Translations under genes and position numbers: made by a program
In this document: positions 1-64,000 of the stretch, piece by piece
Position numbering within the stretch: position 1 is the first letter of the stretch
Layout of the letters: each line of letters begins with the position of its first letter
Notes under the pieces: generated by a model
Database searches by the model: none
Told to the model about the DNA's origin: nothing
What the model saw: the letters and a program-made list of their open reading frames with translations, nothing else
Origin: Ignavibacteriaceae bacterium
GTDB taxonomy: Bacteria > Bacteroidota > Ignavibacteria > Ignavibacteriales > Ignavibacteriaceae
Length of the DNA stretch: 64,000 nucleotides
Assembly: GCA_023231105.1 (NCBI GenBank)
Contig: JALNWB010000001.1
Span: forward strand, 18,276-82,275
Direction of reading: 5' to 3'

Positions 1-1
1 G

Positions 2-505
2 GATTATATAAACGAAAATCCAGGTAGATGGAAATATGCCGGGATTGGTGGTCTTGAAGAAAATCCAAAACACTATTTCGAAATATCATCTGGGAAACAT
101 TCGGTTTATTGCCCTTATGGTAAAATTGGTGATCAACTTTGGGTAAGGGAAACATTTGGAACAGATTTCTTTGGTACAATTTATTATAAAGCTGATGATT
201 TGTTTGTACCGGTTGGAGCAAAGGCAAAATGGAAACCGTCAATCTTTATGCCTCGCAAAGCTTCAAGGATACAGCTTGAAATAGTTAATATAGTGGTTGA
301 GAGATTAAATAACATTAGCGGCGTAGATTGCATTGCTGAGGGTATTGATAAAGAATTATGCAAAGATTACAACCATGACAATATTTTTCTTGACGAGGAA
401 GCGGCTAAAGAATATTATCAAGAACTATGGGAAAAGATAAACGGAAAAGGCTCCTGGGAGAAAAATCCTTGGGTATGGAAAATAGAATTTAAAAGAATTA
501 ACTAA
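2..505 (+). CDS. conserved phage protein of unknown function, 5'-truncated at window edge
   Basis: The frame is open from nt 2 to TAA at 503-505. The translation contains CPYGKIGDQLWVRETF and WKPSIFMPRKASRIQLEIV, a motif pair I recall from widespread phage hypothetical (ASCH-like) proteins. The TTG at 200 in the ORF track is probably internal. Confidence 0.6.
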   Translation, partial: DYINENPGRWKYAGIGGLEENPKHYFEISSGKHSVYCPYGKIGDQLWVRETFGTDFFGTIYYKADDLFVPVGAKAKWKPSIFMPRKASRIQLEIVNIVVERLNNISGVDCIAEGIDKELCKDYNHDNIFLDEEAAKEYYQELWEKINGKGSWEKNPWVWKIEFKRIN

Positions 506-517
506 ACCGGTGACAAA

Positions 518-691
518 ATGGATTTACGAAAGAAATTTATCGAAGACAATTTGAAGAAAGCGGAAATAAAGAAAGGCTTAACGGAATGGGAAAAAGAGCT
601 AATCGCTTCGGTAAAGGAGGATTTGAAGGAAAATCGTTTCGTATCGCAATGGAAATATAACCATTTAGAAATATTAGCAGAGAATAGATAA
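518..691 (+). CDS. small hypothetical protein (57 aa)
   Basis: An ATG-to-TAA ORF fills the gap between its neighbours. It is below the ORF-track size cutoff. It is Lys/Glu-rich and carries no recognisable motif. Confidence 0.4.
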   Translation: MDLRKKFIEDNLKKAEIKKGLTEWEKELIASVKEDLKENRFVSQWKYNHLEILAENR

Positions 692-701
692 AGGAGCAAT
701 A

Positions 702-1685
702 ATGGCAGCAGATACAAACATAGAATATTTAACAAAATCTTGGAACCCGATACAAACCATAATAAAAGGTGAGAGTGGGCAAGGTTATCACTGCACACAC
801 GTAGACGAAGGATGCCGTAATTGTTGGGCTGAGGGGATGAATAATCGGGTAGGGAATCGATTGCCTTTTGATACAAAAGTGTTTGAATATGAAATAAAGA
901 ATAGTGAGTTAGCCAAACCCTTATCATGGCGTAAACCGCAAATGATAGGAGTACAATTTATGGGAGATTTATTCCATAAAGATATTCCGTTTGAACTTAT
1001 TTTTAAAGTATTTATGGTAATGCAACGCGCAGAAAACCATACATTTTTAATTTTAACAAAAAGACCGGAGCGGATGTATGAATTCTTTTCCTTTCCAATG
1101 AATCACATTGACCCCAAATGGGTAAACCTTACATTAAATAACACTAAAGTTGGAGAGATGTTTTCTAACTGTAAAAATATTTGGTATGGCACATCGATAA
1201 GTGATCAACAAAGTGCAGACACACGAATACCGAAATTGTTAAAGCTTAAGGGAAGATTCCCAATGGTAAAGATTTGGTTAAGCATTGAGCCAATGATAAA
1301 AGCAATTGAACTACAACCGGTATGGTTTGGTAATTATAAAAGTTGTGATGGAATTCTCCCACGACAAATTGATTGGGTTGTTTGCGGAGGAGAAAGCGGG
1401 CCACATGCAAGACCATTACACCCAGATTGGGTACGCAGTTTACGTAATCAATGTAAAGAGGCAAACGTTTCATTTTTCTTTAAGCAATGGGGAGAATGGG
1501 TGCCAGAACCGGATATACACAAAGGCAGAACTCTTTGGTTCGATGGTTCGATGGATACGGGTATAGCAAGTGAAAACGGAATTGGAAGAAATGTAAGAAG
1601 AGTTGGGAAGAAAAAAGCGGGGCGATTGTTGGACGGAGTTGAACACAATGAATTTCCCGAAGGAGTAGGAAATGTTACTAAATAA
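702..1685 (+). CDS. phage Gp37/Gp68 family protein (DUF5131)
   Basis: The SD AAAGGAG lies 6 nt upstream of the ATG. The N-terminal WNPIQT...GYHCTHVDEGCRNCWAE Cys cluster and the C-terminal DWVVCGGESGPHARPLHPDWVRSLRNQC...FFFKQWGEW match the family signature as I remember it. Confidence 0.8.
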   Translation: MAADTNIEYLTKSWNPIQTIIKGESGQGYHCTHVDEGCRNCWAEGMNNRVGNRLPFDTKVFEYEIKNSELAKPLSWRKPQMIGVQFMGDLFHKDIPFELIFKVFMVMQRAENHTFLILTKRPERMYEFFSFPMNHIDPKWVNLTLNNTKVGEMFSNCKNIWYGTSISDQQSADTRIPKLLKLKGRFPMVKIWLSIEPMIKAIELQPVWFGNYKSCDGILPRQIDWVVCGGESGPHARPLHPDWVRSLRNQCKEANVSFFFKQWGEWVPEPDIHKGRTLWFDGSMDTGIASENGIGRNVRRVGKKKAGRLLDGVEHNEFPEGVGNVTK

Positions 1686-2061
1686 ATTATCAAAAGAGTG
1701 TTTTGAGAATGCAAAAGCAAAAGGTTTCCACAGTTTAACGGAAGAGAACAAAGATTTGGTTATTCCACGGGATCTTATGTTAATTGTTACAGAACTCAGC
1801 GAAGCAATGGAGGCGCTTAGGCATAACAGATGGGCGGAACTTCAGCTATATCAATTCGATACTGCGGCAAACAGTTCGGAAGATTTTAACAAGATAGGTT
1901 TTGAGGCGTACATAAAAGACCGGTTTGAGGATGAAATTTCCGATACGTTTATAAGGTTATTTCATCTTTGCGGACTGTTGAACATTGATATTGACGCGCA
2001 TGTGAAGCTGAAGATGGAGTACAACAAAACAAGGGAACATAAACACGGGAAGAAATTTTAA
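1672..2061 (+). CDS. MazG-like nucleotide pyrophosphohydrolase
   Basis: ECFENAKAKGFH and LMLIVTELSEAMEALRH (EXXE-type helix), followed by DRFEDEISDTFIRLFHL, are typical of phage all-alpha NTP-PPases. The gene overlaps the upstream gene by 14 nt. Confidence 0.7.
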   Translation: MLLNKLSKECFENAKAKGFHSLTEENKDLVIPRDLMLIVTELSEAMEALRHNRWAELQLYQFDTAANSSEDFNKIGFEAYIKDRFEDEISDTFIRLFHLCGLLNIDIDAHVKLKMEYNKTREHKHGKKF

Positions 2062-2072
2062 GGAGAAATAAT

Positions 2073-2309
2073 ATGATAGTTGCAAGATTATTAGAACAAG
2101 TTAAGGTTGGCATTGAAAATGGATACATAAATGAAAACTCCAAAGTTTTCTTCTCTGTTCCAGGAGAGGATGGATTTATTTTGGAAATAGAGAGTACTTG
2201 TCTTCCGGCATTAATACACAAGACAGCGCCAAAGAAAAGAGGTGTGTTATGTTTTACAAATGTAAAATTACCACAAGAGGAAGTTGGAGAGAACAGCAAT
2301 GAAAATTAA
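2073..2309 (+). CDS. hypothetical protein
   Basis: The ATG is preceded by TAAGGAGAAATAAT, and the ORF is tightly packed in the operon. Confidence 0.5.
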   Translation: MIVARLLEQVKVGIENGYINENSKVFFSVPGEDGFILEIESTCLPALIHKTAPKKRGVLCFTNVKLPQEEVGENSNEN

Positions 2310-2565
2310 CGTATCAGATGCAGTGATCGGGCATTTTTGGGAAGAGCCGCCGGAAGACAGTTGGGAGTTTTGGGCTTTTCTTTGGCCAGTTAAGGCGAAA
2401 GTTGGAGACACAATTTTCTTTTATTACAACAAAAAGTTAATTGCAAAAGCAGTGATAGCGAAGATAGAGAAACCGGGTGAAAGCGAATGCGAAGCAACGG
2501 GCAATTACTGGAACCGGTGGAAGGTTTATTGGACACAGGAAAGTTTTATTGATATGAGAAACTAA
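2299..2565 (+). CDS. hypothetical protein (possible ASCH/PUA-like small beta-barrel)
   Basis: I prefer the ATG at 2299 with GGAGAG 7 nt upstream over the TTG at 2284. The GDTIFFYYNKKLIAKAVIAKIE pattern is reminiscent of ASCH-type folds but the resemblance is weak. Confidence 0.45.
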   Translation: MKINVSDAVIGHFWEEPPEDSWEFWAFLWPVKAKVGDTIFFYYNKKLIAKAVIAKIEKPGESECEATGNYWNRWKVYWTQESFIDMRN

Positions 2566-2588
2566 AATAAATTCAAAGGAGAAATAGT

Positions 2589-3071
2589 ATGCCGTTAATT
2601 GAGGTTACGGAAAAGCAGTATGAGTTCTTAAAGAACTTGCAAAACGAGATCAACACACAGGATAATAGGGCGACCGCAAAGCCTTATTTCTTCCAGGTAA
2701 AAAAGACTGATAGAGTTTATGGAGAGAGTTTGTGCCAATCGGACGGGCACGGATATGTTGATAAAGATGAAAGCCAATTTTATGATGAGATCCCCGATAA
2801 GGAAGAAGCCGGGTATGAGGATATGGGTGATAGTGAATATCAAGATCGATTTGAAAGAACGGAATATCAAGAAATAGTTAGTTACGATAATTGTTTTTTT
2901 ACGGAGAAAGCATGCTTGCGGCATATTAAAGAGAATAAACATCATTATGCAGACGAAGAACCAATGCAGCTAACATATTTGAACGCAGCCTGGAGAAACC
3001 CGGAAATGGAAATGATGTTTGATATTATTAGTTCCGTAAAGTTTATGGATGAGGCAAAAAATGAAAGCTGA
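2589..3071 (+). CDS. hypothetical acidic protein
   Basis: The SD AAAGGAGAAATAGT precedes the ATG. A strongly acidic central segment is present (DEIPDKEEAGYEDMGDSEYQDRFERTEYQE). Confidence 0.55.
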   Translation: MPLIEVTEKQYEFLKNLQNEINTQDNRATAKPYFFQVKKTDRVYGESLCQSDGHGYVDKDESQFYDEIPDKEEAGYEDMGDSEYQDRFERTEYQEIVSYDNCFFTEKACLRHIKENKHHYADEEPMQLTYLNAAWRNPEMEMMFDIISSVKFMDEAKNES

Positions 3072-4806
3072 TATCGGAATAGGGATAAGTATTCAAAAAT
3101 TGATAGAGACGCGAGCGCTGGTGCAGGCGAACAGCGGAGGAGGGAAAAGCTACCTATTAAGGAAGCTGTTGGAAGAAACCCACGGCAAAGTGCAGCAAAT
3201 TATTTTGGATATCGAAGGGGAATTCTCATCCTTGCGCGAGAAGTTTGACTATGTAGTTTTTGGAGAGGGAGGCGATTATCCGTTAAGCATTAAGTATGCT
3301 GATCAGATGGCAAAATCATTAATGGAGTTAAGTGTTTCGGCGATAATCGATCTTTCGGAACTAGAGCATCATCACCGGATTATTTTTGTAGAACGGTTCC
3401 TTCACCGTTTAGTGAACTTGCCAAAGAATTATTGGAAGCCTTGTTTAATCGTAATTGATGAAGCGCATCAATTTTGCCCACAGAACGGGAATGTAAGCAG
3501 CGCAAAACCAGTAATTGATCTTTGTACACGAGGAAGAAAGCGGGGATATTCTGCAATTTTAGCAACACAGCGAATAAGCAAACTTCACAAAGACGCAGCG
3601 GCCGAAACTTTGAACAAGTTTATAGGGCGGACCGGATTAGATGTTGATATGAAGCGAGCAGCTGAGGAATTGGGTATGTCAACAAAGCAGGATATGTTAA
3701 GTCTTCGCGCATTGGGAGAAGGTGATTTTTTTGCTTTTGGTCCGGCTATAAGCAACGAGGTGACGAGATTTCATGTAGAGAAGGTAAAGACTAACCACCC
3801 AAGGAGCGGAAGCCGTATAGTTGAAGTACCGAAGCCATCGGACAAAATAAAAGAGTTATTGGGAAGATTGAAAGACCTACCGGAAGAGGCGGAGAAAGAA
3901 CAGAAGACAATTGATGATCTGAGGAGGGAGAATACGAATCTAAAAACTAAACTAACAATTATTGAGAGAACTCCGAAAACGATAAACGTTAGTCCGAAGG
4001 AGGTAGAACAAATTGAAAAGTTAAAAACTGAAAATAGCAGTTTGGAAGAAAACAGACAGAGCTTAATTAAGACGGTCAAAGAAATAAATTCTCTTAAAGC
4101 TTCTGTTAGTAAAATTATTGCTGATCTGATAAAAGGGGCAAATTCAGTTATAGAAAAATTTGAAATGGTGAATATTCCTACCGAAGAAGAAATAAAGCCT
4201 ATTGGATTTGTAGCGGCACTTGGTGGAGAACAAATTAAGCCAAGAATTGGGGGAAAGACTTATGATTATGAAATAAAATTTCTTCCAAATAGTCAAGCAG
4301 CAGTTTTACTTAACCCGGGTATAGAAAATATACAGCTCGGTAAATGCGCTTTTGAGGTTCTTAAATTCCTTGCAGTAAGACCATATAGTTCATTTAGTAG
4401 AACACAAATAGGGGCAATGACCGGATATGCGCCGAATGGAGGTTCATTCAATAATTCGATAAGTGAACTAAGGACAAAGGGATTAATTGATAAGAACGGA
4501 ACGAATACATTCTTGTTAAACCAAGGTGGAGTAGAATATTTAAAATCAAAAGGAGTTCAGCCGGGGGTTGGTGATTATAGCCCTCGCATTTGGTTGGAAA
4601 AACTACCGGCAGCGAGCAAAAAGATTTATGAAATATTGCTTTTAAATTCAGAACATAGTTTTAGTAAAGGCGCGTTGGGAGAAATGACGGGATATGAGCA
4701 TAACGGCGGATCATTTAACAATGCTATTTCTAAGCTTTGTGTTTTGGGACTAGCAGAAAGATACGGCGGGCAAATTAGATTAAATCAAGAATTAATTAAT
4801 ATTTAA
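3061..4806 (+). CDS. HerA/FtsK-like P-loop ATPase with coiled-coil and two C-terminal winged-helix-like repeats
   Basis: Walker A is present (NSGGGKSYLLRKLL) and Walker B is present (CLIVIDEAHQFCP), together with SAILATQRISKL. Two paralogous C-terminal modules are seen (MTGYAPNGGSFNNSISELRTKGLI and MTGYEHNGGSFNNAISKLCVLGLA). The start could be 3049 or 3061. Confidence 0.8.
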   Translation: MKADIGIGISIQKLIETRALVQANSGGGKSYLLRKLLEETHGKVQQIILDIEGEFSSLREKFDYVVFGEGGDYPLSIKYADQMAKSLMELSVSAIIDLSELEHHHRIIFVERFLHRLVNLPKNYWKPCLIVIDEAHQFCPQNGNVSSAKPVIDLCTRGRKRGYSAILATQRISKLHKDAAAETLNKFIGRTGLDVDMKRAAEELGMSTKQDMLSLRALGEGDFFAFGPAISNEVTRFHVEKVKTNHPRSGSRIVEVPKPSDKIKELLGRLKDLPEEAEKEQKTIDDLRRENTNLKTKLTIIERTPKTINVSPKEVEQIEKLKTENSSLEENRQSLIKTVKEINSLKASVSKIIADLIKGANSVIEKFEMVNIPTEEEIKPIGFVAALGGEQIKPRIGGKTYDYEIKFLPNSQAAVLLNPGIENIQLGKCAFEVLKFLAVRPYSSFSRTQIGAMTGYAPNGGSFNNSISELRTKGLIDKNGTNTFLLNQGGVEYLKSKGVQPGVGDYSPRIWLEKLPAASKKIYEILLLNSEHSFSKGALGEMTGYEHNGGSFNNAISKLCVLGLAERYGGQIRLNQELINI

Positions 4807-4819
4807 CTACGAGGTATTT

Positions 4820-5143
4820 ATGGAAATAGAGATAGAGCACGTAACAGAAATGGAAGGGATGATTAAACCAAAGAGGAAAAATATGATTGCATGGATTATT
4901 GGGCTTTTGGAGGAAAGAAGGAAAAAGAGAGATGTTCTTTTCCATTCGGCGAATGTAATTGTTGAAAAGAAAATGACATTTACGCAGGCGGTTGATCACT
5001 TGACCTCAAGTAAGATTAAATACGGCATAGAAATACAGAACGGCGAACGGAAACTTGAACTGTACACCGGTTTAGGGCGCGGTTCGTTTCTTTGGAATGA
5101 TGGGGGCGCGGTATTGGTCCATTATCAAGTAAAATTAAATTAA
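4820..5143 (+). CDS. hypothetical protein
   Basis: An ATG ORF that is contiguous with the operon. It has no motif I recognise. Confidence 0.5.
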   Translation: MEIEIEHVTEMEGMIKPKRKNMIAWIIGLLEERRKKRDVLFHSANVIVEKKMTFTQAVDHLTSSKIKYGIEIQNGERKLELYTGLGRGSFLWNDGGAVLVHYQVKLN

Positions 5144-5156
5144 CAAAGGCTTTATT

Positions 5157-6179
5157 ATGGCGCGTCCGACAAAAGTAGGGATAAGTTATTTCCCATATAA
5201 CGTTGACTTTTATGAAGATGAGAAAACTGAATTTATCCCGGCTAAGTACGGATTGATTGGGGAGGCAATTACAGCAAGATTGCTCGAACGTATTTACCGA
5301 AACGGATATTTAACGAAATGGGACGAAGATGTTAAGGTTTTGTTTGTAAGCAAATTGAGAGCGCCGGGATGTGATAATTTGAGTGAAATTGTTGACGGGG
5401 TTATAACAGAATTATTGAAAAGAGATTTTTTTAGTAAAGAGTTATTTGACAAGTACAAGGTTTTAACCGGGAGAGGAATACAAAAAAGGTATCTTAAAAT
5501 TTGTGCCGATGCAAAGCGGAAACATAGTGTTATTAGTCATGAATATAATTTGATTGATGAAGAGGAAACACCGAAAGTAACAACATTTGAGTTATTTCCA
5601 GAGGAAACCCCAATTACCACCGGAGTAATACCGGAGGAAACCACCATTAACACGGGAAATGCACCGGAGTTTAGTACACAAAGTAAAGTAAAGAAAACTA
5701 TAGAAAACAAAAGTAAAGAAGAGGAAACAAAAGCAGATGAAACTCCTTACTTCTTTACGTTTTCAAATTTTAACGATCTTTACTTTTTACAAGCAGCATT
5801 AAATGACATGATAGGGCACTACTGTTGGGAGTTGGATATAACAAAATCGGTAAGGACAAGGCTGTTTAATATCATTTCTGAGAGTGTTTTTCCTCGAGAT
5901 AGATGTTACAAAATTGCACTTAATGTTTTTATCGAGTACAAAGATTTTACAGCAGAACAGAAAAACTTCCGGTATCTTTTTTCAAGGATTGAAGGAAAGA
6001 TTGAGGATGCAATAATTATTTACCGCGAAGAATTGGCAGAGTTGGATAAGAATAAAGAGAAAATTGAAGCGGAAAAGATGCTGCACAATAACGAAGAAAG
6101 TCCACCAGGAGAAGAAAGTTTTAGTTCGATTCTTAAGGGAATGATTAATTCAAAAAGCATAGCGGAGAAAAAGGTATGA
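5157..6179 (+). CDS. DUF4373 (Lin1244/Lin1753-like N-terminal domain) replication-organiser-like protein
   Basis: The N-terminus MARPTKVGISYFPYNVDFYEDEKTEFIPAKYGLIGEAITARLLERIYRNGY matches my memory of the DUF4373 signature found in phage replication proteins. An internal 11-aa tandem repeat is present (PEETPITTGVI/PEETTINTGNA). Confidence 0.7.
   Translation: MARPTKVGISYFPYNVDFYEDEKTEFIPAKYGLIGEAITARLLERIYRNGYLTKWDEDVKVLFVSKLRAPGCDNLSEIVDGVITELLKRDFFSKELFDKYKVLTGRGIQKRYLKICADAKRKHSVISHEYNLIDEEETPKVTTFELFPEETPITTGVIPEETTINTGNAPEFSTQSKVKKTIENKSKEEETKADETPYFFTFSNFNDLYFLQAALNDMIGHYCWELDITKSVRTRLFNIISESVFPRDRCYKIALNVFIEYKDFTAEQKNFRYLFSRIEGKIEDAIIIYREELAELDKNKEKIEAEKMLHNNEESPPGEESFSSILKGMINSKSIAEKKV
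5598..5669 (+). repeat. 33-nt tandem repeat (2.2 units) in the DUF4373 gene
   Basis: CCAGAGGAAACCCCAATTACCACCGGAGTAATA is followed by CCGGAGGAAACCACCATTAACACGGGAAATGCA and then CCGGAG. The repeat encodes PEETPITTGVI/PEETTINTGNA/PE. Confidence 0.8.
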
Positions 6180-6376
6180 CAACATGGCATTGTTCTTCGA
6201 ATAACCCCACAACGTGGAGGAGTGATAATGGAGACCTTATCCGGCGTATGAAAAGTGGAGAATGGGAATATAGAACTACTGATATGCCTAGGGGATTTTG
6301 GTTGAAAGAGCGATCAAGAAAAACAGCTATTGAAGAAGTGGAAAAACTATTAAATAAAACGGAGAAAAAAGTATGA
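6176..6376 (+). CDS. hypothetical protein
   Basis: It has a 4-nt overlap (ATGA) with the upstream gene, which is typical of translational coupling. Confidence 0.45.
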   Translation: MTTWHCSSNNPTTWRSDNGDLIRRMKSGEWEYRTTDMPRGFWLKERSRKTAIEEVEKLLNKTEKKV

Positions 6377-6789
6377 GTTTAGAAAAAGTATTTAACCGGA
6401 AACAAGTGAAAGAGATTGCAGAACAAATACCTATGACCATTGGAGAGATGCAAAGAATGTTCAGTGATTACGGGATACGAGTATTTAACACAGAGACAAA
6501 CGAGCTTGAAATTGCGACTATACACACGGCAACAACCGCTGATTTGCTGAGTGTGATTAAATATTATGAGGATAATTTAACCCGCATAGCCAAAGAGAAT
6601 ACAGAAGAACAAGAACGTATAATCAGAATTGATGAAAGGATAAAAACATTCAAGTCTGCACAGGCGGTTTGGGGTTTTAATTTTCAAATTCCTATTGCAG
6701 AGAATGAAAGTTTGTTGGAAAGACTAAAATACGAACAGACACACAACCCACTTGCAACAGATGAAGGAGAAAAAGACAATGGGAAATGA
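6373..6789 (+). CDS. hypothetical protein
   Basis: It is coupled to the upstream gene by a 4-nt overlap. Confidence 0.5.
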   Translation: MSLEKVFNRKQVKEIAEQIPMTIGEMQRMFSDYGIRVFNTETNELEIATIHTATTADLLSVIKYYEDNLTRIAKENTEEQERIIRIDERIKTFKSAQAVWGFNFQIPIAENESLLERLKYEQTHNPLATDEGEKDNGK

Positions 6790-7174
6790 AGAAGATTGTT
6801 TGTTAAGAGCAATGAAGGAAGATGATATTATCGCTTCCGAAAATACTCCGATTATGGAGAAAGCAAGTAGAGAGAGAACGGAGAAAATTGCCCCAATTAT
6901 TTGGGAGAAACGTTACAGCACAACTGAAGCTGACGATAAGTTTGGAAGATGGATGAGGATAGGCAGAATAAATGAAATGACGGTAGCAATTATTACCAAA
7001 GCTGTTCACTTAGAGAAAATAAAATATGTTGTAAAGCTCCCGAATAATAAAGGAGATGAAAGTTTGCAAAGCGATATCATAGTGAACAGCGAGAACGAAG
7101 CAATGTTAGAAGCTGAGAAGTTTATTGCCGGGTATGTTGCAAATTTTAGAAAAATGGAAGTGATTGGAAAATAG
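6779..7174 (+). CDS. hypothetical protein
   Basis: I prefer the ATG at 6779, with GAAGGAG 9 nt upstream, over the start at 6752. Confidence 0.5.
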   Translation: MGNEEDCLLRAMKEDDIIASENTPIMEKASRERTEKIAPIIWEKRYSTTEADDKFGRWMRIGRINEMTVAIITKAVHLEKIKYVVKLPNNKGDESLQSDIIVNSENEAMLEAEKFIAGYVANFRKMEVIGK

Positions 7175-7201
7175 TTTTTGTAAATAATTAAAAAATGAAA
7201 T

Positions 7202-7234
7202 AAGTTAACACATGTAATTTTTAATAAATTAACA
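7202..7234 (+). promoter_or_regulatory. bipartite motif AAGTTAACA-N17-ATTAACA (copy 1)
   Basis: AAGTTAACA lies at 7202-7210 and ATTAACA at 7228-7234, in a 73-nt AT-rich gap before the gene at 7248 and ssb. Confidence 0.4.
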
Positions 7235-7247
7235 TAGGAGCTGAAGC

Positions 7248-7577
7248 ATGGAAAAAAGAATGAGAACTAAGCCGCGATTTGATGTTGAAGAGATCAAAAA
7301 AATATTTTCCGAATTAACGAACAAGGGGAAAACACAAGGGGAGATTACGACAAAGATAGTTACCAGGTGGAGACGGGGAGAGTTGAAAAGGATTGAGGTA
7401 AACAACGAAGACTTAGGCGTAAGCCAACGCCATTTTTACGAATCGAAAATAATAAAAGTTCTGTTGATGAGCGGGAGATTTCGCCCAAATTTTACCGGAC
7501 GGTTAGAGTTTGAGATTACAACAAATGAAGGCACGGCTAAGAAAGTACATTATCAAATAAGCAATTTTATTATTTAA
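7248..7577 (+). CDS. hypothetical protein (first gene after AT-rich intergenic region)
   Basis: TAGGAG lies 7 nt upstream of the ATG. The gene is preceded by the AAGTTAACA-N17-ATTAACA motif. Confidence 0.5.
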   Translation: MEKRMRTKPRFDVEEIKKIFSELTNKGKTQGEITTKIVTRWRRGELKRIEVNNEDLGVSQRHFYESKIIKVLLMSGRFRPNFTGRLEFEITTNEGTAKKVHYQISNFII

Positions 7578-7590
7578 CAAAGAAGTGAAT

Positions 7591-8007
7591 ATGTCATTTA
7601 CATTAAATCAGGTTACACTATTAGGAACGTTGGGGAAAGATTGCGAGACGAGAACAGCGGGGTCAAGCACTGTCTCATCATTTAGTATTGCAACGGAAAG
7701 AAGTTGGAAGGATAAAGCCGGAGAGTGGAAAAAGGAAACGGACTGGCATAACATTACAGTTTGGAACCCCTCAGATTACATAAAGGAGAGATTGAAAAAA
7801 GGGGCAAAGGTTTTAGTTACCGGAGAAATGCGAACTGACAAATATGAGAAAGATGGGGTAACTCACTACAATACCAAAGTTGTAGCAAAGCAAGTTATTA
7901 CGTTGGACCGGAAAGGTGAGGCGCAAAGCGAAAGCGGCGAACAAAGTCATCAGGAAGAAGAGCGCGGAGAATTACAACCAGGAACGGAAGAAGACCTTCC
8001 ATTTTAA
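7591..8007 (+). CDS. ssb: single-stranded DNA-binding protein
   Basis: The OB-fold signature LNQVTLLGTLGKDCETRTAGSSTVSSFSIATERSWKDKAGEWKKETDWHNITVWN is present, followed by an acidic tail ending in DLPF. The start could be the GTG at 7585 or the ATG at 7591. Confidence 0.9.
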   Translation: MSFTLNQVTLLGTLGKDCETRTAGSSTVSSFSIATERSWKDKAGEWKKETDWHNITVWNPSDYIKERLKKGAKVLVTGEMRTDKYEKDGVTHYNTKVVAKQVITLDRKGEAQSESGEQSHQEEERGELQPGTEEDLPF

Positions 8008-8051
8008 AAAAAATAACAAAATTCAAACAACAAAACACAAAGGAACGTACT

Positions 8052-8936
8052 ATGAAAAAGTTACTCATTTCAATCTTGGCATTTATTTTTTCACCGATAA
8101 TCAACACGATAAAGGAGGTAGGGCATCAAATTATTGAAAGGAATCGGAATGCACTATTAGAATTAAGTATGTACGCTGAAGGTAAGATGAGGGAGTTAAT
8201 GGAACGGCTTGAAAAAATTGAACAGCGACAATTGGAAACAAATTACTTTATTGGTGGAGTTGCGGCAACAAAAGATGAGGGAGCGCAATTAGGGATAATA
8301 CAAGTGATGGGTAACTTATCTCAGCAGCTTAATCACATCGGAAGAAAAGCCACAATGCCGTTAATATTTACAGCCAAAGGGCTTGTTCTAAACGTTTTAC
8401 AATGCAAGAAGATCATGTTTGAGTGTAATTGGGATAACATTAACGTTATGCGTTTTCTGTTAATGGTTGACGGGACTAATGCAGATACGTTTGAATATAA
8501 CTTTGAAAAGATTTCGCTTGATCCGGGTTTTGAGAAGTCGGAAGATAAACCGGTATTTGATTTTGCACGGGTGTTTTTGAAAAAGCATACAACACTTACA
8601 AACGGGAAGAAGAATATCAGCATTATTGATCACATTGCAATACATGCAAGCAGGCTGTTAATTAGCTATGTGCCGCAAAGAGACATTCTCTATCATGCAG
8701 AGATTGATATGATTTGCTTCCGATCGATCATTTCCGCAGTAACTCCTTTTTACGAAAAAGAGAAAGCGGATAGCCAAGCACGGGATAAAGCGGAAGAACC
8801 GAAAGAAATAGAACAACCGAAAGAAGAGCAGAACAGTGAAGAAAAAGTAGAACAGACTAACATTTTCCCCTTAAATGATGCGGGTAGAACAGATGTTGCA
8901 GAACAGTCCGAAAAATCAGAACAAAAAGAACAGTAG
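8052..8936 (+). CDS. hypothetical protein with N-terminal hydrophobic segment and Glu/Lys/Gln-rich tail
   Basis: The N-terminus MKKLLISILAFIFSPII is hydrophobic. The C-terminal low-complexity tail reads KAEEPKEIEQPKEEQNSEEK. Confidence 0.55.
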   Translation: MKKLLISILAFIFSPIINTIKEVGHQIIERNRNALLELSMYAEGKMRELMERLEKIEQRQLETNYFIGGVAATKDEGAQLGIIQVMGNLSQQLNHIGRKATMPLIFTAKGLVLNVLQCKKIMFECNWDNINVMRFLLMVDGTNADTFEYNFEKISLDPGFEKSEDKPVFDFARVFLKKHTTLTNGKKNISIIDHIAIHASRLLISYVPQRDILYHAEIDMICFRSIISAVTPFYEKEKADSQARDKAEEPKEIEQPKEEQNSEEKVEQTNIFPLNDAGRTDVAEQSEKSEQKEQ

Positions 8937-8955
8937 ATAAGAACGGTCTATACCT

Positions 8956-9732
8956 ATGCGGACAAAAGAATTCGACCAAGAAATAGTTGAGCTTATCAAG
9001 AAGCACACTCCCTTTCGTGAAATAATGGAAAAATACGGCTTCAAGAGCACTTCCAAAATAGCAAGGATAAAAGCGGAGTACATTGATGAGCCAAAGGGGA
9101 AGAAGACGCGCAGGTCCAGACCGATGAAGCAAGCGCACAAGAATAAACTTAGCCTTACGGCAAATGCTATTGCCATAACGAACAAAAGTGAAATAATTGT
9201 AAACAACGTAATTGATATTCTTGCGGGGATGAGGTACAGTGTGCTTAATCTTGAGAGCATACAAGGTGAGCAGAAAGAGAAAAGCGAAAATGTTGTAAGT
9301 GAGCTGCAAGAGTTGAACAAGAAGGTTGATACTTTCTTGGATTGTGCGACCGAGGTTAGCACAGAAGCGGGAATGATTGAGCTACAAAAAGAAAAGGATG
9401 CACTAAACAAAAGGATAGGACAGGCAATAGCTGAAGCGGGAAACTTTTATGCAAGAGATACGCTGCGGATAAAAGCAATTGCGGAGTTGAGGAATCAGTT
9501 TAAGGCATTTGTGGATTTGGAAATTGTAGCTAAGGGGCTAACGCAAGTTAAGGAAGTTTTAGACACACTATTTATAGCAATGCAAGTATTATCAGACGAC
9601 ACTTATGTTAGATTTAGAAACAGAGCAATCGAAATTAACGCCGTGGTTAGAGAGTTATTCGCCCAAAACGAAGAGAAGGTGGCAGAACGAAGAGAACCAA
9701 CGGAAGTACACATTATCGATACAAACGAGTAA
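8956..9732 (+). CDS. putative small terminase subunit (HTH plus coiled-coil), by position
   Basis: An N-terminal HTH-like segment is present (IVELIKKHTPFREIMEKYGFKSTSKIARIK), followed by a long helical region. The gene lies immediately upstream of TerL. The functional call is positional only. Confidence 0.35.
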   Translation: MRTKEFDQEIVELIKKHTPFREIMEKYGFKSTSKIARIKAEYIDEPKGKKTRRSRPMKQAHKNKLSLTANAIAITNKSEIIVNNVIDILAGMRYSVLNLESIQGEQKEKSENVVSELQELNKKVDTFLDCATEVSTEAGMIELQKEKDALNKRIGQAIAEAGNFYARDTLRIKAIAELRNQFKAFVDLEIVAKGLTQVKEVLDTLFIAMQVLSDDTYVRFRNRAIEINAVVRELFAQNEEKVAERREPTEVHIIDTNE

Positions 9733-9772
9733 AAACACAATTTACCGGCGCGATGTTGGTGAGGTTGCGGAC

Positions 9773-11629
9773 GTGATTTCTTTCCTAAGAGAATTCTTAG
9801 GGAGAGAGCCGGGCAAACTTCAGCGAGAAGCTTATCTTGCCGTTTGGGGGAACGATCCCTCTGTATGGGATAAGAAATTTCACGAAATAGTGTTGCTGGT
9901 TGGAATGAAGGGAGGGAAGAACTATTGGGCTGAGGGTGATATTGCTTACGCAACTTACAGGATAAGCTGTTTAGAAAATCCACATGAATATTTTGGAGAA
10001 GTTACGGGATCATTGGTGCCGTATCCTCCGGAAAAAACCTTTGATCTTGTGAACGTTAGTATGGTAAACGAATTACAAGCAAAGCGAGCGTTCTTTGAAA
10101 GTGTGAAAAATGTACTGAAGCTAACAAAAGACCCGAAAACGGGAGATAATTGGTTTGAGAGATACGCCGGGCTAGACCTTCGGGAACAGTTTGGAGATCT
10201 GAAAAAGAAAGAAATAGTTTTCCCGGTAAAGAAGAGCGGAGGAGGAAGCATAAGGCTTTTATCTTATAACAGCAGCAAACAAGCGCCGGAAGGAATACAC
10301 ATGCTTAGGGGTTATGCAGACGAACTTTCGCGAGCAGAAACAAAAGTAACTTACGCGCAGGCGGAAGGATTGTTGGAGCTTCTTTTAGGCAACACAAAGG
10401 CAAGTTTTCCGGGCAACATAGGGAAAACAATGGAATGGGCTTATCCGAACGAAACAGATTTTGATTTAACAAACTACCGGTTTGAACTTTCACAAGAGTT
10501 GGACGAACAAGGGAAGTTAAAGAATCCCGACATGTATGGAATGAAAGCCACAACCTGGGATTTTAACCCGGCAAGAACGAAAGAGATGTTTGAAAAAGAA
10601 TTCAGGACAAATCCATTACGCGCGAATTGCCGGTTTGGTTGTGTTAAGCCGATAAGCAAGGATAATTTTTACCAGCCGTATTCTTTTAAACTAAAAGAAG
10701 CTGTTGACACAAGCATAAAGAACAAAATTCATTACAAACCGAAGAAGGTTTACCGAAAATTAGACAACGGGAACACAAGCACGTTTTCAAGTATTGAAGT
10801 GCTGAAGATTGAAGGGGACAAACGCGAAAGATGCCTTGCGTATGACGCGGGGAAAACAAAGGATAGGTTTATTATCGGTTTGGGGTACGGTGAAACGATT
10901 GACGCGAAGAGGATGGAGTTGTTTATCGATTCAGAGATTGAGGTTATTCTTACGAACAAAAAGCCGGTAATTGATGTACTTGTAATAATCGAACCAACGC
11001 CAGGTTGTCCGGTTGATTATCTTAAAATAGGCGATATCCTTTCAATCTTCTTAAAAGCATTCCCGAACATAAAATCCGCAAACAGTGATCACTTCCAGAA
11101 CGAAAAATTAAGGCAGGAGATAATTGCCAAGGGGATTGATGCACAGACTTACAACTTCAGCAATAAGCAGCAAGTGAAGCTTTACGAAATGGTAAGGTGG
11201 AATACTTGGAATAACAACATTGCTATTTGTGGAGATGATGAAGAGACGCACAAAGTACAAATTCTTTTAGTTAAAATTTCTCCCTCCGGACTTTGGGTAT
11301 TGGAAGGGGAAAAGCTTATGAACTTAGGAAATAAAATCGATCACCCGGCGGGATACAGCAAGGATGTGCAGGACGTTGTAGCAATATTAAACCACGATAT
11401 TATGGCGCTTGAGACGCAAGGAGTAGCAGGCATGGCAGATGGAATAGACGGACTGAGTGAAAGCAAGTTGCGGGAACTTGCAGAGCGGTTTATGGATATT
11501 AAGAGCGACTTATTAAGGGAAGAAGTTGAACCGGACAAGATGCTGAAGATGATAGCGGAAAAGATGAATCTTGACTTGCGGCGCACAGTAAAGTTAGCCG
11601 AATATGTAAGGGAAATTTATGATTATTGA
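9773..11629 (+). CDS. terL: terminase large subunit
   Basis: A Walker A-like motif (VLLVGMKGGKNYWAE) and a Walker B-like motif (LRGYADELSRAE) are present, and the size and position fit TerL. The start is ambiguous. The open frame begins with an ATG at 9605, which would overlap the upstream gene by 128 nt. A GTG at 9773 follows a GTGAGG SD-like site. Confidence 0.7.
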   Translation: MISFLREFLGREPGKLQREAYLAVWGNDPSVWDKKFHEIVLLVGMKGGKNYWAEGDIAYATYRISCLENPHEYFGEVTGSLVPYPPEKTFDLVNVSMVNELQAKRAFFESVKNVLKLTKDPKTGDNWFERYAGLDLREQFGDLKKKEIVFPVKKSGGGSIRLLSYNSSKQAPEGIHMLRGYADELSRAETKVTYAQAEGLLELLLGNTKASFPGNIGKTMEWAYPNETDFDLTNYRFELSQELDEQGKLKNPDMYGMKATTWDFNPARTKEMFEKEFRTNPLRANCRFGCVKPISKDNFYQPYSFKLKEAVDTSIKNKIHYKPKKVYRKLDNGNTSTFSSIEVLKIEGDKRERCLAYDAGKTKDRFIIGLGYGETIDAKRMELFIDSEIEVILTNKKPVIDVLVIIEPTPGCPVDYLKIGDILSIFLKAFPNIKSANSDHFQNEKLRQEIIAKGIDAQTYNFSNKQQVKLYEMVRWNTWNNNIAICGDDEETHKVQILLVKISPSGLWVLEGEKLMNLGNKIDHPAGYSKDVQDVVAILNHDIMALETQGVAGMADGIDGLSESKLRELAERFMDIKSDLLREEVEPDKMLKMIAEKMNLDLRRTVKLAEYVREIYDY

Positions 11630-11957
11630 TGGACAAGTTAAAATGAGAGAGAAGCGGATTTGTGAATATCCGCCGTGTAATAACGAGGTAACATCTCCAA
11701 ACAAAGCGGTAACACATTGCTGTTGTGAATGCGGGTGTGCTCACCGATTGTTGAAGGTGAAGAACTGTAAACAATGCGGAGGGGAAATTGATAGGAAGGG
11801 ATTTATCTGTAAAAAGTGTTTTAGGGAAAATGACGAAGCGCAGCATAAAAAGGATAATGCAAAAAGAGGGGGGAGAAAGAAATCTGATTTTGAAAAGAAG
11901 TATGAAATCCCCTTACGGCATGACATAGTTGCGCGAGCGTATGGATGGGTGAGCTAA
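11619..11957 (+). CDS. Cys-rich zinc-ribbon protein
   Basis: Multiple CxxC-type pairs are present (CEYPPCNNE, CCCECGC, CKQCGGE, CKKCF). Confidence 0.5.
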   Translation: MIIDGQVKMREKRICEYPPCNNEVTSPNKAVTHCCCECGCAHRLLKVKNCKQCGGEIDRKGFICKKCFRENDEAQHKKDNAKRGGRKKSDFEKKYEIPLRHDIVARAYGWVS

Positions 11958-12017
11958 GAAGAAAATTATAAATGTTAATATATGATTTATCTTATATAAT
12001 AACTTTGAGGAAAATAT

Positions 12018-12161
12018 ATGTTAAGTTTGAAACTGAAATATAAAATTAAATACTACTACACAAAGGTTTGCCATTTGTTAGGCTTTTGCCCAAAGTGTTT
12101 TACGAATGTTAATTATACGCAAAGCGGCAAAGCTATTTGTCCCAAAGGATGCAAGTATTGA
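12018..12161 (+). CDS. possible small Cys-rich ORF (47 aa)
   Basis: An ATG-to-TGA ORF lies in an otherwise non-coding AT-rich gap and carries CPKCF...CPKGC. It has no clear SD, so it may not be expressed. Confidence 0.2.
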   Translation: MLSLKLKYKIKYYYTKVCHLLGFCPKCFTNVNYTQSGKAICPKGCKY

Positions 12162-14041
12162 GAAATATAATATTACAAGGGAATGTACTCGAAAGGTTGA
12201 AAGATATGGAAGCCGGAAGGGTACACTGCATGATAACTTCACCACCTTATTATGGAGTTAGAAATTACGGAACACAGCCGCAGATATGGAAGCCGGAAGG
12301 GTACACTGCATGCGGCGAACATGAATTTTATGAAGGGGAAAAGAAACATAATTTAGGCGGATGCAGCAGCAAAAGCACATTAAGGGATACCCCCGGACAA
12401 AAGGCAAAAGAGAATTGGGCAAAAGGTGTTAGTTGTGAGCATGAGTTTGATAATAGTATTTCTGTAAAAGACAAAGCGCAGAAAGATTTTTCAAAAAGCG
12501 GATTGAAGAATGACGGAAGACCGGAAGAAAAGAGAATAGCCACACTAATAAATTCCAAATATCATACTTGTGAACATGAGTTTGAAGAGAAAACAAATCA
12601 ATTAGCTGAAGGGAAAATTGGGGCGAAGACTACTTTAGATTATGGCAACGCTAAAAACAACAATAATTCTTACGCGACTAAAAAGAAAGAATATGTTTCC
12701 GGTTTCTGTTTAAAGTGCGGTGCATGGAAAGGGGAACTTGGACTTGAACCAACGCCGGAGCTTTACATAGAACATGTTGTACAAATCTTCCGTGAGATAA
12801 AAAGAGTATTGAGAAAGGACGGTACGGCATGGTTGAACCTTGGCGATAGTTATTGGGGAAGCGGAAATGCAAGCGGGCACACAGAAGAAACTGAAAACTT
12901 TGGACTGAAAACCGATAGTTACGGCACAACCAAAGGGCATACCACAAAGAAACATACCATTTTAAAACCAAAAGATCTGATAGGAATACCCTGGAGAGTT
13001 GCAATAGCTTTACAGCAAGACGGCTGGTGGTTAAGGAGCGATATAATTTGGAGCAAAAAGAACCCGATGCCGGAGAGTGTAACGGATAGACCAACAAAAG
13101 CGCATGAGTACATATTCTTGCTTACGAAAAGTCAAAAGTATTATTACGACGCAGAAGCGATAAGAGAAGAACCGGCGAGTGGTCCAAGTGATTTGAAAAA
13201 GATGTATGAGCAGAAAGATAGGATTGGAGGGAAGACGCTTAATGCTGATGACCCGTTGTATAAAGCAAATATGTCAACCAATATAGGACAGAAACGTGGA
13301 GTTGGTGATCCTTCGGGAAGGAATAAGCGGAGTGTTTGGGAGGTAACCACAACGCCGTTTGCGGAGGCGCACTTTGCTACATTTCCTCAAAAGCTGATTG
13401 AACCTTGCATACTTGCCGGAACGAGTGAACGCGGAGTTTGTGCGGAATGCGGGAAGCCGTATGAAAGGATTTTGGAGAAAGTTTCTAAAAGAGATTTCTT
13501 GAAAGATGCAGACAAACAATACCGAAGCAGAGCAACCGAGCATCAAATAACGCCGAAAGATCAACCGAACCGAGGTTCGGTTGATAGGGTGACAAGTGTT
13601 AATGAGGATACAGAACAAAAAATGCGGATGTATAACAGCAAGTACAATGAAGCGGAGACGGGGCAGCAGCTTAACGCATTTATGAGGGAACAAACCATAG
13701 TTGCAGAAAGAGATGAGAGCAGAATTGAAGCGGAGGAGTTGTACCCGGGTGATCCTTTAATGCAGAAAAAGTACATAAATTATATTCACGAACACGGGCA
13801 GCTAAGAAAAACCAAAACAATAGGCTGGAAGAAAACTTGCAAGTGTGAGACGGACAAAGTAAAACCGGCGATAGTGCTTGATCCTTTCTTTGGTGCCGGA
13901 ACAACCGGTTTAGTTGCGCTGAGGAGCGGAAGAAATTTCATAGGGATAGAGTTGAACGAAAATTACATAAAGATTGCTGAGAAAAGGTTAGCTCCATTTA
14001 TGCTAAACTTGTTCGATCAACCGGAAGAGGAGGCAGCGTAA
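12149..14041 (+). CDS. DNA methyltransferase, N6_N4_Mtase (beta-class) type with SPPY motif IV and large Cys/His insertions
   Basis: Motif IV is VHCMITSPPYYGVRNYG and C-terminal motif I is VLDPFFGAGTTGLVALRSGRNFIGIELN. The conserved core LGLEPTPELYIEHVVQIFREIKRVLRKDGTAWLNLGDSYWG is present. SPPY is the motif usually linked to N4-cytosine enzymes. I prefer the ATG at 12149 over the TTG at 12137. Confidence 0.85.
   Translation: MQVLRNIILQGNVLERLKDMEAGRVHCMITSPPYYGVRNYGTQPQIWKPEGYTACGEHEFYEGEKKHNLGGCSSKSTLRDTPGQKAKENWAKGVSCEHEFDNSISVKDKAQKDFSKSGLKNDGRPEEKRIATLINSKYHTCEHEFEEKTNQLAEGKIGAKTTLDYGNAKNNNNSYATKKKEYVSGFCLKCGAWKGELGLEPTPELYIEHVVQIFREIKRVLRKDGTAWLNLGDSYWGSGNASGHTEETENFGLKTDSYGTTKGHTTKKHTILKPKDLIGIPWRVAIALQQDGWWLRSDIIWSKKNPMPESVTDRPTKAHEYIFLLTKSQKYYYDAEAIREEPASGPSDLKKMYEQKDRIGGKTLNADDPLYKANMSTNIGQKRGVGDPSGRNKRSVWEVTTTPFAEAHFATFPQKLIEPCILAGTSERGVCAECGKPYERILEKVSKRDFLKDADKQYRSRATEHQITPKDQPNRGSVDRVTSVNEDTEQKMRMYNSKYNEAETGQQLNAFMREQTIVAERDESRIEAEELYPGDPLMQKKYINYIHEHGQLRKTKTIGWKKTCKCETDKVKPAIVLDPFFGAGTTGLVALRSGRNFIGIELNENYIKIAEKRLAPFMLNLFDQPEEEAA
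12202..12312 (+). repeat. perfect 31-bp direct repeat (two copies, 80 bp apart) inside the SPPY methyltransferase gene
   Basis: AGATATGGAAGCCGGAAGGGTACACTGCATG occurs at 12202-12232 and again at 12282-12312. The 80-nt offset places the two copies in different reading frames. Confidence 0.95.
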
Positions 14042-14475
14042 TGGGAAGGTTTAGCGGATGGACAGCGGGAGCAGTTGCAAAATTGCAAAATAACAAGATT
14101 GAAAGATTTGATGATAAAGAGAGTACGATTAAGATTAGGATTAAGAAAAAGGATGAGGAGGATGTTATCGGGAAAATTGTTTCGGCTTTGAGCGCAATTG
14201 GATTTAAGGCAACAAGGGAATATAAGTTTTTGAGGGACAGAAGGTTTCGCTTCGACATGGCATTACCGGCACATAAAATTGCATTTGAATTTGAAGGAGG
14301 CGTATATAGCCAAGGAAGACATGTAAGAGGAAAAGGATACACCAATGATTGCAAAAAATATACCTTAGCCGCGATGGAAGGATGGACATTGTTAAGATAT
14401 ACGGTTGATGTTACCAAGGAAAAGAATTATGAGTACCGGATAGCTGATGATATTAGGAGGCTGATTGAAAAGTGA
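14041..14475 (+). CDS. Vsr/DUF559-like (PD-(D/E)xK superfamily) endonuclease
   Basis: RFRFDMALPAHKIAFEFEGGVYSQGRHVRGKGYTNDCKKYTLAAMEGWTLLRYT follows the D...E-x-E/G...H...D..K...GW.LLR pattern of Vsr/DUF559-type nucleases. Its ATG overlaps the methylase stop codon (TAATG). Confidence 0.55.
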   Translation: MGRFSGWTAGAVAKLQNNKIERFDDKESTIKIRIKKKDEEDVIGKIVSALSAIGFKATREYKFLRDRRFRFDMALPAHKIAFEFEGGVYSQGRHVRGKGYTNDCKKYTLAAMEGWTLLRYTVDVTKEKNYEYRIADDIRRLIEK

Positions 14476-14806
14476 CGGCGACATACTGTTTTTGCGGATA
14501 AAAAATGTTGCTTTGCAGAATCCGCAACGGGATGAGGAGTTTAAGGATTTGGTTAGAGAGCAAATACCGGGGAGTGAATTTCATCATGTATTTACAAGTA
14601 CGGTAGGGATGAAGAGCACGGATTTATTGGGTGTAGCGGTAAGACCGGAAGATCACAATGAAAACCAAACGAACCGGGATTGGTTAATTGAGAAGATCCC
14701 GGGAGCAATAAGAAATTTAATAATGTATGTAATTAAGCTGAAGAAGGAAATTATTCAATTTAAAAAGGAGCTGAGAGATGAGCGAAATAAAAAATCCGTT
14801 GGGTGA
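14465..14806 (+). CDS. hypothetical protein (degenerate HNH/DUF968-like His motif)
   Basis: A TTG start follows AGGAGG. The pattern GSEFHHV...GMKSTDLLGVAVRPEDHNE resembles DUF968/HNH-like arrangements only loosely. Confidence 0.4.
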   Translation: MKSDGDILFLRIKNVALQNPQRDEEFKDLVREQIPGSEFHHVFTSTVGMKSTDLLGVAVRPEDHNENQTNRDWLIEKIPGAIRNLIMYVIKLKKEIIQFKKELRDERNKKSVG

Positions 14807-15008
14807 AATAATAAGTGATGAGCAGTTTGAGCAATTGCAAAAGAAAGGAGTGCTTGATTTTATTGCGATAAGAAATATCGGAATAAGAAAAGAGTATTTC
14901 CGGTTACGTGAGTTAAGAATAAACTCAAATGCATGCATTGAGTTATTGATGGATGAATACAAGTCGTTAGCCTTTGAAACGATAAGAAAGATCGTGATGA
15001 ACAAATGA
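14778..15008 (+). CDS. small HTH protein, Mor-like transcription activator candidate
   Basis: IRNIGIRKEYFRLRELRINSNACIELLMDEYKSLAFETIRKIV follows the RN..I..eF...g.....eLa.eY.lS...I..I pattern of Mor/C-type phage activators as I recall it. Confidence 0.35.
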   Translation: MSEIKNPLGEIISDEQFEQLQKKGVLDFIAIRNIGIRKEYFRLRELRINSNACIELLMDEYKSLAFETIRKIVMNK

Positions 15009-15484
15009 AAGAAAGATTAGACATAAACGCGGAAAAGATTTTAGAGGAAGCCATAGAGATAGCTGAGGGCTTGGCTTGCGGTTATAGCAACGAGAGCGGC
15101 GATGCTATGAGCACTTATCTTAGTGTGTTGGTTACTTACCTTGCCCGTTTGCCGAAGATGGAAGCAGACGCGGAGTACTTAATGAATTACAGCAAGGGAG
15201 ATTATGGAGATACGGAAGCGAAGAAGCCGAAAAAAGATCAGTTGATGGCTACACATTTTAAGGAAGTAATGGGGAGAGAGGTAGCTGTTTATGCAAGGGT
15301 TTACAAATTTATTTATAGACTAAATAAAAACATAATTGAGATACAGAAATCTGTAATAACGCAGCTTAGTTACTTAAAATCAACGATGCCAAGGAATATT
15401 AATGAAAGTGAGTTGATAAAGAAGATAGAGGGCTTAACTCGGGAAGTTTCGGCGCTGAAGAAGTGGAAAGAAGAAATACTTTAG
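15005..15484 (+). CDS. hypothetical protein
   Basis: It is coupled to the upstream gene by a 4-nt overlap. Confidence 0.5.
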   Translation: MKERLDINAEKILEEAIEIAEGLACGYSNESGDAMSTYLSVLVTYLARLPKMEADAEYLMNYSKGDYGDTEAKKPKKDQLMATHFKEVMGREVAVYARVYKFIYRLNKNIIEIQKSVITQLSYLKSTMPRNINESELIKKIEGLTREVSALKKWKEEIL

Positions 15485-15486
15485 TT

Positions 15487-15507
15487 GAAAGTAGAAAGTA
15501 GAAAGGA
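15487..15507 (+). repeat. tandem heptamer array, GAAAGTA/TTGAAAG type (3 units), intergenic
   Basis: The units are GAAAGTA GAAAGTA GAAAGGA, just upstream of the ATG at 15515. Confidence 0.8.
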
Positions 15508-15514
15508 AAGCAAG

Positions 15515-15751
15515 ATGTGTGTAATGGTTTACAAGGGAGAGGAAGTGATTGGAACGGTGGGAGAGTTGAAAAAGGAGTTCCCGGATGTGCCGTTAATTCT
15601 TTGCAACGGTTATGAGAATAGTGAGGTGAGGGATGAGTATTGTTTGTGTCCGATTGACCTGGACAAAATGTTTAAGGGCGCGGGGATAAGTTTTAAATAC
15701 GATTATGATTATGATTATACCATTTTAAATAAAGTAGAAGAAATAAAATGA
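15515..15751 (+). CDS. hypothetical protein
   Basis: I prefer the ATG at 15515 after AAAGGAAAG. The TTG at 15485 in the ORF track would translate the GAAAGTA heptamer array. Confidence 0.45.
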   Translation: MCVMVYKGEEVIGTVGELKKEFPDVPLILCNGYENSEVRDEYCLCPIDLDKMFKGAGISFKYDYDYDYTILNKVEEIK

Positions 15752-16146
15752 AATTTGGTATTGAGATAGTTTTAAGCATTACACATAAGAAATTAATAAC
15801 AAGTATGGACAATGTTTACAAGATATTGAACTATATGCTTGATGATAATCTATTTACACACCAATTACCAAGAGCCGCGCGTTTTTGCAAAAGTTTTGTT
15901 ATTGCCGAGCATCCACAATTAGACGAATGGAATGATTTTAACGAACAGATAACTTCTGAAAATTATAAAGAGTATGTTGAAAAAGCCGAAACAATGTTTG
16001 GTAAGGAATTAGAAATATCAAAAGTGCCAGGAGGTGTTTGGACTTTAAAAGATGCGGTTGAAGAACTTGAGGGAATGGTCCCCAAAGAAAAAATTATAAG
16101 TATAAAGATTGAAGATAAGTCCAATAATAATATTTGCTTAAACTAA
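15748..16146 (+). CDS. hypothetical protein
   Basis: It is coupled to the upstream gene by a 4-nt overlap. Confidence 0.5.
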   Translation: MKFGIEIVLSITHKKLITSMDNVYKILNYMLDDNLFTHQLPRAARFCKSFVIAEHPQLDEWNDFNEQITSENYKEYVEKAETMFGKELEISKVPGGVWTLKDAVEELEGMVPKEKIISIKIEDKSNNNICLN

Positions 16147-16161
16147 AAATGAAAGTGAACA

Positions 16162-16356
16162 ATGAAGAAAAAAGAAGATCCGGTTTATTTGTTGCAGGAG
16201 GCAAGAAACGGGCTTTATGTAGCAGAGTTAGGGCATACAACGCAAGCAGTTTATGGTAGAAGGTTTACGGAAAAGGAAGCGGAGAAGTATTTGAGAAAGC
16301 ATCCTGAGGGTTATGAAAAGATATTGGTGCGGGAATGGGAAGAGGGGCATCTTTAG
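16162..16356 (+). CDS. hypothetical protein
   Basis: A short ATG ORF within the operon. Confidence 0.45.
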   Translation: MKKKEDPVYLLQEARNGLYVAELGHTTQAVYGRRFTEKEAEKYLRKHPEGYEKILVREWEEGHL

Positions 16357-16359
16357 ACA

Positions 16360-16530
16360 ATGGGTAAGGCGGTAAGAAAAAGAATGTGTACCGGGAAAAA
16401 AGTTTATAAAACTTTCTTTCAGGCTTTTGTGTATGCATGTAAATATAGTCAACGTATTTATCGATGTCCATTTTGCAAAAAATATCATTTGTCGTCAAAA
16501 GATACATGGATACCGAAAGTAAAAAAATAG
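16360..16530 (+). CDS. small zinc-ribbon protein (56 aa)
   Basis: It is not in the ORF track because it is under 60 aa. The sequence MCTGKKVYKTF...RIYRCPFCKKYHLSS resembles the small C..K.Y...A....R.YRCP.C..YHLTS phage protein family I recall. Confidence 0.4.
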   Translation: MGKAVRKRMCTGKKVYKTFFQAFVYACKYSQRIYRCPFCKKYHLSSKDTWIPKVKK

Positions 16531-16542
16531 AAGGACTAACAA

Positions 16543-16845
16543 ATGAAAATCAATGGAGAAGAGATAAATGTTTTGGAGGAGGGGAAGGAAAGTTTGTTGG
16601 ATGAGACGGTGAATAAGTTTTTTGTGATCAAGAAGTTTCTACAGGAAAACAAACTACCGCCGCATGAGAGTAATTATGTCAAATACTTTAGGGAAAATTA
16701 TAAGTTAGAGTTTGATGTTGAGGAAATGATTGAATTCCGTTCTTTTTGTGAAGAGGATTACGCGGGTTGGAAACAGTCGCAGATAGCAGATGAATTTGCG
16801 CGGGGAGGATCGTTTGTGGACTTAAAAGGTATGGGGCTTGAGTAA
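16543..16845 (+). CDS. hypothetical protein
   Basis: An ATG ORF with AAGGA upstream. Confidence 0.5.
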   Translation: MKINGEEINVLEEGKESLLDETVNKFFVIKKFLQENKLPPHESNYVKYFRENYKLEFDVEEMIEFRSFCEEDYAGWKQSQIADEFARGGSFVDLKGMGLE

Positions 16846-16862
16846 TTCCGCCAGAGGCGGAC

Positions 16863-16897
16863 AAGTAGGAATTGTCAATTAGGAATTAGGAATTAAA
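16863..16897 (+). repeat. tandem heptamer array, AATTAGG type (5 units)
   Basis: The units are AAGTAGG AATTGTC AATTAGG AATTAGG AATTAAA. Confidence 0.85.
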
Positions 16898-16913
16898 ACC
16901 AAAGGAGAACAAT

Positions 16914-17210
16914 ATGGAAAATCTATTATGGCAAAAAGAAAAACCAAATTACGCTTGCGTATTCTTAACAAGATACAACGGCGAATATAATCTTTGGAAG
17001 TTCGTTTGGGAACCCGGAGAACCTCCCGAAACTGAACACGATGAAGAAAGTAGATATTATTATTTAGCGTGGACAGATAAAGACGGCGATACTTGGGATG
17101 ACATTGAAGAATGCACTTATGATGAATATCTCGTTTTAGAAAAACTTCCAACGATGGAACAAGTGCACGAACAGTACATTGAATCTTTAAAACAAAATAT
17201 TGATTACTGA
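16914..17210 (+). CDS. hypothetical protein
   Basis: AAAGGAG lies 7 nt upstream of the ATG. The gene follows an AATTAGG heptamer array. Confidence 0.5.
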   Translation: MENLLWQKEKPNYACVFLTRYNGEYNLWKFVWEPGEPPETEHDEESRYYYLAWTDKDGDTWDDIEECTYDEYLVLEKLPTMEQVHEQYIESLKQNIDY

Positions 17211-17222
17211 GAAGGAAGGATT

Positions 17223-17438
17223 ATGAAAGAAAATGGCAAATATTATCCTATAGAAAACGGATTAATCCCGTTAAAAGGTGGAAAGTGTTTTGAATATAAC
17301 TTACAAACCGAACTAACAAGAGAAAAATACCAACGTACTTTAGCAGCTACCATTATTTCGTCTTGCGAAATTATTTGCGAGAGAGACAATCCCATCCCTA
17401 CCCTTCCCCTTATCAAGGGGAAGGAGAATGAAAGTTGA
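17223..17438 (+). CDS. hypothetical protein whose C-terminus is encoded by a hairpin element
   Basis: GAAGGAAGGA precedes the ATG. The last roughly 15 codons (PIPTLPLIKGKENES) are read through the CCTTCCCCT/AGGGGAAGG hairpin, so the 3' end may be fortuitous. Confidence 0.35.
   Translation: MKENGKYYPIENGLIPLKGGKCFEYNLQTELTREKYQRTLAATIISSCEIICERDNPIPTLPLIKGKENES
17402..17424 (+). repeat. CCTTCCCCT-TATCA-AGGGGAAGG hairpin (family copy 1, inside ORF 17223-17438)
   Basis: A 9-bp perfect stem lies 18 nt upstream of late element copy A. Confidence 0.6.
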
Positions 17439-17476
17439 ATTTTCAACCCTTCGGAGAATAAATAAATAACTAAATC
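17436..17476 (+). promoter_or_regulatory. late regulatory element copy A (TTCAACCCTTCGGAGA-N12-CTAAAT)
   Basis: The core lies at 17442-17457 and CTAAAT at 17470-17475, 38 nt upstream of the portal ATG. Confidence 0.6.
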
Positions 17477-17513
17477 GGATTGTTAGTTTGTTAATATATA
17501 GGAACTCATCACA

Positions 17514-19313
17514 ATGAACATATTTTTAGACGAAAGCGCAAAAAATCCCAAAGATACCGAAGAACATGTACAAAGTACGGAGGAATTGTTAGACGGTATG
17601 ATGATGGATGAAGCGTTGCAAAAACGTTTGAACGAGCAAGGAAAATCGGGGGGAATAGTTTTACCGCTTGCGGAGGAGATGAATTCCGTATTACAAGAGA
17701 TTGAAGGTTTTAATTTTGAATATTCCGGACAGCAAAGGATCATCAATTGGGAGAACATGGATGTGCCGTACCGTGTATTAAGACGGGCAGGCAATACTGA
17801 AGCGGGAAGATTGGTGAAGAACCATCGGCGGCTTGGTTTGTCGCAATATGGAAGAGTCCCAAAGGCGGACGGGATACAAAGAGGCGGCAGGCTTATCTTT
17901 TGTGATCCAGATTATTCACCCACGAAAGATGAAAAGTTAAGGTTAAGAATTTGGGAAGATAAGATTTTTAAGAATTTCTTTTTCCCGGCAAACGATAGAT
18001 GGGCGAACTTTGCAAAGTTTATTGGGAACGCTTATGAGGATTGGTTTGATTATGATGACATAACTTGTGAGATTAGGCGTGACGGATTAGGCGACCCGAT
18101 AGCGATGCATTTGCAAGACCCGATTATTTATAAACCGGTTTTGAAGAAGAGCAGGGTTTATCCTAATTGGCGAGGCGAGGAAGACTATATGACACCTTAT
18201 CTTGAAGATTGGGAAACAATGGTAACAGGTAAACGGGCTTTTATTGGTGAGGATGAATTACCGGTAGAACCGGATTTTGTATTGCATTACAATAACATGC
18301 GATTAGGAGCAACAACGGATTATAACGTAAGAAAGTTCCACTTTTTTACCAGGAGCGATTTTAGGTTTACACAAAGAGGTTACGGGATAGTTGAACAATC
18401 TATTAACATTCTAACTTACATTATTAACGCGCTGAAGATGAACGCAAGTAATTTTATGAACAACAAATTACCCAAAGGATTCGTGCTATTCACCGGCGGC
18501 GGAATTGGAGCGCTTCAGCTAGAGAAATTGAAAAAGGTAATGAGCGCGTACATGGGCGGAACCGCGCCAAACCGTTTTCCGATAATGGGATTGAACAGCG
18601 AGAAAGGGGATGGGAAATGGGTAGGGATAGGCGGGAATAGTCGTGAGATGGAATATCATTTATGGATAACATTATTGTTTTCTATTTTTTGCCGGTTGAG
18701 TGGAACAGATCCGCGCGAAGTTAGTTTAGGCGCACACAGTGATGCAATTCGACCACAGAGTATAGGGGAAAAAAGCGCGGACGGAGTTGTAAACGAGAAT
18801 AGGGATATGGGTGAAAGAACTTTTCTTACGCATCTGAAAGATTCACTTAACGTTACGGATAAATACGGATTGAATTTATTTCAGCAGATCACTCAGATGA
18901 AAGTTGAGTTGGATTTTGCCGGGTTTGAAATTGAAGATAAGAAACTAAAGCAAGAAATAACAAAGTTGAATTTACAGACTTTCAAAAGCTTTAATGATGT
19001 TTTGGCAGAAGAGGACAAAGAGAAATACACGTTAATGATTGATGAGGAGACGAATCTTTTTGACATCCCCGGAGTAAATAGTGAAGTAATAAGATCTGCG
19101 GTTCAGTTTAAGATGCAATCTTTTTCAAATAAGCAAGCGGCAGAACAGCAGCAGCAGGCAGTTGGCAGTGATCAGTCGGCAGTAGGCAATGGTGAACAAG
19201 GACAGCCAGGAGGAGAGGAAGGGAGTGACGGATTAACTGAGGATGATAAGGCGCTAATTGAAAAATACAAAGGAGCTAGTAATGTTGAGATTGATAAGGA
19301 GTTGCAGCAATGA
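17514..19313 (+). CDS. portal protein (by size and position upstream of MuF-like gene)
   Basis: This 599-aa protein is the first gene after late element copy A. It is followed by a small ORF and then the MuF/SPP1-gp7-like gene, which is the usual portal-MuF arrangement. Its acidic Gln/Gly-rich C-terminal tail contains a CAGTCGG-type heptamer array. Confidence 0.7.
   Translation: MNIFLDESAKNPKDTEEHVQSTEELLDGMMMDEALQKRLNEQGKSGGIVLPLAEEMNSVLQEIEGFNFEYSGQQRIINWENMDVPYRVLRRAGNTEAGRLVKNHRRLGLSQYGRVPKADGIQRGGRLIFCDPDYSPTKDEKLRLRIWEDKIFKNFFFPANDRWANFAKFIGNAYEDWFDYDDITCEIRRDGLGDPIAMHLQDPIIYKPVLKKSRVYPNWRGEEDYMTPYLEDWETMVTGKRAFIGEDELPVEPDFVLHYNNMRLGATTDYNVRKFHFFTRSDFRFTQRGYGIVEQSINILTYIINALKMNASNFMNNKLPKGFVLFTGGGIGALQLEKLKKVMSAYMGGTAPNRFPIMGLNSEKGDGKWVGIGGNSREMEYHLWITLLFSIFCRLSGTDPREVSLGAHSDAIRPQSIGEKSADGVVNENRDMGERTFLTHLKDSLNVTDKYGLNLFQQITQMKVELDFAGFEIEDKKLKQEITKLNLQTFKSFNDVLAEEDKEKYTLMIDEETNLFDIPGVNSEVIRSAVQFKMQSFSNKQAAEQQQQAVGSDQSAVGNGEQGQPGGEEGSDGLTEDDKALIEKYKGASNVEIDKELQQ
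19152..19193 (+). repeat. tandem heptamer array, CAGTCGG type (6 units), inside the portal gene
   Basis: The units are CAGCAGG CAGTTGG CAGTGAT CAGTCGG CAGTAGG CAATGGT. They encode QQAVGSDQSAVGNG. Confidence 0.85.
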
Positions 19314-19597
19314 TAATTATTAAAATTTGGGGGCAGAAAGTTTTAGAAGTTGAAGGAATTGAAACAAAGGGAACGGTAAATAATTTTCATTATGCTAATT
19401 GCGTGTTTGGGCAGCCTATTGTTGCAACAATGAAGAGTGAGGGGGCAACGGCACAGCGAGAGGTTAAGAGAGAAACAATATCCGAAGAAAAATATCTTGA
19501 AATGGTTAAGAAAGTTTCGGATAAAACCGGTTTTAATGCAAGTGAAATAGAATGGATTTTACGTACAGCCGAAGGATATTTGGGAGGAGTTGAATAG
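19310..19597 (+). CDS. hypothetical protein
   Basis: It is coupled to the upstream gene by a 4-nt overlap. Confidence 0.5.
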   Translation: MIIIKIWGQKVLEVEGIETKGTVNNFHYANCVFGQPIVATMKSEGATAQREVKRETISEEKYLEMVKKVSDKTGFNASEIEWILRTAEGYLGGVE

Positions 19598-20649
19598 TGT
19601 TAATCTCACCGCTTGACGGAAAAATTCTGCATTTAAAAGAATTAGGAATGATTGAACAAATCCTTTTTGAAGAGGTTATTTCTCCCGAAGATTTTTACAA
19701 GGAACTAACATCATTTCTAAAGAAGAATTACGACCTTGATAGTAGGGCGATGTTTACCACACAGGAACTTGAGCAGGTTGATTCCTTTATTAAAAATTAC
19801 TTTACTACAAAAATAAACGAAGCGAAGGTTTGGCTTTTACGCGCGTATGTAATGGGGCGATATTTAGCGCATACCGATCTAACCGGGAACATCTTCAGAC
19901 TTGGGAATTTAAGCAGCTTACCAAAATATGTAACGGACGCGGCAAAGCAGTACGGACTTAGCATTGAGGAGGCAATGGCATTACAGCAGGCAGTAGAAGA
20001 AAGCGCCGTGCTGATGACTAACACAACGCAGAGCACCATCCAGACAGTACGTGAGGCACTTGTTGAAAACGTTAAGACACGAGGGGACGGGAAAAAGTTA
20101 ATTGGCAAGTTGCGGGAACTTTGCAAGGATGACGTGGGCGAAATTAATAGGAATTGGAAAAGGACAGCAATTACTGAAGCCAATTATATTTTTAATAACG
20201 GTTTTATATCAATGCAGGAAGAAGGCGCTTATGTTGTTGGACTAAGCATGCCGGATGCTTGCGGATTTTGTGCCGCTGAGATTAACGGGCAAGTTTTTAA
20301 AGTAAGAAAAGATATTCCGCCGGATTACACAACTATGAAGGGAGCGGAATATGAGAAGTGGGCGAAGGTTTGGGAAACTGAAATTTGGGTAGGTAAAAAT
20401 AATTACGGCAGAAGTACAAGCAATCGTAAACGGATTGATAAGCACAGAGGGAATAAGGAAGATAATTTGCGGGAGAAAGAACATCATGAACATTCGATGC
20501 CCGTTTGCCCGGCACACCCAGAATGTCATTGCAGATGGGTTGGTATTAAACCGGAGTTTATGTGGATTGACGAACATGGACAAATGAGGGCACGGGTTGA
20601 AGATGAAGATAAATGGCAAGAATGGTACGAGAATACAATTACGAATTAG
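19597..20649 (+). CDS. MuF / SPP1 gp7-like minor head protein
   Basis: NWKRTAITEANYIFNNGFISMQEEG matches the R.ARTE...A.N.G signature. The C-terminal HPECHCRW corresponds to the HPnCRC motif. A GTG start follows GGGAGGAG. Confidence 0.85.
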   Translation: MLISPLDGKILHLKELGMIEQILFEEVISPEDFYKELTSFLKKNYDLDSRAMFTTQELEQVDSFIKNYFTTKINEAKVWLLRAYVMGRYLAHTDLTGNIFRLGNLSSLPKYVTDAAKQYGLSIEEAMALQQAVEESAVLMTNTTQSTIQTVREALVENVKTRGDGKKLIGKLRELCKDDVGEINRNWKRTAITEANYIFNNGFISMQEEGAYVVGLSMPDACGFCAAEINGQVFKVRKDIPPDYTTMKGAEYEKWAKVWETEIWVGKNNYGRSTSNRKRIDKHRGNKEDNLREKEHHEHSMPVCPAHPECHCRWVGIKPEFMWIDEHGQMRARVEDEDKWQEWYENTITN

Positions 20650-20657
20650 GAATTAGG
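20635..20657 (+). repeat. tandem heptamer array, AATTAGG type
   Basis: The units are CAATTAC GAATTAG GAATTAG GA. The array contains the TAG stop of the MuF-like gene. Confidence 0.8.
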
Positions 20658-20667
20658 AGAAAACATT

Positions 20668-20853
20668 ATGAAAAATTTATTGAAGAAAGTTAAAGTGTTT
20701 TTTAAGGGGTTGTTCCCGAATATAGGGAAGGAAGTTAAACCGGTTGTGATTGAAGAGATTGTACCGAAGCTTGGACCAAAGAAGCGAAAAAGAATTGTTA
20801 AAAAGGTAAAGAGCGGAGCGCAAACGATTAATGAAAAGGGAAAAAGGAAATGA
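20668..20853 (+). CDS. small Lys-rich basic protein
   Basis: The sequence is MKNLLKKVKVFFKGLFPNIGKE...KKRKRIVKKVKSG. The N-terminus resembles the xFG leader motif seen in the polyvalent proteins. Confidence 0.4.
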   Translation: MKNLLKKVKVFFKGLFPNIGKEVKPVVIEEIVPKLGPKKRKRIVKKVKSGAQTINEKGKRK

Positions 20854-21581
20854 CTACGCCGCAACATGGCATACAGGCTGCATTAATACAGTACGTCATT
20901 TATCCTAAGTGGTATTTAATAATTGCAGCAGCTTTATTGGGGATGCGCCCCGACTTAACGAGATTATTCCAAAAAAATCGGTCTGATTGGGCTGGATATA
21001 ATAAACTCCATGCACTTACTTTTTTAAACTTGTCGATCCCTTATTCAAACATCCACATTCTTCTTGATTCGTTTATGCACGATAAGAAAACCGGTGAGTG
21101 GAAGGCTTGGGTAAAATACGCAGAGGGAGTTTTTTGGGTAGTAGAATGGTTTTTAATGTTAAAAATATTTTATAAAGGTAAGGGAATGTTAATAGTTATT
21201 ACAGTTGGTTTATTATTTGTGACTTGTGCTGCGTTGGCAGAGAGCTATGAATATCGCGAAAGATATGTTGTTACGGATATTTTGCAGGACAGGTATTTGA
21301 CTAAGTCTTGGCATTGGTTCCAATTGTTTGAGCGTGTATTTGCAATACTCTTTGGTTATTGCTTGTCTTCCTATTTGATAAGCATAGGCGAGGCTGTTAA
21401 GGTGGTTTTCTTAATAGCCTCAGTTTTCTGGACAGCTTATGACGGGGCAATAAATATTGCGCGTAATAAGAATATTTTTTTTATAAGCGGGCAGAGCACA
21501 AGTACGTTTGATGTTTTTGCTCATCCTTGGTTAAAGATCGGTTTACTAATCACTTCACTTATTATTTTATTGTTTTTATGA
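20850..21581 (+). CDS. multi-pass integral membrane protein
   Basis: At least six hydrophobic helices are present (for example MLIVITVGLLFVTCAALA, VFAILFGYCLSSYLISIG, VVFLIASVFWTAY, LKIGLLITSLIILLFL). Confidence 0.55.
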   Translation: MTTPQHGIQAALIQYVIYPKWYLIIAAALLGMRPDLTRLFQKNRSDWAGYNKLHALTFLNLSIPYSNIHILLDSFMHDKKTGEWKAWVKYAEGVFWVVEWFLMLKIFYKGKGMLIVITVGLLFVTCAALAESYEYRERYVVTDILQDRYLTKSWHWFQLFERVFAILFGYCLSSYLISIGEAVKVVFLIASVFWTAYDGAINIARNKNIFFISGQSTSTFDVFAHPWLKIGLLITSLIILLFL

Positions 21582-21594
21582 AAGGAACAAAGCA

Positions 21595-22047
21595 ATGGCG
21601 GATGGAAAAGACGAACTTACAAGAGAATTTAACAATGAATTCTTTAAAGCAGATTATAATGAGTTTAAGGAAGAGATTAGGAACAGTCATAATTTGATTA
21701 TGAAAAAACTTGAATCGTTTGATCTTATCTATATTGTGAATGGTGGTAGTGACGGTAAGGAAGTAGGCTGGAAGAGAAAAGATTTATTTCAGGTGCTTTA
21801 TGATAATGGAGTAAAAAAGACTAAAGCGATGGAAGAAAGTTTTAAGGCGGAAATAAAAAAAATAAGAGAAGAGCTTACAGACCATATGGATAGCGGGTTT
21901 AAGAGCGGGATAGGCAAGTTAAATTGGTGGAGTTCAAAGTTATTGCCGATAATAATTTTAGCTGGGGTGATCGTATCGATTATTCTTGTGCTGATAGGGC
22001 AGCATGAATTAGCGGAAAAAATACAGAGTATTACAAAAAGCAATTAG
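21595..22047 (+). CDS. tail-anchored membrane protein
   Basis: A single C-terminal TM segment (LLPIIILAGVIVSIILVLIG) follows a helical soluble domain. Confidence 0.5.
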   Translation: MADGKDELTREFNNEFFKADYNEFKEEIRNSHNLIMKKLESFDLIYIVNGGSDGKEVGWKRKDLFQVLYDNGVKKTKAMEESFKAEIKKIREELTDHMDSGFKSGIGKLNWWSSKLLPIIILAGVIVSIILVLIGQHELAEKIQSITKSN

Positions 22048-22055
22048 GAATTAAA
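22042..22055 (+). repeat. heptamer pair, AATTAGG type
   Basis: The units are AATTAGG AATTAAA. The pair contains the TAG stop of the gene at 21595 and abuts the ATG of polyvalent protein 1. Confidence 0.7.
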
Positions 22056-22057
22056 AA

Positions 22058-25000
22058 ATGTTTTTATATAAGTTACCGGATTATGAAGGGGGATTTGTTA
22101 CTAAATCTATTGAGTGCAATTGCATAGTAACAAGAGATGCAAACGGGCACTTGCTGGACAGTAAACCGGTTAATTGTGTAAAGAAGGGAGTGAAAACAAA
22201 TTTTGGAAAGGTTGTGGATTATTCGAAGAATTTTGTAATTCTGAAAAAAGGGACTGAGCTTAAAAGGGTGAAAAGGGAAGTTCTGAATAATATTTTGTTA
22301 AAGAGTTTGGAACAACCCGAGATAACTTTAGAAAAGATAAAGGTATCGGGAAAATTTAATACACTTGCGGGGAAAGTGTTGGTAAAAAGTGAAAGTGAAA
22401 TTGTTAGGGATGTATTAACTGATCCCGATAAAGTTTTGAGTAAGGGGAAAAGTGTTATTTTTTCTAAGACGATAAATGGGAAAGAGGTTGAGGCTAAGGT
22501 TGAGAAAACCTCAATGTTTATGAATACGTTTTTACATAAAAGTATAACCGTAAAGGAAAGTGTTGCGGCGAAAAGAATTTTAATAAAGGGAATTGCAACA
22601 ACGCTTAGAGCGCCGAAGGTGTTTAATATTCAGTCGGCAGTCGGCAGTAGGCAATCGACAATGGGTGGAACTGCATGGAACGCGAAAGGGGGAATGAAAC
22701 CGAATCATAAGTACATTGAACGGAAACCGGCGAAAAGTGGAGACGGGTATATTTATCTGTATGAACTCCCTTCCGGTAAAAAGGAATGGAGAGATGAAGC
22801 GGGAAAAGCTGTTGAGGGGGGACAGACGAGCGCCGATTATCAGTTGGAAGATTTTAAGGTGGGCGACATTGTTAGGCAGGATAATAAACTCGGCCGGATA
22901 ATGGAAGCATCAACAAATATGCTTGCGGTAAATTTCGGCGGGGAAATGAAGGTGATCAACAAAAAAGAGCATGTTGAAAAGGTTAAGCAGCATCAACTAA
23001 TGAAGGAAGGGGCCACGATGCAGTATGAGGGGAACGATGCAAAGATATTGAGGATAACCGGCAAAGCGGCATTGATAAACACGGCTGATAATAAGCTAAA
23101 GGTGATCAATCTTGAAAAGCAGTTGGAGAAATACGAACCGAAGAAAGAGGAGAAACGGTTAAATAAATACAGTGATGTTTACCAGGGTGAAGCGGAGCGA
23201 AGGATAGGGAGCGGGGGAGCGGATAATTACAACATCAGTTATGAAGAGCAGCCTAAGTATAAAAATTTTGTTGACGCGGCGAAGAAAACGGGATTTGGGA
23301 GAAAGAACGATCTTGAAATGGTGAAGCGCGTTGAAACGGAAAACGGGCTTAGAACGGTAAGGTGGAACTATAACCCGGAGGATCAGAATATTAGTTTTAT
23401 GGTTGACGGGAAAGAAGATTATACTATGAATTTTATGGGGAAGAAGTATAAAATAAGGGATATTACGGAAGACGGTTACAGTTTGGAAGATGCAGAAACT
23501 AAGGAACGGGGATTGTTCCTTTCTCACAAAGATTATAATAATGATTTGAAACAACAAAGAGACGAGGAGAGAAAGAATGTTGTAGTTGAAAGAACGGGAG
23601 GGGTGAACGGATTTGAAACGGTTAAAGAACCGGCGCGAACTTTTAGGTTTAAACCGGAATACAGTGATGAAGAAAAAGAAAGGTTTGAGAAACGAGGGGG
23701 AAGAAGACCGAGCCGATGGACGCGAAGAAAAGATGAACCTTTGCAAAGCGAAGAGGAGAAGAAACGATTAACTGAATTGCAGGACGAGAGGGATAAAAAG
23801 AATAAGGAAGTTTTGGGAACGAAGGATTTTGCAGACTTTGAGAAGTTACACAAAGAGAGAGGCTTTACAATTGGTGCAAATAGATTCCATGCAGCAAAAG
23901 AAATTGAGGCAGGCGGAAGAACATTCAGAATAAAGAGTGAGTTTAAGCCGGAGAAAATGAGCTGGCAGACTTCCATCGATGGACCTGTTAAGAAATTGCA
24001 GTTGGGAGAAAAACATTTACCGATAACGGATATTTCAAAAGATAAAGTTTTCTACCACGAAGGGGGGGATGAAAAAAGTATAACCTTTGATGAGTTGAAA
24101 ACGATTAACGGCAAGAGTTTGTTTGAACCCACAAAAGAGAGTAAAGGAATTGTAAGTAATTTAGATCCGGTGAAGATATATTTTGACGATAAAGATGTAA
24201 CGAGCGGGACTTATGAAATTGTTGAAGCTAATGAAATAATTGCTTCCCACAAAACGGATGGAACGCCAAACAGAGATTACACGATATCAGACGCGCAAAA
24301 TAGAGACCGCAGCACTCCGCAAAGTATTGCACAAATAAACAAGATCGCAGCGAATCCGAATTTTGACTTTTTAAGCGACAGTAAGACCGCGCAGGACGGC
24401 GCACCCATTGTTGATGAAGATTATAACGTAATTGCCGGGAACGGGCGGGGAATAGGCGTACAGCTTCATTACAGCAACAAAGGGGAGAAGTATCGAAATG
24501 ATCTGTTGAAAAAGGTTGAGAAGTACGGTTTTAGTCGAGACGATGTTGAGAAGATGAAACAGCCTATTTTGGTAAGGCGAACGAATGTTGACGCAAAAGA
24601 GGCGCAACGATTGGGAGCAATTAGCAATACCTCACAGATGCTTGCAACAGAGGAACGGGAAGCGGCAAAAGGAAAGGCAACAAGAATTGATGACGCTACA
24701 ATAAATAATTTAGCCGATATGTTCACAAAAGGGAACCATGAATCACTTAATCAATATTTGGATGAGATTGGACCGGATGTGGTAGGTGAGTTACTGAAGA
24801 AGAAAATTATCCCGGAGAATGAAGCGCACTTGTATATTGACCCGAAGAGCGGGAAAATGGATGCAGGGCACAAAGAAAAGGTTAAGCAAATATTAACGCA
24901 ATCGGTTTTGGGAGAGAGCAGTAAGCATTTTGAGAAGATACCGGAAGCGGCGAGAGCGGGAACGGTTAAAAGTCTTGGAGATATTTTTGCGCTGAAGGGG

Positions 25001-27154
25001 AAAGCGGGTGATCTTGTTCCTCACTTACAGGAAGCGATAAAGGTTTTAGCAAAGTATGAAGCGGTTAAGAATAACTTTAAATCGCCGGATGATTTTGTTA
25101 AGCAGGCGGCAAATGACGCATTTGAACCGTTGAAAGGAAGTAAAGAAGGATTGGCTTTATTTGATCTATTAGCAGACCCGATAAGAGAAGTAACGAAGGA
25201 AAACGGAAAGAAGGAAAAGAAAAACGTAATAAGTGATTTTATCCGTAAATATAAGTTAAGTTTAGAAGGGGATATGTTTGGCGAAGGCAAACCGGCGAAG
25301 GAAGCGTTTGATGAAGTGTTCAAGCCGAGGTACGAGAAGGGAGTGAATAAGAGTTTGTTTAGCAGATTGCGTATATTTGGTAAAAAAGTTTTTATGAAAT
25401 CTGTTGATACGACAAAGAATATTTTAGCGCCGAGTAAAAAGAATCCGGGTGTAAAACGTTGGCAAAAGGTTGAGAGCGGAAAGTTGAAAGTTGCAAGTGG
25501 AAAGGTTGAGGATAAAACACAAGTGACAAGTGACAAAAAGCAAGGGGAAGAAAAGATACGACTAAAAGATGTAACAAAATGGCATGAATACACAAAAGGA
25601 AGAATGATTGAAACAATTAGAAAAAATGCCGTAGAAGGATTAAATAAAGAAATAGATAAACATCAAGCAGAAATCAAATCATATGTATATGTTCCCGATC
25701 CTTATGATTTTCGTGATACAGAGAACCCAATAGAAATTAGTTTCTCGGGAAAAGAAAAAACAGGACAACCTATAATTATCAGGAATGGATTTGAATATAA
25801 ATTTGCATATCAGAGCAATAAATACGATAGATATGATAGATCACTCACAGATAAAGAGATGCAAGAAAAAACAGACAAGAAGAAAAAAGACATCCAATGG
25901 TTGATTGATTATAATAAAAAGAAAATTGACGATATTAATAATGGTTTGATAGATAATAAATTGTTTGACGAAGAGCAGAAAAGAATTGCAAAAGAAAAAG
26001 ACGACCGAGAAATTGAAATCGCAAATAAATTCTATCCAAGTAAAAGTCTTTCCCGATCTTTAAGGGATATAACAGGAAAGAAACTAGGTTTGTCTTTGCA
26101 CGACTTTCATGATGCAAAGGGTAATTCGGCGTATATAATAACTGATAAATTTAAAATACGATTTTCTGATCATGAGAGTAGAACTGAACAGGATTTCTAT
26201 AGATTGGATGAAAAGGATAAACCTTTTCGTCCAGTTGAATATGAACCAGAGGACATTGACATAATAATTTACAAAGACCGGAGAGGGGACGCTGTTGTTA
26301 CAATCGATGGGAATAACTATGGAATTGCGGATTATAATATTGATTCAATTGAAGATTTAAGCGAGTTCATACTTGAAAAGATAAATAAAAAAGTCGTTGA
26401 TTCCGTAGAACCAACGACTACAAATGAAAGCAAACCACAATCGCTTAAGACAGAGCCGAACGCTAAAAGCGGAGCGGATGACTTAGGCAGTGATAAACGT
26501 GCCGAAGCACAGACGAAAAGTAGTGAAGAGAAAGGAGAAAAGCAAATACCGCAAACGGAGACGGAGAATTTTAAGAAGTGGTTTGGGGAGAGTAAGGTAG
26601 TGGATAGTGAGGGGAAGCCGTTGGTGGTTTATCATGGCAGCAAAACACAGTTTGAGGTATTTGATAAAGTAAATGGCGAATCATCATCTTCCGGTAGATT
26701 TGAAGGGTTTCACTTTGGGACATTAGACCAAGCCAAAATGCGGAACGGTAAAATGGTTATGGCTCTGTTTCTAAAAGCTGAAAAATTACAACGGAGTAAA
26801 GATGAAGGAGGTAGGTGGTGGAAGAAAATTCAATCTGCAAAAAGTAGAAATTATGATGGCATAATTTATTTGAACAGATATGAAGGCATCCCTCTTGAAG
26901 AATATGATGAAGCAGAAAAACGAGGAGTTAAAACAGATGCCGATTCGCTTGATCGAATGAGTGATGAGCAATTTAGAAAAAATTTCCCATCAGCAAAAGA
27001 TAGCTATATCGTTTTTTCTCCAACTCAGATTAAATCCGCTATTGATAATGACGGAAGTTTTGATCCGGAGAATGCGGATATTACCAAGGGGACGAAAATA
27101 ACGAGGCGGATAATATTTAAGAAAAAGAAGAAGGATGAAACTTTTTTATTGTAG
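22058..27154 (+). CDS. polyvalent protein 1 (1698 aa): ParB/Srx-like domain plus C-terminal ART-PolyVal-like ADP-ribosyltransferase domain
   Basis: An HKYIERKPAKSGDGYIYLYE motif is present. A ParB-like block is present (YEIVEANEIIASH...QNRDR...INKIAANPNFDFL...GAPIVDEDYNVIAGNGRG). The C-terminus FKKWFGESKVVDSEGKPLVVYHGS...YIVFSPTQIKSAIDNDGSFDPENADI matches the ART-in-polyvalent-proteins signature as I recall it. Confidence 0.85.
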   Translation: MFLYKLPDYEGGFVTKSIECNCIVTRDANGHLLDSKPVNCVKKGVKTNFGKVVDYSKNFVILKKGTELKRVKREVLNNILLKSLEQPEITLEKIKVSGKFNTLAGKVLVKSESEIVRDVLTDPDKVLSKGKSVIFSKTINGKEVEAKVEKTSMFMNTFLHKSITVKESVAAKRILIKGIATTLRAPKVFNIQSAVGSRQSTMGGTAWNAKGGMKPNHKYIERKPAKSGDGYIYLYELPSGKKEWRDEAGKAVEGGQTSADYQLEDFKVGDIVRQDNKLGRIMEASTNMLAVNFGGEMKVINKKEHVEKVKQHQLMKEGATMQYEGNDAKILRITGKAALINTADNKLKVINLEKQLEKYEPKKEEKRLNKYSDVYQGEAERRIGSGGADNYNISYEEQPKYKNFVDAAKKTGFGRKNDLEMVKRVETENGLRTVRWNYNPEDQNISFMVDGKEDYTMNFMGKKYKIRDITEDGYSLEDAETKERGLFLSHKDYNNDLKQQRDEERKNVVVERTGGVNGFETVKEPARTFRFKPEYSDEEKERFEKRGGRRPSRWTRRKDEPLQSEEEKKRLTELQDERDKKNKEVLGTKDFADFEKLHKERGFTIGANRFHAAKEIEAGGRTFRIKSEFKPEKMSWQTSIDGPVKKLQLGEKHLPITDISKDKVFYHEGGDEKSITFDELKTINGKSLFEPTKESKGIVSNLDPVKIYFDDKDVTSGTYEIVEANEIIASHKTDGTPNRDYTISDAQNRDRSTPQSIAQINKIAANPNFDFLSDSKTAQDGAPIVDEDYNVIAGNGRGIGVQLHYSNKGEKYRNDLLKKVEKYGFSRDDVEKMKQPILVRRTNVDAKEAQRLGAISNTSQMLATEEREAAKGKATRIDDATINNLADMFTKGNHESLNQYLDEIGPDVVGELLKKKIIPENEAHLYIDPKSGKMDAGHKEKVKQILTQSVLGESSKHFEKIPEAARAGTVKSLGDIFALKGKAGDLVPHLQEAIKVLAKYEAVKNNFKSPDDFVKQAANDAFEPLKGSKEGLALFDLLADPIREVTKENGKKEKKNVISDFIRKYKLSLEGDMFGEGKPAKEAFDEVFKPRYEKGVNKSLFSRLRIFGKKVFMKSVDTTKNILAPSKKNPGVKRWQKVESGKLKVASGKVEDKTQVTSDKKQGEEKIRLKDVTKWHEYTKGRMIETIRKNAVEGLNKEIDKHQAEIKSYVYVPDPYDFRDTENPIEISFSGKEKTGQPIIIRNGFEYKFAYQSNKYDRYDRSLTDKEMQEKTDKKKKDIQWLIDYNKKKIDDINNGLIDNKLFDEEQKRIAKEKDDREIEIANKFYPSKSLSRSLRDITGKKLGLSLHDFHDAKGNSAYIITDKFKIRFSDHESRTEQDFYRLDEKDKPFRPVEYEPEDIDIIIYKDRRGDAVVTIDGNNYGIADYNIDSIEDLSEFILEKINKKVVDSVEPTTTNESKPQSLKTEPNAKSGADDLGSDKRAEAQTKSSEEKGEKQIPQTETENFKKWFGESKVVDSEGKPLVVYHGSKTQFEVFDKVNGESSSSGRFEGFHFGTLDQAKMRNGKMVMALFLKAEKLQRSKDEGGRWWKKIQSAKSRNYDGIIYLNRYEGIPLEEYDEAEKRGVKTDADSLDRMSDEQFRKNFPSAKDSYIVFSPTQIKSAIDNDGSFDPENADITKGTKITRRIIFKKKKKDETFLL
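22631..22665 (+). repeat. tandem heptamer array, CAGTCGG type (5 units), inside polyvalent protein 1
   Basis: The units are CAGTCGG CAGTCGG CAGTAGG CAATCGA CAATGGG. They encode QSAVGSRQSTMG. Confidence 0.9.
25470..25539 (+). repeat. tandem heptamer arrays, TTGAAAG type (6 units) then ACAAGTG type (3 units), inside polyvalent protein 1
   Basis: The first array is TTGAGAG CGGAAAG TTGAAAG TTGCAAG TGGAAAG GTTGAGG. The second, at 25519-25539, is ACAAGTG ACAAGTG ACAAAAA. Together they encode ESGKLKVASGKVEDKTQVTSDKK. Confidence 0.8.
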
Positions 27155-27172
27155 GTGAAAAAAAGATTATTT

Positions 27173-27205
27173 AAGTTAACATATAACATTTTATATGAAT
27201 TAACA
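27173..27205 (+). promoter_or_regulatory. bipartite motif AAGTTAACA-N17-ATTAACA (copy 2)
   Basis: AAGTTAACA lies at 27173-27181 and ATTAACA at 27199-27205, with the same 17-nt spacing as copy 1, before the gene at 27241. Confidence 0.4.
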
Positions 27206-27240
27206 CAACAAACAACAATAACTCTAAAGGAGAAAAGACC

Positions 27241-27705
27241 ATGTTACAATTCCCATTACTCACCGATGCCCAGGTTGCGGCAAAGGATTTTATGAATCAA
27301 GGAGATACTTTAAAAGCGTTAGACCTTTTGCAGAATCTTCCTTACGTAAACGTTTCCGCCGCATTAGCTGCGGGTGCAACGGGCGTAACTACAAATGAGC
27401 ACATCTTTGTAGCGCCGTGCAAATTGGAAATTTTGGAAGCGAAGTTCATCACTACTGTAATTAACACCGGTACAAGCAACGAACCGGAAGTAAAATTGCT
27501 TGCGGGCACCGACATTGTTGGTGTTAGCGGTGCAATTATCTTAGCAGGCGCAGCAGTTGGTGATGTTGCAACGTTAACGCTTGATGCAACAAAAGTTGTT
27601 GTAGCGGCAGGGACAAAACTTATTCTTAGAATAGTTAATCCTACTGCAACAATTACTACTCCGTTAACCGGAAAGCTTCAGTTCATCTGGAAACCAACTG
27701 TTTAG
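27241..27705 (+). CDS. hypothetical Ala/Thr/Val-rich beta protein (candidate capsid decoration or other abundant virion protein)
   Basis: It has a strong SD (AAAGGAGAAAAGACC ATG), its own upstream AAGTTAACA-N17-ATTAACA motif, and its own 11-bp-stem terminator. The function was not recognised. Confidence 0.5.
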   Translation: MLQFPLLTDAQVAAKDFMNQGDTLKALDLLQNLPYVNVSAALAAGATGVTTNEHIFVAPCKLEILEAKFITTVINTGTSNEPEVKLLAGTDIVGVSGAIILAGAAVGDVATLTLDATKVVVAAGTKLILRIVNPTATITTPLTGKLQFIWKPTV

Positions 27706-27722
27706 TTCATTAGTACGGTTGT

Positions 27723-27760
27723 AAGTGGTTAGTAGTAATGTGTGACTAACCACTTTTTTA
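27723..27760 (+). terminator. intrinsic terminator
   Basis: An 11-bp stem (AAGTGGTTAGT/ACTAACCACTT) is followed by TTTTTT. Confidence 0.75.
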
Positions 27761-27773
27761 ATTACGAATTCTC

Positions 27774-27794
27774 AATTAGGAATGAGGAATTATG
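27774..27794 (+). repeat. tandem heptamer array, AATTAGG type (3 units)
   Basis: The units are AATTAGG AATGAGG AATTATG. The last unit contains the ATG of the DPPY methylase. Confidence 0.8.
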
Positions 27795-28424
27795 CTTAGC
27801 GAAGCTTTTAATATTGATTGTATGGAAGGGATGAAACAGTTCCCCGATAAGTATTTTGAATTAGCTGTGGTTGACCCGCCGTATGGTTTGCCCAAAGATG
27901 CTGTACACGGTAGAGGCAAGCTAAAGGCGAGAGCAATAAATGCAATGGATATGGGATGGGATGTTGCCCCAAACGAAGATTATTTTAAAGAATTGTTTAG
28001 AGTTTCTGAAAAACAAATTATTTGGGGTGGAAATTATTTTGCGCTTATGCCTACAAGGTGTTGGTTAATTTGGGATAAAGAACAGCCTTTTGAAAATTTT
28101 AGCGCGTTTGAAATGGCTTGGACTTCTTTCGAGTCTCCGTCGAAAATTTACAGGCAAAGGACGGTTGAACCCGATCCAGATGGGAAAATCCATCCGACAC
28201 AAAAAACAATTAAACTTTACGATTGGATATTTATGAACTACGCAAAGCAAGGGGATAAGATTTTAGACACGCATTTAGGGAGTGGAAGCAGTAGAATATC
28301 AGCACACAAAGCTGGGCTTGATTTTACAGCGTACGAATTAGATAAAGATTATTTCGACAAACAGGAGAAACGCTTCAACAACTTTATTTCGCAATTGCAA
28401 TTAGATTTTGCGATTGCAATATAA
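27792..28424 (+). CDS. DNA N6-adenine-type methyltransferase (DPPY motif IV, small N6_N4_Mtase)
   Basis: Motif IV is FELAVVDPPYG and motif I is ILDTHLGSGSSRISAHKAGLDFTAYELD. Confidence 0.85.
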   Translation: MLSEAFNIDCMEGMKQFPDKYFELAVVDPPYGLPKDAVHGRGKLKARAINAMDMGWDVAPNEDYFKELFRVSEKQIIWGGNYFALMPTRCWLIWDKEQPFENFSAFEMAWTSFESPSKIYRQRTVEPDPDGKIHPTQKTIKLYDWIFMNYAKQGDKILDTHLGSGSSRISAHKAGLDFTAYELDKDYFDKQEKRFNNFISQLQLDFAIAI

Positions 28425-28436
28425 TTAGGAATAGGA

Positions 28437-28556
28437 ATGAACGGCAGGATGAGAATAGGCGAAGCTAGGTTTAGTTACTGGACAAATAGAGAGAGAAAAG
28501 AAGTTGCCGGGAATGAAGATCAATTTAATTTATTCACCCAGACCGAGGCAGCGTAA
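28437..28556 (+). CDS. possible small ORF (39 aa) coupled to the DarB-like gene
   Basis: The ATG follows TAGGAATAGGA, and the stop overlaps the next start (TAATG). It carries no motif. Confidence 0.25.
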   Translation: MNGRMRIGEARFSYWTNRERKEVAGNEDQFNLFTQTEAA

Positions 28557-31500
28557 TGAAATTATTTGGAATGACAATAGCAAAGAGTAAAGATAAACCG
28601 AAATTGCTTAAAGCATTCGGGGTAATATTAAAAGCCTTCGGTACGCAGTTAGGAATGTTTAATGATGAAGTGATTGAAGGGCAGACGAAGCAGAAAGACG
28701 GGCACAGCTATGTAGTTAAGAGAAGTAACAAGAATCCTCTTGTAAAAAGATTATTCAGGGCGGATAAGGAGGAGAGTAAGCCGAAGGAACTGAGTTTGTT
28801 TGATAAGAAAGTTACAGTAGGCAGTCGGCAATCGGCAGTCGGCAATCGGGCAGAAAGTAAACCACCGAAAGCGGAACCAATAAGACACACAGAGCAACCG
28901 GAAGCAAAGGACGATCTCTTCAATCAACCAAAGGAAGAGAGAAAAGAGCCGAAGGCAGAAATTAAAGTTGTTAAGGGGAAGAAAAACCGTAAAGAGATTA
29001 ACGCTAAGGTTGAGGAGTTATTAAAGACAAAGAAAAATGATGAGATGAGCGCTGAGGATGTTGAATTATTAGCGCAGTACACCGGACGCGGCGGATTGTT
29101 AGGAGATACGCTTGAGGATATCTCGCTTAATGAATTTTACACACGTAAGGATGAAGCGGAATTTATTTGGGATATGATAGGGAAGTTAGGTTTTAAGGGA
29201 GGAAATGTTTTAGAGCCTTCGATGGGAACGGGAATTTTTGTTGAGACAGCACCGGAGAAAGCGCTTGTAACCGGAATTGAGATTGAGGAGACGAGTGGAA
29301 GAATCGGACAGATTTTACACGGCAATGAACACGATATCAGAATTCAGAGTTTTGAACAGTTTGTAAAAGACTATGATAATATGGGAGCGGATTTAGAAGG
29401 GGGAGAATATGACGCGATAGTTGGGAATTGTCCGTTTGGTAAAAGGGGATTGAGCGCAATGGATGATAGGGAAAAGAGCGATATAAAATTCCATGAGCAA
29501 TATTTTATTGATCGAGGTTTGGATATGTTGAAGCCGGGGGGGATAATGGCAATGATCGTTCCAACAAGTATAATGGATAACCAACTTAATCAATGGCGGG
29601 GAGAGGTAAACAAAAAAGGGGAATTTTTAGGAGCAATACGAGTACCAACCGGAGCATTCAAACACACAGACGCGCAAGTAACCACAGATATAGTTTTCTT
29701 TAAGAAAAGACCGCCGGAAGTAATTGATCACTTGAACAAACTTTCCAAGGAAGAACTTGGGGAAGCTTATGACGATATGGTAATGGATGCTGATTTTGTT
29801 TCGGGGAATTTCTTTAAGAATAATCCGGAGTATGCATTGGGCACGGAAACAAGCGGAATGTTCGGAATGAAGATTTGGAAGGGAGATATTACAAAGGCTG
29901 ATCTTGAAAAAGTCGGTGAGTTATTAAACCATGAGGCAAGAGATTACAGCAGTTTAGGAATTGATGTTAGTAAATATGGTGAGTTAGAAAAAGAACTTGA
30001 ACCGGGAGATGTAAAGATATTAAACGGAAGAACTTACATACTTAATAAAAACCATAGATGGGAAAGATTGAAAGATCAGGAAGTAGTATTACAAAACTTA
30101 CCGGAAGACATTAAAAAACTTGGTATTACGAGTTGGGATGAATGGAGAATTAAGAGTGAGGACACAGCTTATTTATACGGTTTGGATAAGGACCAACTTA
30201 AACTTTTCGGACAAACAAGAATAGTTAATGAGCTGGATGGATACAACGGCAAGAATGATTTTCAGACGGAATATTTAACAAAGGGAGTTGTGTTAGGTTT
30301 AGCAGTAAAGGATTTCAGAAAAGAGTTGCAAGACGGAAGATTATCCGCTGAAGAGGCGCAAATGGAAGCGGGGAAACTGAAGATATTGCTAAAGGATTTT
30401 ATTGAAAAGTATGGACACCCGATTGAGAATTTAAAGTTAAATAAATTTTTTAAGAACAGCGGAAACGCGCCACTTCTTAATTTGGCAGGTAGCTATGATA
30501 AGAACGGCAACACTATCAAGATGTTTGATGATCCGCTGTCTTTTTATAAAGTTTATCAAACGAAGAGCGAAATAGGAACAGTTGATAGGAATAATATTGT
30601 TTCGGTAATCGGTTTTCTTTTTGCAAATAATTTTCCAACGGATTATCAAACGGTACGAGGCGAGTATGAGGGGGATGGAGATATTGAAAGAGAGCTTGCA
30701 TATAGCGATGAAATTTATTTTGATGAAGAAGGAAATTATAAACCGAAAGAGGAAGTCCTTTACGGTTACATTTACGAAAAAATTGACGCTTGGGAAAAGC
30801 AACGAACCGAACTGAAGAAGGAATCCAAGAACGAAAAGTTAAGCGATAAAGAAAAAGAACTTAACGCGCAAAAAATGCGAAAGCTCGAAGATCAGATAAT
30901 TGAGGCGAAGACGAGAGCGAATATCAGGGAGATTAAGCAGCTACCAATAATGTTAAGCGATGCAGGGAGTATTTACGATATTGGTATTTTAAACAAATAT
31001 TTGGAAGAAAAGATAGGGGCGCATTTCTTAGGTGAATTACGCAAAGATGAAAAGAGTGGTTTCATTCTTCCGGTTGATGAGAGTTCGGCAAAATTATATT
31101 TAAGTTATGCAGATATTACGAAAGAGGGGAAATCAACAGATGTAAAACGGGAATTGCGGGATCTCTTTAATAAAGATGAGCATCCGTTGTTATTTATGAT
31201 TTTAAATAAGATGAATGGATTAGGTTTACCGGCATTACGGACAGAGGAAGGGATTGCTAAGAAAGAACAAGTCTTACAACTTGAAACAGATTTTAAGCAG
31301 TATTTATCCGATAGTGAAGAAGCTGATAAAATTGCAGATACTTATAACAGGTTGTTTAATTCTTACATACAAAAAACGTATGATGAAAAACCGATAGAGG
31401 GAATAAAGCATTTTGCTTATGATAGAGTAGTTGGAAAAGACGCAAGCGGAAAAGATATAACCGGAAAAGATAAGGCGGGCGGGCATACTTGGGCAACGGT

Positions 31501-34500
31501 ACGCAGAATGTATGAACAGGGTAAGGGGATGATTGCTCACGGAGTTGGATTAGGGAAAACTTTGGAGGCATTAACTTTAACTTTATTAAGTAAAGAAACC
31601 GGAAGAGCAAATAAGCCTTGTATTGTTTCTCCGAAATCAGTTTTATTAAATTGGGTTGCAGAAATTGAGAAGTGGACACATGGAGTAAATTATTTATTAG
31701 TCGGTTATTCCAAAAAAAATGAAAGCGAAGGATGGACGGAAGAAAATACGATAGAAGATAGCCGCGAAGTAAAAGAATTGAAGTTGCAACGTGCGGCGAA
31801 CGAAGATTTTGACATGATTTTGATGAGTAGGGATTTATTCGGTACAATTGACTTTTCGCCGGAAACGAAAAAGAATATGCTTAATGAATTGATGGATAAG
31901 TATTACCCGGAGGGGAACCGGTTATCAACATTCTCTGATGGAGATAGTAAGTACGCGAAGAATGTGAAAAAGAAAAGAGATACGTTGTTAAGAAATCTTT
32001 CCGAAATGATGGACATACCGGAACCATTGGGAGGAGTTTATCTTGACAACATAGGAATAGATATGTTGGTAAGGGATGAAGCGCACGACACGAAGAACTT
32101 ATTAGTACCGATGGAAAGTGAAATTAGCGGAGTGAACAGCAGTACATCCCAACGAGCGATGCACAATTTATTTGCAAGCAAGATCATACGCGGACAAAAT
32201 AATGATATGGGATATTTTGGGTTGACGGCAACACCGATAAGTAATTCACCGTTAGAAGTTTTTAATATGATGGTGCCGTTTGCAGAGAAGGAACTTGAAA
32301 AATTACAAGTCCAAAATATGGATGACTTTGTTAGCAGGTTTGCCGACATTGATAATATCCCAACCACAAGTGCAGACGGAAGAGTTATAGTAAAGAATAA
32401 ATTCTCGGGCTGGAAGTCGGCCGAGGCATTAAGAAACACTTTCTTTAGATTTGTTGATTATAAGACAAAAGATGATGTTGAAAGCGTAAAGGCAAATATA
32501 AAATTCCCAAAAGAGAAAGCGGCAAATGTGCTGAGTGATTTGAATGAAGGGCAAAAAGAAATAGTGAAGCATTGCAAGTTAAGGTTATGGATGTTAAGCA
32601 GCCGTGTATTTGATAAGGATAATAAGACATGGGATTTTAATGCTGACAAGTTACAAGAAAAAGTAGGTGAGGGATTAATTAGCCAGGACGAAGCAACGGA
32701 AGTTTTGAATTATTTTAATGATGAATATTTACCTAAATATGAAGCATTGAATGCGAGGCTTGGTCCGGACGATACACCGAATGACGATCACTTTTTTAAA
32801 GTGCAGCAGGATCTAATTAAAGCAACGAGTGATCTGCCCTGGTATAAAGATAAGCACAGCGAATATTCAAAAGAAGTTGATGATGATTTGGTTAAACAAC
32901 ATAGCGATTTAAAGAAGTTCGCGCAGTTGAATGAGAGCGCATTATCAATACATAAGAGCGGGGGGAAGCAAATTATCTTTGCCATCAACACGGCATTGCA
33001 CGAAAAGATCAAAAATGATTTAGTGAAATCGGGAATACCGGAAAATGAAATAGTAATTGTAAACGGGAAAACGGTGAGCAGCTCGAGTAAAAGATTGCAG
33101 ATAAGCAAAGCTTACAATGATGGGAAATATAAGGTAGTAATAGGCAATTACGCAACTATGGGAGAGGGATTAAATTTTAACTATATGACAAGCGATATTC
33201 ACCATTTGCAACCGGCTTGGAACCATTTACAGATAGAACAGGGGAACGGAAGAGGGATACGGCAAGGGAATCCATTAGACAGTGTAAATACGCATTACTA
33301 TTTAACGAAGGGGAGTATTGACGGATTTATGAATACCAAGATTATGGATAAGGCGGGAATGGTTGATAAGTTCTTAAAGGGTGAAACGAGCCGTTGGGAT
33401 GACGAGGTTCAGCTAGAGGCGGATGAAATGATGATTGAGTTAGCCGATAATCCGGAACAAGCAAAGGCATTATTAGCTTTCAGAAATAAAAAATTACAAG
33501 ATGCACTTGCAGAGCAGCAACGGCAATCTAACTATAAACAGTTGGATAGATTGTATGAAGTGAAAAGAAAAAAATCGGGAATGGCAGAAAAAACTTCTAA
33601 ACAATATCAGATGATGGAACAGGAAGAAAGAAGTTTAACGGAAAAACTTATTGAAGCTAATTTTGAGCATAAAGGAAAACTTGATTATGATAGAACACCG
33701 GTAATACTACCAGGGATAAATAAAGTAATCCCGGTAGGTGGTATTTTAGAGGGGAAAAGCGGAGAGTTTTATGTTGTTGAAGATTATGCGCCATCGACCC
33801 AAAGAGTGAAGATAAGAACGTATAAAGCCGGAACGCAGGGTGATATGGTGGGAACCCGTGCGATAAGTGCAAAAGAACTAGACAAAGAATTTAACGCATT
33901 ACATAAAGAAACCGACTTAGATTTGGGAGGGATGTTCAAAAAAATTATTGATGATAATGAAGAAGTTGGAATTAATTTTATTAGCAAAATCCCAAAGGAA
34001 ATTTTGCAAATAAATAAAGTTAAACTGCTTGAGAAACTTAACAATACCGATGAAGTATTATATCAGACCATGGACGGTGATTTCAAAGTTGCAGATTACG
34101 AAAGCGCAAAGGATGAAATTGCAACCGAAGGAGGGAAGATAATTTTTCCGCAAGAGAAACCGGAATTCCCGAAAATATTAAATGAATTGATAAAACTGCA
34201 TAAACCAAAGCAAAATTGGGGAGAGGGTTATTATCAATTTAGAAAATATAAGAATTTTGCAACTTCTATTTATGGTGAGAACTATGAGAACGCAATTAAG
34301 AAAGAGATCAAACGGTTAAACGGTGAAGCAACTGAAACAAGTTTTGCCATCCATACAACCGGCGCGAAATATAAAAAGACATTGAAGGATTTAGCCGATA
34401 ATGGATATATGAATGATTACACTTATAAAAGGATAATGCAAGGTAAAGCTTATGATGAATTATCAGAATTTAGTAACGCGCTTAGGGCGGAGTTTTTTGA

Positions 34501-34672
34501 TAATTATAATATAAGACAACAAGATAAACACGGCGATTATTGGCTTGAATCCGGGAAGATAACACCCGAGATGTTAGATAGGGCGCGGGCAATTGATGAG
34601 ATAAAGAGTGATGACAACAAAGATTTATTAGAGGATATACTTACAAATAAACTAAGAGGAGAAGCGGCATAA
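28556..34672 (+). CDS. polyvalent protein 2 (2038 aa): DarB-like N6-adenine methyltransferase plus SNF2/DEAH helicase
   Basis: MTase motif I is VLEPSMGTGIF and motif IV-like is AIVGNCPFGKRG. The helicase motifs are GVGLGKTLEAL (I), LVRDEAHDTKN (II), GLTATPISNSPLE (III) and QIEQGNGRGIRQGN (VI). This architecture matches phage P1 DarB. Confidence 0.9.
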   Translation: MKLFGMTIAKSKDKPKLLKAFGVILKAFGTQLGMFNDEVIEGQTKQKDGHSYVVKRSNKNPLVKRLFRADKEESKPKELSLFDKKVTVGSRQSAVGNRAESKPPKAEPIRHTEQPEAKDDLFNQPKEERKEPKAEIKVVKGKKNRKEINAKVEELLKTKKNDEMSAEDVELLAQYTGRGGLLGDTLEDISLNEFYTRKDEAEFIWDMIGKLGFKGGNVLEPSMGTGIFVETAPEKALVTGIEIEETSGRIGQILHGNEHDIRIQSFEQFVKDYDNMGADLEGGEYDAIVGNCPFGKRGLSAMDDREKSDIKFHEQYFIDRGLDMLKPGGIMAMIVPTSIMDNQLNQWRGEVNKKGEFLGAIRVPTGAFKHTDAQVTTDIVFFKKRPPEVIDHLNKLSKEELGEAYDDMVMDADFVSGNFFKNNPEYALGTETSGMFGMKIWKGDITKADLEKVGELLNHEARDYSSLGIDVSKYGELEKELEPGDVKILNGRTYILNKNHRWERLKDQEVVLQNLPEDIKKLGITSWDEWRIKSEDTAYLYGLDKDQLKLFGQTRIVNELDGYNGKNDFQTEYLTKGVVLGLAVKDFRKELQDGRLSAEEAQMEAGKLKILLKDFIEKYGHPIENLKLNKFFKNSGNAPLLNLAGSYDKNGNTIKMFDDPLSFYKVYQTKSEIGTVDRNNIVSVIGFLFANNFPTDYQTVRGEYEGDGDIERELAYSDEIYFDEEGNYKPKEEVLYGYIYEKIDAWEKQRTELKKESKNEKLSDKEKELNAQKMRKLEDQIIEAKTRANIREIKQLPIMLSDAGSIYDIGILNKYLEEKIGAHFLGELRKDEKSGFILPVDESSAKLYLSYADITKEGKSTDVKRELRDLFNKDEHPLLFMILNKMNGLGLPALRTEEGIAKKEQVLQLETDFKQYLSDSEEADKIADTYNRLFNSYIQKTYDEKPIEGIKHFAYDRVVGKDASGKDITGKDKAGGHTWATVRRMYEQGKGMIAHGVGLGKTLEALTLTLLSKETGRANKPCIVSPKSVLLNWVAEIEKWTHGVNYLLVGYSKKNESEGWTEENTIEDSREVKELKLQRAANEDFDMILMSRDLFGTIDFSPETKKNMLNELMDKYYPEGNRLSTFSDGDSKYAKNVKKKRDTLLRNLSEMMDIPEPLGGVYLDNIGIDMLVRDEAHDTKNLLVPMESEISGVNSSTSQRAMHNLFASKIIRGQNNDMGYFGLTATPISNSPLEVFNMMVPFAEKELEKLQVQNMDDFVSRFADIDNIPTTSADGRVIVKNKFSGWKSAEALRNTFFRFVDYKTKDDVESVKANIKFPKEKAANVLSDLNEGQKEIVKHCKLRLWMLSSRVFDKDNKTWDFNADKLQEKVGEGLISQDEATEVLNYFNDEYLPKYEALNARLGPDDTPNDDHFFKVQQDLIKATSDLPWYKDKHSEYSKEVDDDLVKQHSDLKKFAQLNESALSIHKSGGKQIIFAINTALHEKIKNDLVKSGIPENEIVIVNGKTVSSSSKRLQISKAYNDGKYKVVIGNYATMGEGLNFNYMTSDIHHLQPAWNHLQIEQGNGRGIRQGNPLDSVNTHYYLTKGSIDGFMNTKIMDKAGMVDKFLKGETSRWDDEVQLEADEMMIELADNPEQAKALLAFRNKKLQDALAEQQRQSNYKQLDRLYEVKRKKSGMAEKTSKQYQMMEQEERSLTEKLIEANFEHKGKLDYDRTPVILPGINKVIPVGGILEGKSGEFYVVEDYAPSTQRVKIRTYKAGTQGDMVGTRAISAKELDKEFNALHKETDLDLGGMFKKIIDDNEEVGINFISKIPKEILQINKVKLLEKLNNTDEVLYQTMDGDFKVADYESAKDEIATEGGKIIFPQEKPEFPKILNELIKLHKPKQNWGEGYYQFRKYKNFATSIYGENYENAIKKEIKRLNGEATETSFAIHTTGAKYKKTLKDLADNGYMNDYTYKRIMQGKAYDELSEFSNALRAEFFDNYNIRQQDKHGDYWLESGKITPEMLDRARAIDEIKSDDNKDLLEDILTNKLRGEAA
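28815..28849 (+). repeat. tandem heptamer array, CAGTCGG type (5 units), inside polyvalent protein 2
   Basis: The units are CAGTAGG CAGTCGG CAATCGG CAGTCGG CAATCGG. They encode VGSRQSAVGNR. Confidence 0.9.
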
Positions 34673-35046
34673 TGGAACTAAAAGAAAAAACAATTGAGGA
34701 TAGCAGCAAGTCATTTGTGGATAAATTCAAATGGGAGGGGATGAGTGAAGAAGGATATAAACAAGCGAATACCGCCCTAGCTGATTATAACAAAAAAATG
34801 TGTGACGAAATTGATTTCTCAGAAGCGGGGAATGGATTCCCAAGAATAATATTAGGTGATATTGAGTTTATGGTTCTCCCCTACCACAGAATAAAGCATT
34901 TTGCAACTGACCATGGTACTGCCGGAACAATTGGTTTTGGTAGTGGGAAATATTTATTAAAAGAGTGTACACTGATGCCCGCAATTTGTGACCCGGAATG
35001 TAATTTTGCAATTGCTCCAGCACAAAAGAAAATAGAGGAGAAATAG
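34672..35046 (+). CDS. hypothetical protein
   Basis: It is coupled to the upstream gene (TAATG). Confidence 0.5.
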   Translation: MELKEKTIEDSSKSFVDKFKWEGMSEEGYKQANTALADYNKKMCDEIDFSEAGNGFPRIILGDIEFMVLPYHRIKHFATDHGTAGTIGFGSGKYLLKECTLMPAICDPECNFAIAPAQKKIEEK

Positions 35047-35050
35047 CATA

Positions 35051-35428
35051 ATGGAACTAAGAGAGAAAGTTAAGCTATTGCTTAACACGTGGATACAAAC
35101 GGAAGATGGAACGGGAACTTTTAAGTTGACCGGACCATATTGGGAAGTGCTTTACCCAATACTGAAAAAGCACGAACCGGATTTGTTAAAGCAGTATGAA
35201 AATAAATTGCAAGAAGTGTTCGAAAACTTTAACGAAGAAATTAGAGAGAAAGTTTCTTCGGGAGATGAAGAGCAGGACTATGTTAATGCAATTAACTACA
35301 TGAATGCGCGGGAGAAGCAGTACGCAAATAACGGCGATGTTCATTATGTAGATAATGACGGAGATGATTACGCATACATTCCGAATGTAAGCATTGATCA
35401 GAATGAACATTTTGGAAGAGAAGTTTAG
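35051..35428 (+). CDS. hypothetical acidic protein
   Basis: Its N-terminus MELREK... is paralogous in its first residues to the preceding ORF (MELKEK...). Confidence 0.5.
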   Translation: MELREKVKLLLNTWIQTEDGTGTFKLTGPYWEVLYPILKKHEPDLLKQYENKLQEVFENFNEEIREKVSSGDEEQDYVNAINYMNAREKQYANNGDVHYVDNDGDDYAYIPNVSIDQNEHFGREV

Positions 35429-35500
35429 CGGCGTAAAATTACGCCGGAATTAAAAGGAGCTTGTTCACGGGATACACAAATCTAAAATGTAGGAATAGAG

Positions 35501-35983
35501 ATGGAAGTGTGTGACGTAGACGAGGAAGTGTTAGAAAAGTTAATAAAAGAATTTACTGATGAATTTGGTGAAGAAGTGCTTAAGGAGGTTTACCGATTTC
35601 ACCGGAAATTAGCTAATAAAATGTATGTGAAGAATTTTCCGGCAGCGGAAATTTATCATAGACTTTTGATTAAAGATATCCGCAATGGTAAGTATGCAAA
35701 TATGAGTGTACGTGCAATTGCGGCGATTGAAAAGGTTAGTGAAGGTACGATCTATAACATTATCGGGAAAGCGTGTAGAGTTAAGAAACCGATTTATCAA
35801 TACTCGGTTAGGGGTAAATTAATAAAGAAATGGAACAGCGGAACGGAAATAGAAAAAGAATTGGGCTATAATGCAAGTCCAATACGGGCAAGCTGTAGAG
35901 AGGGGAACGATAGAGCGACTTATGGTTTTGTTTGGAGATACCAGGAGCTAACGGGAGAAGAACTTTTGGCAATTAGGAATTAG
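35501..35983 (+). CDS. DNA-binding protein: HTH plus NUMOD1-like module, no nuclease domain (candidate transcription regulator)
   Basis: MSVRAIAAIEKVSEGTIYNIIGKA is an HTH resembling sigma region 4 or resolvase. PIYQYSVRGKLIKKWNSGTEIEKELGYNASPIRASCREGNDRATYGFVWRY matches the NUMOD1-type DNA-binding module of homing endonucleases. Confidence 0.5.
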   Translation: MEVCDVDEEVLEKLIKEFTDEFGEEVLKEVYRFHRKLANKMYVKNFPAAEIYHRLLIKDIRNGKYANMSVRAIAAIEKVSEGTIYNIIGKACRVKKPIYQYSVRGKLIKKWNSGTEIEKELGYNASPIRASCREGNDRATYGFVWRYQELTGEELLAIRN

Positions 35984-35984
35984 G
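35971..35984 (+). repeat. heptamer pair, AATTAGG type
   Basis: The units are AATTAGG AATTAGG. The pair contains the TAG stop of the gene at 35501. Confidence 0.75.
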
Positions 35985-36026
35985 ATAAAGTTTACATTAT
36001 TTTTACAAGATAAAAAGGAGCTTCAA

Positions 36027-36314
36027 ATGAGTTATACTAAAATTTCACTATTTGGGGAAAGAAAAGGCGTTGGAACTTTTGAGACCTTTTTCAACACGGG
36101 CAAATACAAATCTATTGATGAGGCAATAAAAATAAATGATTATGTAATAGTAGACTTTGTAAAAGATGATAAGGGCATAATTTATTTTGAGATAAAACAT
36201 TCACAACGCCAAAACGAAAGCATATATCACCGCCTTAATATACAGAGACCAATATGTGGAATTGATGTGTCTGATGATGTTGTTTGTTGTGAAATTGTGG
36301 AAACTTTATTATAA
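36027..36314 (+). CDS. hypothetical protein
   Basis: AAAAGGAG lies 7 nt upstream of the ATG. Confidence 0.5.
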   Translation: MSYTKISLFGERKGVGTFETFFNTGKYKSIDEAIKINDYVIVDFVKDDKGIIYFEIKHSQRQNESIYHRLNIQRPICGIDVSDDVVCCEIVETLL

Positions 36315-36332
36315 AAGTGTAAAGTTTTGGGG

Positions 36333-36375
36333 TTACATATTTTTCTTACATAATATTTTACATATTCTGCATATG
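36333..36375 (+). repeat. three TTACATA direct repeats at 12-13-nt spacing plus a TGCATATG near-palindrome (core CATATG)
   Basis: TTACATA occurs at 36333, 36346 and 36358, in the gap between the gene at 36027 and the terminator at 36383. Confidence 0.6.
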
Positions 36376-36382
36376 TTTTTGG

Positions 36383-36420
36383 AACCTCCGGAGTGAAAGC
36401 TTCGGGGGTTTTTAGTTTTT
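36383..36420 (+). terminator. intrinsic terminator
   Basis: The stem AACCTCCGGAG/CTTCGGGGGTT (two G-U pairs) is followed by TTTTAGTTTTT. Confidence 0.7.
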
Positions 36421-36440
36421 AAAGCGACCTCATCCCATTT

Positions 36441-36463
36441 CCCTCTCCTTGCGAAGGAGAGGG
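36441..36463 (+). repeat. CCCTCTCCTT-GCG-AAGGAGAGGG hairpin element (family copy 2)
   Basis: A perfect 10-bp stem is preceded by CGACCTCATCCC and lies 50 nt upstream of late element copy B. Confidence 0.7.
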
Positions 36464-36507
36464 TTGGATATTATTTAACACATAAAAGAACCAACCTATT
36501 AACAATC

Positions 36508-36549
36508 TTCAAATTTCAACCCTTCGGAGAAAATCGCATTCCTTAAATA
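36508..36549 (+). promoter_or_regulatory. late regulatory element copy B
   Basis: The core lies at 36515-36530 and TTAAAT at 36543-36548, upstream of the protease-scaffold gene. Confidence 0.6.
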
Positions 36550-36574
36550 TGCAATAAAAAAAGAGTGAACAATT

Positions 36575-37951
36575 TTGAATAACACGTTTGAATTTTTTGC
36601 ACCGGCTTATTTGGTTAAAAGCGGAAGTAAAACCGAACCTTACAAGGTTGGCGGAACAATTTCTACAGAGAACCGGGATACTGATAATGAAATAATGAAG
36701 AGTATCGATTGGAGTTATTTCACTTCCGGTTTTGGCAAAATTAAATACGAACATAAGGATATCCCAGAACCGCATTGTTTTATTGGCTTTCCGACAAAGT
36801 TAGGGAAGAGCGGGAAATCATGGAACTTTGAAGGAGAACTTGTTGCATACGATCCGGAATTGCCGGATGAGAAATTAACACAACAGCAAAAACTTGCAAA
36901 AAGCACGGTTACTCTTTTACAGCACATGGATGAATTTAATAAACGTCATCCAAATGCGATGCAAAAAGCGGGATGGAGTGTTGAGGGAGAATATTTGTCG
37001 AAAAGCAAGGACGGGGTTGTTTCGGCAAGAGTTGTAAATGTAGTATTTACAACTAAACCACGGAACAGAGAAACGTTTGCAAAATTAGTTAAGAGTTTAG
37101 AAGTGGGGTATGGAATGACACCCGATACACAAACGGGATTTGGGGCGACAAGAAAAGAATCAATTGATCATAACATTAAACTAAATGGAGTTACAAAAAT
37201 GGAAACGAAAAATGATGTGTACAAAAAATGCTTAGCCAAAGGGATGAAACCGGAAGAGGCTAAGAAAGCGGCTGATGAATTTGAAGCAAAGCAAAAAGGA
37301 GAGATGAACGAAAGTTTTGAGACCGCTGCAAAATCATTGGGCACGGCGAAATTATCTCTTCAAAAATCGCTTGATACAGCTAAATCAATCTCTGAAATAG
37401 AGTTTGAAGTTGATATTAAAGCGCAGGAAAAAAGTTTGCAAAAATCAATCGCGCTGATGAACAAAGGCGGAGAAGAAGCAGATATTTCCGATTACCTTGA
37501 AAAATCCTCTGAAATTTCTTTGAACGCATTGAAAGCGCTGGACGCAATTAATCAAAAAGTTGATCTGTTGGCAAAATCGATTGTTCTTTTAGCAGAAGGA
37601 CAGTTGAATCAAGTCTCAGGTGATGAACATTTGGTAAAATCTCTTGATTTGGTGAATAACCAAGTTGAAGATCAACGGATGGGACTTTTAACCTTGGTGA
37701 GCAAGCTTAGAAAAAGTACCGGCAATAATTTGTTGACCGACAATATCACTTTTGCTGAAAACAACAAGGATTTAGGGACAGGCGTAGAACTTAACAAAGC
37801 GCAAAAAGTAAAAGTGCTTGAAAAATTGGTTGCGGAAAAATCGGTTGACGAAATTGTTTTGGTTGACTTTAGCGCCGGTGGTACACAGGCAACTTTGCCG
37901 GAATCGGTTGAACAGTTGGTGAAATCAAAAGCTGTTGACATGTTCAAGTAA
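36575..37951 (+). CDS. prohead protease (HK97/S78-like) fused to coiled-coil scaffolding domain
   Basis: A TTG start follows late element copy B. KIKYEHKD is the His region, AGWSVEGEY is a G.S.G-type Ser region, and VVNVVFTTKPRNRETF corresponds to the evSlV..PAn strand. The C-terminal 270 aa are helical and Lys/Glu-rich, as expected of a scaffold. Confidence 0.65.
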   Translation: MNNTFEFFAPAYLVKSGSKTEPYKVGGTISTENRDTDNEIMKSIDWSYFTSGFGKIKYEHKDIPEPHCFIGFPTKLGKSGKSWNFEGELVAYDPELPDEKLTQQQKLAKSTVTLLQHMDEFNKRHPNAMQKAGWSVEGEYLSKSKDGVVSARVVNVVFTTKPRNRETFAKLVKSLEVGYGMTPDTQTGFGATRKESIDHNIKLNGVTKMETKNDVYKKCLAKGMKPEEAKKAADEFEAKQKGEMNESFETAAKSLGTAKLSLQKSLDTAKSISEIEFEVDIKAQEKSLQKSIALMNKGGEEADISDYLEKSSEISLNALKALDAINQKVDLLAKSIVLLAEGQLNQVSGDEHLVKSLDLVNNQVEDQRMGLLTLVSKLRKSTGNNLLTDNITFAENNKDLGTGVELNKAQKVKVLEKLVAEKSVDEIVLVDFSAGGTQATLPESVEQLVKSKAVDMFK

Positions 37952-38019
37952 GAAAATGTTAATACATAAGAAAAATTAACAAGTAACTTTTAATAATATA
38001 AAAAATTGGAGTAAATAAA

Positions 38020-39453
38020 ATGGACGATTTAATGTTTGGCGAACTTGCCGTAAACGGATCAGCTTATGGCGGCGCATCAACAGTAAAAGAACTCCAGGAC
38101 TTAGCCAAAGCTCTTGAGGTTGGTTATGCGATGGGGACAACGGACCAAACCGGATTTGGAGCCACAAGACTTGAAAGCCTTGACCCGGTTGTAAAATGGC
38201 TTACCCTAAACGAATCTTCCCCGGCATTCTTTAGAGCAATACGAAAAGGGAAGGCTTCCAGCACGGTTGAAGAATTTGTAACCATGAATGAGGTAGGAGA
38301 TGCTAATTTTTATTCTGAAGGCGGATTACCGGACGAATATGATGAAGATATCCGAAGAGAATTTGAGCAGGTAAAATACATCGGAACCGTAGGTAAAATT
38401 CCTTTGCAGGCTTTAATGGTAAAAAGCAATACCAATAACGAAGCGCTTGTTACAAGAGCCAAAGCACTTGCGATAATGAAAACCGCAGATAGCAAAATAA
38501 TCTATGGTGATGCTGCTCGTAATCCTTACGAATGGAATGGTTATTACAAACAATTTAAAACAAAAGCAAAGAATGTAAGCCAAAACACAATTGATTTGCG
38601 CGGTAAACGTGTTAGACCGGAAACCTTAAATGAATCGGTACAAATTATTGCCGATAACTGGGGAAACGCAAATAACGTAAAATGCTGGATGAGCGCCAAA
38701 GATTTTCAATTTTATACCGATGAATTGTTAGCCGGTAGAAGATTTGTGGTAGGAAGTTCTGAAGCCCGTGATCTTATCGCTTCCGCGAAAAGATTTGAAC
38801 TTGGGAACGGAAAAGGAAATATTGAAACCGATATTCTTTTGAAATACAAGGGTCAAAATTATATAGGCGCAGAGTATCCTAAAACAAACACCGCGATGAC
38901 AGTATTTGCAGCAACAAACAGCAAAGCACCAGCCACCCTTAACTCAAGCACTGCAACTATTTCAGTTGATACTGATGCAGCTACCTTGCTTGACGCAGCA
39001 ACTTACGATTACGCATTTGTACCGGTTAATAAATACGGTGCGGGCGCAGCATTTGAAGTTAAAACAAACGTTGTTGCAGCTTCTAAACGCTGTACTTTTA
39101 CCTTAACTGATAACGGTTCACCTTCAGGACAAGAAGCAACAAGTTTTGATATTTACCGTAAACTTTCATCCGCAACTGCAATTACAAGTTATAGATATTT
39201 AACTTCGTTTACAGCAGCCGAAGCAAAGATCGATAACGGTGAATGGATACCGGGAGCGACTAATATTTTCTTATGGGATTGGGACTTTGAACAAGTACTC
39301 GATTTCCGTCAATTACTGCCAATGACTAAGATGGGATTGGCTCAAATTGATGATTCCAAGAGATGGATGCAAAAATTATGGGCAGTGCCGATTCTTGTAG
39401 CACCAAACAAAATGGTGATGATAAAGAACGCGGGTTCTACTGCTTGGGCTTAA
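38020..39453 (+). CDS. major capsid protein
   Basis: This 477-aa protein lies directly after the protease-scaffold gene, and GGAG lies upstream of its ATG. A large hairpin follows it. Its N-terminal segment shares a 26-aa motif with the protease-scaffold protein. Confidence 0.7.
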   Translation: MDDLMFGELAVNGSAYGGASTVKELQDLAKALEVGYAMGTTDQTGFGATRLESLDPVVKWLTLNESSPAFFRAIRKGKASSTVEEFVTMNEVGDANFYSEGGLPDEYDEDIRREFEQVKYIGTVGKIPLQALMVKSNTNNEALVTRAKALAIMKTADSKIIYGDAARNPYEWNGYYKQFKTKAKNVSQNTIDLRGKRVRPETLNESVQIIADNWGNANNVKCWMSAKDFQFYTDELLAGRRFVVGSSEARDLIASAKRFELGNGKGNIETDILLKYKGQNYIGAEYPKTNTAMTVFAATNSKAPATLNSSTATISVDTDAATLLDAATYDYAFVPVNKYGAGAAFEVKTNVVAASKRCTFTLTDNGSPSGQEATSFDIYRKLSSATAITSYRYLTSFTAAEAKIDNGEWIPGATNIFLWDWDFEQVLDFRQLLPMTKMGLAQIDDSKRWMQKLWAVPILVAPNKMVMIKNAGSTAWA

Positions 39454-39477
39454 CGGATTAACAAACAAACAAATTTC

Positions 39478-39513
39478 TATTCCCCTCTTCCGTTTATGCG
39501 GCGGAGGGGAATA
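39478..39513 (+). terminator. large hairpin after the major capsid gene (possible terminator or RNA-stability element)
   Basis: A 10-bp stem (TATTCCCCTC/GAGGGGAATA) contains an inner CCG/CGG stem. No U-run follows, so termination activity is uncertain. Confidence 0.4.
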
Positions 39514-39539
39514 AATTAAAACACATCAGAGGCTAAAAA

Positions 39540-39971
39540 ATGGTTAAGCATACATACCTTAAAAATTTAACGTTAAATGTACCAACTTCCGTTAACAGTA
39601 CGGGCAAACTTCACTTGGATGAAGACGGTTGTATAGTTGAGGAATTGAGTTTTGAGCAAGAGAGCGAATTGATTGATCACCCGGATTTTGTTACAGTAGA
39701 AAGTGAAAAGTCGCAAGTAGAAAGCAAAGAGTTGCAATCCGCCGAAGGCGGAGAAAGTAACGATCAAGAGAACAACCAAGAGCAAGAAGAAAAAACCGCA
39801 GAGCAAGAGAGCGGAGAAAATTCTGAAGGGAAAGCCGGGGAACAATCCGAAGACGAACTAAAAGAATTGGATACTAAAATTGTAAACGGGAAAGGGTTCA
39901 TCTACAAGAAAAACGTGAAAGATGTTTTGATGTGGTTACGGCATCCAGAGCTTGATGAAAAGGGTAAATAA
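39540..39971 (+). CDS. hypothetical highly acidic protein
   Basis: A low-complexity tract is present (ESEKSQVESKELQSAEGGESNDQENNQEQEEKTAEQESGENSEGKAGEQSEDE). Confidence 0.5.
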   Translation: MVKHTYLKNLTLNVPTSVNSTGKLHLDEDGCIVEELSFEQESELIDHPDFVTVESEKSQVESKELQSAEGGESNDQENNQEQEEKTAEQESGENSEGKAGEQSEDELKELDTKIVNGKGFIYKKNVKDVLMWLRHPELDEKGK

Positions 39972-40331
39972 ATGTTGGTAATAGAAGTGTTGATTTATCT
40001 TGCCGCTGTTTTTTTGTTGACGGCGTTTGGAGCGTTACTTTATATTGTATTGACTAATCCGTACAGAGATAAATTATTAAAAAGATTAGATACAATGTTA
40101 TGCGAGAAAGACGGTTTTTGGAGTAGTACCCGTTTCAGATTTCTCTTGGAAACACTTATTGCTAACGCATCATTTTGGGGATTGGTAATTTATCTAACCA
40201 TAAAGAACAGCAAATTTCCCAACATCCCGGAAAGCATTTTAATTGCTTACGGAGGCATACAGATAATTTCAGCAGTATTAAAATTTAAACAGAAAACCGT
40301 TGAGACGGAAGAACCGGCAGAAGAGAAGTAG
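39972..40331 (+). CDS. small membrane protein (3 predicted TM helices)
   Basis: The predicted helices are VLIYLAAVFLLTAFGALLYIVL, ANASFWGLVIYLTI and ILIAYGGIQIISAVL. Confidence 0.5.
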   Translation: MLVIEVLIYLAAVFLLTAFGALLYIVLTNPYRDKLLKRLDTMLCEKDGFWSSTRFRFLLETLIANASFWGLVIYLTIKNSKFPNIPESILIAYGGIQIISAVLKFKQKTVETEEPAEEK

Positions 40332-40340
40332 AGATGTGCA

Positions 40341-41417
40341 ATGAAGACAATAAAAAAAGGGATTTCACAACTTATAACCCTTGATCAGACATTATTAGGC
40401 AGCGGAAAACACGTTTACTTGACGATGATCGGTGAAGACGGTTCGGTGATTAAAAACTCTTCAGCGGCAGATATAAAAGATTTATCACTTTCCTACAACG
40501 CAACTTCATCTCTCTATGAAGCAGCCGTAACTGTAGCCTCGGATGAGCCGGAACAATATGTCCGGCTCTTCTTTTATGCTACAGACGCGAACGTAGAGAA
40601 TAAATATTATCCGGAAGATGCAAAATTGGAAGCAGTAGCCGGCATAATTACAACCGAGGCTGAAATTGTACCGGTACAGTTTTTTATTGATTATGTTCTG
40701 GCTTCTTCAAGCAGATTAGACCCGGCGTATGAAGCGGCGATAACGGCTTTTTCGGAGGATAGAGCGGGATTAAGAAGTTACTTAAAGAGCGCACAAGATA
40801 CTCTTGAAAAACAATGCGAGCTTTATTTTACCGAACGGACAAAGACCGAGAACCGTGATAATTATTTTGAAAAATTCAGTATGAATCTTTGGCAAATACA
40901 AGTTTATAACCCACCAATAAATGATTTAACAAGTGTAAAGATAAAGTACGGCAATACCGAGTTAATGGGTATTGGTGTTGATCTTTTTACGTTTGACCGC
41001 ATGACGGGAATAATTGAATTTTTACCTTTACCAACTGGTGGAACAGCAGGGCTTTATACTTTGCTGTTAGGCAGTTTAAGCGCGTTGGGTTTATCTGTTT
41101 TAACCGGCGGAGCGCTGGAACGGATACCAAACTTTTTTGAGGTAACGTACAAAACGGGGTTAGTTTATGCAGGCGCAGACCCGTTTGAAGTTGAAGGGAT
41201 AAGACAGGCTATTTGCCGCAGAGCATTCCTAAGTTTGGTCCATCATGTAGATCCCGCGGCAAGAGTAGTTAGCGAAAGTGAAAGCATTGACGGAGTTGCA
41301 AGCAGTATTAGTTCGGGAGTTGCTAAGGTAATTACCGAACTGAAACAGGACGAAGTAAGTTATTTAAACGGTTTGCGGCAGAAGTACGGGAAGAACTTTA
41401 ATGTAGTTATCGGGTAA
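40341..41417 (+). CDS. virion structural protein (head-completion/neck candidate, by position)
   Basis: The ORF sits in the head module and has no recognisable motif. Confidence 0.45.
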   Translation: MKTIKKGISQLITLDQTLLGSGKHVYLTMIGEDGSVIKNSSAADIKDLSLSYNATSSLYEAAVTVASDEPEQYVRLFFYATDANVENKYYPEDAKLEAVAGIITTEAEIVPVQFFIDYVLASSSRLDPAYEAAITAFSEDRAGLRSYLKSAQDTLEKQCELYFTERTKTENRDNYFEKFSMNLWQIQVYNPPINDLTSVKIKYGNTELMGIGVDLFTFDRMTGIIEFLPLPTGGTAGLYTLLLGSLSALGLSVLTGGALERIPNFFEVTYKTGLVYAGADPFEVEGIRQAICRRAFLSLVHHVDPAARVVSESESIDGVASSISSGVAKVITELKQDEVSYLNGLRQKYGKNFNVVIG

Positions 41418-41443
41418 TTAGGAATTAGGAATTAGGAATAAAC
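41416..41443 (+). repeat. tandem heptamer array, AATTAGG type (3 perfect units plus 1 degenerate)
   Basis: The units are AATTAGG AATTAGG AATTAGG AATAAAC. The array starts inside the TAA stop of the gene at 40341. Confidence 0.9.
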
Positions 41444-41575
41444 TTGGAACAATATTTTGAAGCCGTTAGAAAATTGCCGGTTGGGGATTGGAAAGTAATT
41501 GCGGAGTTCCATAGGATAATTATGAATTATAAAAAGATGAAGCGGTTAGCTGATAAGCATAAAATAAAATGTTAA
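41444..41575 (+). CDS. possible small ORF (43 aa, TTG start)
   Basis: An open frame begins directly after four AATTAGG-type heptamers and overlaps the next start. It is weakly supported. Confidence 0.2.
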   Translation: MEQYFEAVRKLPVGDWKVIAEFHRIIMNYKKMKRLADKHKIKC

Positions 41576-42360
41576 AAATTATTGATGAAAATATTGTACG
41601 GAGTCTAAGACGGTTCGGGCAAACGGTAAAGCATTACCCGGGCACGTTGTGCAGTTGCATTGGTGAAAATAACGGTGTGCCGTTATTAAACCATACTTGC
41701 AACCAGGGTTATTATTACGGAGCGCCGGAAACAATTATTGCAATACGCACGGCGATATCTTACAAATACCTAAACACGCCGCAAGGGGTAATTTATGACG
41801 GAGGCGCAACATTTACCATCCCAAGATTGAATTTAAGCGGAGCCGAACAGAGAGCTTATTCTGTTATTACGCACGGAGATATTTTGGTTTGTGATAATAA
41901 GACCAGACGTGACACAGATATACTGAAGCGTGGAACCCGTGATTTTATTTACGCTTTTGATATTACCGAAGTAATTGGCATATACCGTAACAACACAAAA
42001 TATGATGCAACGGATTACACAATTATTGAGGATGATTATAAAACGTTACTTGGTGATGACGGTTTACCGCTTACCGATGAGAACGGAGTACCAACGGGAG
42101 AAGTAAGAGACAAAGCGGATATTGTGGGTAAATTAATGGCGGTTGTTTGGGCAACCGGCAAAGGACCGGCAACGGGTGAAAGTTACACGGTGGAATTCAT
42201 TTGTGCTCAACAGTTTAAAGTATGGGAAGATGCGGGAAGTGATAGGGGAACGGATGAAAACAGACTACCGAAAAAGATGCTTACCGTATTAAGAAGATTT
42301 GTTACACCGGTGGAAAATAACCTTGACACCGTAGAAACGACACAGGAGTTGTACACATGA
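41569..42360 (+). CDS. virion structural protein (by position)
   Basis: An ATG ORF coupled by ATGA to polyvalent protein 3. Confidence 0.45.
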   Translation: MLKIIDENIVRSLRRFGQTVKHYPGTLCSCIGENNGVPLLNHTCNQGYYYGAPETIIAIRTAISYKYLNTPQGVIYDGGATFTIPRLNLSGAEQRAYSVITHGDILVCDNKTRRDTDILKRGTRDFIYAFDITEVIGIYRNNTKYDATDYTIIEDDYKTLLGDDGLPLTDENGVPTGEVRDKADIVGKLMAVVWATGKGPATGESYTVEFICAQQFKVWEDAGSDRGTDENRLPKKMLTVLRRFVTPVENNLDTVETTQELYT

Positions 42361-45300
42361 TAATTACATTATTTGGAAAGTCAATAAAATTTGGGAAGAA
42401 CCCGAACCAGATAGATATGTTTGCAACCGCCGGAGCGGAAAAGGAATTTGCGCCAGGGGATAAACGCAGACTTGAACTTACAAGCGGCGGGAAGTTGCGT
42501 TGGAAGAATGCGGATGAGGAAGGGAGTGGAAAGTTGAAGGTTGAAAGTGGAAAGAATGCAACTCCGAACAATCAAAACATTAGAGAGGAAAAAGGTTTAT
42601 TCAAAGAAGCGTATGAACAAACGCAAGATGAATATGCGCAAAAGATGTTCAGAGGACCAATAGCTGAAGTTAAAAAATTTAAAGACCCGAATGATTTGGA
42701 AGATATTGCAATCTCTAACGAACAGCACAAAGTTATTATTAAACACGCTATTCGAGAAGGTAAAGAGATCCCGGATGCAGTAATTGAACCTTACAAAAAT
42801 TCGCATTGGGCGAAGGAATATTTGAGTAAAAAAGTTGATTACTCACAAGAGCTTATAAACACCGCGCAAACAAGTAAGACTTTCGATAAGTTTTTAACAA
42901 ATGTTAGAATCCATGTATTCCCAAACGAGTTTCTTAAAAAAGAGTTGGGGTTAGGAGATGACAACGTACAAAATAGAAAAAAACTTAATGACTATTACAA
43001 CAGGCAAAAAGCAGAGCATAGAGAACAACGTAAAAAAGATAAAGAAGAAGGGGATAAGGCAATTGCCGAATTGCATGTAGATCAAATAGAAAAATTAGCA
43101 CTTCAACAGTATGGCGGGAAAGTGGGGAAAGAAAAAAAGATTGATGATGATAAAATTGCAGAGTTGTATAGGAATAGCCCGATATCTATTCAAGTGGATA
43201 AGATGAGCAATAAAGCGCAAGAAATTTATAATAACGCCGGGAACCAGGCAGAAAAACAAATTGCATTTGATCTTTGGAATTATGGGAATGGGATACAGGA
43301 TGAGTTTGTAGAAAAGTACGTTAAAGGGGAAAAGATAAGTACTGAAGATGTTATGGAAGTAAAGAGAATTGCAAACATATTGATAAAAGGCGCTGATGAA
43401 GAATTTGAGAAAGTAAAAAATGGGAGTAAGGCAAAAATTACGATCAAGAAAAAGAAAGAAGAGCCGGTTAAAAAAGAACCTTGGGAGAGAACTTTATCGG
43501 ATATGATACAAAATGAAATTACAAACCGTGAAATTTTTGGACCGGAAAGTTATCCTAAATGGATAACGGATAATACTAAAGTGGAAATTGCAGACCGAAG
43601 AACCGGAATTGTTTATGATCATTTTACTCTTGCAAGCCCAACACAGGAAAGATTAAAACATTATGGGAAACTTGCACATTATGAAATTATAAAGCGAGCC
43701 TTAGTTGACGGCAAGCCCGTACCGCCGGAAGTGTTGAGGGATTATCCGGAGTTGGAAAAGGAAACTTCACTTATAAGTGAATTACCTTTTACTGCATCAT
43801 TAAAAAAAGATTTAGAAAGTTACGGCGAAAAGACAAAAAATATTTTAGTTGAAGGGACGTATCAACCATTTGCTGATTGGTTTAAGAAACAATACCCGGA
43901 TCAAGAATTTAAAATCGGTAAACATCAAGATGGAGGACCATTTATCGCTATAACTGGAGGAGGAGAAATTAGATATTCAGCTTATCAGAAAGATAATTCT
44001 GAAAACGAAATAAAATTATCAAAGTTAAAAAAACGGAAAGAAGTTCTTGGGGAAAAACTTTACTCCGAGAAACTTAAAAATCACAAGAAAGTATCTAATA
44101 TTGGTTTTGGCACAAATATGAGGGGATATCAAAAAACGAAACAATTAAGTTTTAGAAGAGAAGATGAATTGCAACAAAAAATAAAAGAGATTAACGAAGA
44201 AATAAAAGATTTATTACCAAAGAATGTTAGTGAATCAAATAAAAGCATCTTCAAAAATTTATTTAAAGCCTTTGGGAAACAAATATCAATGTTTGGAGCG
44301 CAGCCATATCAAAAGGAAGGGCAGACGAAAGAGGGACGCGGAGGCACGTTGAAATTAACGAGGGACAGCTCGGGAAAGGGAGCGCATTGGAAGTTAGTCG
44401 GCAAAGGGCAATCGGCAGTGGACGGTCAGCAGTCGGCAGTTGGCAGTGGGCAAGAAAAACAAACTGGCGGAAAGATAATTACTCCGGCTAATGCTTTTGA
44501 ATTGTTGCAGGATAAAATTGGTAATAGTGTGTTACTGCAGGACAATGAAGGAAACTTGTTAGGTGAGGGAGCGTTACAGCTTGTGAACGAAAACAGTGAA
44601 GGCAATTATTCTTTGTTCTTAAAAGAGGCAAATGGATTTGATTCTCTCGTATCGATACCAAAGAACCAGGCAGTTGTACAGAAGGAAGACGGGATAAGTT
44701 TTAAGTTTGCAGATAAGAATATTTTAATATCAACAATTGAGAAAAGCAAAATTCCCAATAAGCCGGTTGAAATGGAAAAAGCCGAAGAGAACGCGAAACA
44801 TGCGCGTAACTTAGAGAAGATGCGGAATTTTAACGAATGGCAAAAGAAAGCCGACAGTTATGCAAGAACAGCGAACGGGCAAAAGGATTGGTTTTTTGGT
44901 GATATGGAAATTGCCGCCGACGCTGAAGGTTTAGAGTTTGGAGTGAAGAACCGCATCATTAAAAAAGCCGATACACTGTTTAAGGAAATAAAGAGGAACG
45001 CAACAAGGGATGATAAGGCTGAGATATACAGCGCACTAATCGGAGCATTTGAAGTGAAAAGCGTTGCTAAGGCAAAAGCTGTTATTTCCAACTTAAAGAA
45101 GAAGGGGTATGAAATAGACGCTGATCAGTTGGACCAACCGAAGGATAAAGAAAACTTTTTTACAAGGATAAAAATAAGCAAAGGGGAAAACGATCCTTTG
45201 CCGAAGGAGTTGCAGTTTGCAACCGGTGAATATGCCTTGGCATTTGAAGAGTGCGCGAAGAAACCAAATCCTTTAAGAGAAACAGAAATGAGTTTGGGCT

Positions 45301-46385
45301 TAAAGATCAATGCTGAAGGGGTGCCGGAGTTTAACACAATTAAGAAACAATTGTTTAACCTGGCCGGAGAAGGATTGGGACAATTATGGGTTACGGGTGG
45401 TTTACCGGGAAGCGGAAAGAGCAGCACACTTGGAGGTGAGTTTTATAAAAACAAAGTTTTGATAGATCCCGACAAAATAAAATATATGCTTGCTGAGGAA
45501 AGAGGAATATCGCAAGAAGAGGTAAATAAAAAGCCTTGGGAATTGCATGAGGAAAGTTCGAATATTGCCAAGCATTTGGTCCGTGAAGCAATACGCGAAA
45601 AGAAAGATGTAATTTATGATGTTACCATGAAGGGGACGGAAAATTTAAACGATCTTCTTTACATGGTGAACAGCGATACTTTTCAGGCGAATGCTGAGTT
45701 TATTCATCTCCCGATTGAAAAGGGAATTGAGCGCGACAAAGCAAGAGGAGAAAGCGGCGGAAGAAGCATAGGCGCTGATCTGTATAAGAAATTGTTTGGT
45801 GGTTATCCTACACACAAAGCTTTTTTTGAGTTGAAGGATAGTTTTGATAATTTTAGAGTATATGATAACAGCGCACCGTTGGGAGAAGGGGCAAAACTAT
45901 TTTATGTAAAAAATGACGGACAAGAAAAAATATTGCACCCGGGAATTCACGATGAATTCAAGAAATTTGGTTTGAAGCAAATGGGGAAATCACTATATTT
46001 GAGATACCAAAGGAGAAAATTAGTGAAAGCAATCGAACCCACACCCAAAACAAACGAAACCCAATTACCGGAAAGCGAAAAGTTAAAACTTCTTTTAGGT
46101 TTTAAAGAGCAAGGGATAGACCGGGACATTGATCCGGAACAAGATTTCTTTGCTTTGGGAATGCTGAAGATGCACGGATTGATCGATGAGAATATGAATC
46201 TAACACCGGAAGGTGAGCAGAAATATCAATTTCAATTTGGCAGTAAGTTTAGCAACATGAACGGAGAAGAAAGCGATGTTGAACAGGTCGTGAATCCGAG
46301 AAAAAATATTGCTGAAGAAAATAAAGAGAAAAAACCAGCCATAAAAGCATTCGGGAAAGAATTCAATAAAAAGAAACCTGAGTAA
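42357..46385 (+). CDS. polyvalent protein 3 (1342 aa) with duplicated H..IIK.A...GK.(I/V)P..V(I/L) modules and C-terminal Zeta-toxin-like P-loop kinase domain
   Basis: The Walker A motif LWVTGGLPGSGKSSTLGGEFY, together with VLIDPDKIK, HEESSNIAKHLVREAIREKKDVIYDVTMKG and RVYDNS, resembles Zeta toxin/UNAG-kinase domains. Two copies of a polyvalent-associated module are present (HKVIIKHAIREGKEIPDAVIEPY and HYEIIKRALVDGKPVPPEVLRDYPEL). A second internal leader is present (FKAFGKQISMFGAQ...). Confidence 0.85.
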   Translation: MIITLFGKSIKFGKNPNQIDMFATAGAEKEFAPGDKRRLELTSGGKLRWKNADEEGSGKLKVESGKNATPNNQNIREEKGLFKEAYEQTQDEYAQKMFRGPIAEVKKFKDPNDLEDIAISNEQHKVIIKHAIREGKEIPDAVIEPYKNSHWAKEYLSKKVDYSQELINTAQTSKTFDKFLTNVRIHVFPNEFLKKELGLGDDNVQNRKKLNDYYNRQKAEHREQRKKDKEEGDKAIAELHVDQIEKLALQQYGGKVGKEKKIDDDKIAELYRNSPISIQVDKMSNKAQEIYNNAGNQAEKQIAFDLWNYGNGIQDEFVEKYVKGEKISTEDVMEVKRIANILIKGADEEFEKVKNGSKAKITIKKKKEEPVKKEPWERTLSDMIQNEITNREIFGPESYPKWITDNTKVEIADRRTGIVYDHFTLASPTQERLKHYGKLAHYEIIKRALVDGKPVPPEVLRDYPELEKETSLISELPFTASLKKDLESYGEKTKNILVEGTYQPFADWFKKQYPDQEFKIGKHQDGGPFIAITGGGEIRYSAYQKDNSENEIKLSKLKKRKEVLGEKLYSEKLKNHKKVSNIGFGTNMRGYQKTKQLSFRREDELQQKIKEINEEIKDLLPKNVSESNKSIFKNLFKAFGKQISMFGAQPYQKEGQTKEGRGGTLKLTRDSSGKGAHWKLVGKGQSAVDGQQSAVGSGQEKQTGGKIITPANAFELLQDKIGNSVLLQDNEGNLLGEGALQLVNENSEGNYSLFLKEANGFDSLVSIPKNQAVVQKEDGISFKFADKNILISTIEKSKIPNKPVEMEKAEENAKHARNLEKMRNFNEWQKKADSYARTANGQKDWFFGDMEIAADAEGLEFGVKNRIIKKADTLFKEIKRNATRDDKAEIYSALIGAFEVKSVAKAKAVISNLKKKGYEIDADQLDQPKDKENFFTRIKISKGENDPLPKELQFATGEYALAFEECAKKPNPLRETEMSLGLKINAEGVPEFNTIKKQLFNLAGEGLGQLWVTGGLPGSGKSSTLGGEFYKNKVLIDPDKIKYMLAEERGISQEEVNKKPWELHEESSNIAKHLVREAIREKKDVIYDVTMKGTENLNDLLYMVNSDTFQANAEFIHLPIEKGIERDKARGESGGRSIGADLYKKLFGGYPTHKAFFELKDSFDNFRVYDNSAPLGEGAKLFYVKNDGQEKILHPGIHDEFKKFGLKQMGKSLYLRYQRRKLVKAIEPTPKTNETQLPESEKLKLLLGFKEQGIDRDIDPEQDFFALGMLKMHGLIDENMNLTPEGEQKYQFQFGSKFSNMNGEESDVEQVVNPRKNIAEENKEKKPAIKAFGKEFNKKKPE
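42527..42554 (+). repeat. tandem heptamer array, TTGAAAG type (4 units), inside polyvalent protein 3
   Basis: The units are TGGAAAG TTGAAGG TTGAAAG TGGAAAG. They encode SGKLKVESGK. Confidence 0.8.
44395..44450 (+). repeat. tandem heptamer array, CAGTCGG type (8 units), inside polyvalent protein 3
   Basis: The units are TAGTCGG CAAAGGG CAATCGG CAGTGGA CGGTCAG CAGTCGG CAGTTGG CAGTGGG. They encode VGKGQSAVDGQQSAVGSG. Confidence 0.85.
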
Positions 46386-46443
46386 TACAGGACGAGAAAC
46401 TTAATATAAGAGTTAACTTATAAGTTAAGTTTAAAGAAACAGC

Positions 46444-47493
46444 ATGAATTACCAAATTGTTTATGATATTGATTACAGCAAAGTCTATGAGCTGATAAAC
46501 CACATTGAACAGCAATTAGGCAAAGAAGCTGAGTTACCGCAAGCGATTGAAGCGGCGGGAGATTTAGCAACACAGACATGGTTAAATGTTGCGGCAAGTA
46601 AGTTTAAGCATTCGCAAGGGGGATATGCAAACGGAATTGTATCGGGGGCGAAATATCCTTATCAGAGCGATAGACTTCATTATAAGATCATTCACACCAG
46701 CCCACATGCAAAAGCCCTGGAAGAAGGTTTTGAAAGTTTTGACATGAAGAAGGCGCTTGATACTTCGCCAAAAGTAAGGATAGGAAAAGACGGTAAAAAA
46801 TATTTAGTTATTCCTTTTCAACACGGTACACCGGGAACGACAAGTTTTAGGGCAATGCCTAAAGAAGTTTATGATAAAGCGCCGGTTTACCAGCGCGAAG
46901 TGCTAATGGGGAAAGTGAAATATTCTTTGGATGAAACGAGAACCGGAGCAAAAAACTTGCGGCATTCCGTTGCTGTAAAAATGTTTAACGAGGGAAGCAT
47001 AAGGGGAGCGCGAGACCAAGCGGACGCAGAATTAATGAGAAGAAATAATCCTGAGCGTGTACAGCGAACAATGTATTCGTGGAGCGACAAAATTAAGAAC
47101 ACTGGACAACCGTTGCTTAGAGCGGAGCCAAAGGAATATACGATTAGCGATAAAGCAACCGGTGAAAAGTTTAAGGTAACATCTCCTCCGCACAAAACTT
47201 CTATCTACGAAAATATGGTGAGATTTCAAACCAATCCCAATGTGAACAGGTTTAATTTCGGTAAGTTTATTTTTAAACCGCACAACCAGACGGAGAACAT
47301 GAGGAACTCAAGCGCTTATTTTACTTTTAGAATTATGTCTGAAAATAGTCAAGGTTGGATTCACCCGGGATTAAGCGGAATGTTTATTTTAAGGGAAACG
47401 AAAGAAAAAATAGAACAGCCGGTTATGATGATGTTGGGGGAAGCGGCGAAAAAAGATTTGAGTACCACAATTTCGGCATTTAACCAAAGTTAA
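46444..47493 (+). CDS. virion structural protein (by position)
   Basis: This is the last gene of the head block and is followed by a strong intrinsic terminator. Confidence 0.45.
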   Translation: MNYQIVYDIDYSKVYELINHIEQQLGKEAELPQAIEAAGDLATQTWLNVAASKFKHSQGGYANGIVSGAKYPYQSDRLHYKIIHTSPHAKALEEGFESFDMKKALDTSPKVRIGKDGKKYLVIPFQHGTPGTTSFRAMPKEVYDKAPVYQREVLMGKVKYSLDETRTGAKNLRHSVAVKMFNEGSIRGARDQADAELMRRNNPERVQRTMYSWSDKIKNTGQPLLRAEPKEYTISDKATGEKFKVTSPPHKTSIYENMVRFQTNPNVNRFNFGKFIFKPHNQTENMRNSSAYFTFRIMSENSQGWIHPGLSGMFILRETKEKIEQPVMMMLGEAAKKDLSTTISAFNQS

Positions 47494-47564
47494 AGAATTA
47501 GTAAGTTTGTACTGCAATATAAATCATACCCGTGATTTAGAAAGCTCCTTTGAATAGTTCCTGG

Positions 47565-47597
47565 AATCCCGCTGCAAAGAGCGGGATTTTTCATTTT
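47565..47597 (+). terminator. intrinsic terminator ending the head block
   Basis: A 9-bp stem (AATCCCGCT/AGCGGGATT) is followed by TTTTCATTTT. Confidence 0.8.
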
Positions 47598-47649
47598 AAA
47601 CGGTTTGCAAAAAAAAGTGAAAATAATTTAAACTTTTTTTGAAAAAGAC

Positions 47650-47679
47650 TTGACTTTAATATACAAACGTTTGTATATT
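47650..47679 (+). promoter_or_regulatory. sigma70-type promoter (TTGACT-N18-TATATT) overlapped by a perfect 22-bp palindrome (operator)
   Basis: TTGACT lies at 47650-47655 and TATATT at 47674-47679. The palindrome AATATACAAACGTTTGTATATT lies at 47658-47679. Confidence 0.6.
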
Positions 47680-47712
47680 TGTAGTGAAAGAAAAACAAAA
47701 AAGGAACCTCAA

Positions 47713-48228
47713 ATGAAAAGCGAAAACAAACCTAAATTTAACCCAACACCGGAAATGATAACTGCAACAAAAGCTGTTCTTGCGGCGAAAGCATTAGTGC
47801 TAACTATTCGCCCGATAGTTGAAGGTTATGAAAAAGAAATCTTGGCAAAACATCGATTTACAAACAAAGCAGAAGTAGCAATGCTTACAGAGCATGGACA
47901 TGAAGCAAAGGAAAGAGTGATCTTAGATCCGAAAGAGAGCTACCAAATGGGTGATGAAGACTTTAACGCTTATTGGAACGAGTGCAAAGCGGAAAGAGAA
48001 AGAAACGGATTAAAGGTTGAGCGTGATGATTTTTGTCCTTTGTTAGTAGCTGAAAATTTAGAGCGACAAGCAAATAGGGTTCTTTTAGAAGCGATGCAAC
48101 CCATAACCGGTATTGACCCGGACGATCTTTGGAACATGGACCACCGAAAACAACTAATTGATTTGAGTATTAAATTAATTGCAGCTTATTGTAGAGAAAA
48201 TAATATTGATCTAGAGGGAGGGTTCTAA
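47713..48228 (+). CDS. hypothetical protein, first gene of autonomous cassette
   Basis: The ATG follows AAAAAGGAAC, downstream of the TTGACT-N18-TATATT promoter. The TTG at 47650 in the ORF track coincides with the promoter -35 element and I reject it as a start. Confidence 0.5.
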   Translation: MKSENKPKFNPTPEMITATKAVLAAKALVLTIRPIVEGYEKEILAKHRFTNKAEVAMLTEHGHEAKERVILDPKESYQMGDEDFNAYWNECKAERERNGLKVERDDFCPLLVAENLERQANRVLLEAMQPITGIDPDDLWNMDHRKQLIDLSIKLIAAYCRENNIDLEGGF

Positions 48229-48229
48229 A

Positions 48230-48706
48230 ATGAAAACCGAAGCCGCATTAGTTTCAAAAAGAATAAAGAAAGAATTGAAAGAACTTTTTCCCAAGATAAA
48301 GTTTTCCGTAACCAGCAGTAACTATTCCGGCGGGAATTCTGTTCGTATTGAATATAATGATTTTTTACCGACAAGTGTTTTGGAAGATCATTTTGAGAAA
48401 TATGAAGATGGGAAATTTGATAGTTCCCAAGATTTGTATGAGTACAAAAAAAACGCACATGAAGTAAATCCTAACGGTATTTTAGAAGCCCTCCCAAGAA
48501 CAAAATATTTGTTTTTCGAGCGGAGAGTTTCGCCGGAAATGAGAGAAGAAGCGAAAAAATATATTTTGAATACTTTTGATTGTGTCGAGAAACACGAAAC
48601 GCAAATACACACAGCAGTACATCGGTTAACCGTAAATATGGATTTAAGTTTTGGTTTTGACAAAAAGTATGCAGAAAATTTTCCTCACGGGTTATTTGAT
48701 TATTAG
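48230..48706 (+). CDS. hypothetical protein resembling a polyvalent-protein-associated (LPD-type) domain
   Basis: KRIKKELKELFPKIKFSVTSSNYSGGNSVRIEYNDFLPTSVLEDHFEKYEDGKFDSSQDLYEYKK resembles a domain I recall from conjugative-element and phage polyvalent proteins (..FP.VKFSV.S..ysGG.Si.v.w.dgP....v......Y..G.FDgm.D.Y.Y). The exact family name is uncertain. Confidence 0.45.
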   Translation: MKTEAALVSKRIKKELKELFPKIKFSVTSSNYSGGNSVRIEYNDFLPTSVLEDHFEKYEDGKFDSSQDLYEYKKNAHEVNPNGILEALPRTKYLFFERRVSPEMREEAKKYILNTFDCVEKHETQIHTAVHRLTVNMDLSFGFDKKYAENFPHGLFDY

Positions 48707-48736
48707 TTATTTTTCACTAAAGAAAAGGACAAAATA

Positions 48737-48928
48737 ATGATTTGCACTGAATGTAAGAAAGAAGCAAAAACAACTTATGCAGGATATTGGCATAATGATG
48801 GTAGCAAAGATGGCGTATGGGTGATCAAAGAAGGCGAGCATCTATGCGAAGATTGCGCGGAGAAAAGAACAGGGTTTAAAACACTTAGAGAGATTAATAA
48901 TTCAAGAAAACTGAAAAAATTAAAATGA
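48737..48928 (+). CDS. small zinc-ribbon protein
   Basis: The sequence reads MICTECKKEAK...HLCEDCAEK. Confidence 0.45.
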   Translation: MICTECKKEAKTTYAGYWHNDGSKDGVWVIKEGEHLCEDCAEKRTGFKTLREINNSRKLKKLK

Positions 48929-49167
48929 CAACCATACACGAAAAAATAGCAAAAACAATTCCGGCGGAGTTTGTGCATAAAGACTTTGAGGTATTGGAAC
49001 TAATTCACCAGCGGGGGAAATTACCGGCGGGGAAGTGGTATTCAATTCAAGAGTACATGAAGAAAGCCAATCTTAAAACACGGCGCAGTGTGTACCAAAG
49101 AATTGAAAGCGGGGAACTTGAGACAACGAAGATAGATAAATTCACTTTTGTAAAAGAGACCAAGTAA
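48925..49167 (+). CDS. small HTH (excisionase/MerR-like HTH_17-type) DNA-binding protein
   Basis: WYSIQEYMKKANLKTRRSVYQRIESGELETTKIDKFTFV follows the Xis/HTH_17 pattern. It is a candidate ligand for the 22-bp palindromic operator at 47658-47679. Confidence 0.5.
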   Translation: MTTIHEKIAKTIPAEFVHKDFEVLELIHQRGKLPAGKWYSIQEYMKKANLKTRRSVYQRIESGELETTKIDKFTFVKETK

Positions 49168-49200
49168 AAACGACCTCACTTTAATTCGACCTCACCCCTA

Positions 49201-49229
49201 CCCCTCTCCTTTGTAAGGAGAGGGGTTTT
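49201..49229 (+). terminator. intrinsic terminator; CCCCTCTCCTT-TGT-AAGGAGAGGGG hairpin (family copy 3)
   Basis: An 11-bp perfect stem is followed by TTTT. It closes the cassette at 47.6-49.2 kb. Confidence 0.75.
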
Positions 49230-49244
49230 CCACTTTAAACAATC

Positions 49245-49286
49245 TTCAAATTTCAACCCTTCGGAGAGAAACGCATTCCTTAAATA
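49245..49286 (+). promoter_or_regulatory. late regulatory element copy C
   Basis: The core lies at 49252-49267 and TTAAAT at 49280-49285, upstream of the gene at 49331. Confidence 0.6.
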
Positions 49287-49330
49287 ACGGCTGTATTTAA
49301 CAAAGTATTATCTCTTAGTATAACATCAAC

Positions 49331-50221
49331 ATGATTACACCACTTGCATCATTAGAAGTTACTGTTTCACCGCTTGGAAGCGAACTCAATATTTTTTGGA
49401 CTTTGCCTACAACATTGCCAACAAATTATAAAGTTTACATTTTCCAACGCAGTCAAACTGATGTTACGCAATTAGAGATAGACGAATACTTTTCTCACAT
49501 CGCCGACCTTTCAGCCTTTACTTACAACGGATTATATGTTTTTGATAAGATTAAAAACGGTCAGGAAGGGATGGGCGTTTATGAGGTTATTAACGGTTTG
49601 GTTTATTATTACAAAGCTGTAATTAGAGACGAAACCACGGGCGAATATTCCGCAACAATTTCAGCGAACGCAACACCTAACGCGGATGTACTTGTAGAAA
49701 TACATGACGGAAAAGAGATCGTAGCGAAAACATTAAGGAAGATGTTGGACGGATTGAAAAACGCAACCGGGAAGAAAATACAAGTAAGCAGAGATATTGA
49801 AGTTGTGAAACAATTTACCATGGGCGAGCCAAGAAACGATCAGTTTATGGTTGAACGGGTAAACGGAGCTAGCTATCAAAACTATTGGGGCAACATATTA
49901 TCAGCGCACGGGCAAGCTGTTATACTTGGCGACATGGATGCTGATGTAATTAGAGCAACGTACATAACTATAAGCGGACCGGACAGAAGAGACTTAATGA
50001 CCTCGATATGCAGAGGGCGCAAACCATTCTTAAAGATAATGGCAAAGAAATTAGGTGCGACCGACTGCCAGGTTACTATTGAGGGGGATTATTATAATCC
50101 TTCCTTTCACGGAGCTAACGTAGTGGGTACAACAATGATATTTACACTATTAATTGAGAACAAAACAAAAATAGATTACGCAGAAATTAATGAACATATA
50201 ACCGATATGAAGGTGGTTTAA
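49331..50221 (+). CDS. virion structural protein (neck/tail-completion candidate)
   Basis: It is the first gene after late element copy C. Confidence 0.45.
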   Translation: MITPLASLEVTVSPLGSELNIFWTLPTTLPTNYKVYIFQRSQTDVTQLEIDEYFSHIADLSAFTYNGLYVFDKIKNGQEGMGVYEVINGLVYYYKAVIRDETTGEYSATISANATPNADVLVEIHDGKEIVAKTLRKMLDGLKNATGKKIQVSRDIEVVKQFTMGEPRNDQFMVERVNGASYQNYWGNILSAHGQAVILGDMDADVIRATYITISGPDRRDLMTSICRGRKPFLKIMAKKLGATDCQVTIEGDYYNPSFHGANVVGTTMIFTLLIENKTKIDYAEINEHITDMKVV

Positions 50222-50222
50222 A

Positions 50223-50447
50223 ATGGCAAAAAAAATAAACGATGAAGAAAACTTTAGTATGGCCGAAGAACAAGTGAAAGCGTATGAAGGTAAAGAAGAA
50301 ATTGAGGTAAACCTCAATACTTTTATTCATTTGAAAAGTCTTCCAAGTTGGGCGAAGACCCGCTTAGAACATTATTTGGCACTTAATCCAAAAGCAAAAA
50401 CAGAAAATACGGTAGAGCAATGGGAAAAGATTTTAGCAAAACTTTAA
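50223..50447 (+). CDS. hypothetical protein
   Basis: A short ATG ORF with no TM segment. Confidence 0.45.
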   Translation: MAKKINDEENFSMAEEQVKAYEGKEEIEVNLNTFIHLKSLPSWAKTRLEHYLALNPKAKTENTVEQWEKILAKL

Positions 50448-51193
50448 AGCTTTGGTCAACCGGCGCTGAGGTAGAGCTTTGGCAGAAACTTCTTAAGCAG
50501 AAGGGATATTTTGCTGAAGAAGTTGACGGCGTATTTGGTGATAAGTTAAACGCGGCGACAAAGAAATACCAGGCAGCAAACGGACTTCTTAACGATGGAG
50601 TGGTAGGTAAAATTACATGGGGCTTTGCTTTTGCCAACGTTAAGGAAGTAAAAGACGAGCATATAAAAACCGAAGTTAATTTGCTGGCGTGGATAAAAAG
50701 AGATTTAGGTCCATACATAAAAAAGGCTATTGCCGGATCAATATTTACGGAAGATTGGCTTGGGGCAATCGCAGCTCGAGAAACTGGTTTTCTCATCATT
50801 AGGTATGTGAATAAAGGTTATGATCTAGACACAATAACTAAATTGATGAAAGGTGATTTCAATAACGGCATCTACCACGGATTTAGTTTTTGGCAGATCG
50901 ATATTAGATCGTTTCCGGAGTTTATTAATTCCGGTAAATGGTTAGACATTCAGGCGAGCGCAAATAAAGCGGTTGATGTTTTAACCGGTAAAATGAAATA
51001 TTTGAAAAAGCATGAAGAGAAACTTGGAGAGTATTGGTTTAGCCGTGCGATAACCGCGGCTTACAATTGCGGAGAAGGCAACGTAGAAAAAGCGATCTTA
51101 GCCGGGAAGGATATTGATTCACGGACTTTTAATAAAGATTATTCAAAAGAAGTATTTCGAATGAAAGAGGTTTATAAAAGTGTTAATATATAA
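50420..51193 (+). CDS. peptidoglycan hydrolase: PG_binding_1 domain plus SLT/lysozyme-like catalytic domain
   Basis: GAEVELWQKLLKQKGYFAEEVDGVFGDKLNAATKKYQAANGLLNDGVVGKITW is a PG_binding_1 repeat. ARETG (catalytic Glu), GFSFWQID and AAYNCGEGNV parallel the E-S, GLMQ and AYNAG motifs of lytic transglycosylases. Confidence 0.8.
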   Translation: MGKDFSKTLKLWSTGAEVELWQKLLKQKGYFAEEVDGVFGDKLNAATKKYQAANGLLNDGVVGKITWGFAFANVKEVKDEHIKTEVNLLAWIKRDLGPYIKKAIAGSIFTEDWLGAIAARETGFLIIRYVNKGYDLDTITKLMKGDFNNGIYHGFSFWQIDIRSFPEFINSGKWLDIQASANKAVDVLTGKMKYLKKHEEKLGEYWFSRAITAAYNCGEGNVEKAILAGKDIDSRTFNKDYSKEVFRMKEVYKSVNI

Positions 51194-51231
51194 GAAATTC
51201 AATAAAACAACTAATTTAGGAGAATAAGACC

Positions 51232-52953
51232 ATGCCATTGACATTAGAAGGAAAAACCTATACCGTGCCCGGAGTTTACGGAACGGTGGAGATTATAAAT
51301 CTTGGCAGTACAGCATTACCGGTTTTTAATACGCTGCTAATTGTAGCGGGAGCGAAAAAGGGTGTGCCGTATAATGCAACGGGGAAGAAAGGGTACGAAG
51401 TAATTCTACCGTTTTCATCCTTAAACACAGTGAAGGAATATTACGGAGTAAGTGATATTTCCCGCGCATTTGAGTATGCGAAAAAAGGAGGCGCTGGTGT
51501 TGTGTACTGCATTAACGCAGCATCTTTAACAAGAGCGAACGCAACAATACTTGATAACGCCGGAATACCGGTAAACGCTTTTGATGTTTATCCGCGAGAT
51601 AATTTTTACGGAGCGGCTGGGAATGACATTTCGATAACAATGTCAACCGCAACCAGCTTGTTAACTCTAACCATTATTCCGCCGAAGTTGACGAAGTTTT
51701 TAACAGCAAACGCAAGCACTTCATCCCCATTTATTACTCTTGGAGATGTTGAAGGACTTGCAGTTGGTATGGCTGTGAAAGTTTACAGCAACGCAATTAC
51801 AAGCGCACCGGATGCAGTAACTATTGTTAGTATTGATACCGTAAACAACCAGGTAGAACTTAGCGCAAACCCAACGGCGGCTTTTGCTACTTCGGCTTGG
51901 GCGCGTTTATTTGTGGAAGATACCGACAAACAAGCAACAACAACCTTTACCGCAACCGCAACAGTTACGGATGTGATCAACTGGATCAACTCCGGGAATA
52001 TTTTAACTGCGGATAGAAAAACTTACGCGGGAATAAAACCAACAACTTTAGCTAAAGTTTATTTGCAGAACATTACAAGTGCAACAAAAGGAACTTCTCC
52101 GGCAGCGACAGAAACCGGCGGCGGAGATTTTGATCTTCTTGCAGGTTTAGCGCCGCAATTATTTGAAGAGTTGACCAACTACACCAAACAAAGAATAAGA
52201 TTAGTGAACGTTGTAAGCAGCTCATCTTCAGTACATGCAGTTTATAAAACACTTGCGGTAACTGAGAGGGCGGCAAATAAATCGATACAGCTTATTCTTG
52301 GTTGTGCAACGGGAGACATTCTTCTTGCCGCAGATAACGCCGCGCACCCCAAAGCACGTGCAAAAGTATTAAATAGTGATGATTGTATTCTTGCCGGAAT
52401 GGGTATGGATGGCAAAGCATCTTATTTAAGTTTTGCTCCTTTTGTCGGAGGATTGATAAGCGCAAATTCCGTTAAACGGAACTTTACAAATGATGCAGTT
52501 GACGCGCAAAGCGTTGAAAAAACTTTCGGTGAGTTTAACAAAGAAACTGATACCGCCGGATACCTTGCAAACGGTGTATTGTTAATCGGTACGGGTAAGA
52601 ACGGGTATTACATCATTCAAGGAATTAACACCTACCAGAACCAAGCCACTATTTGGAATACAGACGATAAGAAAACCTATTTAATTCAGCAACGGCAGAT
52701 CGTGGACTACGTTTACGAAGGCTACAAGAACGAAATGGAACTTGGTGTAGGCGCTGATGGATATGGACCAAGCGTAGCATCGGTACAAGGCGGAAGAATA
52801 TTAAAGAAATATCAGGATGATGGATTTATTTCTGATTGGAAGATTGTAAACGCATACCAGGAAGGTAATGCAGTAATAACCGAGCCGCAGATCAATCCTA
52901 TTGATGCTGTTGATTTTGTCGGGTTTAAATTAAAAGTAATTGTTGACGCATAA
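51232..52953 (+). CDS. contractile tail sheath protein
   Basis: The N-terminus LEGKTYTVPGVYGTVEIINLG...LLIVAGAKKGVPYN is typical of sheath proteins. The protein is 573 aa and is followed by a tube-sized gene. Confidence 0.8.
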   Translation: MPLTLEGKTYTVPGVYGTVEIINLGSTALPVFNTLLIVAGAKKGVPYNATGKKGYEVILPFSSLNTVKEYYGVSDISRAFEYAKKGGAGVVYCINAASLTRANATILDNAGIPVNAFDVYPRDNFYGAAGNDISITMSTATSLLTLTIIPPKLTKFLTANASTSSPFITLGDVEGLAVGMAVKVYSNAITSAPDAVTIVSIDTVNNQVELSANPTAAFATSAWARLFVEDTDKQATTTFTATATVTDVINWINSGNILTADRKTYAGIKPTTLAKVYLQNITSATKGTSPAATETGGGDFDLLAGLAPQLFEELTNYTKQRIRLVNVVSSSSSVHAVYKTLAVTERAANKSIQLILGCATGDILLAADNAAHPKARAKVLNSDDCILAGMGMDGKASYLSFAPFVGGLISANSVKRNFTNDAVDAQSVEKTFGEFNKETDTAGYLANGVLLIGTGKNGYYIIQGINTYQNQATIWNTDDKKTYLIQQRQIVDYVYEGYKNEMELGVGADGYGPSVASVQGGRILKKYQDDGFISDWKIVNAYQEGNAVITEPQINPIDAVDFVGFKLKVIVDA

Positions 52954-52971
52954 ACATAAGGAATTAAAAAA

Positions 52972-53520
52972 ATGGGATTCGGAGAAATATTATCACCACG
53001 AATTAAAGTTGGGACGGTCGATAACCCGGAGCTTTATTACAAAGCATTGTCGGGTTCTCAACTTGTTCTTTCCGTCTTAGACGGTTCAAATAATTTAGTT
53101 GCAAGAGGAACCGGAATGAATTGGAATGAACAGTTTCAACAAACCGATTTAGCGGAATGGGGACAACGCCATTCCTTGGAAATTGTTACCGGCAGACAAC
53201 CGATCGGACAATTAACGATCCAGACGTTTTTCTTTATGCACTTGAATGATTCATTGCCAACTACTTCAGGATTAAAAGAATGGGCTGTTAGTGAACTGAG
53301 CGCAATTGTACAAATAGCAGAACATGAAGATCCGGCTATGGCAGGAACTATCATTGATGCCTTTGAAGGTGTAAAAATTGCCGGACAAAGCGGTAATTGG
53401 AACGCGCAAAGTCAGTACATGAAAAATATGTCATTGGTTTATCGAGTCCGTCTTAACGGACTTGAATGGAAGCAAATCCATGCAGATGGAGTTGCATATC
53501 CGGCTAAGAAAGCATCTTAA
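52972..53520 (+). CDS. tail tube protein
   Basis: This 182-aa gene lies directly after the sheath gene. Confidence 0.65.
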   Translation: MGFGEILSPRIKVGTVDNPELYYKALSGSQLVLSVLDGSNNLVARGTGMNWNEQFQQTDLAEWGQRHSLEIVTGRQPIGQLTIQTFFFMHLNDSLPTTSGLKEWAVSELSAIVQIAEHEDPAMAGTIIDAFEGVKIAGQSGNWNAQSQYMKNMSLVYRVRLNGLEWKQIHADGVAYPAKKAS

Positions 53521-53589
53521 TTAATTATTCACCATATCCTCCCGCCTTTTGTGTAAAAGCAAGGGGTGGGAGTAATTTTAGAGGCAAAA

Positions 53590-54051
53590 ATGGACAGCAG
53601 CATTAGAGAAAAGATTTCGTTTACGATAGATGAAAAGACCTTTGAATTCTTTGCAGAAGCAACAGCAATAGAAAGCAGACAAATACGCAACGAGATGGCG
53701 GAACTTCTTGGAGGTATCGAGAATTTATTAAGTCTGGAAAATTTGATAAGTCGAGAGTATAGTGCATACTATGACAAACTTGATAAGTTACCCGGGAGCA
53801 AAGAAGCGGAAGAAAAGAAGGATGAAGTTTTTGACGCAATGATAAAAGATCAGAAATTTTATTTAAAGCTCTTATCGGTAATCAATGAAAAGAAAAACTT
53901 ACAGCAGCTTGCCTTCTTAAAGGTAATGTGCATTAAGCCTTATGGATATGATTTCTATTCGCAGAAGGAAGAGTACCTAAGAAAAATTGTTGTAGAGTTA
54001 GACAAGAAATTAGATGAAGTAAAAAAAAAGTTACCAGGCTTAGAGGCTTAA
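53590..54051 (+). CDS. tail assembly chaperone (gpG-like, frame 0 product)
   Basis: It lies downstream of the tube gene and ends 20 nt after an A9G slippery run. I prefer the ATG at 53590 after GAGGCAAAA over the GTG at 53566. Confidence 0.6.
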   Translation: MDSSIREKISFTIDEKTFEFFAEATAIESRQIRNEMAELLGGIENLLSLENLISREYSAYYDKLDKLPGSKEAEEKKDEVFDAMIKDQKFYLKLLSVINEKKNLQQLAFLKVMCIKPYGYDFYSQKEEYLRKIVVELDKKLDEVKKKLPGLEA

Positions 54052-54362
54052 TAAATCTTGACGGAAATGAGTGTTTACTCTCTGATGATTTCGCAAAGGA
54101 AATAGAAGATCGTTCTACTTTCAGGCAATTCTGGAAAGACCACTATGGATACAGCAGTAACGATGAACGGTATCTAACAGCTACTGATTCTCAGATATTA
54201 AGCGACTACCTTGATCTTAAAATAAAGGGCTTTAAAGAAAAATATCCGGACGCATTTATCTTAAAGACGGCGAAGAATAGAGCCTTGGATCCACGGTATG
54301 ATGAAAAAACAAATTTGGCATTCAAGGAAGCTTTAAAAAATATTGAGATAGTGCATATATAA
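53590..54362 (+). CDS. tail assembly chaperone, -1 frameshift product (gpGT-like)
   Basis: The -1 frame is open for 110 codons from 54030 to TAA at 54360-54362. It has no usable internal start until near its end. Entry would occur via A AAA AAA AAG at 54021-54030. Confidence 0.55.
54021..54030 (+). other. -1 programmed ribosomal frameshift slippery site (A9G)
   Basis: The run AAAAAAAAAG lies 20 nt before the frame-0 stop of the chaperone gene, and the -1 frame is open for 110 further codons. Confidence 0.6.
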
Positions 54363-54445
54363 AAGTTAATACAAGACTTGTTTTATAAAATAACATTTTA
54401 TAAGTTTGTATTGTCATTTAAAACAATTATTCAAAGGAAAAACAA

Positions 54446-54901
54446 ATGGACAAGGAAATTAACCACGAAAGCAAAGATCAAGGACTCGAGGATTTCCTAA
54501 AATTCAGAGCAGATCTTTTTAACCAACGATTAAAATCTTTAGGTATAAACGCCAAGATAAGCGTAAACACCGACGAAGAAAAGATGACATTTCTTAATTG
54601 CTTAAGAGAAATTACGGATGAAGATCCTCTCAAAGAACAAAAAACCGATTTAGAAAAATTTGTTGAGTTATATTTATCCTTTGGGGTACAGTGCATTGTT
54701 AAAGAGGGGATAGACGAGAAATCAAAACAAGAAGTTAAAACAATCCGGTTCCAAAACACAAACGGATTGAATGAATATGGACTTGACAATCTACCAGAAG
54801 GTTTAACCACCTCAGAAAAGTTTGACGGATACGGTGATTCATTTACGCTGATAACCTTTTCTAAAGACGGGGAATTTTTATGCCAAGGATTTTGGGGATA
54901 A
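54446..54901 (+). CDS. hypothetical protein (cassette between chaperone and tape measure)
   Basis: AAAGGAAAAACAA precedes the ATG. An AT-rich region with inverted repeats lies upstream. Confidence 0.5.
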   Translation: MDKEINHESKDQGLEDFLKFRADLFNQRLKSLGINAKISVNTDEEKMTFLNCLREITDEDPLKEQKTDLEKFVELYLSFGVQCIVKEGIDEKSKQEVKTIRFQNTNGLNEYGLDNLPEGLTTSEKFDGYGDSFTLITFSKDGEFLCQGFWG

Positions 54902-54929
54902 ACCATAACAGGCTTAAAGGAGCAGAGAA

Positions 54930-55127
54930 ATGAGCAAAAGAATCATCAGTTTTATTAGAATATTCTTCACTTTAATGTTGATTGATGCTGTTTATCTTGA
55001 GGCGGGGATATTCACAGCTATATCAATATCTTTAATTGCGATTGCATTAGAGATACAAGCAGAATTAAATAAGCATTATTTGAAAGAGGGAGATGACAAG
55101 CCACGGGCGGTGAAAAATGATATTTAA
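54930..55127 (+). CDS. small membrane protein (2 TM)
   Basis: AAAGGAG precedes the ATG. The predicted helices are IISFIRIFFTLMLIDAVYL and IFTAISISLIAIALEI. Confidence 0.5.
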   Translation: MSKRIISFIRIFFTLMLIDAVYLEAGIFTAISISLIAIALEIQAELNKHYLKEGDDKPRAVKNDI

Positions 55128-55350
55128 ACCGAAAGATATTCTGACAAAAAAGATAAAATTAAAAGACTCCTTAAAAGAGAATTATGAAGATAACTTTGAG
55201 GAAGATGAATGCAAGAAAATGTTAAGTGGAAAATGTAAAATACTAGAAATAAACGAAAATGGTGAATTTGCCATTGGCTATAGAGGTAAACTATTATTGG
55301 CATGGTTAGACTTAGAAGACTTTGAATTTGTAGTTGCAAATTCCATTTAA
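55117..55350 (+). CDS. hypothetical protein
   Basis: It overlaps the upstream gene by 11 nt and is followed by a strong terminator. Confidence 0.45.
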   Translation: MIFKPKDILTKKIKLKDSLKENYEDNFEEDECKKMLSGKCKILEINENGEFAIGYRGKLLLAWLDLEDFEFVVANSI

Positions 55351-55380
55351 TCACCAACTAACCCGCAATTAAATAAAAAT

Positions 55381-55420
55381 AAACCTCCGAAGTTTTTAAA
55401 ATTTCGGAGGTTTTTCATTT
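55381..55420 (+). terminator. intrinsic terminator
   Basis: The stem AAACCTCCGAA/TTCGGAGGTTT is followed by TTTTTCATTTT. Confidence 0.8.
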
Positions 55421-55431
55421 TAAAACCTTTC

Positions 55432-55473
55432 CTCAAATTTCAACCCTTCGGAGAATAAGTAAATGATTAAATA
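55432..55473 (+). promoter_or_regulatory. late regulatory element copy D
   Basis: The core lies at 55439-55454 and TTAAAT at 55467-55472, upstream of the tape measure gene. Confidence 0.6.
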
Positions 55474-55521
55474 AGCGTCGTATTTAACCAAGTATTTACT
55501 CAGTATCATCTCTATAAATCT

Positions 55522-58500
55522 ATGAATAATGACAGCGAATTAGCTCTTTCCATAAGAGCAAAAATTTTACCGATGATTGAGGGAAGCAATGAATTTTTCT
55601 CCCAACTTGAACAAACCCCACAGCGTATTACCGCACCAATGCAACAGCTTACGCAAAATCCAATATTTCAGCAAGGAATGTCTCCGAAGGCGATGCAGCA
55701 GGCAAATGCCCTTGCTAATGACTTTGAAGGACTTGAGGATTATGAGAAAAGAATAAGGGATTTACGGAATGAAATTGCAACTACTATTAAAGCTTCAGAA
55801 CTGAGTGAACAGCCGTTGACAAGACGCGATGTGTTTGGCGTGCATAAAAAGATGTTACAAGAACAAGCTGAATTAGAAGATTTTCAAAAAAAACAAATGG
55901 CGGCTATTGATGAAATGGATTTCTCGAAAGAAAAAAGAAGAAAACTGAAGAGCCTAGACTATGATAAAGATCGGCAATTAAGCGATATAGACAGAGATAA
56001 AGGTTGGCAATTAAGCGAGTTAGACAAAGATAAGAAAAGAAGAGACATATTGCATAAACCTCTCACAGAAGAAGAAATAAAAACGAAGCAGGAAAGCATA
56101 GAAGAAGAGACAAAAACGAAAAAGGAAAGCATATCTAAACAATACGATGAACAGCGTTTAGTTTTGCTTGACGAAATAAAATCTTTGGACATGAAAAAAG
56201 AGTTTATGAAGGAAGCTCTTGTAAGCGGAATAAAAGACGCATCCTCCGGGTTAGACGAGTTGAACCCGAAGTTGAAAGAAATGGTTGGGCAGATGAAAGA
56301 AGGGGGCGAGGCGGGAAAAGGCATCTATACAATGCTACAGCAAGGAGGTTATTTGGCTTTGATGGGAAACGCAACGCAGACGGCTATGAATTGGACATTA
56401 AGTGAAGCAAGAATAAGCGCGAAAGAACTTACATCATTTAACTTAACCTCTCCAATGGGAAGTTATGCAGCCGGAGAAGAAGCGAAGGTTTTTAAGGAAA
56501 CAACTGAACGGACAAGAGAAAGTGAACTTATAGGCAAGCTTGTTGGCGCTGTTGCGGCTATAGCATTAACCACGGTTACCGGAGGCGCGGGAGCGATACC
56601 AATTGCGGCGATGGCTGCGGGCGGTTCTATGTTCGGCGGAATGATAGGAGGACAATTTGCGGAAATAGAAAATACCGAGAGCAGGGCAAAGTTAGAGGCG
56701 GATATTAAATACAGATCAGAGGCTTATGCAGAGGCATCAAGATTAGTTCAATCTTCTATGGCTTATGATATCAGCAAGTTTAAGGCAGGACAAAGATTTG
56801 GGAAAGAAGGTATTGGCGGAAGTGTGCTTGGTTATTCACCGGACGAGACTTTGGAGTTACAGAAAAGTTTTGCCGAACAATACGGAAAGATGGATGAAGA
56901 TTTGTTTAAGGAACAAACTTTATTTGCACGTAAAAGCGGACTTGATCCAAGGCAGATGTATCAGTTTGGAGAAATGGAACGGTTGACGGGGAACAAACTT
57001 AGTTACGGTGAATTTTCGGAAGTGGAGAAGAAATCGCAACAGTTGTTTGGAACCGACGTTGATAAGGAGAGAGTAGTTGACATACTGAAGGATATTCGTG
57101 ATGTATCAATGAAGCAACTTAAAGCTGGAATTGATACGCACGAGGCGATTAGGTTTGCGGTGGATTTGCCGAGAATGTTAATGGGGAACGCTTCTCCCTA
57201 CGGAAGAGCGGGAGATTTAGGGGCGGAAACATCAAGCGCGTTTGAGAGATTTGGGAACCCGCAAAACTTGGCGCAAGAATCGGTGTTAATGAGAGCTTGG
57301 GGAGAAAACGGGATGTTTGGAGACGATGGATATTTGTCCCGAAGACGAGAAGGGATAATGAACCCAAGAAACTTTAGATCGGCAATAGAAGAATACAGGC
57401 GAGAAGGCGGTTACACAGATAAAGGAGCGCAGGCAATAATGGAGGGGATTGATCCGGGAAGGACTATGGCTAAACCAATTTACGATAAATTTGTTGGTTT
57501 GTTTGGAGAAAAAGGTGAGGCGCAGTATGATGAATATAAACTTGATAAGAATGGGAAAAGAATAGCGATAAAGGGCGAAAAAGATGAGAAGGGGGAACAA
57601 AAATATGAGATGGAATCGAAGACGGTAAAGTTAGAAGAATTCTATAAAATGGTAGAAAGCGAAGGAAAGGCAATAGGTGAGGGAGGAAAAGAATTTCTTG
57701 AAACGCTGAAACAGGCAAACAGTTTTAGAAGTGCAGAGGAAGCGCAACAGGTGTTAATTAGGGAAAAGAATCTTGCATCCGCAGAAGCATTTAAGCAGAC
57801 AATTTTTGACGGGCAAAAAGCGCAGGCGGGGTTTTGGGTAGATATGGGTAAGAACGCCGATGTCCAAAAAGATATGATTGAAACGGTGCGGAAAGGGATT
57901 GATGCACAGTATGCATGGATGATAACGAGCGGGATTGAAAAGAATCCGGTTAAGATCAAAGATTTTCTTAACGAGCAAAAAGAAGAGGCTTATGAACGGG
58001 CGGGGATAAAAGACCCGAACAAACTTAGTATTGAGAAAAGACGTGAAATACTTGAAGAACAAGGATACAAAGAAATAGAGCGAAGAGTTCAACAAGCCGG
58101 ATCATTACCGGATGAAATGAAAGATTCAAGGTTTTCTGATGAAAAAAACAAAGCAGATAAAGGACATGGGTTTAAAGAAGATAGAGATGCAATAAAGGAA
58201 TTAAAAAAACAAAAAGAGGGGGAACCGAATGAAGCAATAATAGATGTGTTAAAATACATAGATCAGCCATCGGAACTTCCCGGCAAGGAGAAGGCAAAGA
58301 ATTTAATGGAGATGCTAAATGAGATAAAGCAATCGATGAAGCTGGAACCTCAATCTTCCCTTTATGGTGAACCGCAAAGACAAACACCGGAGACAAAAGA
58401 ATTAACCGCAAGATTAGAAGGATTAGAAACGCTAAATAGAACTATTGATGTTCTTATTAACCGGTTCGATACTTTGGGGGATAAAATAGAGATTGCGTCC

Positions 58501-58590
58501 CTTCGGCAAGGCGGTGTAAGGGTTGAAGTTAAGAGCGCGGACAAAGATGTTTACGGACAGCAAACTGATTTTATTGAAGATAGAGCTTAA
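55522..58590 (+). CDS. tail tape measure protein
   Basis: This 1022-aa protein has long helical Lys/Glu-rich regions and a central Gly/Ala hydrophobic segment (GAVAAIALTTVTGGAGAIPIAAMAAGGSMFGGMIGGQF). It is the first gene after late element copy D. Confidence 0.8.
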   Translation: MNNDSELALSIRAKILPMIEGSNEFFSQLEQTPQRITAPMQQLTQNPIFQQGMSPKAMQQANALANDFEGLEDYEKRIRDLRNEIATTIKASELSEQPLTRRDVFGVHKKMLQEQAELEDFQKKQMAAIDEMDFSKEKRRKLKSLDYDKDRQLSDIDRDKGWQLSELDKDKKRRDILHKPLTEEEIKTKQESIEEETKTKKESISKQYDEQRLVLLDEIKSLDMKKEFMKEALVSGIKDASSGLDELNPKLKEMVGQMKEGGEAGKGIYTMLQQGGYLALMGNATQTAMNWTLSEARISAKELTSFNLTSPMGSYAAGEEAKVFKETTERTRESELIGKLVGAVAAIALTTVTGGAGAIPIAAMAAGGSMFGGMIGGQFAEIENTESRAKLEADIKYRSEAYAEASRLVQSSMAYDISKFKAGQRFGKEGIGGSVLGYSPDETLELQKSFAEQYGKMDEDLFKEQTLFARKSGLDPRQMYQFGEMERLTGNKLSYGEFSEVEKKSQQLFGTDVDKERVVDILKDIRDVSMKQLKAGIDTHEAIRFAVDLPRMLMGNASPYGRAGDLGAETSSAFERFGNPQNLAQESVLMRAWGENGMFGDDGYLSRRREGIMNPRNFRSAIEEYRREGGYTDKGAQAIMEGIDPGRTMAKPIYDKFVGLFGEKGEAQYDEYKLDKNGKRIAIKGEKDEKGEQKYEMESKTVKLEEFYKMVESEGKAIGEGGKEFLETLKQANSFRSAEEAQQVLIREKNLASAEAFKQTIFDGQKAQAGFWVDMGKNADVQKDMIETVRKGIDAQYAWMITSGIEKNPVKIKDFLNEQKEEAYERAGIKDPNKLSIEKRREILEEQGYKEIERRVQQAGSLPDEMKDSRFSDEKNKADKGHGFKEDRDAIKELKKQKEGEPNEAIIDVLKYIDQPSELPGKEKAKNLMEMLNEIKQSMKLEPQSSLYGEPQRQTPETKELTARLEGLETLNRTIDVLINRFDTLGDKIEIASLRQGGVRVEVKSADKDVYGQQTDFIEDRA

Positions 58591-58592
58591 AC

Positions 58593-60242
58593 ATGGGGAG
58601 AATAATTGAGATAAAACAACCGAAGCAGCGGAAAGTTATTCCGGAGGTAATTGTTTACCGGAACCATGCAAAAAATCTTGCGGACTTACAATTTGACGCG
58701 AGTAGGTATGCATACTCAATTAATACTTTTAATGATGTTGACGGAATTCTTGCGACGGCAAGGTTAACATTCACCTCAGCAATAGCTCCGGCTGGATTGA
58801 ACATTGGTCATAATCAATTTTATAATTTGATGAAAGTAAAAGTTGCAGTAGGGAGTATCATCACTATTAAAATTGATGGACGAACCGATAAACCGGATTT
58901 TCTCGGGATGGTGGACCGGATTTATGAAGGCAAAGTTTCGGACGGAAGCAGTGTTGGCAGAACAGTAAATATTAATTGCAGCCTTCTTCTTCCAAAGTTG
59001 TTGATAAAAGATTCTATTCCAAACTCACCCGTGTTAAGCGCGGACAAAGAATATTTAGAACCGAGACTTGGAAAGGAAAGATTAAAGTTTTGGACATACT
59101 TAAGGGGAGCGAATATTGATGCAGAGGATTACCCCTTTAACAAACCGCCGATAAACGGTATAAAATGGGTGTTGGAAAACATGCCAGGTACGAATATCAT
59201 AAACAGTCCATTGCAGAAAACGGTAAAAGAAATACTTGACGGTAATGTTACAGACGCGGACGGAGTACCTATTTTTAATTTCGAAATGTTGAATAACGAA
59301 ATAATGTTCGATCCTTCAAGTTCGGTATTTTTTGGAACGGTGTACGAGTACCTACGAAAATTTTTAGATAATTATTTTTATGAATTGTTTTTCGATACGG
59401 TAAAGGGGAAAAACGGAGAGGCGTACAACCAGATGACGATAAGAACAAAACCTTACTCTTACAGTGATAGCAAGAAAAACGGCTGGAAAATTTGGAATGA
59501 TCTTGACACGGTTGTTTTTAAATCGGAATACAGAATCCGTGAGGAATTAGGTACGGATGATTTTGAGCTGAAGAATTTCTTTTCAACCACATATACAAGC
59601 AGCTTAATAGCAAACCAGGAATTAGCATTAGGGAAACTTGGAGTAATGTTTCCGATCATAAACTTAGCGAGCATAAAAGAATATGGATTGAGGGAAATTG
59701 CAGTAAACTCAACAAATTTGAACATACGCGAACTGACCGATGAGATAAAGAAAAAATTAGAAAACGGCGAAACACCAACGGAAGAAGAAAAGGGAAAAGA
59801 GTTTGAATGGTTGTTAAACAAGCGAGATAAGGTTTTTGAATGGAATGTTTGTAATGAACTTTTCGATAAGGGGACACTTACGGCATTGGGGAATAGTGGA
59901 TACAGAATAGGAAGAAAACTTTTCTACCAGGACAAAGAGTATTGGTATCCTTATGATGATATGGAAAATAAAACCCAAAAATTTACCGGAGTTGAATACT
60001 ATATAAAGAACGTTGCTCAAAGTTGGACTTACGGCGCTGAATGGCATTCAACAATGCAACTGACGCGCGGGCAAGCAAAGGGAGTAATTGAAAAACATAT
60101 TAAGGCTTTAGAAGCGGCCGCAGATACTATTTACAAGAAAAACAATTTGGAAGGGAAAACAACAGCCACAACGCCGATAGATACTTCAGAGAATAGAGAT
60201 AATTATGAGAAAGACATTAACGGATTATTTAACATAGCATGA
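58593..60242 (+). CDS. baseplate hub / distal tail protein (by position)
   Basis: It lies immediately after the tape measure gene and has no motif I recognise. Confidence 0.4.
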   Translation: MGRIIEIKQPKQRKVIPEVIVYRNHAKNLADLQFDASRYAYSINTFNDVDGILATARLTFTSAIAPAGLNIGHNQFYNLMKVKVAVGSIITIKIDGRTDKPDFLGMVDRIYEGKVSDGSSVGRTVNINCSLLLPKLLIKDSIPNSPVLSADKEYLEPRLGKERLKFWTYLRGANIDAEDYPFNKPPINGIKWVLENMPGTNIINSPLQKTVKEILDGNVTDADGVPIFNFEMLNNEIMFDPSSSVFFGTVYEYLRKFLDNYFYELFFDTVKGKNGEAYNQMTIRTKPYSYSDSKKNGWKIWNDLDTVVFKSEYRIREELGTDDFELKNFFSTTYTSSLIANQELALGKLGVMFPIINLASIKEYGLREIAVNSTNLNIRELTDEIKKKLENGETPTEEEKGKEFEWLLNKRDKVFEWNVCNELFDKGTLTALGNSGYRIGRKLFYQDKEYWYPYDDMENKTQKFTGVEYYIKNVAQSWTYGAEWHSTMQLTRGQAKGVIEKHIKALEAAADTIYKKNNLEGKTTATTPIDTSENRDNYEKDINGLFNIA

Positions 60243-61159
60243 AAAAGAAAAATGAAAATATTGTAGCAAAAGAGAAAGTATTTTTTCTCGGTAAATTAAT
60301 TTTTGACCGGAAGCAGATGAATACTTTTTTCCGTGATCAAAACGGAGTGCTGCATGATTTACTGAAGATTAGTTTTTCTTCCAAAGAATTTAACAGCGAA
60401 GACGGCGATTTGATTTTACCGAAGCCGGAGATCATAGATGGGAACGGCGCTATTGAAGAATCGGGTGATATGTTGCTTTACAGTTATATAAACGGGAACC
60501 CCGATGATATTGTAATAATATCTTCCATTTATAACATAAAACTTTCGCATGTAGATAAACAGTTGAGGATGGGAACGGATGATATTGACGCGATAAGAAA
60601 GCGAATTGGGGTAAGAAATAACAAGAAACGCTATTTGGTGATAAATGATGACGGTGCCGGTAATTATTATTTTTATCTGAAGGGAAAGGACAAAAACGGG
60701 AATGTAGCGGTAAAAATAACCGGTGACGGCGAAGGGAACGGAAATTTTAAGTTTGAGTTGAACGGAAAATGTTTGCTTAAACAGGTTGACGACAAAGGGG
60801 AATTGATAAGTAAAATATTTATGGATAACACCAAGGACGCAGAAAAAACCATATTTGAGGATAAGCACCAAAACGTAATTACCATGAGCAAGGATGGAGT
60901 GACTATTACCGATCAGAATAAGAATTTGGTGGAACTGAACAAAAAAGGAATGATCGTTAAAGGGGAATGTATTGATGTAAAAGGGAGAGATTCAACGGGC
61001 ACATTAACTCTTAAAAAAATATTAACTGATTTAGTGCAAGCAATACTAGCAATGACACAACCAACAAACACCGGCGCTACCGTAGGTCCACCGGTTAATA
61101 TGGCTGACTTTTTAAAAGTAAAACAAGACGCGGAAAAATTGTTAAAGGAGAATAGTTGA
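60239..61159 (+). CDS. baseplate central spike-like protein (by position)
   Basis: It is coupled to the upstream gene by a 4-nt overlap. It is beta-rich with a conserved-looking C-terminal helix. The call is weak. Confidence 0.3.
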   Translation: MKKKNENIVAKEKVFFLGKLIFDRKQMNTFFRDQNGVLHDLLKISFSSKEFNSEDGDLILPKPEIIDGNGAIEESGDMLLYSYINGNPDDIVIISSIYNIKLSHVDKQLRMGTDDIDAIRKRIGVRNNKKRYLVINDDGAGNYYFYLKGKDKNGNVAVKITGDGEGNGNFKFELNGKCLLKQVDDKGELISKIFMDNTKDAEKTIFEDKHQNVITMSKDGVTITDQNKNLVELNKKGMIVKGECIDVKGRDSTGTLTLKKILTDLVQAILAMTQPTNTGATVGPPVNMADFLKVKQDAEKLLKENS

Positions 61160-61160
61160 A

Positions 61161-61412
61161 ATGGCATTAGCGACAATGGCACTACAAACAGCATTAGAGG
61201 CAGCATTAACTGCGAACATCCCTTCAGCCGAAGGTACTGAAAAAGCAAAAGCCATGGCAAAAGCTTTGGCAACGGCAATGGCTACCGCAATGGAAACGTT
61301 TGTAAGAAGCGGCACGGTGGCATTTGCCCCGGGGACAGTGACCGGGATAGCAACTCCGGTAACCGGAGGACCAATAACGGCGGGAGCTGCAACCGGCGGG
61401 GCGATTACGTGA
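61161..61412 (+). CDS. small Ala/Thr/Gly-rich protein
   Basis: The sequence reads MALATMALQTALEAALTAN...GTVTGIATPVTGGPITAGAATGGAIT. Compositional bias also creates two minus-strand shadow ORFs here. Confidence 0.4.
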   Translation: MALATMALQTALEAALTANIPSAEGTEKAKAMAKALATAMATAMETFVRSGTVAFAPGTVTGIATPVTGGPITAGAATGGAIT

Positions 61413-61415
61413 AAA

Positions 61416-61457
61416 TTCAAATTTCAACCCTTCGGAGAGAGAGAGAATACTTAAATA
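61416..61457 (+). promoter_or_regulatory. late regulatory element copy E
   Basis: The core lies at 61423-61438 and TTAAAT at 61451-61456, upstream of the gene at 61501. Confidence 0.6.
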
Positions 61458-61500
61458 ACGAACGTATTAAACAAAGTATTTACCCTAAGTATTATTGCCA

Positions 61501-62259
61501 ATGAAACTCTATTTCAACATACCACAAATGCCCTATATCGTTTTTGAACTTTTGAGGATCAAGATAGATGATTACGTGGATGAAAACTATGTAGCTGAGA
61601 GTGTAGATACTATTTATTTGCAAACTTTCCCGGAACAGTATGATTTTAGGTTAAGGGCAAGAGACGCAATGACGCAAACCGATAGCGAAGTATTTATAAA
61701 TAAATATGATTTTGCACCGGAACGATTGAGTTTTAATGGTACGTTTGGGGTAAAAGACCGGGGTATGATGAGCGGATACAACAGGTTAAAACAGTTCGAG
61801 AAAGAAATTATCAGAAGAAGTAAAACAGCAAGTTTACCTAACGCCGGAGACGGCGAACGGTTTATTTATGTAGTAAATTTTTATGGATTTGAATTCGGCA
61901 AGTTTGGGAATATAAATGTTTCTACGTGGAATACTCGCGGAAACGCTAGAGAAAATTCGGACTTAATAAAATATTCTTTTGAATTTGATATTATCGGTAA
62001 ACTTGTAAAAACAAATTCGAAAGACCCTTTGCTTACGGCGCTGAATGAAGTTTTCGGGGAAGACGGACTTATTGCCGATGCACTTGATTACGTGAATAGT
62101 AATGAGACGGTGCAGAATGTTTACCAGGGTATGGGAACCATGAAGCAGCTTTCAACTTTACCTCAGCAAGGATTAAGCTTTGTTGCTGATACCATAACAA
62201 ACGCAATTAAAGATGTAGGGAAATTTGTTACTACAAGACCGGAAGGGGGAATATTCTAA
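61501..62259 (+). CDS. baseplate/tail protein (by position)
   Basis: It is the first gene after late element copy E. I prefer the ATG at 61501 over the TTG at 61495. Confidence 0.45.
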   Translation: MKLYFNIPQMPYIVFELLRIKIDDYVDENYVAESVDTIYLQTFPEQYDFRLRARDAMTQTDSEVFINKYDFAPERLSFNGTFGVKDRGMMSGYNRLKQFEKEIIRRSKTASLPNAGDGERFIYVVNFYGFEFGKFGNINVSTWNTRGNARENSDLIKYSFEFDIIGKLVKTNSKDPLLTALNEVFGEDGLIADALDYVNSNETVQNVYQGMGTMKQLSTLPQQGLSFVADTITNAIKDVGKFVTTRPEGGIF

Positions 62260-63047
62260 TGACTTACAACCAATACAAAAGTGATCTTGAAACCTCCTTG
62301 ATGGTAGTAAGTTATCTTATTGGCAATGTTGAGGCAAATGTAACAGATGAATTCGACACAATTAATTACGCTGAGGTGTTATTAAATTTAAACATTCTCC
62401 AACAAAGGGTTAAAAGATTATTGTCAGCTCATAAATTTTTGAAAGTGAGTGAAGAAGAATTTTCGATGATGTTTGAGGGGAAAACTAATAGATCGATTGA
62501 AATTATACACAATGTTACAGGTTATGATTCTTTGATGAGCATTGCAAAGAAATACAACATTACCGAAGAGCAAATACTACAGAAGAACAATGTTTTAAGC
62601 AGTGAAATAATCGCCGGTATGCAGTTAGTAGTTGAAGTTGAGAGCAGCAAAGGTCTGAACAAGATTTATGAGCAGATTGCAGTTTATGGAAGCCAAATAG
62701 GAACGGAAATTTTAGGAACGGATTTACCAAATGAACTTGTCGAAAACGGTGTTGGAGATCTGAAAATATTAACGAATGAAGAAACCGTTAGCCAGGGAGT
62801 GCAGAACAGAATTTATACGAAGGCGGGCGATTATCCGTTGGAACCAAATTTTGGGATAGAGCTTGCGGGAAGTGAGATACCGGCGGATTTAATGAACGGA
62901 ATGTTAATGCTAAAAATAGTTGATCAACTTGAAAATGATTTACGCATAAGTGATGTTGAAAGCTTAGAGATTGAAAAAGCCGGAAATGCTTTAATAATAA
63001 CTGCGGCAGTGAGAACAATTAATAACCAAATATTGGAAATAAAATAA
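62259..63047 (+). CDS. LysM domain fused to gp25/GPW-like baseplate wedge domain
   Basis: The LysM domain is VTGYDSLMSIAKKYNITEEQILQKNNVLSSEIIAGMQLVV. The gp25-like segment is QNRIYTKAGDYPLEPNFGIELAGSEIP. Confidence 0.7.
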   Translation: MTYNQYKSDLETSLMVVSYLIGNVEANVTDEFDTINYAEVLLNLNILQQRVKRLLSAHKFLKVSEEEFSMMFEGKTNRSIEIIHNVTGYDSLMSIAKKYNITEEQILQKNNVLSSEIIAGMQLVVEVESSKGLNKIYEQIAVYGSQIGTEILGTDLPNELVENGVGDLKILTNEETVSQGVQNRIYTKAGDYPLEPNFGIELAGSEIPADLMNGMLMLKIVDQLENDLRISDVESLEIEKAGNALIITAAVRTINNQILEIK

Positions 63048-63376
63048 TGAATACGAAAGAATACACAGATTTAACTTTTGTCGGTACAGACAGTCCGGCA
63101 ATATATTTAGCAAAACATATTCTAACGGCATTAGTTATACCGGTTGATACTGATTATGACGGAAAGAGTTTAACCGTAAAAGCCGGGAACTCAACAACCG
63201 ATCTTAAACAAGTTTACGATCAGGACGGCGATGCGGTGGTAATACAAATAGGAAGCAATAGGTATATTTTTCTTGATCTGCAAAATTTTGCCGGAGCAAC
63301 TTATTTACAATTTGTTGCAAGTGCATCTTTAGACGGAAAGACGATAAAAGCCGTAACATTTAACACACAAGAATAA
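63047..63376 (+). CDS. hypothetical baseplate-region protein
   Basis: It is coupled to the upstream gene (TAATG). Confidence 0.45.
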   Translation: MNTKEYTDLTFVGTDSPAIYLAKHILTALVIPVDTDYDGKSLTVKAGNSTTDLKQVYDQDGDAVVIQIGSNRYIFLDLQNFAGATYLQFVASASLDGKTIKAVTFNTQE

Positions 63377-63389
63377 CAGTGTATTAACA

Positions 63390-63503
63390 ATGAAAATCTT
63401 ATTGCTAATAAACAGACTAAAACAATATTTAAAAAAATATCTCCTCGATGAAACTAAAAAATTCATCCGGGATGAGAACGGAAATCATATACAAGGAGAT
63501 TAG
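63390..63503 (+). CDS. possible small ORF (37 aa)
   Basis: An ATG-to-TAG ORF fills the gap. It is weakly supported. Confidence 0.2.
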   Translation: MKILLLINRLKQYLKKYLLDETKKFIRDENGNHIQGD

Positions 63504-63505
63504 AA

Positions 63506-64000
63506 ATGCCTAAGATAAGTGAATATACAGAATTAGTAACCCCTACCGATGACGACCTATTGATAACGGTAAGCGCAGGCGTTACAAAAAAAATAAAACG
63601 AGCAAATTTTTTAGGGAAAACATTGAATTACATTGGCATTGCCGGAACCACCGGTTTTGGTGTTGGTATTTGTCCGAATACTTTGCCCGCAGGGATGCTT
63701 CCTCTTGTTGGTTATGACGTTATTGGTCACGACCAATACGGAAACTACCAATACAGTGACGGCAGTATAATGGTTTGGGTGCCGAAATTTTATTACAAAG
63801 TCTTGCATGACGGTTCAACGAATATTAACAAAGTGCTTATTGCCAGCGTTTATGATTACGAGAACGAAACAGCCGCTAATGCAGCCGGATATGCTCTACA
63901 CCGCGCTTTCATTGACGGCGGAGTAATTAAAGATGGCTTCTTTATTGATAAGTACAAATGGAGCTTAACGGCTTTTGTTAACGGTAGCGCGGGCATAGCC
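63506..64000 (+). CDS. tail fibre / receptor-binding protein, 3'-truncated at window edge
   Basis: AAGGAG lies 5 nt upstream of the ATG. The N-terminus MPKISEYTELVTPTDDDLLITVSAGVTKKIK matches the common fibre/tailspike N-terminal anchor motif (IS.L........DL......G.TKK). The frame is open to the end of the window. Confidence 0.55.
   Translation, partial: MPKISEYTELVTPTDDDLLITVSAGVTKKIKRANFLGKTLNYIGIAGTTGFGVGICPNTLPAGMLPLVGYDVIGHDQYGNYQYSDGSIMVWVPKFYYKVLHDGSTNINKVLIASVYDYENETAANAAGYALHRAFIDGGVIKDGFFIDKYKWSLTAFVNGSAGIA

Follow-up and report, generated by a model that had tools for sequence, protein, structure and literature searches.

AATTAGG heptanucleotide arrays at the gene junctions of a prophage and in the genus of its host

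Tandem arrays of AATTAGG, found at gene junctions of a prophage, represent the commonest heptanucleotide SSR family of the host genus and its temperate phages. Repeats of this kind, over-represented in many bacteria, have been on record since 1990 but still lack an explanation for either origin or function; the AATTAGG arrays are a further case of this known class. The explanation that we hold, on balance, to be probable is that they are a lineage-typical, STRR-like repeat, a junction filler that has been co-opted to provide stop codons, Shine-Dalgarno (SD) sequences and start codons, with no dedicated phage system behind it.

Arrays in the window and their setting

The stretch of DNA analysed (64,000 nt, hereafter the window) is part of a prophage of about 100 kb carried by a non-photosynthetic MAG with T9SS, of the Bacteroidota/Chlorobi group. 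The left end of the contig harbors tRNA-Leu and tRNA-Val together with genes for an integrase and a recombinase; the window itself includes genes for head, portal, protease and terminase, and host metabolic genes are found from about 105 kb. The host RpoC comes nearest to that of Ca. Kapaibacterium (64%), followed by Chlorobiales (56%). A cyanobacterial host was discarded, as the genome contains T9SS C-terminal domains and no Photo_RC. Searches with the window detected no DNA-level similarity to known phages and no Rfam match, and the major capsid protein shares no more than about 27% identity with those of SPO1-like and Bacteroides phages.

Six tandem arrays of 2–5 units and a degenerate one are found in the window, all of them at gene junctions and on the + strand (Table 1). 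The six positions listed in a preliminary description do hold arrays, with the correction that position 27774 is the third unit of its array. Of the two degenerate copies mentioned there, one is a true degenerate array (28423–28439) and the other is an ordinary SD sequence made of a single unit. TRF assigned to the window arrays a period of 7 and 2.1–4.3 copies, arranged head to tail.

Table 1. Heptamer arrays and neighboring features in the window
Feature	Position	Strand	Units or remarks
(TAGAAAG)n array	15483..15505	+	Different heptamer; after TAG stop 15482–15484, before ATG 15516
Mini-hairpin TCCGCCAGAGGCGGA	16847..16861	+	15 nt; another dispersed element in the host genus; immediately 5' of array
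AATTAGG-type array	16863..16897	+	AAGTAGG AATTGTC AATTAGG AATTAGG AATTAAA; 5 units, 2 perfect
AATTAGG array	20637..20658	+	AATTACG AATTAGG AATTAGG A
AATTAGG array	22042..22055	+	AATTAGG AATTAAA
Terminator-like hairpin (GTGGTTAGT...ACTAACCAC) plus T6	27725..27759	+	Immediately 5' of array; read from the sequence
AATTAGG array	27760..27794	+	AATTACG AATTCTC AATTAGG AATGAGG AATTATG
N6/N4 DNA methylase gene (PF01555)	27792..28424	+	Accessory gene; arrays on both flanks
Degenerate array	28423..28439	+	AATTAGG AATAGG AATG
AATTAGG array	35971..35985	+	AATTAGG AATTAGG A; 2 units
AATTAGG array	41416..41439	+	AATTAGG x3 + AAT; 3.4 perfect units
43-aa ORF	41444..41575	+	TTG start 4 nt past array
Single AGGAATT unit	52959..52970	+	Before ATG at 52972; ordinary AGGA SD, no array

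The lone heptamer is not enriched in the window (19 occurrences, 17 expected), so that the signal resides in the tandem arrangement: the pattern AATTAGGAATTAGG, with up to two mismatches, has 10 matches against 1.6 expected, and none of 100 shuffles reached 10. The possibility that the motif simply follows base composition thus holds for the single unit and fails for the tandem double. A chance product of an AT- and purine-rich coding strand would agree with the frequency of the single unit and with the purine content of the prophage sense strand (0.59); we consider it practically inconceivable, as it is refuted by the shuffles and by controls: genome and genus counts exceed the latter 10- to 50-fold, and viral contigs contain perfect arrays of 4–10 units.

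Stop codons, starts and Shine-Dalgarno sequences

Every sense frame of a pure AATTAGG array contains TAG, and every antisense frame TAA; for this reason, such an array is expected to persist only outside ORFs, at cistron boundaries and 3' ends. Three upstream genes of the window do end as AAT TAG inside an array, as initially described. Gene 19597–20649 takes its codons ITN and its TAG from the array at 20637–20658, and gene 35501–35983 its codons IRN and its TAG from that at 35971–35985; the array at 22042–22055 provides the TAG stop of gene 21595–22047, whose product ends in ...KSN. The TAA of gene 40341–41417 shares the first AA of the 41416 array, an overlap that had also been noticed, and the TAA of the methylase gene lies partly in the degenerate array. 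The array at 16863–16897 lies between the stop of gene 16543–16845 and the separate AAGGAG of the ATG at 16914.

Starts are found close to the arrays too. The ATG at 27792 is indeed part of the last unit of its array, and the degenerate array contains the ATG of a 39-aa ORF (28437–28555). As initially described, the next start lies close by in several cases, with distances of 16, 9, 2 and 4 nt, and one of 41 nt; altogether, 6 of the 7 window arrays have a downstream start within 16 nt. The last AGGAG of the 20637–20658 array serves the ATG at 20668 as SD (−13), and AGGA motifs are found at −12 of the ATG at 22058, which opens a 1698-aa gene, and at −10 of the TTG at 41444. Downstream of the arrays at 16863 and 35971 there is a separate, canonical AAGGAG.

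The host uses SD sequences, with an AGGA peak at −12 to −10, and the AATTAGG unit is complementary to the 3' tail of its 16S rRNA, CCTCCTTT (GGATCACCTCCTTT), through the 4-nt AGGA. Of 23 phage arrays, 16 have a start within 20 nt and 13 have an AGGA between −14 and −8 relative to the next start. Starts are frequently formed from a truncated unit (AATG, AATTATG, AATTG). Only 5/33 host arrays have an AGGA at that distance. Host arrays follow an upstream stop codon in 22 of 33 cases and precede a start in 9, and many of them precede terminators or follow a tRNA.

The orientation of the arrays is strongly biased: in co-directional contexts, the sense:antisense ratio is 17:2 in hosts (P=0.0007) and 23:0 in phages. 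Because host intergenic DNA has a sense purine content of only 0.518, strand composition is insufficient to explain the bias in the host, and either selection or a strand-specific mechanism must act. Intergenic arrays are also about 15-fold denser in the prophage than in the host (8 of 22 in 2.4% of the genome, P=3e-8).

A rival hypothesis is that the array is a dedicated translation element: a C-free, unstructured tract with AGGA every 7 nt would offer the ribosome several SD registers or a standby site and would insulate the cistrons in all three frames; it would be positively selected in packed phage operons, and the number of units would tune expression. SD usage by the host, the position of the phage arrays relative to starts, the starts made from truncated units, the density in the prophage and the sense bias are all on its side, and (AAUUAGG)n has a predicted MFE of 0.0 for 2–7 units. 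However, the predicted unpairedness of the arrays in their context (0.51–0.76) is no higher than that of ordinary upstream regions (0.58 ± 0.13), so that special RNA accessibility was discarded. The hypothesis also has to face the separate AAGGAG sequences, the small fraction of host arrays that lie near a start, and the lack of arrays in other genera with the same SD usage. Together with the comparison of relatives described below, these observations lead us to regard a dedicated element as unlikely.

Spread and turnover of the heptamer

The arrays are not restricted to the prophage. In the host genome, a whole-genome count of the double-unit pattern gave 47 matches on about 38 contigs, compared with 3 for the control; some 37 further loci carry AATTAGG arrays with AATTACG units mixed in. 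TRF found that 7 is the commonest repeat period in this genome (404 repeats, versus 201 of period 6 and 276 of period 8). All seven other genomes of the genus were positive, with 28–149 double-unit matches (controls, 1–7). The 11 other genera of the family that were sampled showed background levels, and a scan for 3-unit arrays in 12 further genomes of the family found none. Class-wide, 66/301 genomes and 30/136 genera were positive, with controls near 0. Arrays are found as well in unrelated viral contigs of 27–70% GC. Yardstick scans do not support the idea that AATTAGG is a uniquely cosmopolitan unit: in IMG/VR it gave 21 stretches, and the heptamers GGATTAA and AATTGAG were comparably frequent (9 and 34 stretches, respectively). 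AATTGAG is itself a variant unit of AATTAGG arrays.

In one host species (G001), 19 of 21 arrays are intergenic. In another (G000), half of the loose 2-unit matches lie within ORFs, and these are mostly AATTACG-rich and devoid of a sense-strand stop. Arrays within ORFs occur in T9SS C-terminal domains of the host. As a whole, the repeats occupy many unlinked loci, show a patchy, lineage-typical spread, lie mostly outside ORFs and vary in unit number, as do dispersed heptanucleotide SSRs. The comparison with STRR made in the preliminary description proved apt in this respect, for the arrays belong to a heptamer family spread through the genomes of the host lineage, even if the host is not a cyanobacterium.

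Related phages (portal protein 82–88% identical, major capsid protein 88–96%) hold arrays at the same junctions with 0–7 units: 0, 3 or 5 at the 20637 junction, 1–3 at 22042, 4–4.5 at 27760, where the array is joined to a different downstream gene, 3, 4 and about 4.5 at 35971, and 4, 5 and 4 at 41416. The unit itself can be replaced. Where the window has (TAGAAAG)n, at 15483, related phages have AATTAGG x4 (L098) or x7 (L096), and two junctions carry other units in relatives (AAGTGGA/AAGTAGC or TAGAAAG arrays). Related phages that lack the array retain the same SD, spacer and ATG. Since the window arrays lie between ORFs and changes in unit number leave both flanking ORFs intact, they were not classified as contingency loci (phase-variable SSRs).

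Host chromosomes show similar turnover. Of 13 arrays compared between species G000 and G001, whose nucleotide sequences are about 84% identical, 7 are common to both and 6 are clean indels, an example being TAA-[38-nt array]-GTTATG versus TAACGTTATG. Orthologous host junctions function with no array at all, as upstream of the gene that follows L119. The retention of SD and start in relatives and orthologues devoid of arrays is indirect evidence against a need for extra units in the expression of the downstream gene. The idea that unit arrays work as multi-register SD or standby sites therefore stands only in part: a terminal unit can serve as the SD, and AGGA is suitably placed in the phage arrays counted above. 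A dedicated phage device of this kind is not the best reading because of the separate AAGGAG sequences, the junctions without array in phages and hosts, the exchange of units, and the preference of host arrays for stop codons.

Junctions with arrays are probably convenient joints for the gain and loss of small accessory genes. The methylase gene is absent or replaced in related phages; the 95-aa gene that comes after the 35971–35985 array (36027–36314) is missing in two of them (L010 and L013), and in the same phages, which also lack the 43-aa ORF, the 41416 array runs straight into the TTG that opens the next gene. Statistical enrichment of synteny breakpoints at arrays was nonetheless rejected. 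A breakpoint in at least one relative was found at 5/7 array junctions and at 20/48 others (Fisher P=0.14; P=0.08 after removal of locus-end artefacts), and significance appeared only with a post-hoc cut of at least 3 relatives (P=0.003). An earlier test made with a single relative had given P=0.01.

Related repeats and possible origin

Among bacterial SSRs, heptamers are over-represented; they lie nearer to where the upstream ORF terminates, and their length differs from one relative to another (PMC4692102). A close parallel is offered by the TAACTGA repeats of marine Beggiatoaceae, some cyanobacteria and Bacteroidetes, which have a forward, start-proximal layout and have been proposed to bind S1, Csp or CsrA (MacGregor 2015, PMC4679880). 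Both repeats have a 7-nt unit that contains stop codons, form sets of 2–6 head-to-tail copies 'split' by related heptamers, are mostly intergenic and forward, have a patchy phylogeny and a function that is not understood. The largest TAACTGA class ends 1 nt before the start codon, and some arrays overlap the end of the upstream ORF, as seen here. However, the TAACTGA unit lacks anti-SD complementarity and its junctions mostly lack a ribosome binding site, whereas AATTAGG contains AGGA and resides in an SD-using genome; in addition, AATTAGG host arrays are found after stops more than before starts, and the family is common to, and enriched in, the prophage and its relatives. As the unit here is AATTAGG/AATTACG, we consider it an analogue of the TAACTGA family and not a member.

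The intergenic SSRs GGGAATC and GGGGA(C/T)T of Xanthomonas and Nostoc (Rehm et al. 2015, PMC4692102) are likewise about 90% intergenic, at a far shorter distance from the upstream ORF end than from the ORF that follows; unlike AATTAGG, which is C-free, unstructured and strongly sense-biased, they are G-rich, G-quadruplex-capable and without strand preference. Similarities with STRR include the existence of several heptamer families per genome, a dispersed, mainly intergenic and lineage-typical location, and an origin that is not understood. STRR (short tandemly repeated repetitive) heptanucleotides were reportedly described in heterocystous cyanobacteria by Mazel et al. in 1990 (cited in PMC4692102). 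The differences are that the present host is not a photosynthetic cyanobacterium, that its arrays are shorter (2–7 units) and made of other units, and that phage genomes are included.

Contiguous 7-bp units are also found in the operator/centromere of plasmid pSM19035, where the ribbon-helix-helix omega repressor recognizes contiguous heptads (WATCACW), direct or inverted, at promoters. By analogy, the arrays might bind a multimeric protein, either on RNA (CsrA, S1 or a cold-shock-type protein) or on DNA (omega-like), and form a lineage regulon used by the phage. Strict 7-nt phasing, the recurrence of one unit at dozens of loci and across distant genera, and a GGA motif per unit in a host that encodes CsrA can be invoked, as can the proposed ligands of TAACTGA repeats. 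Yet AATTAGG arrays lie inside operons, at cistron boundaries and not at promoters; other heptamers replace AATTAGG at the same junction, and presence or absence is clean at housekeeping junctions. CsrA was discarded as an array-specific factor since it is found in 23/31 relatives regardless of arrays, and neither of the candidates examined, Y1_Tnp and PF05635, co-varies with the arrays. We therefore give little credit to protein binding.

Genus-typical companions of AATTAGG include a second heptamer family, CAGTCGG, and the 15-nt mini-hairpin. In G001, AATTAGG x4 and an inverted copy flank a PF05635 (23S_rRNA_IVP/Avd-like) gene on contig C177 (Pfam E=1.4e-22) and a gene-less 70-nt insert on contig C109; CAGTCGG-type arms flank another PF05635 gene in G007 (contig C24), and in G000 five PF05635 genes are flanked by inverted arms of other sequence, built from units of roughly 7 nt. 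An array plus its inverted array behaves as an indel between species at L117, and at L116 the mini-hairpin is inserted within an array. One could imagine that a small stem-loop insertion element of the PF05635 type spreads heptamers by its activity, and that the arrays are its solo arms, its footprints or its landing pads. Against this, hmmsearch found 9 PF05635 copies in the host genome and none on the prophage contig (C1) or in related phage loci; no antisense partner array was detected in the window or in related phages, where all arrays are solo and on the + strand; an inverted partner accompanies only a minority of host arrays; and PF05635 copy number shows no specific correlation with AATTAGG arrays across relatives. 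The window arrays, which have neither inverted arms nor a PF05635 gene between them, were accordingly not assigned to such an element, and we regard it as a very unlikely source. A RAYT/IS200-type Y1 transposase (Y1_Tnp) was also rejected as driver, as it is multi-copy order-wide and one array-rich genome (G003) gave only a weak match.

Under the preferred reading, a lineage-typical SSR used as junction filler, replication slippage or unequal recombination would create the arrays and alter their length, possibly with seeding or movement by a small-repeat mechanism, and they would be tolerated at cistron boundaries in the sense orientation alone. Their use would be passive: an upstream gene would read into the first in-frame TAG of the array; the last AGGA, 7 nt before a start located in or just past the last unit, would fall in the SD window of the host; and the AAT of a truncated unit could often become part of an ATG or TTG.

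Four observations run counter to this reading. Pure mutational drift does not predict the density of arrays in the prophage; the sense bias in the host exceeds what strand composition can explain; the occurrence of the same unit in distant genera and viral contigs points to a process with more sequence specificity than random slippage, although the yardstick heptamers were comparably frequent; and the clean insertion of a whole array, without a seed in the orthologue, is hard to achieve by slippage alone. A bolder speculation, which we deem quite improbable, is that solo arrays are footprints or landing pads of a very small mobile system, made of stem-loops with heptamer arms and an optional gene for a PF05635/Avd-like four-helix bundle. 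If true, such a system would explain the over-representation of heptamers in bacteria; it would also seed the same units in hosts and phages, and make joints for the gain and loss of accessory genes.

The repeats directly supply stops, SDs and starts, and this matters for gene calling, as in the small ORFs at 28437 and 41444. Arrays flank accessory genes such as the DNA methylase gene. Should they be recombination joints or protein-binding sites, part of phage mosaicism would be explained; otherwise, their value would be mainly descriptive. Orthologous junctions constitute a natural series of 0–7 units, with replacement of the heptamer unit in addition. Lastly, a temperate phage family and a host genus have heptamer families in common, and hence the repeat can help to link uncultured phages to their hosts.

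Tandem AATTAGG arrays at phage gene junctions

Six arrays of head-to-tail AATTAGG-type units, all on the + strand, were found at gene junctions of the prophage where the preliminary description had placed them. The one reported at 27774 exists, but that coordinate marks its third unit, and the array proper spans 27760-27794. Two further sites had been described as degenerate: 28423-28439 is indeed a degenerate copy, but the site at 52959 consists of just one AGGAATT and is no array; it is an ordinary Shine-Dalgarno (SD) sequence. As had been proposed, three genes terminate as AAT TAG within arrays, one TAA overlaps an array, and the ATG at 27792 forms part of the last unit. The claim that the next start in several cases follows within 0-25 nt held at all junctions but 35971 (Table). 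ORFs were called by a crude longest-ORF procedure.

Comparison with the expected frequency, also suggested earlier, gave a divided answer. The lone heptamer is found 19 times in the window versus 17 expected, while two successive copies (AATTAGGAATTAGG, ≤2 mismatches) yield 10 matches versus 1.6 expected. Hence, the signal resides in the tandem arrangement. None of 100 dinucleotide-preserving shuffles reached 10 matches, and a chance origin of the arrays is thus excluded. Once three or more AATTAGG units are joined, every sense frame contains TAG and every antisense frame contains TAA (from CCTAATT), and no ORF can therefore accommodate a pure array.

Two small ORFs, 28437-28555 (39 aa) and 41444-41575 (43 aa), begin inside or just past arrays, and both overlap the next start (TAATG, ATGTTAA). 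The former is kept in relatives with 88-92% DNA identity; the latter is found in the related phage loci L011 and L012 and is missing from L010 and L013.

Table. Arrays, unit numbers, indels and related features (window positions unless a contig of the host assembly, G000, is given)
Feature	Location	Strand	Context	Units at junction
AATTAGG array	16863-16897	+	next start 16 nt downstream	
AATTAGG array	20637-20658	+	holds TAG stop of 19597-20649 (...ITN*); next start 9 nt on	3, 3, 5 or 0
AATTAGG array	22042-22055	+	holds TAG stop of 21595-22047 (...KSN*); next start 2 nt on	2, 3, 1 or 1
AATTAGG array	27760-27794	+	last unit forms ATG at 27792 (distance 0)	5, 4.5 or 4
Degenerate AATTAGG array	28423-28439	+	last unit forms ATG at 28437, 39-aa ORF (distance 0)	
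AATTAGG array	35971-35985	+	holds TAG stop of 35501-35983 (...IRN*); next start 41 nt on	2, 3, 4 or about 4.5
AATTAGG array	41416-41439	+	TAA of 40341-41417 overlaps first AA; TTG at 41444, 4 nt on	3, 4, 5 or 4
Indel	16845 to 16891		starts at array	
Replacement	27790 to 28443		DNA methylase gene with an array on each side, replaced in relatives	
Indel	35985 to 36306		95-aa gene missing from L010/L013	
Indel	41439 to 41567		43-aa ORF gone; array joined to TTG start of next gene	
CAGTCGG array	22631-22657		within prophage gene of 1698 aa	
CAGTCGG array	28815-28849		within prophage gene of 2038 aa	
CAGTCGG array	44396-44452		within prophage gene of 1342 aa	
In-frame AATTACG/AATTAGG array	C8:22584-22611		Por_Secre_tail domain	
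In-frame AATTACG/AATTAGG array	C37:22842-22869		Por_Secre_tail domain	
In-frame AATTACG/AATTAGG array	C50:11366-11393		Por_Secre_tail domain	
In-frame AATTACG/AATTAGG array	C70:3078-3105		Por_Secre_tail domain	
In-frame AATTACG/AATTAGG array	C118:10562-10589		Por_Secre_tail domain	
In-frame AATTACG/AATTAGG array	C54:15687-15700		Por_Secre_tail domain	

In related viral contigs, with identities of 82-88% for the portal and 88-96% for the capsid, these junctions also bear arrays; they invariably lie on the coding strand but vary in unit number. No arrays are present in phages at a greater distance, whose portals are 59% and 49% identical. In two relatives that lack AATTAGG at junction 20637 (L095, L097), an AAGTAGC/AAGTGGA tract is present, and the terminal AGGA, the spacer and the ATG are conserved. 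The junction after 15484 is occupied in the window by (TAGAAAG)n (15483-15505), and relatives L098 and L096 have four and seven AATTAGG units ahead of the same downstream gene. The junctions share the presence of some heptamer array, whichever unit it is built from. This exchange of units speaks against a reading of the arrays as a protein-binding array, to which we give a low probability. At the 16863 junction, L098 carries another purine-rich heptamer (AAAGTGG) where relatives have AATTAGG.

Several indels between related phages begin exactly at arrays, in a family that is very mosaic. At least one relative shows a breakpoint at 5/7 array junctions versus 20/48 others (Fisher P=0.14; 0.08 without locus-end artefacts); a post-hoc threshold of at least three relatives gave P=0.003 and was the only significant cut. 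A role of arrays as recombination joints is suggestive only. Elsewhere, a 124-aa gene (34672-35046) is missing in three related phages; the alignments flanking the gap (34690-35024) overlap by ~45 nt, which suggests a deletion between short direct repeats.

A heptamer repeat of the host lineage

The source assembly comprises 4.19 Mb in 307 contigs (36.8% GC). The left end of C1, the contig that holds the window (C1:18276-82275), is also that of the prophage and carries tRNA-Leu(taa) and tRNA-Val(gac), then a minus-strand tyrosine integrase and a serine-recombinase-like gene (C1:20-345, 417-2430). About 100 kb with genes nearly all on the + strand follow, and host genes (molybdopterin oxidoreductase, NrfD, FadL, proline dehydrogenase, YceG) return at ~105 kb. 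Products of genes in the window include a portal, a major head protein (phrog_752), a head protease, DNA methylases and terminase-like ATPases, and the element is therefore a large temperate phage. No DNA-level match was found in the phage collection, and the capsid protein shows only ~27% identity to SPO1-like and Bacteroides phages. Among named records, host RpoC is nearest to Ca. Kapaibacterium (64%) and Chlorobiales (56%); the host genome encodes type IX secretion (T9SS) C-terminal sorting domains (Por_Secre_tail), and no photosynthetic reaction-centre gene was found in it. A cyanobacterial host is rejected; we infer that the bacterium belongs to the Bacteroidota-Chlorobi group and is Ignavibacteria/Kapabacteria-like.

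Rather than being specific to the phage, the arrays belong to the host lineage. A scan of the host genome yielded 46 arrays on 38 contigs, with AATTAGG mixed with AATTACG and rarer AATGAGG, AATTGAG and AATTAAA. All 7 other genomes of the genus were positive (controls 1-7), and the 11 other genera sampled in the family were at background level. A class-wide three-unit scan detected arrays in 66/301 genomes and 30/136 genera, across many families, with controls near zero. Among the tandem-repeat (TRF) rows of the host genome, period 7 leads with 404, compared with 276 of period 8 and 201 of period 6, and AATTAGG is the top unit. The CAGTCGG arrays inside giant prophage genes are likewise typical of the genus (4-24 matches in 6/7 other genomes, control 0) and absent from neighbouring genera.

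In IMG/VR, perfect arrays of at least four AATTAGG units form 21 stretches on 17 contigs (GC 27%-70%), most of them sense-oriented and adjoining the stop of the upstream ORF. Of two further heptamers with that base composition, GGATTAA yielded 9 stretches and AATTGAG, itself a variant unit of AATTAGG arrays, yielded 34. Such comparable counts indicate that heptamer arrays of many units are common and that AATTAGG is not unique. Six IMG/VR contigs of 59-70% GC (L161, L157, L149, L152, L151, L148) harbor four to six perfect units between genes; at that GC content, so AT-rich a tract cannot be a by-product of base composition.

Turnover was also observed between the host and G001, a genome of the same genus with ~84% nucleotide identity: both genomes have the array at 7 of 13 resolvable loci, and at the other 6 it is cleanly present in one and absent from the other. 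In front of one gene, TAA-AAG-(38-nt array)-GTTATG stands against TAACGTTATG; another site differs by a 60-nt indel made of an array and an inverted array, and in a third an array is interrupted by an inserted 15-nt mini-hairpin. Some sites thus retain their array for a long time and others can do without one, and both length and unit vary.

Orientation, translation and associated elements

In co-directional contexts, two host genomes have 17 sense and 2 antisense arrays (P=0.0007); the phages have 23 and 0, at sites that are partly orthologous and not independent. Strand composition was discarded as the cause of the host bias, as purines make up a fraction of 0.518 of the sense strand in intergenic DNA of the host. 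The prophage, 2.4% of the genome, holds 8/22 intergenic arrays, a strong enrichment (P=3e-8).

A genuine function in translation is conceivable but unlikely. The host 16S tail is GGATCACCTCCTTT, and AGGA and GGAG peak at -12 to -10 and at -9 in upstream regions, so SD sequences are in use. An ORF start lies ≤20 nt from 16/23 phage arrays, and the array AGGA falls at -14 to -8 in 13/23 (non-independent sites). Only 9/33 host arrays are near a start; 22/33 overlap a sense-ORF stop or follow it by ≤40 nt, with recurrent offsets of -1 (T|AATTAGG) and +10 (A ATT AGG AAT TAG), and several stand ahead of terminator hairpins or behind a tRNA. No structure is predicted for (AAUUAGG)n, arrays in context are predicted to be unpaired no more than ordinary upstream regions, and the window has no match to Rfam families.

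Another explanation is that arrays are solo arms or landing pads of a small stem-loop element. In G001, AATTAGG x4 and an inverted copy flank a PF05635 (23S_rRNA_IVP, Avd-like) gene (C177:3900-4900; Pfam E=1.4e-22), and AATTAGG x4 inverted arms flank a 70-nt insert without a gene (C109:800-1400). CAGTCGG-type arms flank another PF05635 gene in a third genome of the genus (G007 C24:1800-2900), and in the host five such genes lie between inverted arms of other kinds, built from units of ~7 nt. No PF05635 gene was found in the prophage or its relatives, where all arrays are solo, and we give this explanation a low probability. PF05635 copy number, Y1 transposases and CsrA were rejected as array-linked factors: they occur widely across the order, and their distribution does not follow that of AATTAGG arrays. 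A frameshifted PF05635 gene with TGAATGG/CCATTCA arms (C40:13079-13551) occupies a host junction where G001 has an AATTAGG array.

The mini-hairpin, TCCGCCnnnGGCGGA, often adjoins or interrupts arrays (16847-16861 in the window). About 60 sites exist in the host, with variants TCAGCC..GGCTGA and TACGCC..GGCGTA; exact copies number 4-39 in every genome of the genus (control 0), and the element also occurs in a few other genera (52 in G010, 28 in G025). It is frequently tandem, beside or inside heptamer arrays, and also within coding regions. In-frame arrays in T9SS sorting domains translate as NYELGIRNYEL, directly ahead of an SGVYFYQL motif, and the mini-hairpin occupies the same spot (SAKGG). 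Because a one-unit change would frameshift the secretion signal, phase-variable secretion is conceivable.

Heptanucleotide repeats and their proposed passive use

The STRR sequences, with which the arrays had been compared at the outset, are heptanucleotide repeats of cyanobacteria. That comparison was upheld: the arrays can be read as the same kind of repeat, dispersed through the host genome (47 double-unit matches with ≤1 mismatch versus 3 for the reversed control) and the genus (28-149 matches in each of the seven other genomes). Xanthomonas has a heptamer simple-sequence repeat, GGGAATC, described in a paper that also reports heptamers as over-represented and polymerase slippage as a hypothesis put forward by Mrazek et al. 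2007 (PMC4692102). The closest analogue is the TAACTGA repeat of Beggiatoaceae, which is forward-oriented, has 2-6 copies mostly just 5' of starts and a patchy distribution, and in some cases overlaps the end of the upstream ORF (PMC4679880).

Pure drift leaves the sense bias, the prophage enrichment, the same unit in distant lineages and whole-array insertions without a seed unexplained, and for this reason the three other explanations are kept. With moderate confidence, we favor the view that the arrays are lineage-typical heptanucleotide simple-sequence repeats of the STRR, GGGAATC or TAACTGA kind. Their length would change by slippage, and they would persist solely where their own stop-codon content permits. 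Use by the cell may then be passive: an upstream ORF would read into TAG, a terminal AGGA would fall into the SD window, and a truncated unit would supply a start codon.

Follow-up and report, generated by a model that had tools for sequence, protein, structure and literature searches.

A two-block sequence element recurs five times among phage structural genes in a 64,000-nt stretch of DNA from an Ignavibacteriaceae bacterium (GCA_023231105.1 JALNWB010000001.1:18276-82275). We call this whole stretch the window, and all coordinates are window positions. The five copies are all intergenic (5/5, with intergenic DNA making up 5.7% of the window) and all lie on the coding (+) strand. Copy 1 (17436-17475) is upstream of the portal gene (ATG 17514) and copy 2 (36509-36548) is upstream of the protease/scaffold (TTG 36575) and major capsid (38020) genes. 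Copy 3 (49246-49309, including a downstream block) lies ahead of a gene at 49331 that encodes 296 aa, as well as of putative genes for the sheath and tube. Copy 4 (55433-55496) is found before a 1022-aa putative tape-measure gene (55522). Copy 5 (61417-61480) is followed by an ATG at 61501 and by tube-initiator-like and sheath-initiator-like baseplate genes. The first three nucleotides of copy 1 are the stop codon of ORF 17223-17438. Only the portal (a PHROG match), protease, and capsid labels of the initial annotation were confirmed; its neck, sheath, and tape measure labels derive from gene position and size only. Assignments of a tube initiator and a sheath initiator are weakly supported.

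Sequence and placement of the repeats

The pattern TCAAATTTCAACCCTTCGGAGA-N12-YTAAAT (a 22-mer, 12 nt, and YTAAAT) occurs five times in the window, where none are expected. The 22-mer is exact at 36509, 49246, 55433, and 61417. Copy 1, at 17436, reads TGAATTTTCAACCCTTCGGAGA-N12-CTAAAT and has two mismatches to the 22-mer. The chance level for the 22-mer was set with 100 shuffles, which gave 0 matches. Five copies with a fixed 12-nt spacing had been reported before, and the full pattern was refound at the same five places; the core coordinates used then (17442, etc.) denote the same copies, but fall 6 nt inside the start of the 22-mer. A generalized pattern resulted in the same five copies and one match within a gene, with 1.4 matches expected. 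Neither the 7.4 kb preceding the window nor the ~9 kb following it has another copy; these flanks carry early genes and baseplate and DGR genes. Two features of the element had been missed. Conservation reaches ~8-10 nt upstream of the 22-mer, and copies 3-5 have an extra block in common, GTATTTAACAAAGTATT, which starts 7 nt after TAAAT (49293-49309, 55480-55496, and 61464-61480) and is without a counterpart in copies 1 and 2. The hexamers are found in the contexts CTTAAATA, ATTAAATA, or ACTAAATC. The 12-nt spacer is also common to copies 2 and 3 (GAAACGCATTCC or AAATCGCATTCC).

The distance from the end of TAAAT to the start codon is 38, 26, 45, 49, and 44 nt for copies 1-5, respectively (38 nt for copy 5 if TTG 61495 is the start). 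An earlier figure of 38-74 nt to the first gene was roughly right, but the measured range is 26-49 nt. Strong hairpins occur within 50 nt upstream of copies 1-4 (-17 to -21.5 kcal/mol, z-scores -2.9 to -5.8), in agreement with the terminator or hairpin previously placed within ~50 nt of four copies; a fold scan found none upstream of copy 5. The hairpins are on the + strand. The one before copy 1 (17402-17424, -17.2 kcal/mol) has no U-tract and is located inside the end of ORF 17223-17438. Two hairpins precede copy 2 (36381-36467), an intrinsic terminator with a U-tract (36381-36412, -20.2 kcal/mol) and a second hairpin at 36435-36467 (-19.9 kcal/mol). Copy 3 is preceded by a terminator hairpin with UUUU (49200-49226, -21.5 kcal/mol), and copy 4 by a terminator hairpin with a U-tract (55381-55413, -18.7 kcal/mol) that closes an inserted cassette. 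The statement that every structural operon has a copy was an overstatement. None is found at the terminase (9605) or at the blocks starting at 39540, 47650, and 54446, and none follows the intra-operon hairpins after the capsid gene (39474) and the tube-like gene (53535).

Predicted promoter geometry and its conservation in relatives

Primary-sigma promoters of the Fibrobacterota-Chlorobiota-Bacteroidota (FCB) group have the form TTG-N17-23-TAnnTTTG in Bacteroidota, or TA[ATC][ATC][AT]T in Chlorobaculum, their -7 box spanning -12 to -5 (PMC9723704; bioRxiv 10.1101/172254). The 20-nt spacing between block and hexamer equals this -33/-7 geometry of Bacteroidota and Chlorobi, falling within N17-23, and the A/T-rich hexamer also starts with TA. 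TAAATA and TAAATC agree with the Chlorobaculum -7 form at 5/6 positions, lacking its final T. The hexamer TAAAT(A/C) differs from the Bacteroidota -7 box in missing its TTG, while the TAAAAT of relatives fits the Chlorobaculum form. If the T of TAAATA is set at -12, the predicted +1 falls at 49293, 55480, and 61464, each of which is where the conserved block GTATTTAAC begins, and at ~17483 and ~36556 for copies 1 and 2. The phage block would then span ~-52 to -26 and occupy the expected position of the -33 TTG. CCCT, ACCT, ACCA, or ACAA are found there, and TTG is absent in all copies. The downstream hexamer is probably better explained as a -7 box of the FCB-group primary-sigma type, with the phage block replacing the -33 TTG. 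Judging only from the titles of metagenome-assembled genomes (MAGs) and from promoter-like patterns, the host is probably a member of the FCB group, either Ignavibacteriota or Bacteroidota.

Relatives with 42-59% capsid identity share this arrangement at two corresponding junctions, one ahead of the protease gene and the other ahead of the 49331 homologue, and each has its block repeated within its genome. The conserved order is an A/T-rich half-site (TTTGCAAAAA in many lineages), a 10-mer specific to the lineage, exactly 20 nt, and a TAwwTw-type hexamer. The blocks vary by lineage and include TTTCACACCT, AATCAAACCT, TTTCACACCA, ACGGTAACA, and GACGACACAA, among others. The hexamers at orthologous sites are TATTTA, TAATTA, TAAGTT, TAGTTT, and TAAAAT, and TAGGTT also occurs. 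When spacers of 18-22 nt were allowed, the spacing was 20 nt in 16/16 sites of relatives. In close relatives the upstream terminator hairpins are wholly different and the element is conserved from its 5′ edge onward. The more distant relatives are located on large MAG contigs, which suggests that they are prophages.

The hexamer and spacing would also suit ordinary constitutive promoters of the host polymerase that need no phage factor, the block being a UP-like or host-specific enhancer, and the A/T-rich half-site upstream of the 10-mer resembles a UP element. We find this highly improbable, as none of the copies has the -33 TTG and the block is lineage-specific and repeated only within its own genome. 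Moreover, neither the early region nor the other promoter candidates of this phage contain the block.

Three of the five copies (copies 3-5) have TATTTA at predicted +2 to +7, and this sequence is also conserved before the 49331 homologue in distant lineages. It is a second -7-like hexamer and an inverted repeat of TAAATA. A structured regulatory RNA (Rfam, put-like) was considered and rejected: there was no Rfam match, fold z-scores were -0.3 to +0.8, and the alignment gave no covarying fold beyond the A/T inverted repeat, with one compensatory change. The conservation of TATTTA could instead reflect an element that works on RNA or elongation, e.g., a 5′ leader or processing site, or a lambda-Q-like loading site, at which a factor would board a polymerase halted at a -10-like sequence of the early transcript and render it terminator-resistant. 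The hairpins at 39474 and 53535 would fit with this as well, since some read-through is needed where no element follows. Such a role is very unlikely, given the lack of a stable or covarying structure and of the downstream block in copies 1 and 2, and no Q-like protein was detected among the scanned ORFs. Furthermore, five copies placed after terminators are the reverse of what one antitermination-competent late promoter would look like; lambdoid Q systems have one late promoter, with a -10-like pause element in the early transcript, and a Q protein.

Gene cassettes and candidate host-type promoters

A candidate FCB-type promoter, TTG-N21-TATATTTG (47650-47681, + strand), heads a block of variable small genes (47650-49167) that ends at the terminator before copy 3 and differs in content between close relatives. 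This site had been described as a clear sigma70 promoter, but in a sigma70 scan it was no better than chance, whereas the FCB-type form does fit. A moron-like cassette is found at 54378-55413 (+ strand). It starts with a candidate promoter of FCB type (TTG-N20-TAAGTTTG, 54378-54408), continues with three small genes at 54446-55350, and ends in the terminator. Two close relatives (L188 and L189) are without this cassette before the putative tape-measure gene, and are also without copy 4. The presence of copy 4 coincides with that of the terminator-ended cassette, and this is a natural insertion test.

In T4-type phages, repeated promoter and stem-loop sequences (promoter-early stem-loop, PeSL) flank small variable cassettes. 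Copy 4 resembles PeSL and moron units in that it is found only with an inserted promoter-genes-terminator unit. In contrast, the repeated promoter here would serve conserved structural genes downstream, and the cassette genes have a separate candidate promoter of host type. The repeats could be chiefly anchors for recombination, their conserved terminator-plus-promoter boundaries permitting the exchange or insertion of cassettes as in PeSL, with promoter activity secondary or absent. Copies 3 and 4 directly flank the two variable cassettes, and the 12-nt spacer common to copies 2 and 3 suggests copying or gene conversion. We consider this quite unlikely as the main function. Copies 1, 2, and 5 are not beside variable cassettes, orientation and distance to the start codon are fixed, and the 20-nt spacing and hexamer are kept where the blocks have fully diverged, which anchors would not need. 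Anchor and promoter roles are compatible with each other.

A candidate factor and the proposed late promoters

The most likely candidate for a trans-acting factor, on comparative grounds, is the 160-aa product of ORF 35501 (35501-35983, + strand). It has an N-terminal five-helix domain of ~95 aa with a C-terminal helix-turn-helix (HTH), and its confident model (pLDDT 86) ends in this motif. The C-terminal ~60 aa are a weak NUMOD1-like extension found in this clade only. The family consists of HTH proteins of ~100 aa and is narrow and phage-only, with 26 clusters among 1.84 billion proteins. Most relatives encode a homologue just upstream of the head promoter; 16 lineages have one beside it. 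In three to four relatives (L129, L131/L173, and L137) no homologue was found in the available DNA. Distances between sites were correlated with distances between regulators when capsid or protease distance was controlled (partial Mantel r 0.46, 0.41, and 0.51, p 2e-4 to 8e-4), and the reverse partial correlation was ~0. This signal may arise because the regulator gene is physically linked to the site and evolves faster. Two lineages (L174 and L181) have nearly the same 10-mer, yet their recognition helices are dissimilar.

The ORF 35501 product had no significant match to known activators, sigma factors, or Mor (best Foldseek E 0.6), and the best PDB profile match of its family, to a TetR-type HTH, was not significant (E 0.013). 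The initial annotation had also proposed a 76-aa ORF (14778-15008, + strand) as a Mor-like factor. Its HTH-like pattern was seen by eye only; it has no detectable family, and neither structural nor comparative support was obtained for it. Neither ORF matched Mor in Pfam, PHROG, or NCBIfam, and searches with the family profile against PDB sequences and with Foldseek on the models did not find Mor. ORF 35501 is the candidate with comparative support, but a relationship to Mor was not detected. The regulator gene forms the 3′ end of the operon that copy 1 would drive, which means that it would also need an early promoter of its own. One possibility is an FCB-type host promoter, TTG-N19-TAAAAT, at 35461-35488 (+ strand), 12 nt before the ATG (consensus from bioRxiv 10.1101/172254).

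Two blocks at an invariant spacing are the classical signature of a sigma factor. An alternative sigma, whether encoded by the phage or supplied by the host (ECF-type or other), could contact the block and the TAAAT box directly, leaving ORF 35501 with a different role. In structure and profile searches the ORF 35501 product came closest, though not significantly, to sigma region 4 and to ECF sigma. We scanned ~60 of the ~75 ORFs of the window, so a phage sigma could have been missed; these ~60 proteins gave no match to sigma-70 region 2 or region 4, ECF, or gp55/gp33. The ~100-aa family is too small for a region-2-like domain, the conserved block (~20-27 bp) is longer than a -35 element, and the hexamers scatter about the -7 consensus of the host and do not form a distinct -10. 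Direct reading by an alternative sigma is therefore unlikely.

The five elements are most likely activator- or sigma-dependent late promoters, and their best candidate factor is the product of ORF 35501. A dedicated class of late promoters needing a phage factor, as first suggested, is the reading best supported after comparison, though several details of the original description fail. Relatives keep the architecture and its spacing, each lineage has its own block, and copy 4 occurs only with the terminator-ended cassette. We regard it as likely that these are late promoters in a phage of an FCB host, and that the block is read by a phage-encoded DNA-binding factor, most likely the ORF 35501 HTH protein. 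We infer from sequence comparison that the elements act as promoters, where their +1 lies, that they are active late, and which factor reads them and how. The promoter would have three parts: the -7/-10-like hexamer TAAAT(A/C), the invariant 20-nt spacer, and the lineage-specific block, which comprises the 10-mer TTTCAACCCT and the upstream half-site TTCAAAT, as well as TCGGAGA in this clade. The block, at roughly -52 to -26, would take the place of the host -33 TTG, and since the host -33 element is missing, host RNA polymerase alone should use the promoter poorly. The phage-encoded factor would recognize the block and recruit or redirect the polymerase, and the portal, head, tail, tape-measure, and baseplate operons would be switched on together. 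The terminator hairpins would insulate each operon, except the last, from upstream transcription. The likely factor, encoded at 35501-35983, is apparently under its own host-type promoter.

Several phage systems are comparable. The phage Mu promoters Pm, Plys, PI, PP, and Pmom have a recognizable -10, no usable -35, and a ~20-bp activator site at about -30 to -55. Their activators, Mor and C, are small proteins (about 100-140 aa) with a C-terminal HTH that activate morphogenetic operons. The elements described here similarly have a ~20-bp site over the -35 region, where the -35 is poor (block -52 to -26, from the predicted +1), and a small phage protein with a C-terminal HTH would likewise switch on the morphogenetic operons. 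They differ in that no sequence or structural relationship to Mor (Pfam Mor; 1RR7) or C was detected, and in promoter type (-33/-7 FCB versus sigma70 -35/-10). The Mu site is a dyad, while here there is no inverted repeat, but what look like tandem or direct half-sites (TTCAAAT-TTCAACC and TTTCACA-A-TTTCACA). In T4 middle promoters, a 9-bp MotA box at -30 replaces the upstream host element, with sigma appropriation by AsiA. As in that system, a host-type downstream box would be kept, and a phage-specific box, to be read by a phage protein, is found upstream at a fixed distance. Unlike in that system, the block covers -52 to -26, which makes it both longer and more distal, the genes under control would be late structural ones, and no MotA or AsiA homologues were seen.

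T4 late promoters have TATAAATA at about -10, use gp55/gp33/gp45, and have no upstream element. The AT-rich box had been likened to this sequence, which does include the TAAATA of copies 2-5, and in both cases structural genes follow. The likeness is superficial; the hexamers of relatives differ, a block at a fixed distance upstream is conserved, and the ~60 scanned ORFs gave no gp55-like protein. A T4-type late promoter was rejected as a candidate, as the full consensus is not matched and a conserved block is found exactly 20 nt upstream in all lineages. The regulation proposed here would be a familiar kind of phage control, in this case in a little-studied, uncultivated phage and host group.

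Copies of the Element and Their Gene Context

The 22-mer TCAAATTTCAACCCTTCGGAGA occurs exactly at 36509, 49246, 55433, and 61417 and with two mismatches at 17436, always on the plus strand; none was found in 100 shuffles. The 22-mer followed by 12 nt of any sequence and YTAAAT returned the same five positions, which bears out the five two-block copies described in the initial annotation. A generalised pattern matched these copies and one in-gene site in the window (1.4 expected), and no additional copy lies in the 7.4 kb to the left of the window or the roughly 9 kb to its right. All five lie within the intergenic 5.7% of the window, with TAAAT ending 26–49 nt short of a start codon (17514, 36575, 49331, 55522, and 61501), so the upstream placement also stands. 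The genes are all on the plus strand, which is purine-rich throughout (GC skew about +0.25, AT skew about +0.2). Alignment of the copies retains both blocks and adds two features that had been missed: a 5′ extension, with conservation beginning a few bases before the 22-mer, and a further block, GTATTTAACAAAGTATT, common to copies 3–5 (49246, 55433, and 61417) and present nowhere else in the window. A terminator or hairpin had been noted before four copies. Copies 1–4 do have hairpins 5′ of them (−17 to −21.5 kcal/mol; z −2.9 to −5.8); copy 5, unlike these, has no such hairpin upstream.

Protein-family matches identify the portal (17514), the head maturation protease (36575), and the major head protein (38020), and these labels were kept. 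The baseplate label has weak matches, to a tube initiator at 61501 and a sheath initiator at 62259, and neither family scans nor PDB sequence searches of the putative proteins confirmed the neck, sheath, and tape-measure labels. That the element precedes every structural operon was too strong a statement, since the large terminase gene (9605–11629) has no copy before it and the element is also missing from other intergenic regions of some size, which have hairpins or promoter-like sequences of a different kind.

Three giant polyvalent proteins are encoded within the head-gene operons (22058–27154, 28556–34672, 42357–46385); their domains are ParB-like and ADP-ribosyltransferase, Eco57I-like methylase and SNF2 helicase, and zeta-toxin/AAA. 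The protease/scaffold gene has a TTG start in the window (36575) and in the distant lineages L166, L169, L171, L175, and L180, and the leader predicted for it measures no more than about 19 nt. Very stable hairpins after the capsid gene (39474–39520, −25 kcal/mol) and after the tube-like gene (53535–53582, −23.5 kcal/mol) probably act as attenuators or stabilise the mRNA, thereby setting protein ratios, because no element follows either. The ORF at 53566–54051 stops just past the run T AAA AAA AAA G (54020–54030), and the −1 frame is open to 54362. A −1 programmed frameshift in a tail assembly chaperone (53566–54362) is probable, and the open frame accounts for the largest gap in the window, 394 nt that otherwise look non-coding. 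A diversity-generating retroelement (DGR) that combines a bAvd accessory protein with a reverse transcriptase is located at 12939–14611 of L162, amid baseplate and fibre genes and about 2–4 kb past the right end of the window.

In the close relatives L188 and L189, the extended chaperone frame is followed directly by the putative tape-measure gene and stays open as far as that gene's first codon; this junction has no cassette, no terminator, and no copy of the element. In the window, a promoter–genes–terminator cassette (54378–55413) is inserted here and copy 4 lies immediately 3′ of it, as expected if the element restarts late transcription past the terminator. There are two such moron-like cassettes (54378–55413 and 47650–49230), each a host-type promoter with small genes and a terminator. 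The gene content of the second varies among relatives, and the L189 block has no detectable homologue of the window's genes in that block. The elements may also be recombination anchors for cassette exchange.

Geometry of the Predicted Promoters and Divergence of the Site

The Flavobacterium primary-sigma box, TAnnTTTG, covers −12 to −5 (PMC9723704), and the Chlorobaculum consensus is TTG-N17-23-TA[ATC][ATC][AT]T (bioRxiv 10.1101/172254). Setting the T of TAAATA at −12 places the predicted +1 at 49293, 55480, and 61464, in each case precisely where the GTATTTAAC block begins, and puts the 10-mer, the lineage-specific core of the upstream block, at −42 to −33, where its last bases stand in for the −33 TTG. 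From the box geometry of the Fibrobacterota-Chlorobiota-Bacteroidota (FCB) group and the position of the 10-mer, the elements look like host-type promoters with the −33 element swapped for a phage-specific site. Two sequences that fit the host consensus, TTG-N20-TAAGTTTG (54378–54408) and TTG-N21-TATATTTG (47650–47681), head small-gene blocks whose terminators lie immediately ahead of copies 4 and 3. The one at 47650 had been called a clear sigma70 promoter; a sigma70 scan gave chance-level matches only, and it is the FCB consensus that the sequence fits. An ECF-type reading of the elements (AAC at −35, CGT at −10) was dropped because the putative −35 sits in the non-conserved spacer, and a second, overlapping promoter with TATTTA at +2 was set aside on account of its non-conserved −33 region.

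The 7-bp arms of an inverted repeat, TTAAATA-N6-TATTTAA, extend from predicted −13 to +8 at 49281–49300, 55468–55487, and 61452–61471. Copies 3 and 4 have the full repeat, copy 5 has an imperfect form (TATTAAA), and copies 1 and 2 have none. The repeat puts a second −7-like hexamer at predicted +2 to +7, in the early transcribed region of copies 3–5, and may have a leader, sigma-dependent pause, or operator role. Rfam and tRNA scans returned nothing, the five regions folded as RNA no better than shuffles, and the alignment fold gave only this A/T repeat, with no structure signal.

IMG/VR contains five close relatives. Among close relatives the upstream hairpin sequences are wholly different and the element is kept from a sharp 5′ edge onward. 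Allowing up to three mismatches, the motif had only two matches in 33 loci of more distant relatives, both apparently by chance, and its sequence is therefore clade-specific. The 14-mer TTTCAACCCTTCGG matched more than 118 loci in viral contigs, nearly all as single matches on unrelated contigs, and was uninformative. Distant relatives instead have a block of their own at the two corresponding positions, in front of the protease gene and of the homologue of the 296-aa gene at 49331, repeated within each genome. For example, the 10-mer is TTTCACACCT in L169, ATTCACACCT in L179, TTTCACACCA in L141, L178, and L139, AATCAAACCT in L175, L180, and L134, AATGAGCACT in L171, ACGGTAACA in L130, GACGACACAA in L174, and AACGACACAA in L181. 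With 18–22 nt permitted, the spacing from the 10-mer to a TAwwTw hexamer was exactly 20 nt at 16/16 matched sites, and the remaining lineages have the same spacing with the hexamers TAAAAT, TAAGTT, TAGTTT, and TATTTT. A second, partly shared half-site lies 5′ of the 10-mer (TTTGCAAAAA, GTGAAAAA; TTCAAAT in the window). In L169, L175, L180/L134, and L141, the copies that precede the 49331 homologue also retain the downstream block, (C/T)GTATTT...GTATT.

Going by this comparison of related sequences, the elements are likely to be a set of factor-dependent late promoters. By mode of action, the Mor/C-dependent promoters of Mu and the MotA-dependent promoters of T4 are the closest known analogues; the proposed resemblance of the AT-rich block to T4 late promoters does not hold.

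The Candidate Regulator

Scans of about 60 ORFs with Pfam, PHROG, and NCBIfam detected no sigma factor and no Mor, gp55, or Q-like protein. A dedicated promoter class used with a phage-encoded factor, as the initial annotation proposed, is the most likely reading; its two candidate factors fared differently. The ORF at 14778, which had been called Mor-like, shows an HTH-like pattern by eye and has no family, PDB, or profile support; the relatives' loci do not cover its region. ORF 35501 (35501–35983), with weak HTH and NUMOD1 matches, belongs to the family that is the best candidate for the factor, an unproven and tentative assignment. In 16 lineages, a homologue of its first ~100 residues is encoded either immediately 5′ of the head promoter or a few kb away. 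It is a small family, with 26 clusters at the 50% identity level in a set of 1.84 billion proteins (24 clusters in a word-based search). The domain model, a confident one (pLDDT 86), has five helices, of which the final two are the HTH. Foldseek gave no significant match for the full-length or domain models, the top non-significant matches being sigma region 4 and GntR-type domains, and a PDB profile search with the family returned only a TetR-type HTH (E 0.013). A Mor-like identity of this product, also a likeness by eye, had no support from the profile search, and in tests of family membership the candidate matched neither Mor/C nor MotA. An extra C-terminal NUMOD1-like module of ~60 aa (35786–35983) is present only in the regulator of the window's clade; homologues in other lineages end after the HTH.

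Distances between the 20-nt sites and between the regulators are correlated across the 16 lineages (r 0.63, with the regulator gene adjoining the site used). Among these non-independent lineages the partial r is 0.46 (p 2e−4) with capsid distance controlled and 0.41 (p 2e−4) with protease distance controlled, and with 12 representatives it is 0.51 (p 8e−4); site versus capsid distance with the regulator controlled gives −0.03. Against matching of site and regulator, L174 and L181 have nearly the same 10-mer, yet dissimilar recognition helices.

The sequence TTG-N19-TAAAAT at 35461–35488 is a possible host-type promoter of the window's own regulator gene, which would let the regulator be made ahead of the late operons. 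In L141, L169, L175, L178, L179, and L180, (A/G)GGAG(C/T)T lies about 45–50 nt before the regulator's ATG and is followed by a hairpin whose 3′ arm abuts the start codon; together these may combine the −33 region of a promoter with control of the regulator's translation.

A broader proposal, which we think unlikely to hold in all its parts jointly, is that an undescribed phage family of ~100 aa re-targets the FCB primary-sigma polymerase and that the +1 block has a role in the tail operons. The subunit would consist of three N-terminal helices and a sigma-region-4-like HTH, and recognition of the −33 TTG would be replaced by a ~20-bp site co-evolving with the protein in each phage lineage. This would amount to a switch resembling sigma appropriation, with a natural specificity code in about 15 protein–site pairs, and GTATTTAAC, which contains a second −7-like hexamer, would also supply a pause or leader function that only the tail operons have.

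Probable Host and Significance

The INPHARED phage collection (50,697 records) holds no DNA match to the capsid region, and a search for relatives with the 549-aa protein (58593) as query found none. Capsid homologues of 42–59% identity are on contigs assigned to Ignavibacteriales, Melioribacteraceae, and Bacteroidetes MAGs, from which we infer that the host is an FCB-group bacterium; the few MAGs assigned to unrelated phyla are probably binning errors. Some of these contigs are 189–539 kb or larger, which suggests that the distant relatives are prophages.

Factor-dependent late control is of a well-known kind in phages, and if the elements are plain promoters the finding is an ordinary one. 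The interest is in the little-studied host group and the diverged regulator–site pairs. The hosts of such phages have an atypical −33/−7 promoter and an atypical primary sigma factor, and how transcription is controlled in phages of Bacteroidota and Ignavibacteriota has, to our knowledge, hardly been explored. The locus and its relatives define how these likely late promoters are built, down to a predicted +1, and they supply a candidate regulator family together with naturally diverged regulator–site pairs. These pairs lend themselves to direct tests of specificity swapping and could give orthogonal inducible promoters for genetics in these bacteria. The elements also aid annotation of this phage group, because they mark operon boundaries and moron insertions.

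Follow-up and report, generated by a model that had tools for sequence, protein, structure and literature searches.

The window (the whole 64,000-nt stretch of DNA that was analysed) comes from the genome of an uncultured phage, with 39% GC, in which all genes lie on the + strand. Tandem arrays of CA(G/A)TNGG units occur in it at four places, all on the + strand: in the tail of the portal protein and in one linker of each of three polyvalent proteins, here called PV1, PV2 and PV3. The host genes and their arrays are as follows.

17514..19313, + strand: portal gene from the ORF list (599 aa; phrog_11117 portal protein), host of array 1
19152..19193, + strand: array 1, six units in the portal C-terminal tail (aa ~547-560; peptide AVGSDQSAVGNG; units CAGCAGG CAGTTGG CAGTGAT CAGTCGG CAGTAGG CAATGGT)
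22058..27154, + strand: PV1, a 1698-aa polyvalent protein (ddrB-ParB and ART-PolyVal) that carries array 2 and a GAAAGTN array
22631..22665, + strand: array 2, five units (aa 192-203; peptide QSAVGSRQSTMG; units CAGTCGG CAGTCGG CAGTAGG CAATCGA CAATGGG)
28556..34672, + strand: PV2, a 2038-aa polyvalent protein (Eco57I-type methylase and SNF2 helicase, DarB-like antirestriction)
28815..28849, + strand: array 3, five units (aa 87-98; peptide TVGSRQSAVGNR; units CAGTAGG CAGTCGG CAATCGG CAGTCGG CAATCGG)
42357..46385, + strand: PV3, a 1342-aa polyvalent protein (zeta-toxin / polynucleotide-kinase-like domain) that carries array 4 and a GAAAGTN array
44395..44452, + strand: array 4, about eight looser units (aa 680-698; peptide VGKGQSAVDGQQSAVGSG; final units CAGTCGG CAGTTGG CAGTGGG)

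The initial annotation had reported CAGTCGG-type arrays in a portal gene and three polyvalent genes; all four were found where it had placed them, and PHROG and Pfam matches agree with the identities given to the hosts. The host genes belong to the head module and adjoin a protease gene (36575-37951) and the major capsid gene. According to Pfam and PHROG, the polyvalent hosts join several unrelated effector domains in one polypeptide, and they are encoded together with virion genes (portal, protease, capsid).

A search for three consecutive CARTNGG units, with at most two mismatches, returned 13 matches in four clusters that are exactly the four arrays, all on the + strand, against 0.02 expected from 100 dinucleotide shuffles. 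Tandem Repeats Finder (TRF) assigned period 7 to all four arrays (68-85% matches), and the period-7 signal suggested earlier as a check is borne out, as this is the sole over-represented tandem period in the window. CAGTCGG, CAATCGG and CAGTAGG are the units of the arrays, at least three units stand head to tail at every locus, and no more than two identical units are adjacent.

All four arrays lie within ORFs and are read in frame, encoding AVGSDQSAVGNG (portal), QSAVGSRQSTMG (PV1), TVGSRQSAVGNR (PV2) and QSAVDGQQSAVGSG (PV3). A QSAVG-like peptide is absent from every other ORF of the window, the capsid protein included. The PV1 array sits between the conserved blocks KVFN and GGTAWNAKGG, and the PV2 array lies 3' of a conserved 85-aa N-terminal domain. 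Homology between the flanks in the four genes is not detectable, with the exception of a weak PV2/PV3 'EGQTK' stretch (E=0.11), which agrees with the earlier description of DNA similarity between otherwise unrelated gene regions. The linkers carrying the arrays are probably disordered, judged from their variability in alignments and from a poor structure model built on the single sequence (pLDDT 42).

Other heptamer families in the phage clade

Three heptamer families, each present at several loci, were recognized in the window: GGCAGTN and GAAAGTN within ORFs, and AATTAGG in 5' leaders. The arrays outside the CARTNGG set are listed here.

15482..15509, + strand: intergenic GAAAGTA array, in the leader of a gene whose start lies at 15515
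16877..16897, + strand: intergenic AATTAGG array, ~20 nt upstream of a ribosome-binding site and the ATG at 16914
20637..20658, + strand: intergenic AATTACG/AATTAGG array extending into the ribosome-binding site of an ORF that begins at 20668
25478..25501, + strand: GAAAGTN array in PV1 (peptide KVESGKLKVASGK)
27774..27794, + strand: AATTAGG AATGAGG AATTATG array that includes the ribosome-binding site and start codon of a methyltransferase gene (27792)
35971..35985, + strand: (AATTAGG)2 at the 3' end of gene 35501-35983
39695..39737, + strand: degenerate GAAAGTN-family array (TRF period 21) in a 143-aa ORF that follows the major capsid gene (peptide VESEKSQVESKE)
41416..41439, + strand: perfect (AATTAGG)3.4 array directly after the stop of gene 40341-41417
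42524..42554, + strand: GAAAGTN-family array in PV3 (peptide GSGKLKVESGK)

The GAAAGTN arrays form a second in-frame heptamer family (peptide VESGK), found in PV1, PV3 and a third gene, with six matches in the window against 0.10 expected; the PV1 and PV3 copies share 27 nt at 92.6% identity. In the relative L002, the leader orthologous to that of the 15515 gene contains (AATTAGG)7 in place of the GAAAGTA array. L002 also has an intergenic (TCAGTTA)3, the reverse complement of TAACTGA, at its position 18868. Kinship between the CAGTCGG unit and AATTAGG, proposed earlier, is borne out only as a loose common skeleton, with an AAGTAGG unit adjoining an AATTAGG array at 16863. In unrelated phages, in-frame heptamer arrays recur in portal tails and in one terminase linker, regardless of the unit.

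Codon periodicity and variation among relatives

When the array peptides were recoded with the codon usage of the genome (20,000 draws) and bases 7 apart were compared, the recoded sequences gave 46.2±5.2 lag-7 base matches; the arrays have 89, a value reached in 0 of 20,000 draws. The codons that carry this periodicity are rare (TCG 11% for Ser, GGC 14% for Gly, GTC 3% and CGG 13.5% of the codons for their own amino acid) and are used consistently, with GGC at 13 of 14 and TCG at 13 of 14 of the respective four-fold sites. Ranked by codon rarity, the PV2 array is the rarest-codon 12-codon window among the four (0.6th percentile), followed by PV1 (1.3rd) and PV3 (4.7th), and the portal array, at the 29th percentile, is not codon-poor. 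Peptide selection alone is insufficient to account for the arrays. The proposal of the initial annotation that a DNA-level process is involved is thus supported by a 7-nt periodicity that synonymous recoding never reaches and by the consistent use of rare codons; in addition, relatives keep the periodic codons rather than scrambling them synonymously.

Within the heptamer, positions 3 and 5 change freely, and positions 1, 2, 4, 6 and 7 are fixed even where a change would be silent. Between the window and L371, four of five silent sites at positions 3 and 5 have changed, versus one of nine at the other positions (Fisher p=0.023). This uneven change at synonymous sites hints at selection on the sequence itself.

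The PV2 motif is present at the orthologous position in five lineages, with mostly silent changes. Its array is kept in L371, L374 and L375, and in L373 it is longer by exactly three units (21 nt). All 13 residues of the PV2 array peptide are identical, and 6 of its 13 codons differ (24% differ gene-wide); since the peptide is fully conserved while these codons changed, it is not neutral and, judged from these substitutions, is also under purifying selection. In PV3 the motif is conserved at the orthologous position in the relatives L364/L365, which have eight clear units where the window has six, the net difference in length being 9 nt. The AATTAGG-type array at 20637..20658 differs in length by 14 nt between the window and L002, where two extra units stand between conserved flanks. 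The length variation in unit steps that had been anticipated is therefore seen in PV2, in PV3 and in this leader, and three near-identical isolates from different samples are invariant, their arrays being identical.

Gain or loss of arrays independently of the flanking domains, also raised earlier, is seen in PV1 and in the portal, with conserved flanks in both. Between the invariant flanks in PV1, two lineages have an array and four (L001, L002, L004 and L009) have short, unrelated S/G/P/N linkers in its place; L007/L003 have their own version of the array (CAGTCGG CAGTCAG CAGTGGG CAGTCAG). The portal array is unique to the window among the portals compared, and is missing from the portal tails of all eight relatives examined, which have MGG(G)MPGQPG instead.

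Origin and role of the arrays

The explanation that we favour, with a probability of roughly 0.6, is that the arrays are in-frame heptanucleotide simple-sequence repeats (SSRs) that were born by slippage or recombination, were tolerated in disordered linkers, and were later kept as spacers. We infer both the generator, slippage or recombination, and the spacer role. The phage clade would have 7-nt tandem repeats genome-wide, these arrays among them, and the units may be gained, lost and copied in 7-nt steps via replication slippage or unequal/ectopic recombination. Selection would then retain arrays whose unit is stop-free in the phase read (TCG would be kept because TAG there is a stop), whose net length change is a multiple of 3, typically 21 nt or one QSAVGSR turn, and whose site is a disordered inter-domain linker or the tail of a large capsid-associated protein. 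Whichever of the three frames is read, a 7-nt repeat yields the same 7-aa peptide, and therefore each array is a permutation of QSAVGSR. Such a peptide would serve as a hydrophilic, flexible spacer under ordinary purifying selection. Slippage alone leaves unaccounted for how the same unit was seeded in four unrelated genes. It should also be rare at such imperfect arrays, in which never more than two identical units adjoin, and the identity of the arrays in the three near-identical isolates counts against it. The fixed silent positions of the heptamer and the non-neutral PV2 peptide likewise speak against the favoured explanation.

An unlikely alternative is that the peptide is the functional unit, with QSAVGS(R) acting as a shared motif that the head-maturation protease or an embedded peptidase recognizes or cleaves, or as a capsid-targeting signal. 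The motif would then mark proteins inside the capsid, namely the portal tail and packaged Dar-like polyvalent proteins. The head-module location of the four hosts, beside the protease and major capsid genes, would suit this, as would the conservation of the PV2 motif through mostly silent change and the fixed middle base of the Ser codon (13 of 14); packaging is presumed for phage polyvalent proteins, and P1 DdrB undergoes proteolytic processing (PMC5512222). However, the motif is missing from the PV1 linkers of four of six lineages and from all eight other portals, although the flanks are 65-88% identical, and it occurs in neither the capsid protein nor any other ORF. A need for the peptide would not impose rare, 7-nt-periodic codons, and other phages encode quite different heptamer peptides (e.g. 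IANSELR) at the same portal-tail position.

A different proposal, to which we also give little credence, is that the CAnTnGG skeleton is a cis-acting DNA or mRNA site for a sequence-specific factor, with possible translational pausing or regulation at domain boundaries. The skeleton is conserved at silent sites, and whichever codon phase is read, positions 3 and 5 vary; arrays of the same type of unit in other genomes are often mixed at these two positions. Three of the arrays are rare-codon clusters, though the portal array is not, and related heptamer arrays stand directly upstream of start codons in the same genome, a setting in which a regulatory role has been proposed for TAACTGA repeats (PMC4679880). 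Every array is on the + strand, as would be expected in any case because all genes are on that strand. The PV1 and portal orthologues lack conserved sites, an RNA structure signal is absent (z -0.8 to +0.1) with no Rfam match, and no candidate binding protein was identified. In a broader form, which we likewise consider improbable, a specific factor would read the C-A-n-T-n-G-G elements on DNA or mRNA and so control translation (pausing or re-initiation) or module exchange, and phages would place the arrays in two settings: 5' leaders, and the boundaries between domains of giant virion proteins, portal tails of unrelated families among them.

Module exchange could also follow if the arrays were short homology cassettes, at which recombination between polyvalent genes would shuffle domains. 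The same 20-35 nt do occur in four genes, whole modules are inserted beside the PV2 array in relatives (~150 aa in L373/L374, ~90 aa in L375), and the homology of L375 PV2 to the window stops right at the array. Yet the L373/L374 breakpoints lie ~17 codons downstream rather than inside the array, chimeras with an array at a PV1/PV2/PV3 junction were not seen, and an exchange misaligned by 7 or 14 nt would disrupt the reading frame, so that we regard this as quite unlikely. Very improbable indeed is a role as phase-variable switches, in which a 7-nt unit gained or lost would cause a frameshift and so turn off the polyvalent protein in some members of the population. Seven is indeed not divisible by 3, and both other frames run into stops 2-14 codons past each of the four arrays, but all alleles are in frame in at least six lineages and the three near-identical isolates, and known contingency tracts differ from these short, imperfect arrays.

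Relation to known heptamer repeats

Bacteria have been known since 1990 to carry heptameric tandem repeats. The prokaryotic heptameric SSRs, such as the STRR of Calothrix and Nostoc, consist of tandem 7-nt units at many loci per genome with copy number varying among relatives; they are mostly intergenic, and their origin is unexplained, with polymerase slippage proposed. The phage arrays resemble them in having a CAGTCGG-type unit at four unlinked loci and unit-step copy-number differences between relatives. They differ in being in a phage, in being short (5-8 units) and imperfect, and in lying solely in ORFs and in frame: CAGTCGG-family copies outside ORFs were not found in the window, and only the AATTAGG family shows the predominantly intergenic placement of heptanucleotide SSR families. 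Heptameric repeats are over-represented in bacteria, and slippage has been proposed as the cause (PMC4692102); that paper cites a 2007 report of the over-representation in prokaryotic genomes.

Like the AATTAGG arrays, the TAACTGA repeats of Beggiatoaceae, cyanobacteria and Bacteroidetes mostly precede start codons by a few nucleotides. Their in-ORF copies are rare, have the stop-free orientation and are confined to protein edges or the spaces between modules, where they encode the 7-aa LSVISYQ, much as CAGTCGG encodes QSAVGSR (PMC4679880). Those copies are exceptions in small hypothetical proteins, whereas the arrays here are in four large virion or polyvalent genes. Membership of the TAACTGA family was rejected: the units are CAGTCGG/CAATCGG/CAGTAGG, not TAACTGA/TCAGTTA, and the sole (TCAGTTA)3 is the intergenic one in L002. 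The GGGAATC and GGGGA(C/T)T repeats of Xanthomonas and Nostoc are G-rich intergenic heptamers, at times in inverted pairs, that vary in length and sequence among close relatives, as the phage arrays do (PMC4692102). Their GGG/GGGG runs can form G-quadruplexes, whereas the phage units have only GG, and such a role is not indicated here. With the SSR contingency loci of Haemophilus and Neisseria (PMC2651432) the arrays share a coding-region unit that is not a multiple of 3; they were not assigned to this class, as out-of-frame alleles were not found and long perfect tracts are lacking, and they behave like a stable linker, not a switch. The host genes match the class of phage polyvalent proteins and P1 Dar antirestriction proteins, multi-domain effectors of the head module (PMC5512222). 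That paper covers domains and peptidases and apparently does not treat nucleotide-repeat linkers, since a term search found neither 'linker' nor 'low-complexity' in it.

The arrays are a phage example of a known and unexplained bacterial habit of 7-base tandem repetition, not a new kind of system, and the practical consequence is modest, lying in annotation and evolutionary insight rather than a new mechanism. With three heptamer families in a small genome, arrays that occur in frame as well as in leaders, and whole-unit differences between relatives, this phage is perhaps more tractable than a cyanobacterial or Beggiatoa chromosome for asking why the period is 7, how units spread and what the repeats do. 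Should the cis-acting reading prove true, the excess of 7-nt repeats in prokaryotes, for long without explanation, would gain a function. The arrays mark flexible joints of Dar-like polyvalent proteins and of the portal tail, with modules coming and going at the PV2 joint, and this is of help in drawing domain limits and in understanding the assembly of these giant injected proteins.

Heptamer arrays in the portal and polyvalent-protein genes

Tandem heptamers of the type CA(G/A)TNGG occur in the portal gene and in three polyvalent-protein genes (PV1 to PV3), at exactly the four locations that the initial annotation had listed:

19152-19193, + strand: portal array, CAGCAGG CAGTTGG CAGTGAT CAGTCGG CAGTAGG CAATGGT
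22631-22665, + strand: PV1 array, CAGTCGG CAGTCGG CAGTAGG CAATCGA CAATGGG
28815-28849, + strand: PV2 array, CAGTAGG CAGTCGG CAATCGG CAGTCGG CAATCGG
44395-44452, + strand: PV3 array, about eight looser units, the last three CAGTCGG CAGTTGG CAGTGGG

A scan of the window for three successive CARTNGG units (up to two mismatches) gave 13 matches, all within these four clusters and on the + strand, where dinucleotide shuffles predict 0.02. Among tandem periods in the window, 7 alone stands out. A 1022-aa ORF (55522-58590) also contains two tandem repeats of 33-nt units (2.4 and 2.0 copies) at 55955-56133. A perfect 7-nt repeat encodes an identical 7-aa repeat in all three frames, and therefore each of the four arrays encodes a permutation of QSAVGSR.

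The array codons are rare in this genome (TCG, 11% of Ser; GGC, 14% of Gly; GTC, 3% of Val; CGG, 13.5% of Arg). When codons for the same four peptides were redrawn 20,000 times from the genome's own usage, base matches at 7-nt spacing averaged 46.2±5.2; the observed 89 were reached in none of the draws. The PV2, PV1 and PV3 arrays are rare-codon clusters, at the 0.6th, 1.3rd and 4.7th percentiles of all 12-codon windows, with the portal array at the 29th. Because the periodicity exceeds that of the redraws and rare codons cluster in the arrays, selection on the peptide alone does not explain their sequence. The proposal that a DNA-level process underlies the arrays thus holds, and the periodic codons are retained in relatives.

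The window belongs to an uncultured phage. It is 39% GC, and its strongly purine-rich + strand carries every gene; GC skew and AT skew remain positive from 1 to 64000 without a switch. We found no tRNA genes in it and no DNA similarity to cultured phages. The major capsid protein shares only 27-28% identity with those of Bacillus and Bacteroides myoviruses. The genes around the arrays are as follows:

17514-19313, + strand: portal gene, head module, carries an array
22058-27154, + strand: PV1, head module, 1698 aa, ddrB-ParB and ART-PolyVal
27792-28424, + strand: separate N6/N4 methyltransferase gene, head module
28556-34672, + strand: PV2, head module, 2038 aa, Eco57I-type methylase and SNF2 helicase, DarB-like
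36575-37951, + strand: head-maturation protease, between PV2 and PV3
38020-39453, + strand: major capsid gene, between PV2 and PV3
42357-46385, + strand: PV3, head module, 1342 aa, zeta-toxin/kinase-like

Such a gene set fits the polyvalent proteins that are packaged in virions, and the Dar proteins of P1 (PMC5512222). Within the head module, the ddrB-ParB/ART protein, the DarB-like protein and the N6/N4 methyltransferase form a P1 Dar-like set. A short 'EGQTK...DG..Y..(K/T)R(S/D)' module adjoins the arrays in PV2 (aa 31-58) and PV3 (aa 640-672), with 37.5% identity over 40 aa (E=0.11), and PV1 has a similar 'GDGYIYLYE' stretch after its array (aa about 225-246). It may be a small domain common to packaged proteins.

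Variation of the arrays among related phages

We compared the window with nine IMG/VR loci whose portals are 49-88% identical to its own, and with further loci for PV2 and PV3. Scanning metagenomes with the linker region of PV1 returned five loci, namely the distant relative L370 and four resembling known relatives, and the phage clade appears small. The N-terminus of PV2 had no matches in a protein database. The portal tail reads AVGSDQSAVGNGE in the window versus MGG(G)MPGQPG in relatives, and the portal array is specific to the window lineage. The PV1 array site is flanked by the invariant blocks KVFN and GGTAWNAKGGMKPNHKY. Between them, two relatives (L007 and L003) have their own version of the array (CAGTCGG CAGTCAG CAGTGGG CAGTCAG), and in four others (L001, L002, L004 and L009) the blocks are joined by short S/G/P/N linkers unrelated to it.

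In PV2, VGSRQSAVG is retained in five lineages. The L373 copy is longer by 21 nt, exactly three extra units (VGSRQSAVSSRQSAVGNR), one unit is altered to RPAVG in L374, and the array is absent from the distant L378. The PV3 array has six units in the window and eight clear ones in L364, where a downstream change compensates and the net difference is 9 nt. Between genes, the array orthologous to one of AATTACG/AATTAGG units has two more units in L002, with conserved flanks. The arrays are gained and lost independently of the flanking domains, a comparison that the initial annotation had proposed. Its test for length variation is passed by these unit steps among relatives. Near-identical isolates set a limit: in two other samples, whose neighbouring methyltransferase is identical, the arrays match those of the window exactly. 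For this reason, we conclude that they are not hypermutable.

Comparison with PV2 of the relative L371 separates peptide from DNA. The 13 array residues are identical, with silent differences in 6 of 13 codons (gene-wide, 24% of same-residue codons differ), and at the nucleotide level the array is 85.7% identical versus 89.0% overall. Because of these silent changes and this ordinary level of identity, the peptide is under purifying selection, and the DNA is not unusually conserved. Across the arrays, variation falls on heptamer positions 3 and 5, in all codon phases and even where the residue changes (S/N, R/G), and position 5 is fixed only in the Ser codon, where A gives a TAG stop. Positions 1, 2, 4, 6 and 7 remain fixed, four-fold sites included (GGC 13/14, TCG 13/14, GCA 15/17). 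Between the window and L371, changes affect four of five sites at positions 3 and 5 versus one of nine at the fixed positions (Fisher p=0.023).

Whole modules are inserted in PV2 of some relatives, 8-17 codons downstream of the array (window 28873-28901). The insertion is about 150 aa in L373 and L374 (aa about 109-261, with a YHATGG...GRGLYLGKD motif) and about 90 aa in L375 (aa about 96-185). Because these insertions adjoin it, the PV2 array marks a joint of module exchange, where domains are gained and lost.

Other heptamer families within and beyond the clade

Two further heptamer families occur in these phages, AATTAGG outside genes and GAAAGTN, a second in-frame family that encodes VESGK(L/S)K and that the initial annotation had not listed:

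16877-16897, 20637-20658 and 27774-27794: AATTAGG, intergenic leaders, reaching the region of the ribosome-binding site and start codon
35971-35985 and 41416-41439: AATTAGG, each after a gene's stop
25478-25501: GAAAGTN, in frame in PV1
42524-42554: GAAAGTN, in frame in PV3
39695-39737: GAAAGTN, in frame in the ORF after the capsid gene
15482-15509: GAAAGTN, intergenic leader
L375, about 1750-1790: GAAAGTN, in frame in PV2 of that relative

GAAAGTN has 6 matches in the window versus 0.10 expected, and AATTAGG reaches 7 and 4 copies in L002 versus 2-3 in the window. Different families substitute for one another at one site: the leader upstream of ATGTGTGTAA has GAAAGTA units in the window (15482-15509) and (AATTAGG)7 in L002 (7948-7996). 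L002 also carries (TCAGTTA)3 at 18868-18894, which is the published TAACTGA repeat in reverse complement. Directly past a gene stop, it supplies the 5' arm of a hairpin that precedes a T-run, and the whole resembles a terminator made of heptamers.

Three units of GGCARTN, the CARTNGG heptamer in permuted phase, have matches both in IMG/VR (at least 120 contigs) and in genomes of many phyla (at least 120 contigs), mostly GC-rich among the matches listed. These are often (GGCAGTA)n, with a stop in every frame, and in the inspected loci they lie between genes, often as inverted pairs; two gene maps (L040 and L105) place them there. The permuted control GCGARTN is as common (at least 120 matches), so it is the heptamer period, rather than the unit, that is general. 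This control is not an independent one, since it too has the ART core, and a special status of GGCARTN was not shown. Many GC-rich viral and bacterial contigs (among them L012, L014, L016, L036, L038 and L055) carry inverted array pairs 50-100 bp apart, and the arrays often recur several times per 10 kb.

Beyond the clade, we also considered arrays deep within ORFs with genuine coding signatures. In-frame arrays follow the portal domain in Mu-type (Portal_Mu) proteins of L020, L053, L069 and L106 and occur in Phage_portal proteins of L072 and L294/L276. These portal arrays lie downstream of the domain or at its end. Another lies in a terminase inter-domain linker (L331), and one close to the end of a protein that, by inspection only, resembles a tape-measure protein (L345). 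The contigs are from unrelated phages and mostly GC-rich. Two different units are involved, each with its own peptide (QSAVGS versus IANSELR); the common factor is location in a flexible segment, not the peptide. Heptamer repeats may have a general hotspot or safe harbour in portal tails.

Origin of the arrays

We favour, with a probability of roughly 0.6, an origin of the arrays as heptanucleotide repeats that were filtered by selection and then kept. Such repeats would arise by slippage or recombination, selection would pass only stop-free, frame-preserving copies in disordered linkers, and the survivors would be retained as QSAVGSR spacers. On disorder of the linker, a single-sequence structure model was poor (pLDDT 42), and its lack of secondary structure at residues 150-217 carries little weight. 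The purifying selection on the PV2 peptide could also reflect a functional cleavage or capsid-targeting signal, which we consider unlikely; the peptide was absent from the capsid protein and the other ORFs. The uneven silent changes leave some room for sequence-level constraint, and a cis-acting DNA or RNA site is an equally doubtful candidate: there was no RNA structure signal at the arrays and no Rfam match in the window, and the units offer only GG runs, with a G-quadruplex role not indicated.

The module insertions beside the PV2 array would suit homology cassettes for module shuffling, a reading that we regard as rather improbable. The flanks of the four arrays show no significant homology to one another (a weak PV2/PV3 stretch has E=0.11). 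A phase-variation switch is very improbable, because every allele seen is in frame and a shift of ±7 meets a stop within 2-14 codons, and no hidden ORFs are reachable by such shifts. An internal start after the array is not general, with an ATG in PV1 only.

Heptameric repeats are reportedly over-represented among bacterial simple sequence repeats, and a proposed cause is slippage tied to the polymerase footprint (PMC4692102). Known families include the STRR of cyanobacteria and GGGAATC of Xanthomonas (PMC4692102), and TAACTGA of Beggiatoaceae, cyanobacteria and Bacteroidetes (PMC4679880). TAACTGA repeats lie mostly directly upstream of start codons, with occasional ORF copies, in the stop-free orientation, at protein edges or between modules (peptide LSVISYQ; PMC4679880). 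The phage arrays have the same anatomy as TAACTGA and other bacterial heptamer repeats, here in phage. What is new is a unit family found exclusively in frame, the placement of in-frame heptamers in the linkers of three Dar-like polyvalent proteins and in a portal tail, and the recurrence of portal tails as array hosts in unrelated phages. The finding prolongs the existing puzzle of heptamer repeats rather than opening a new one.
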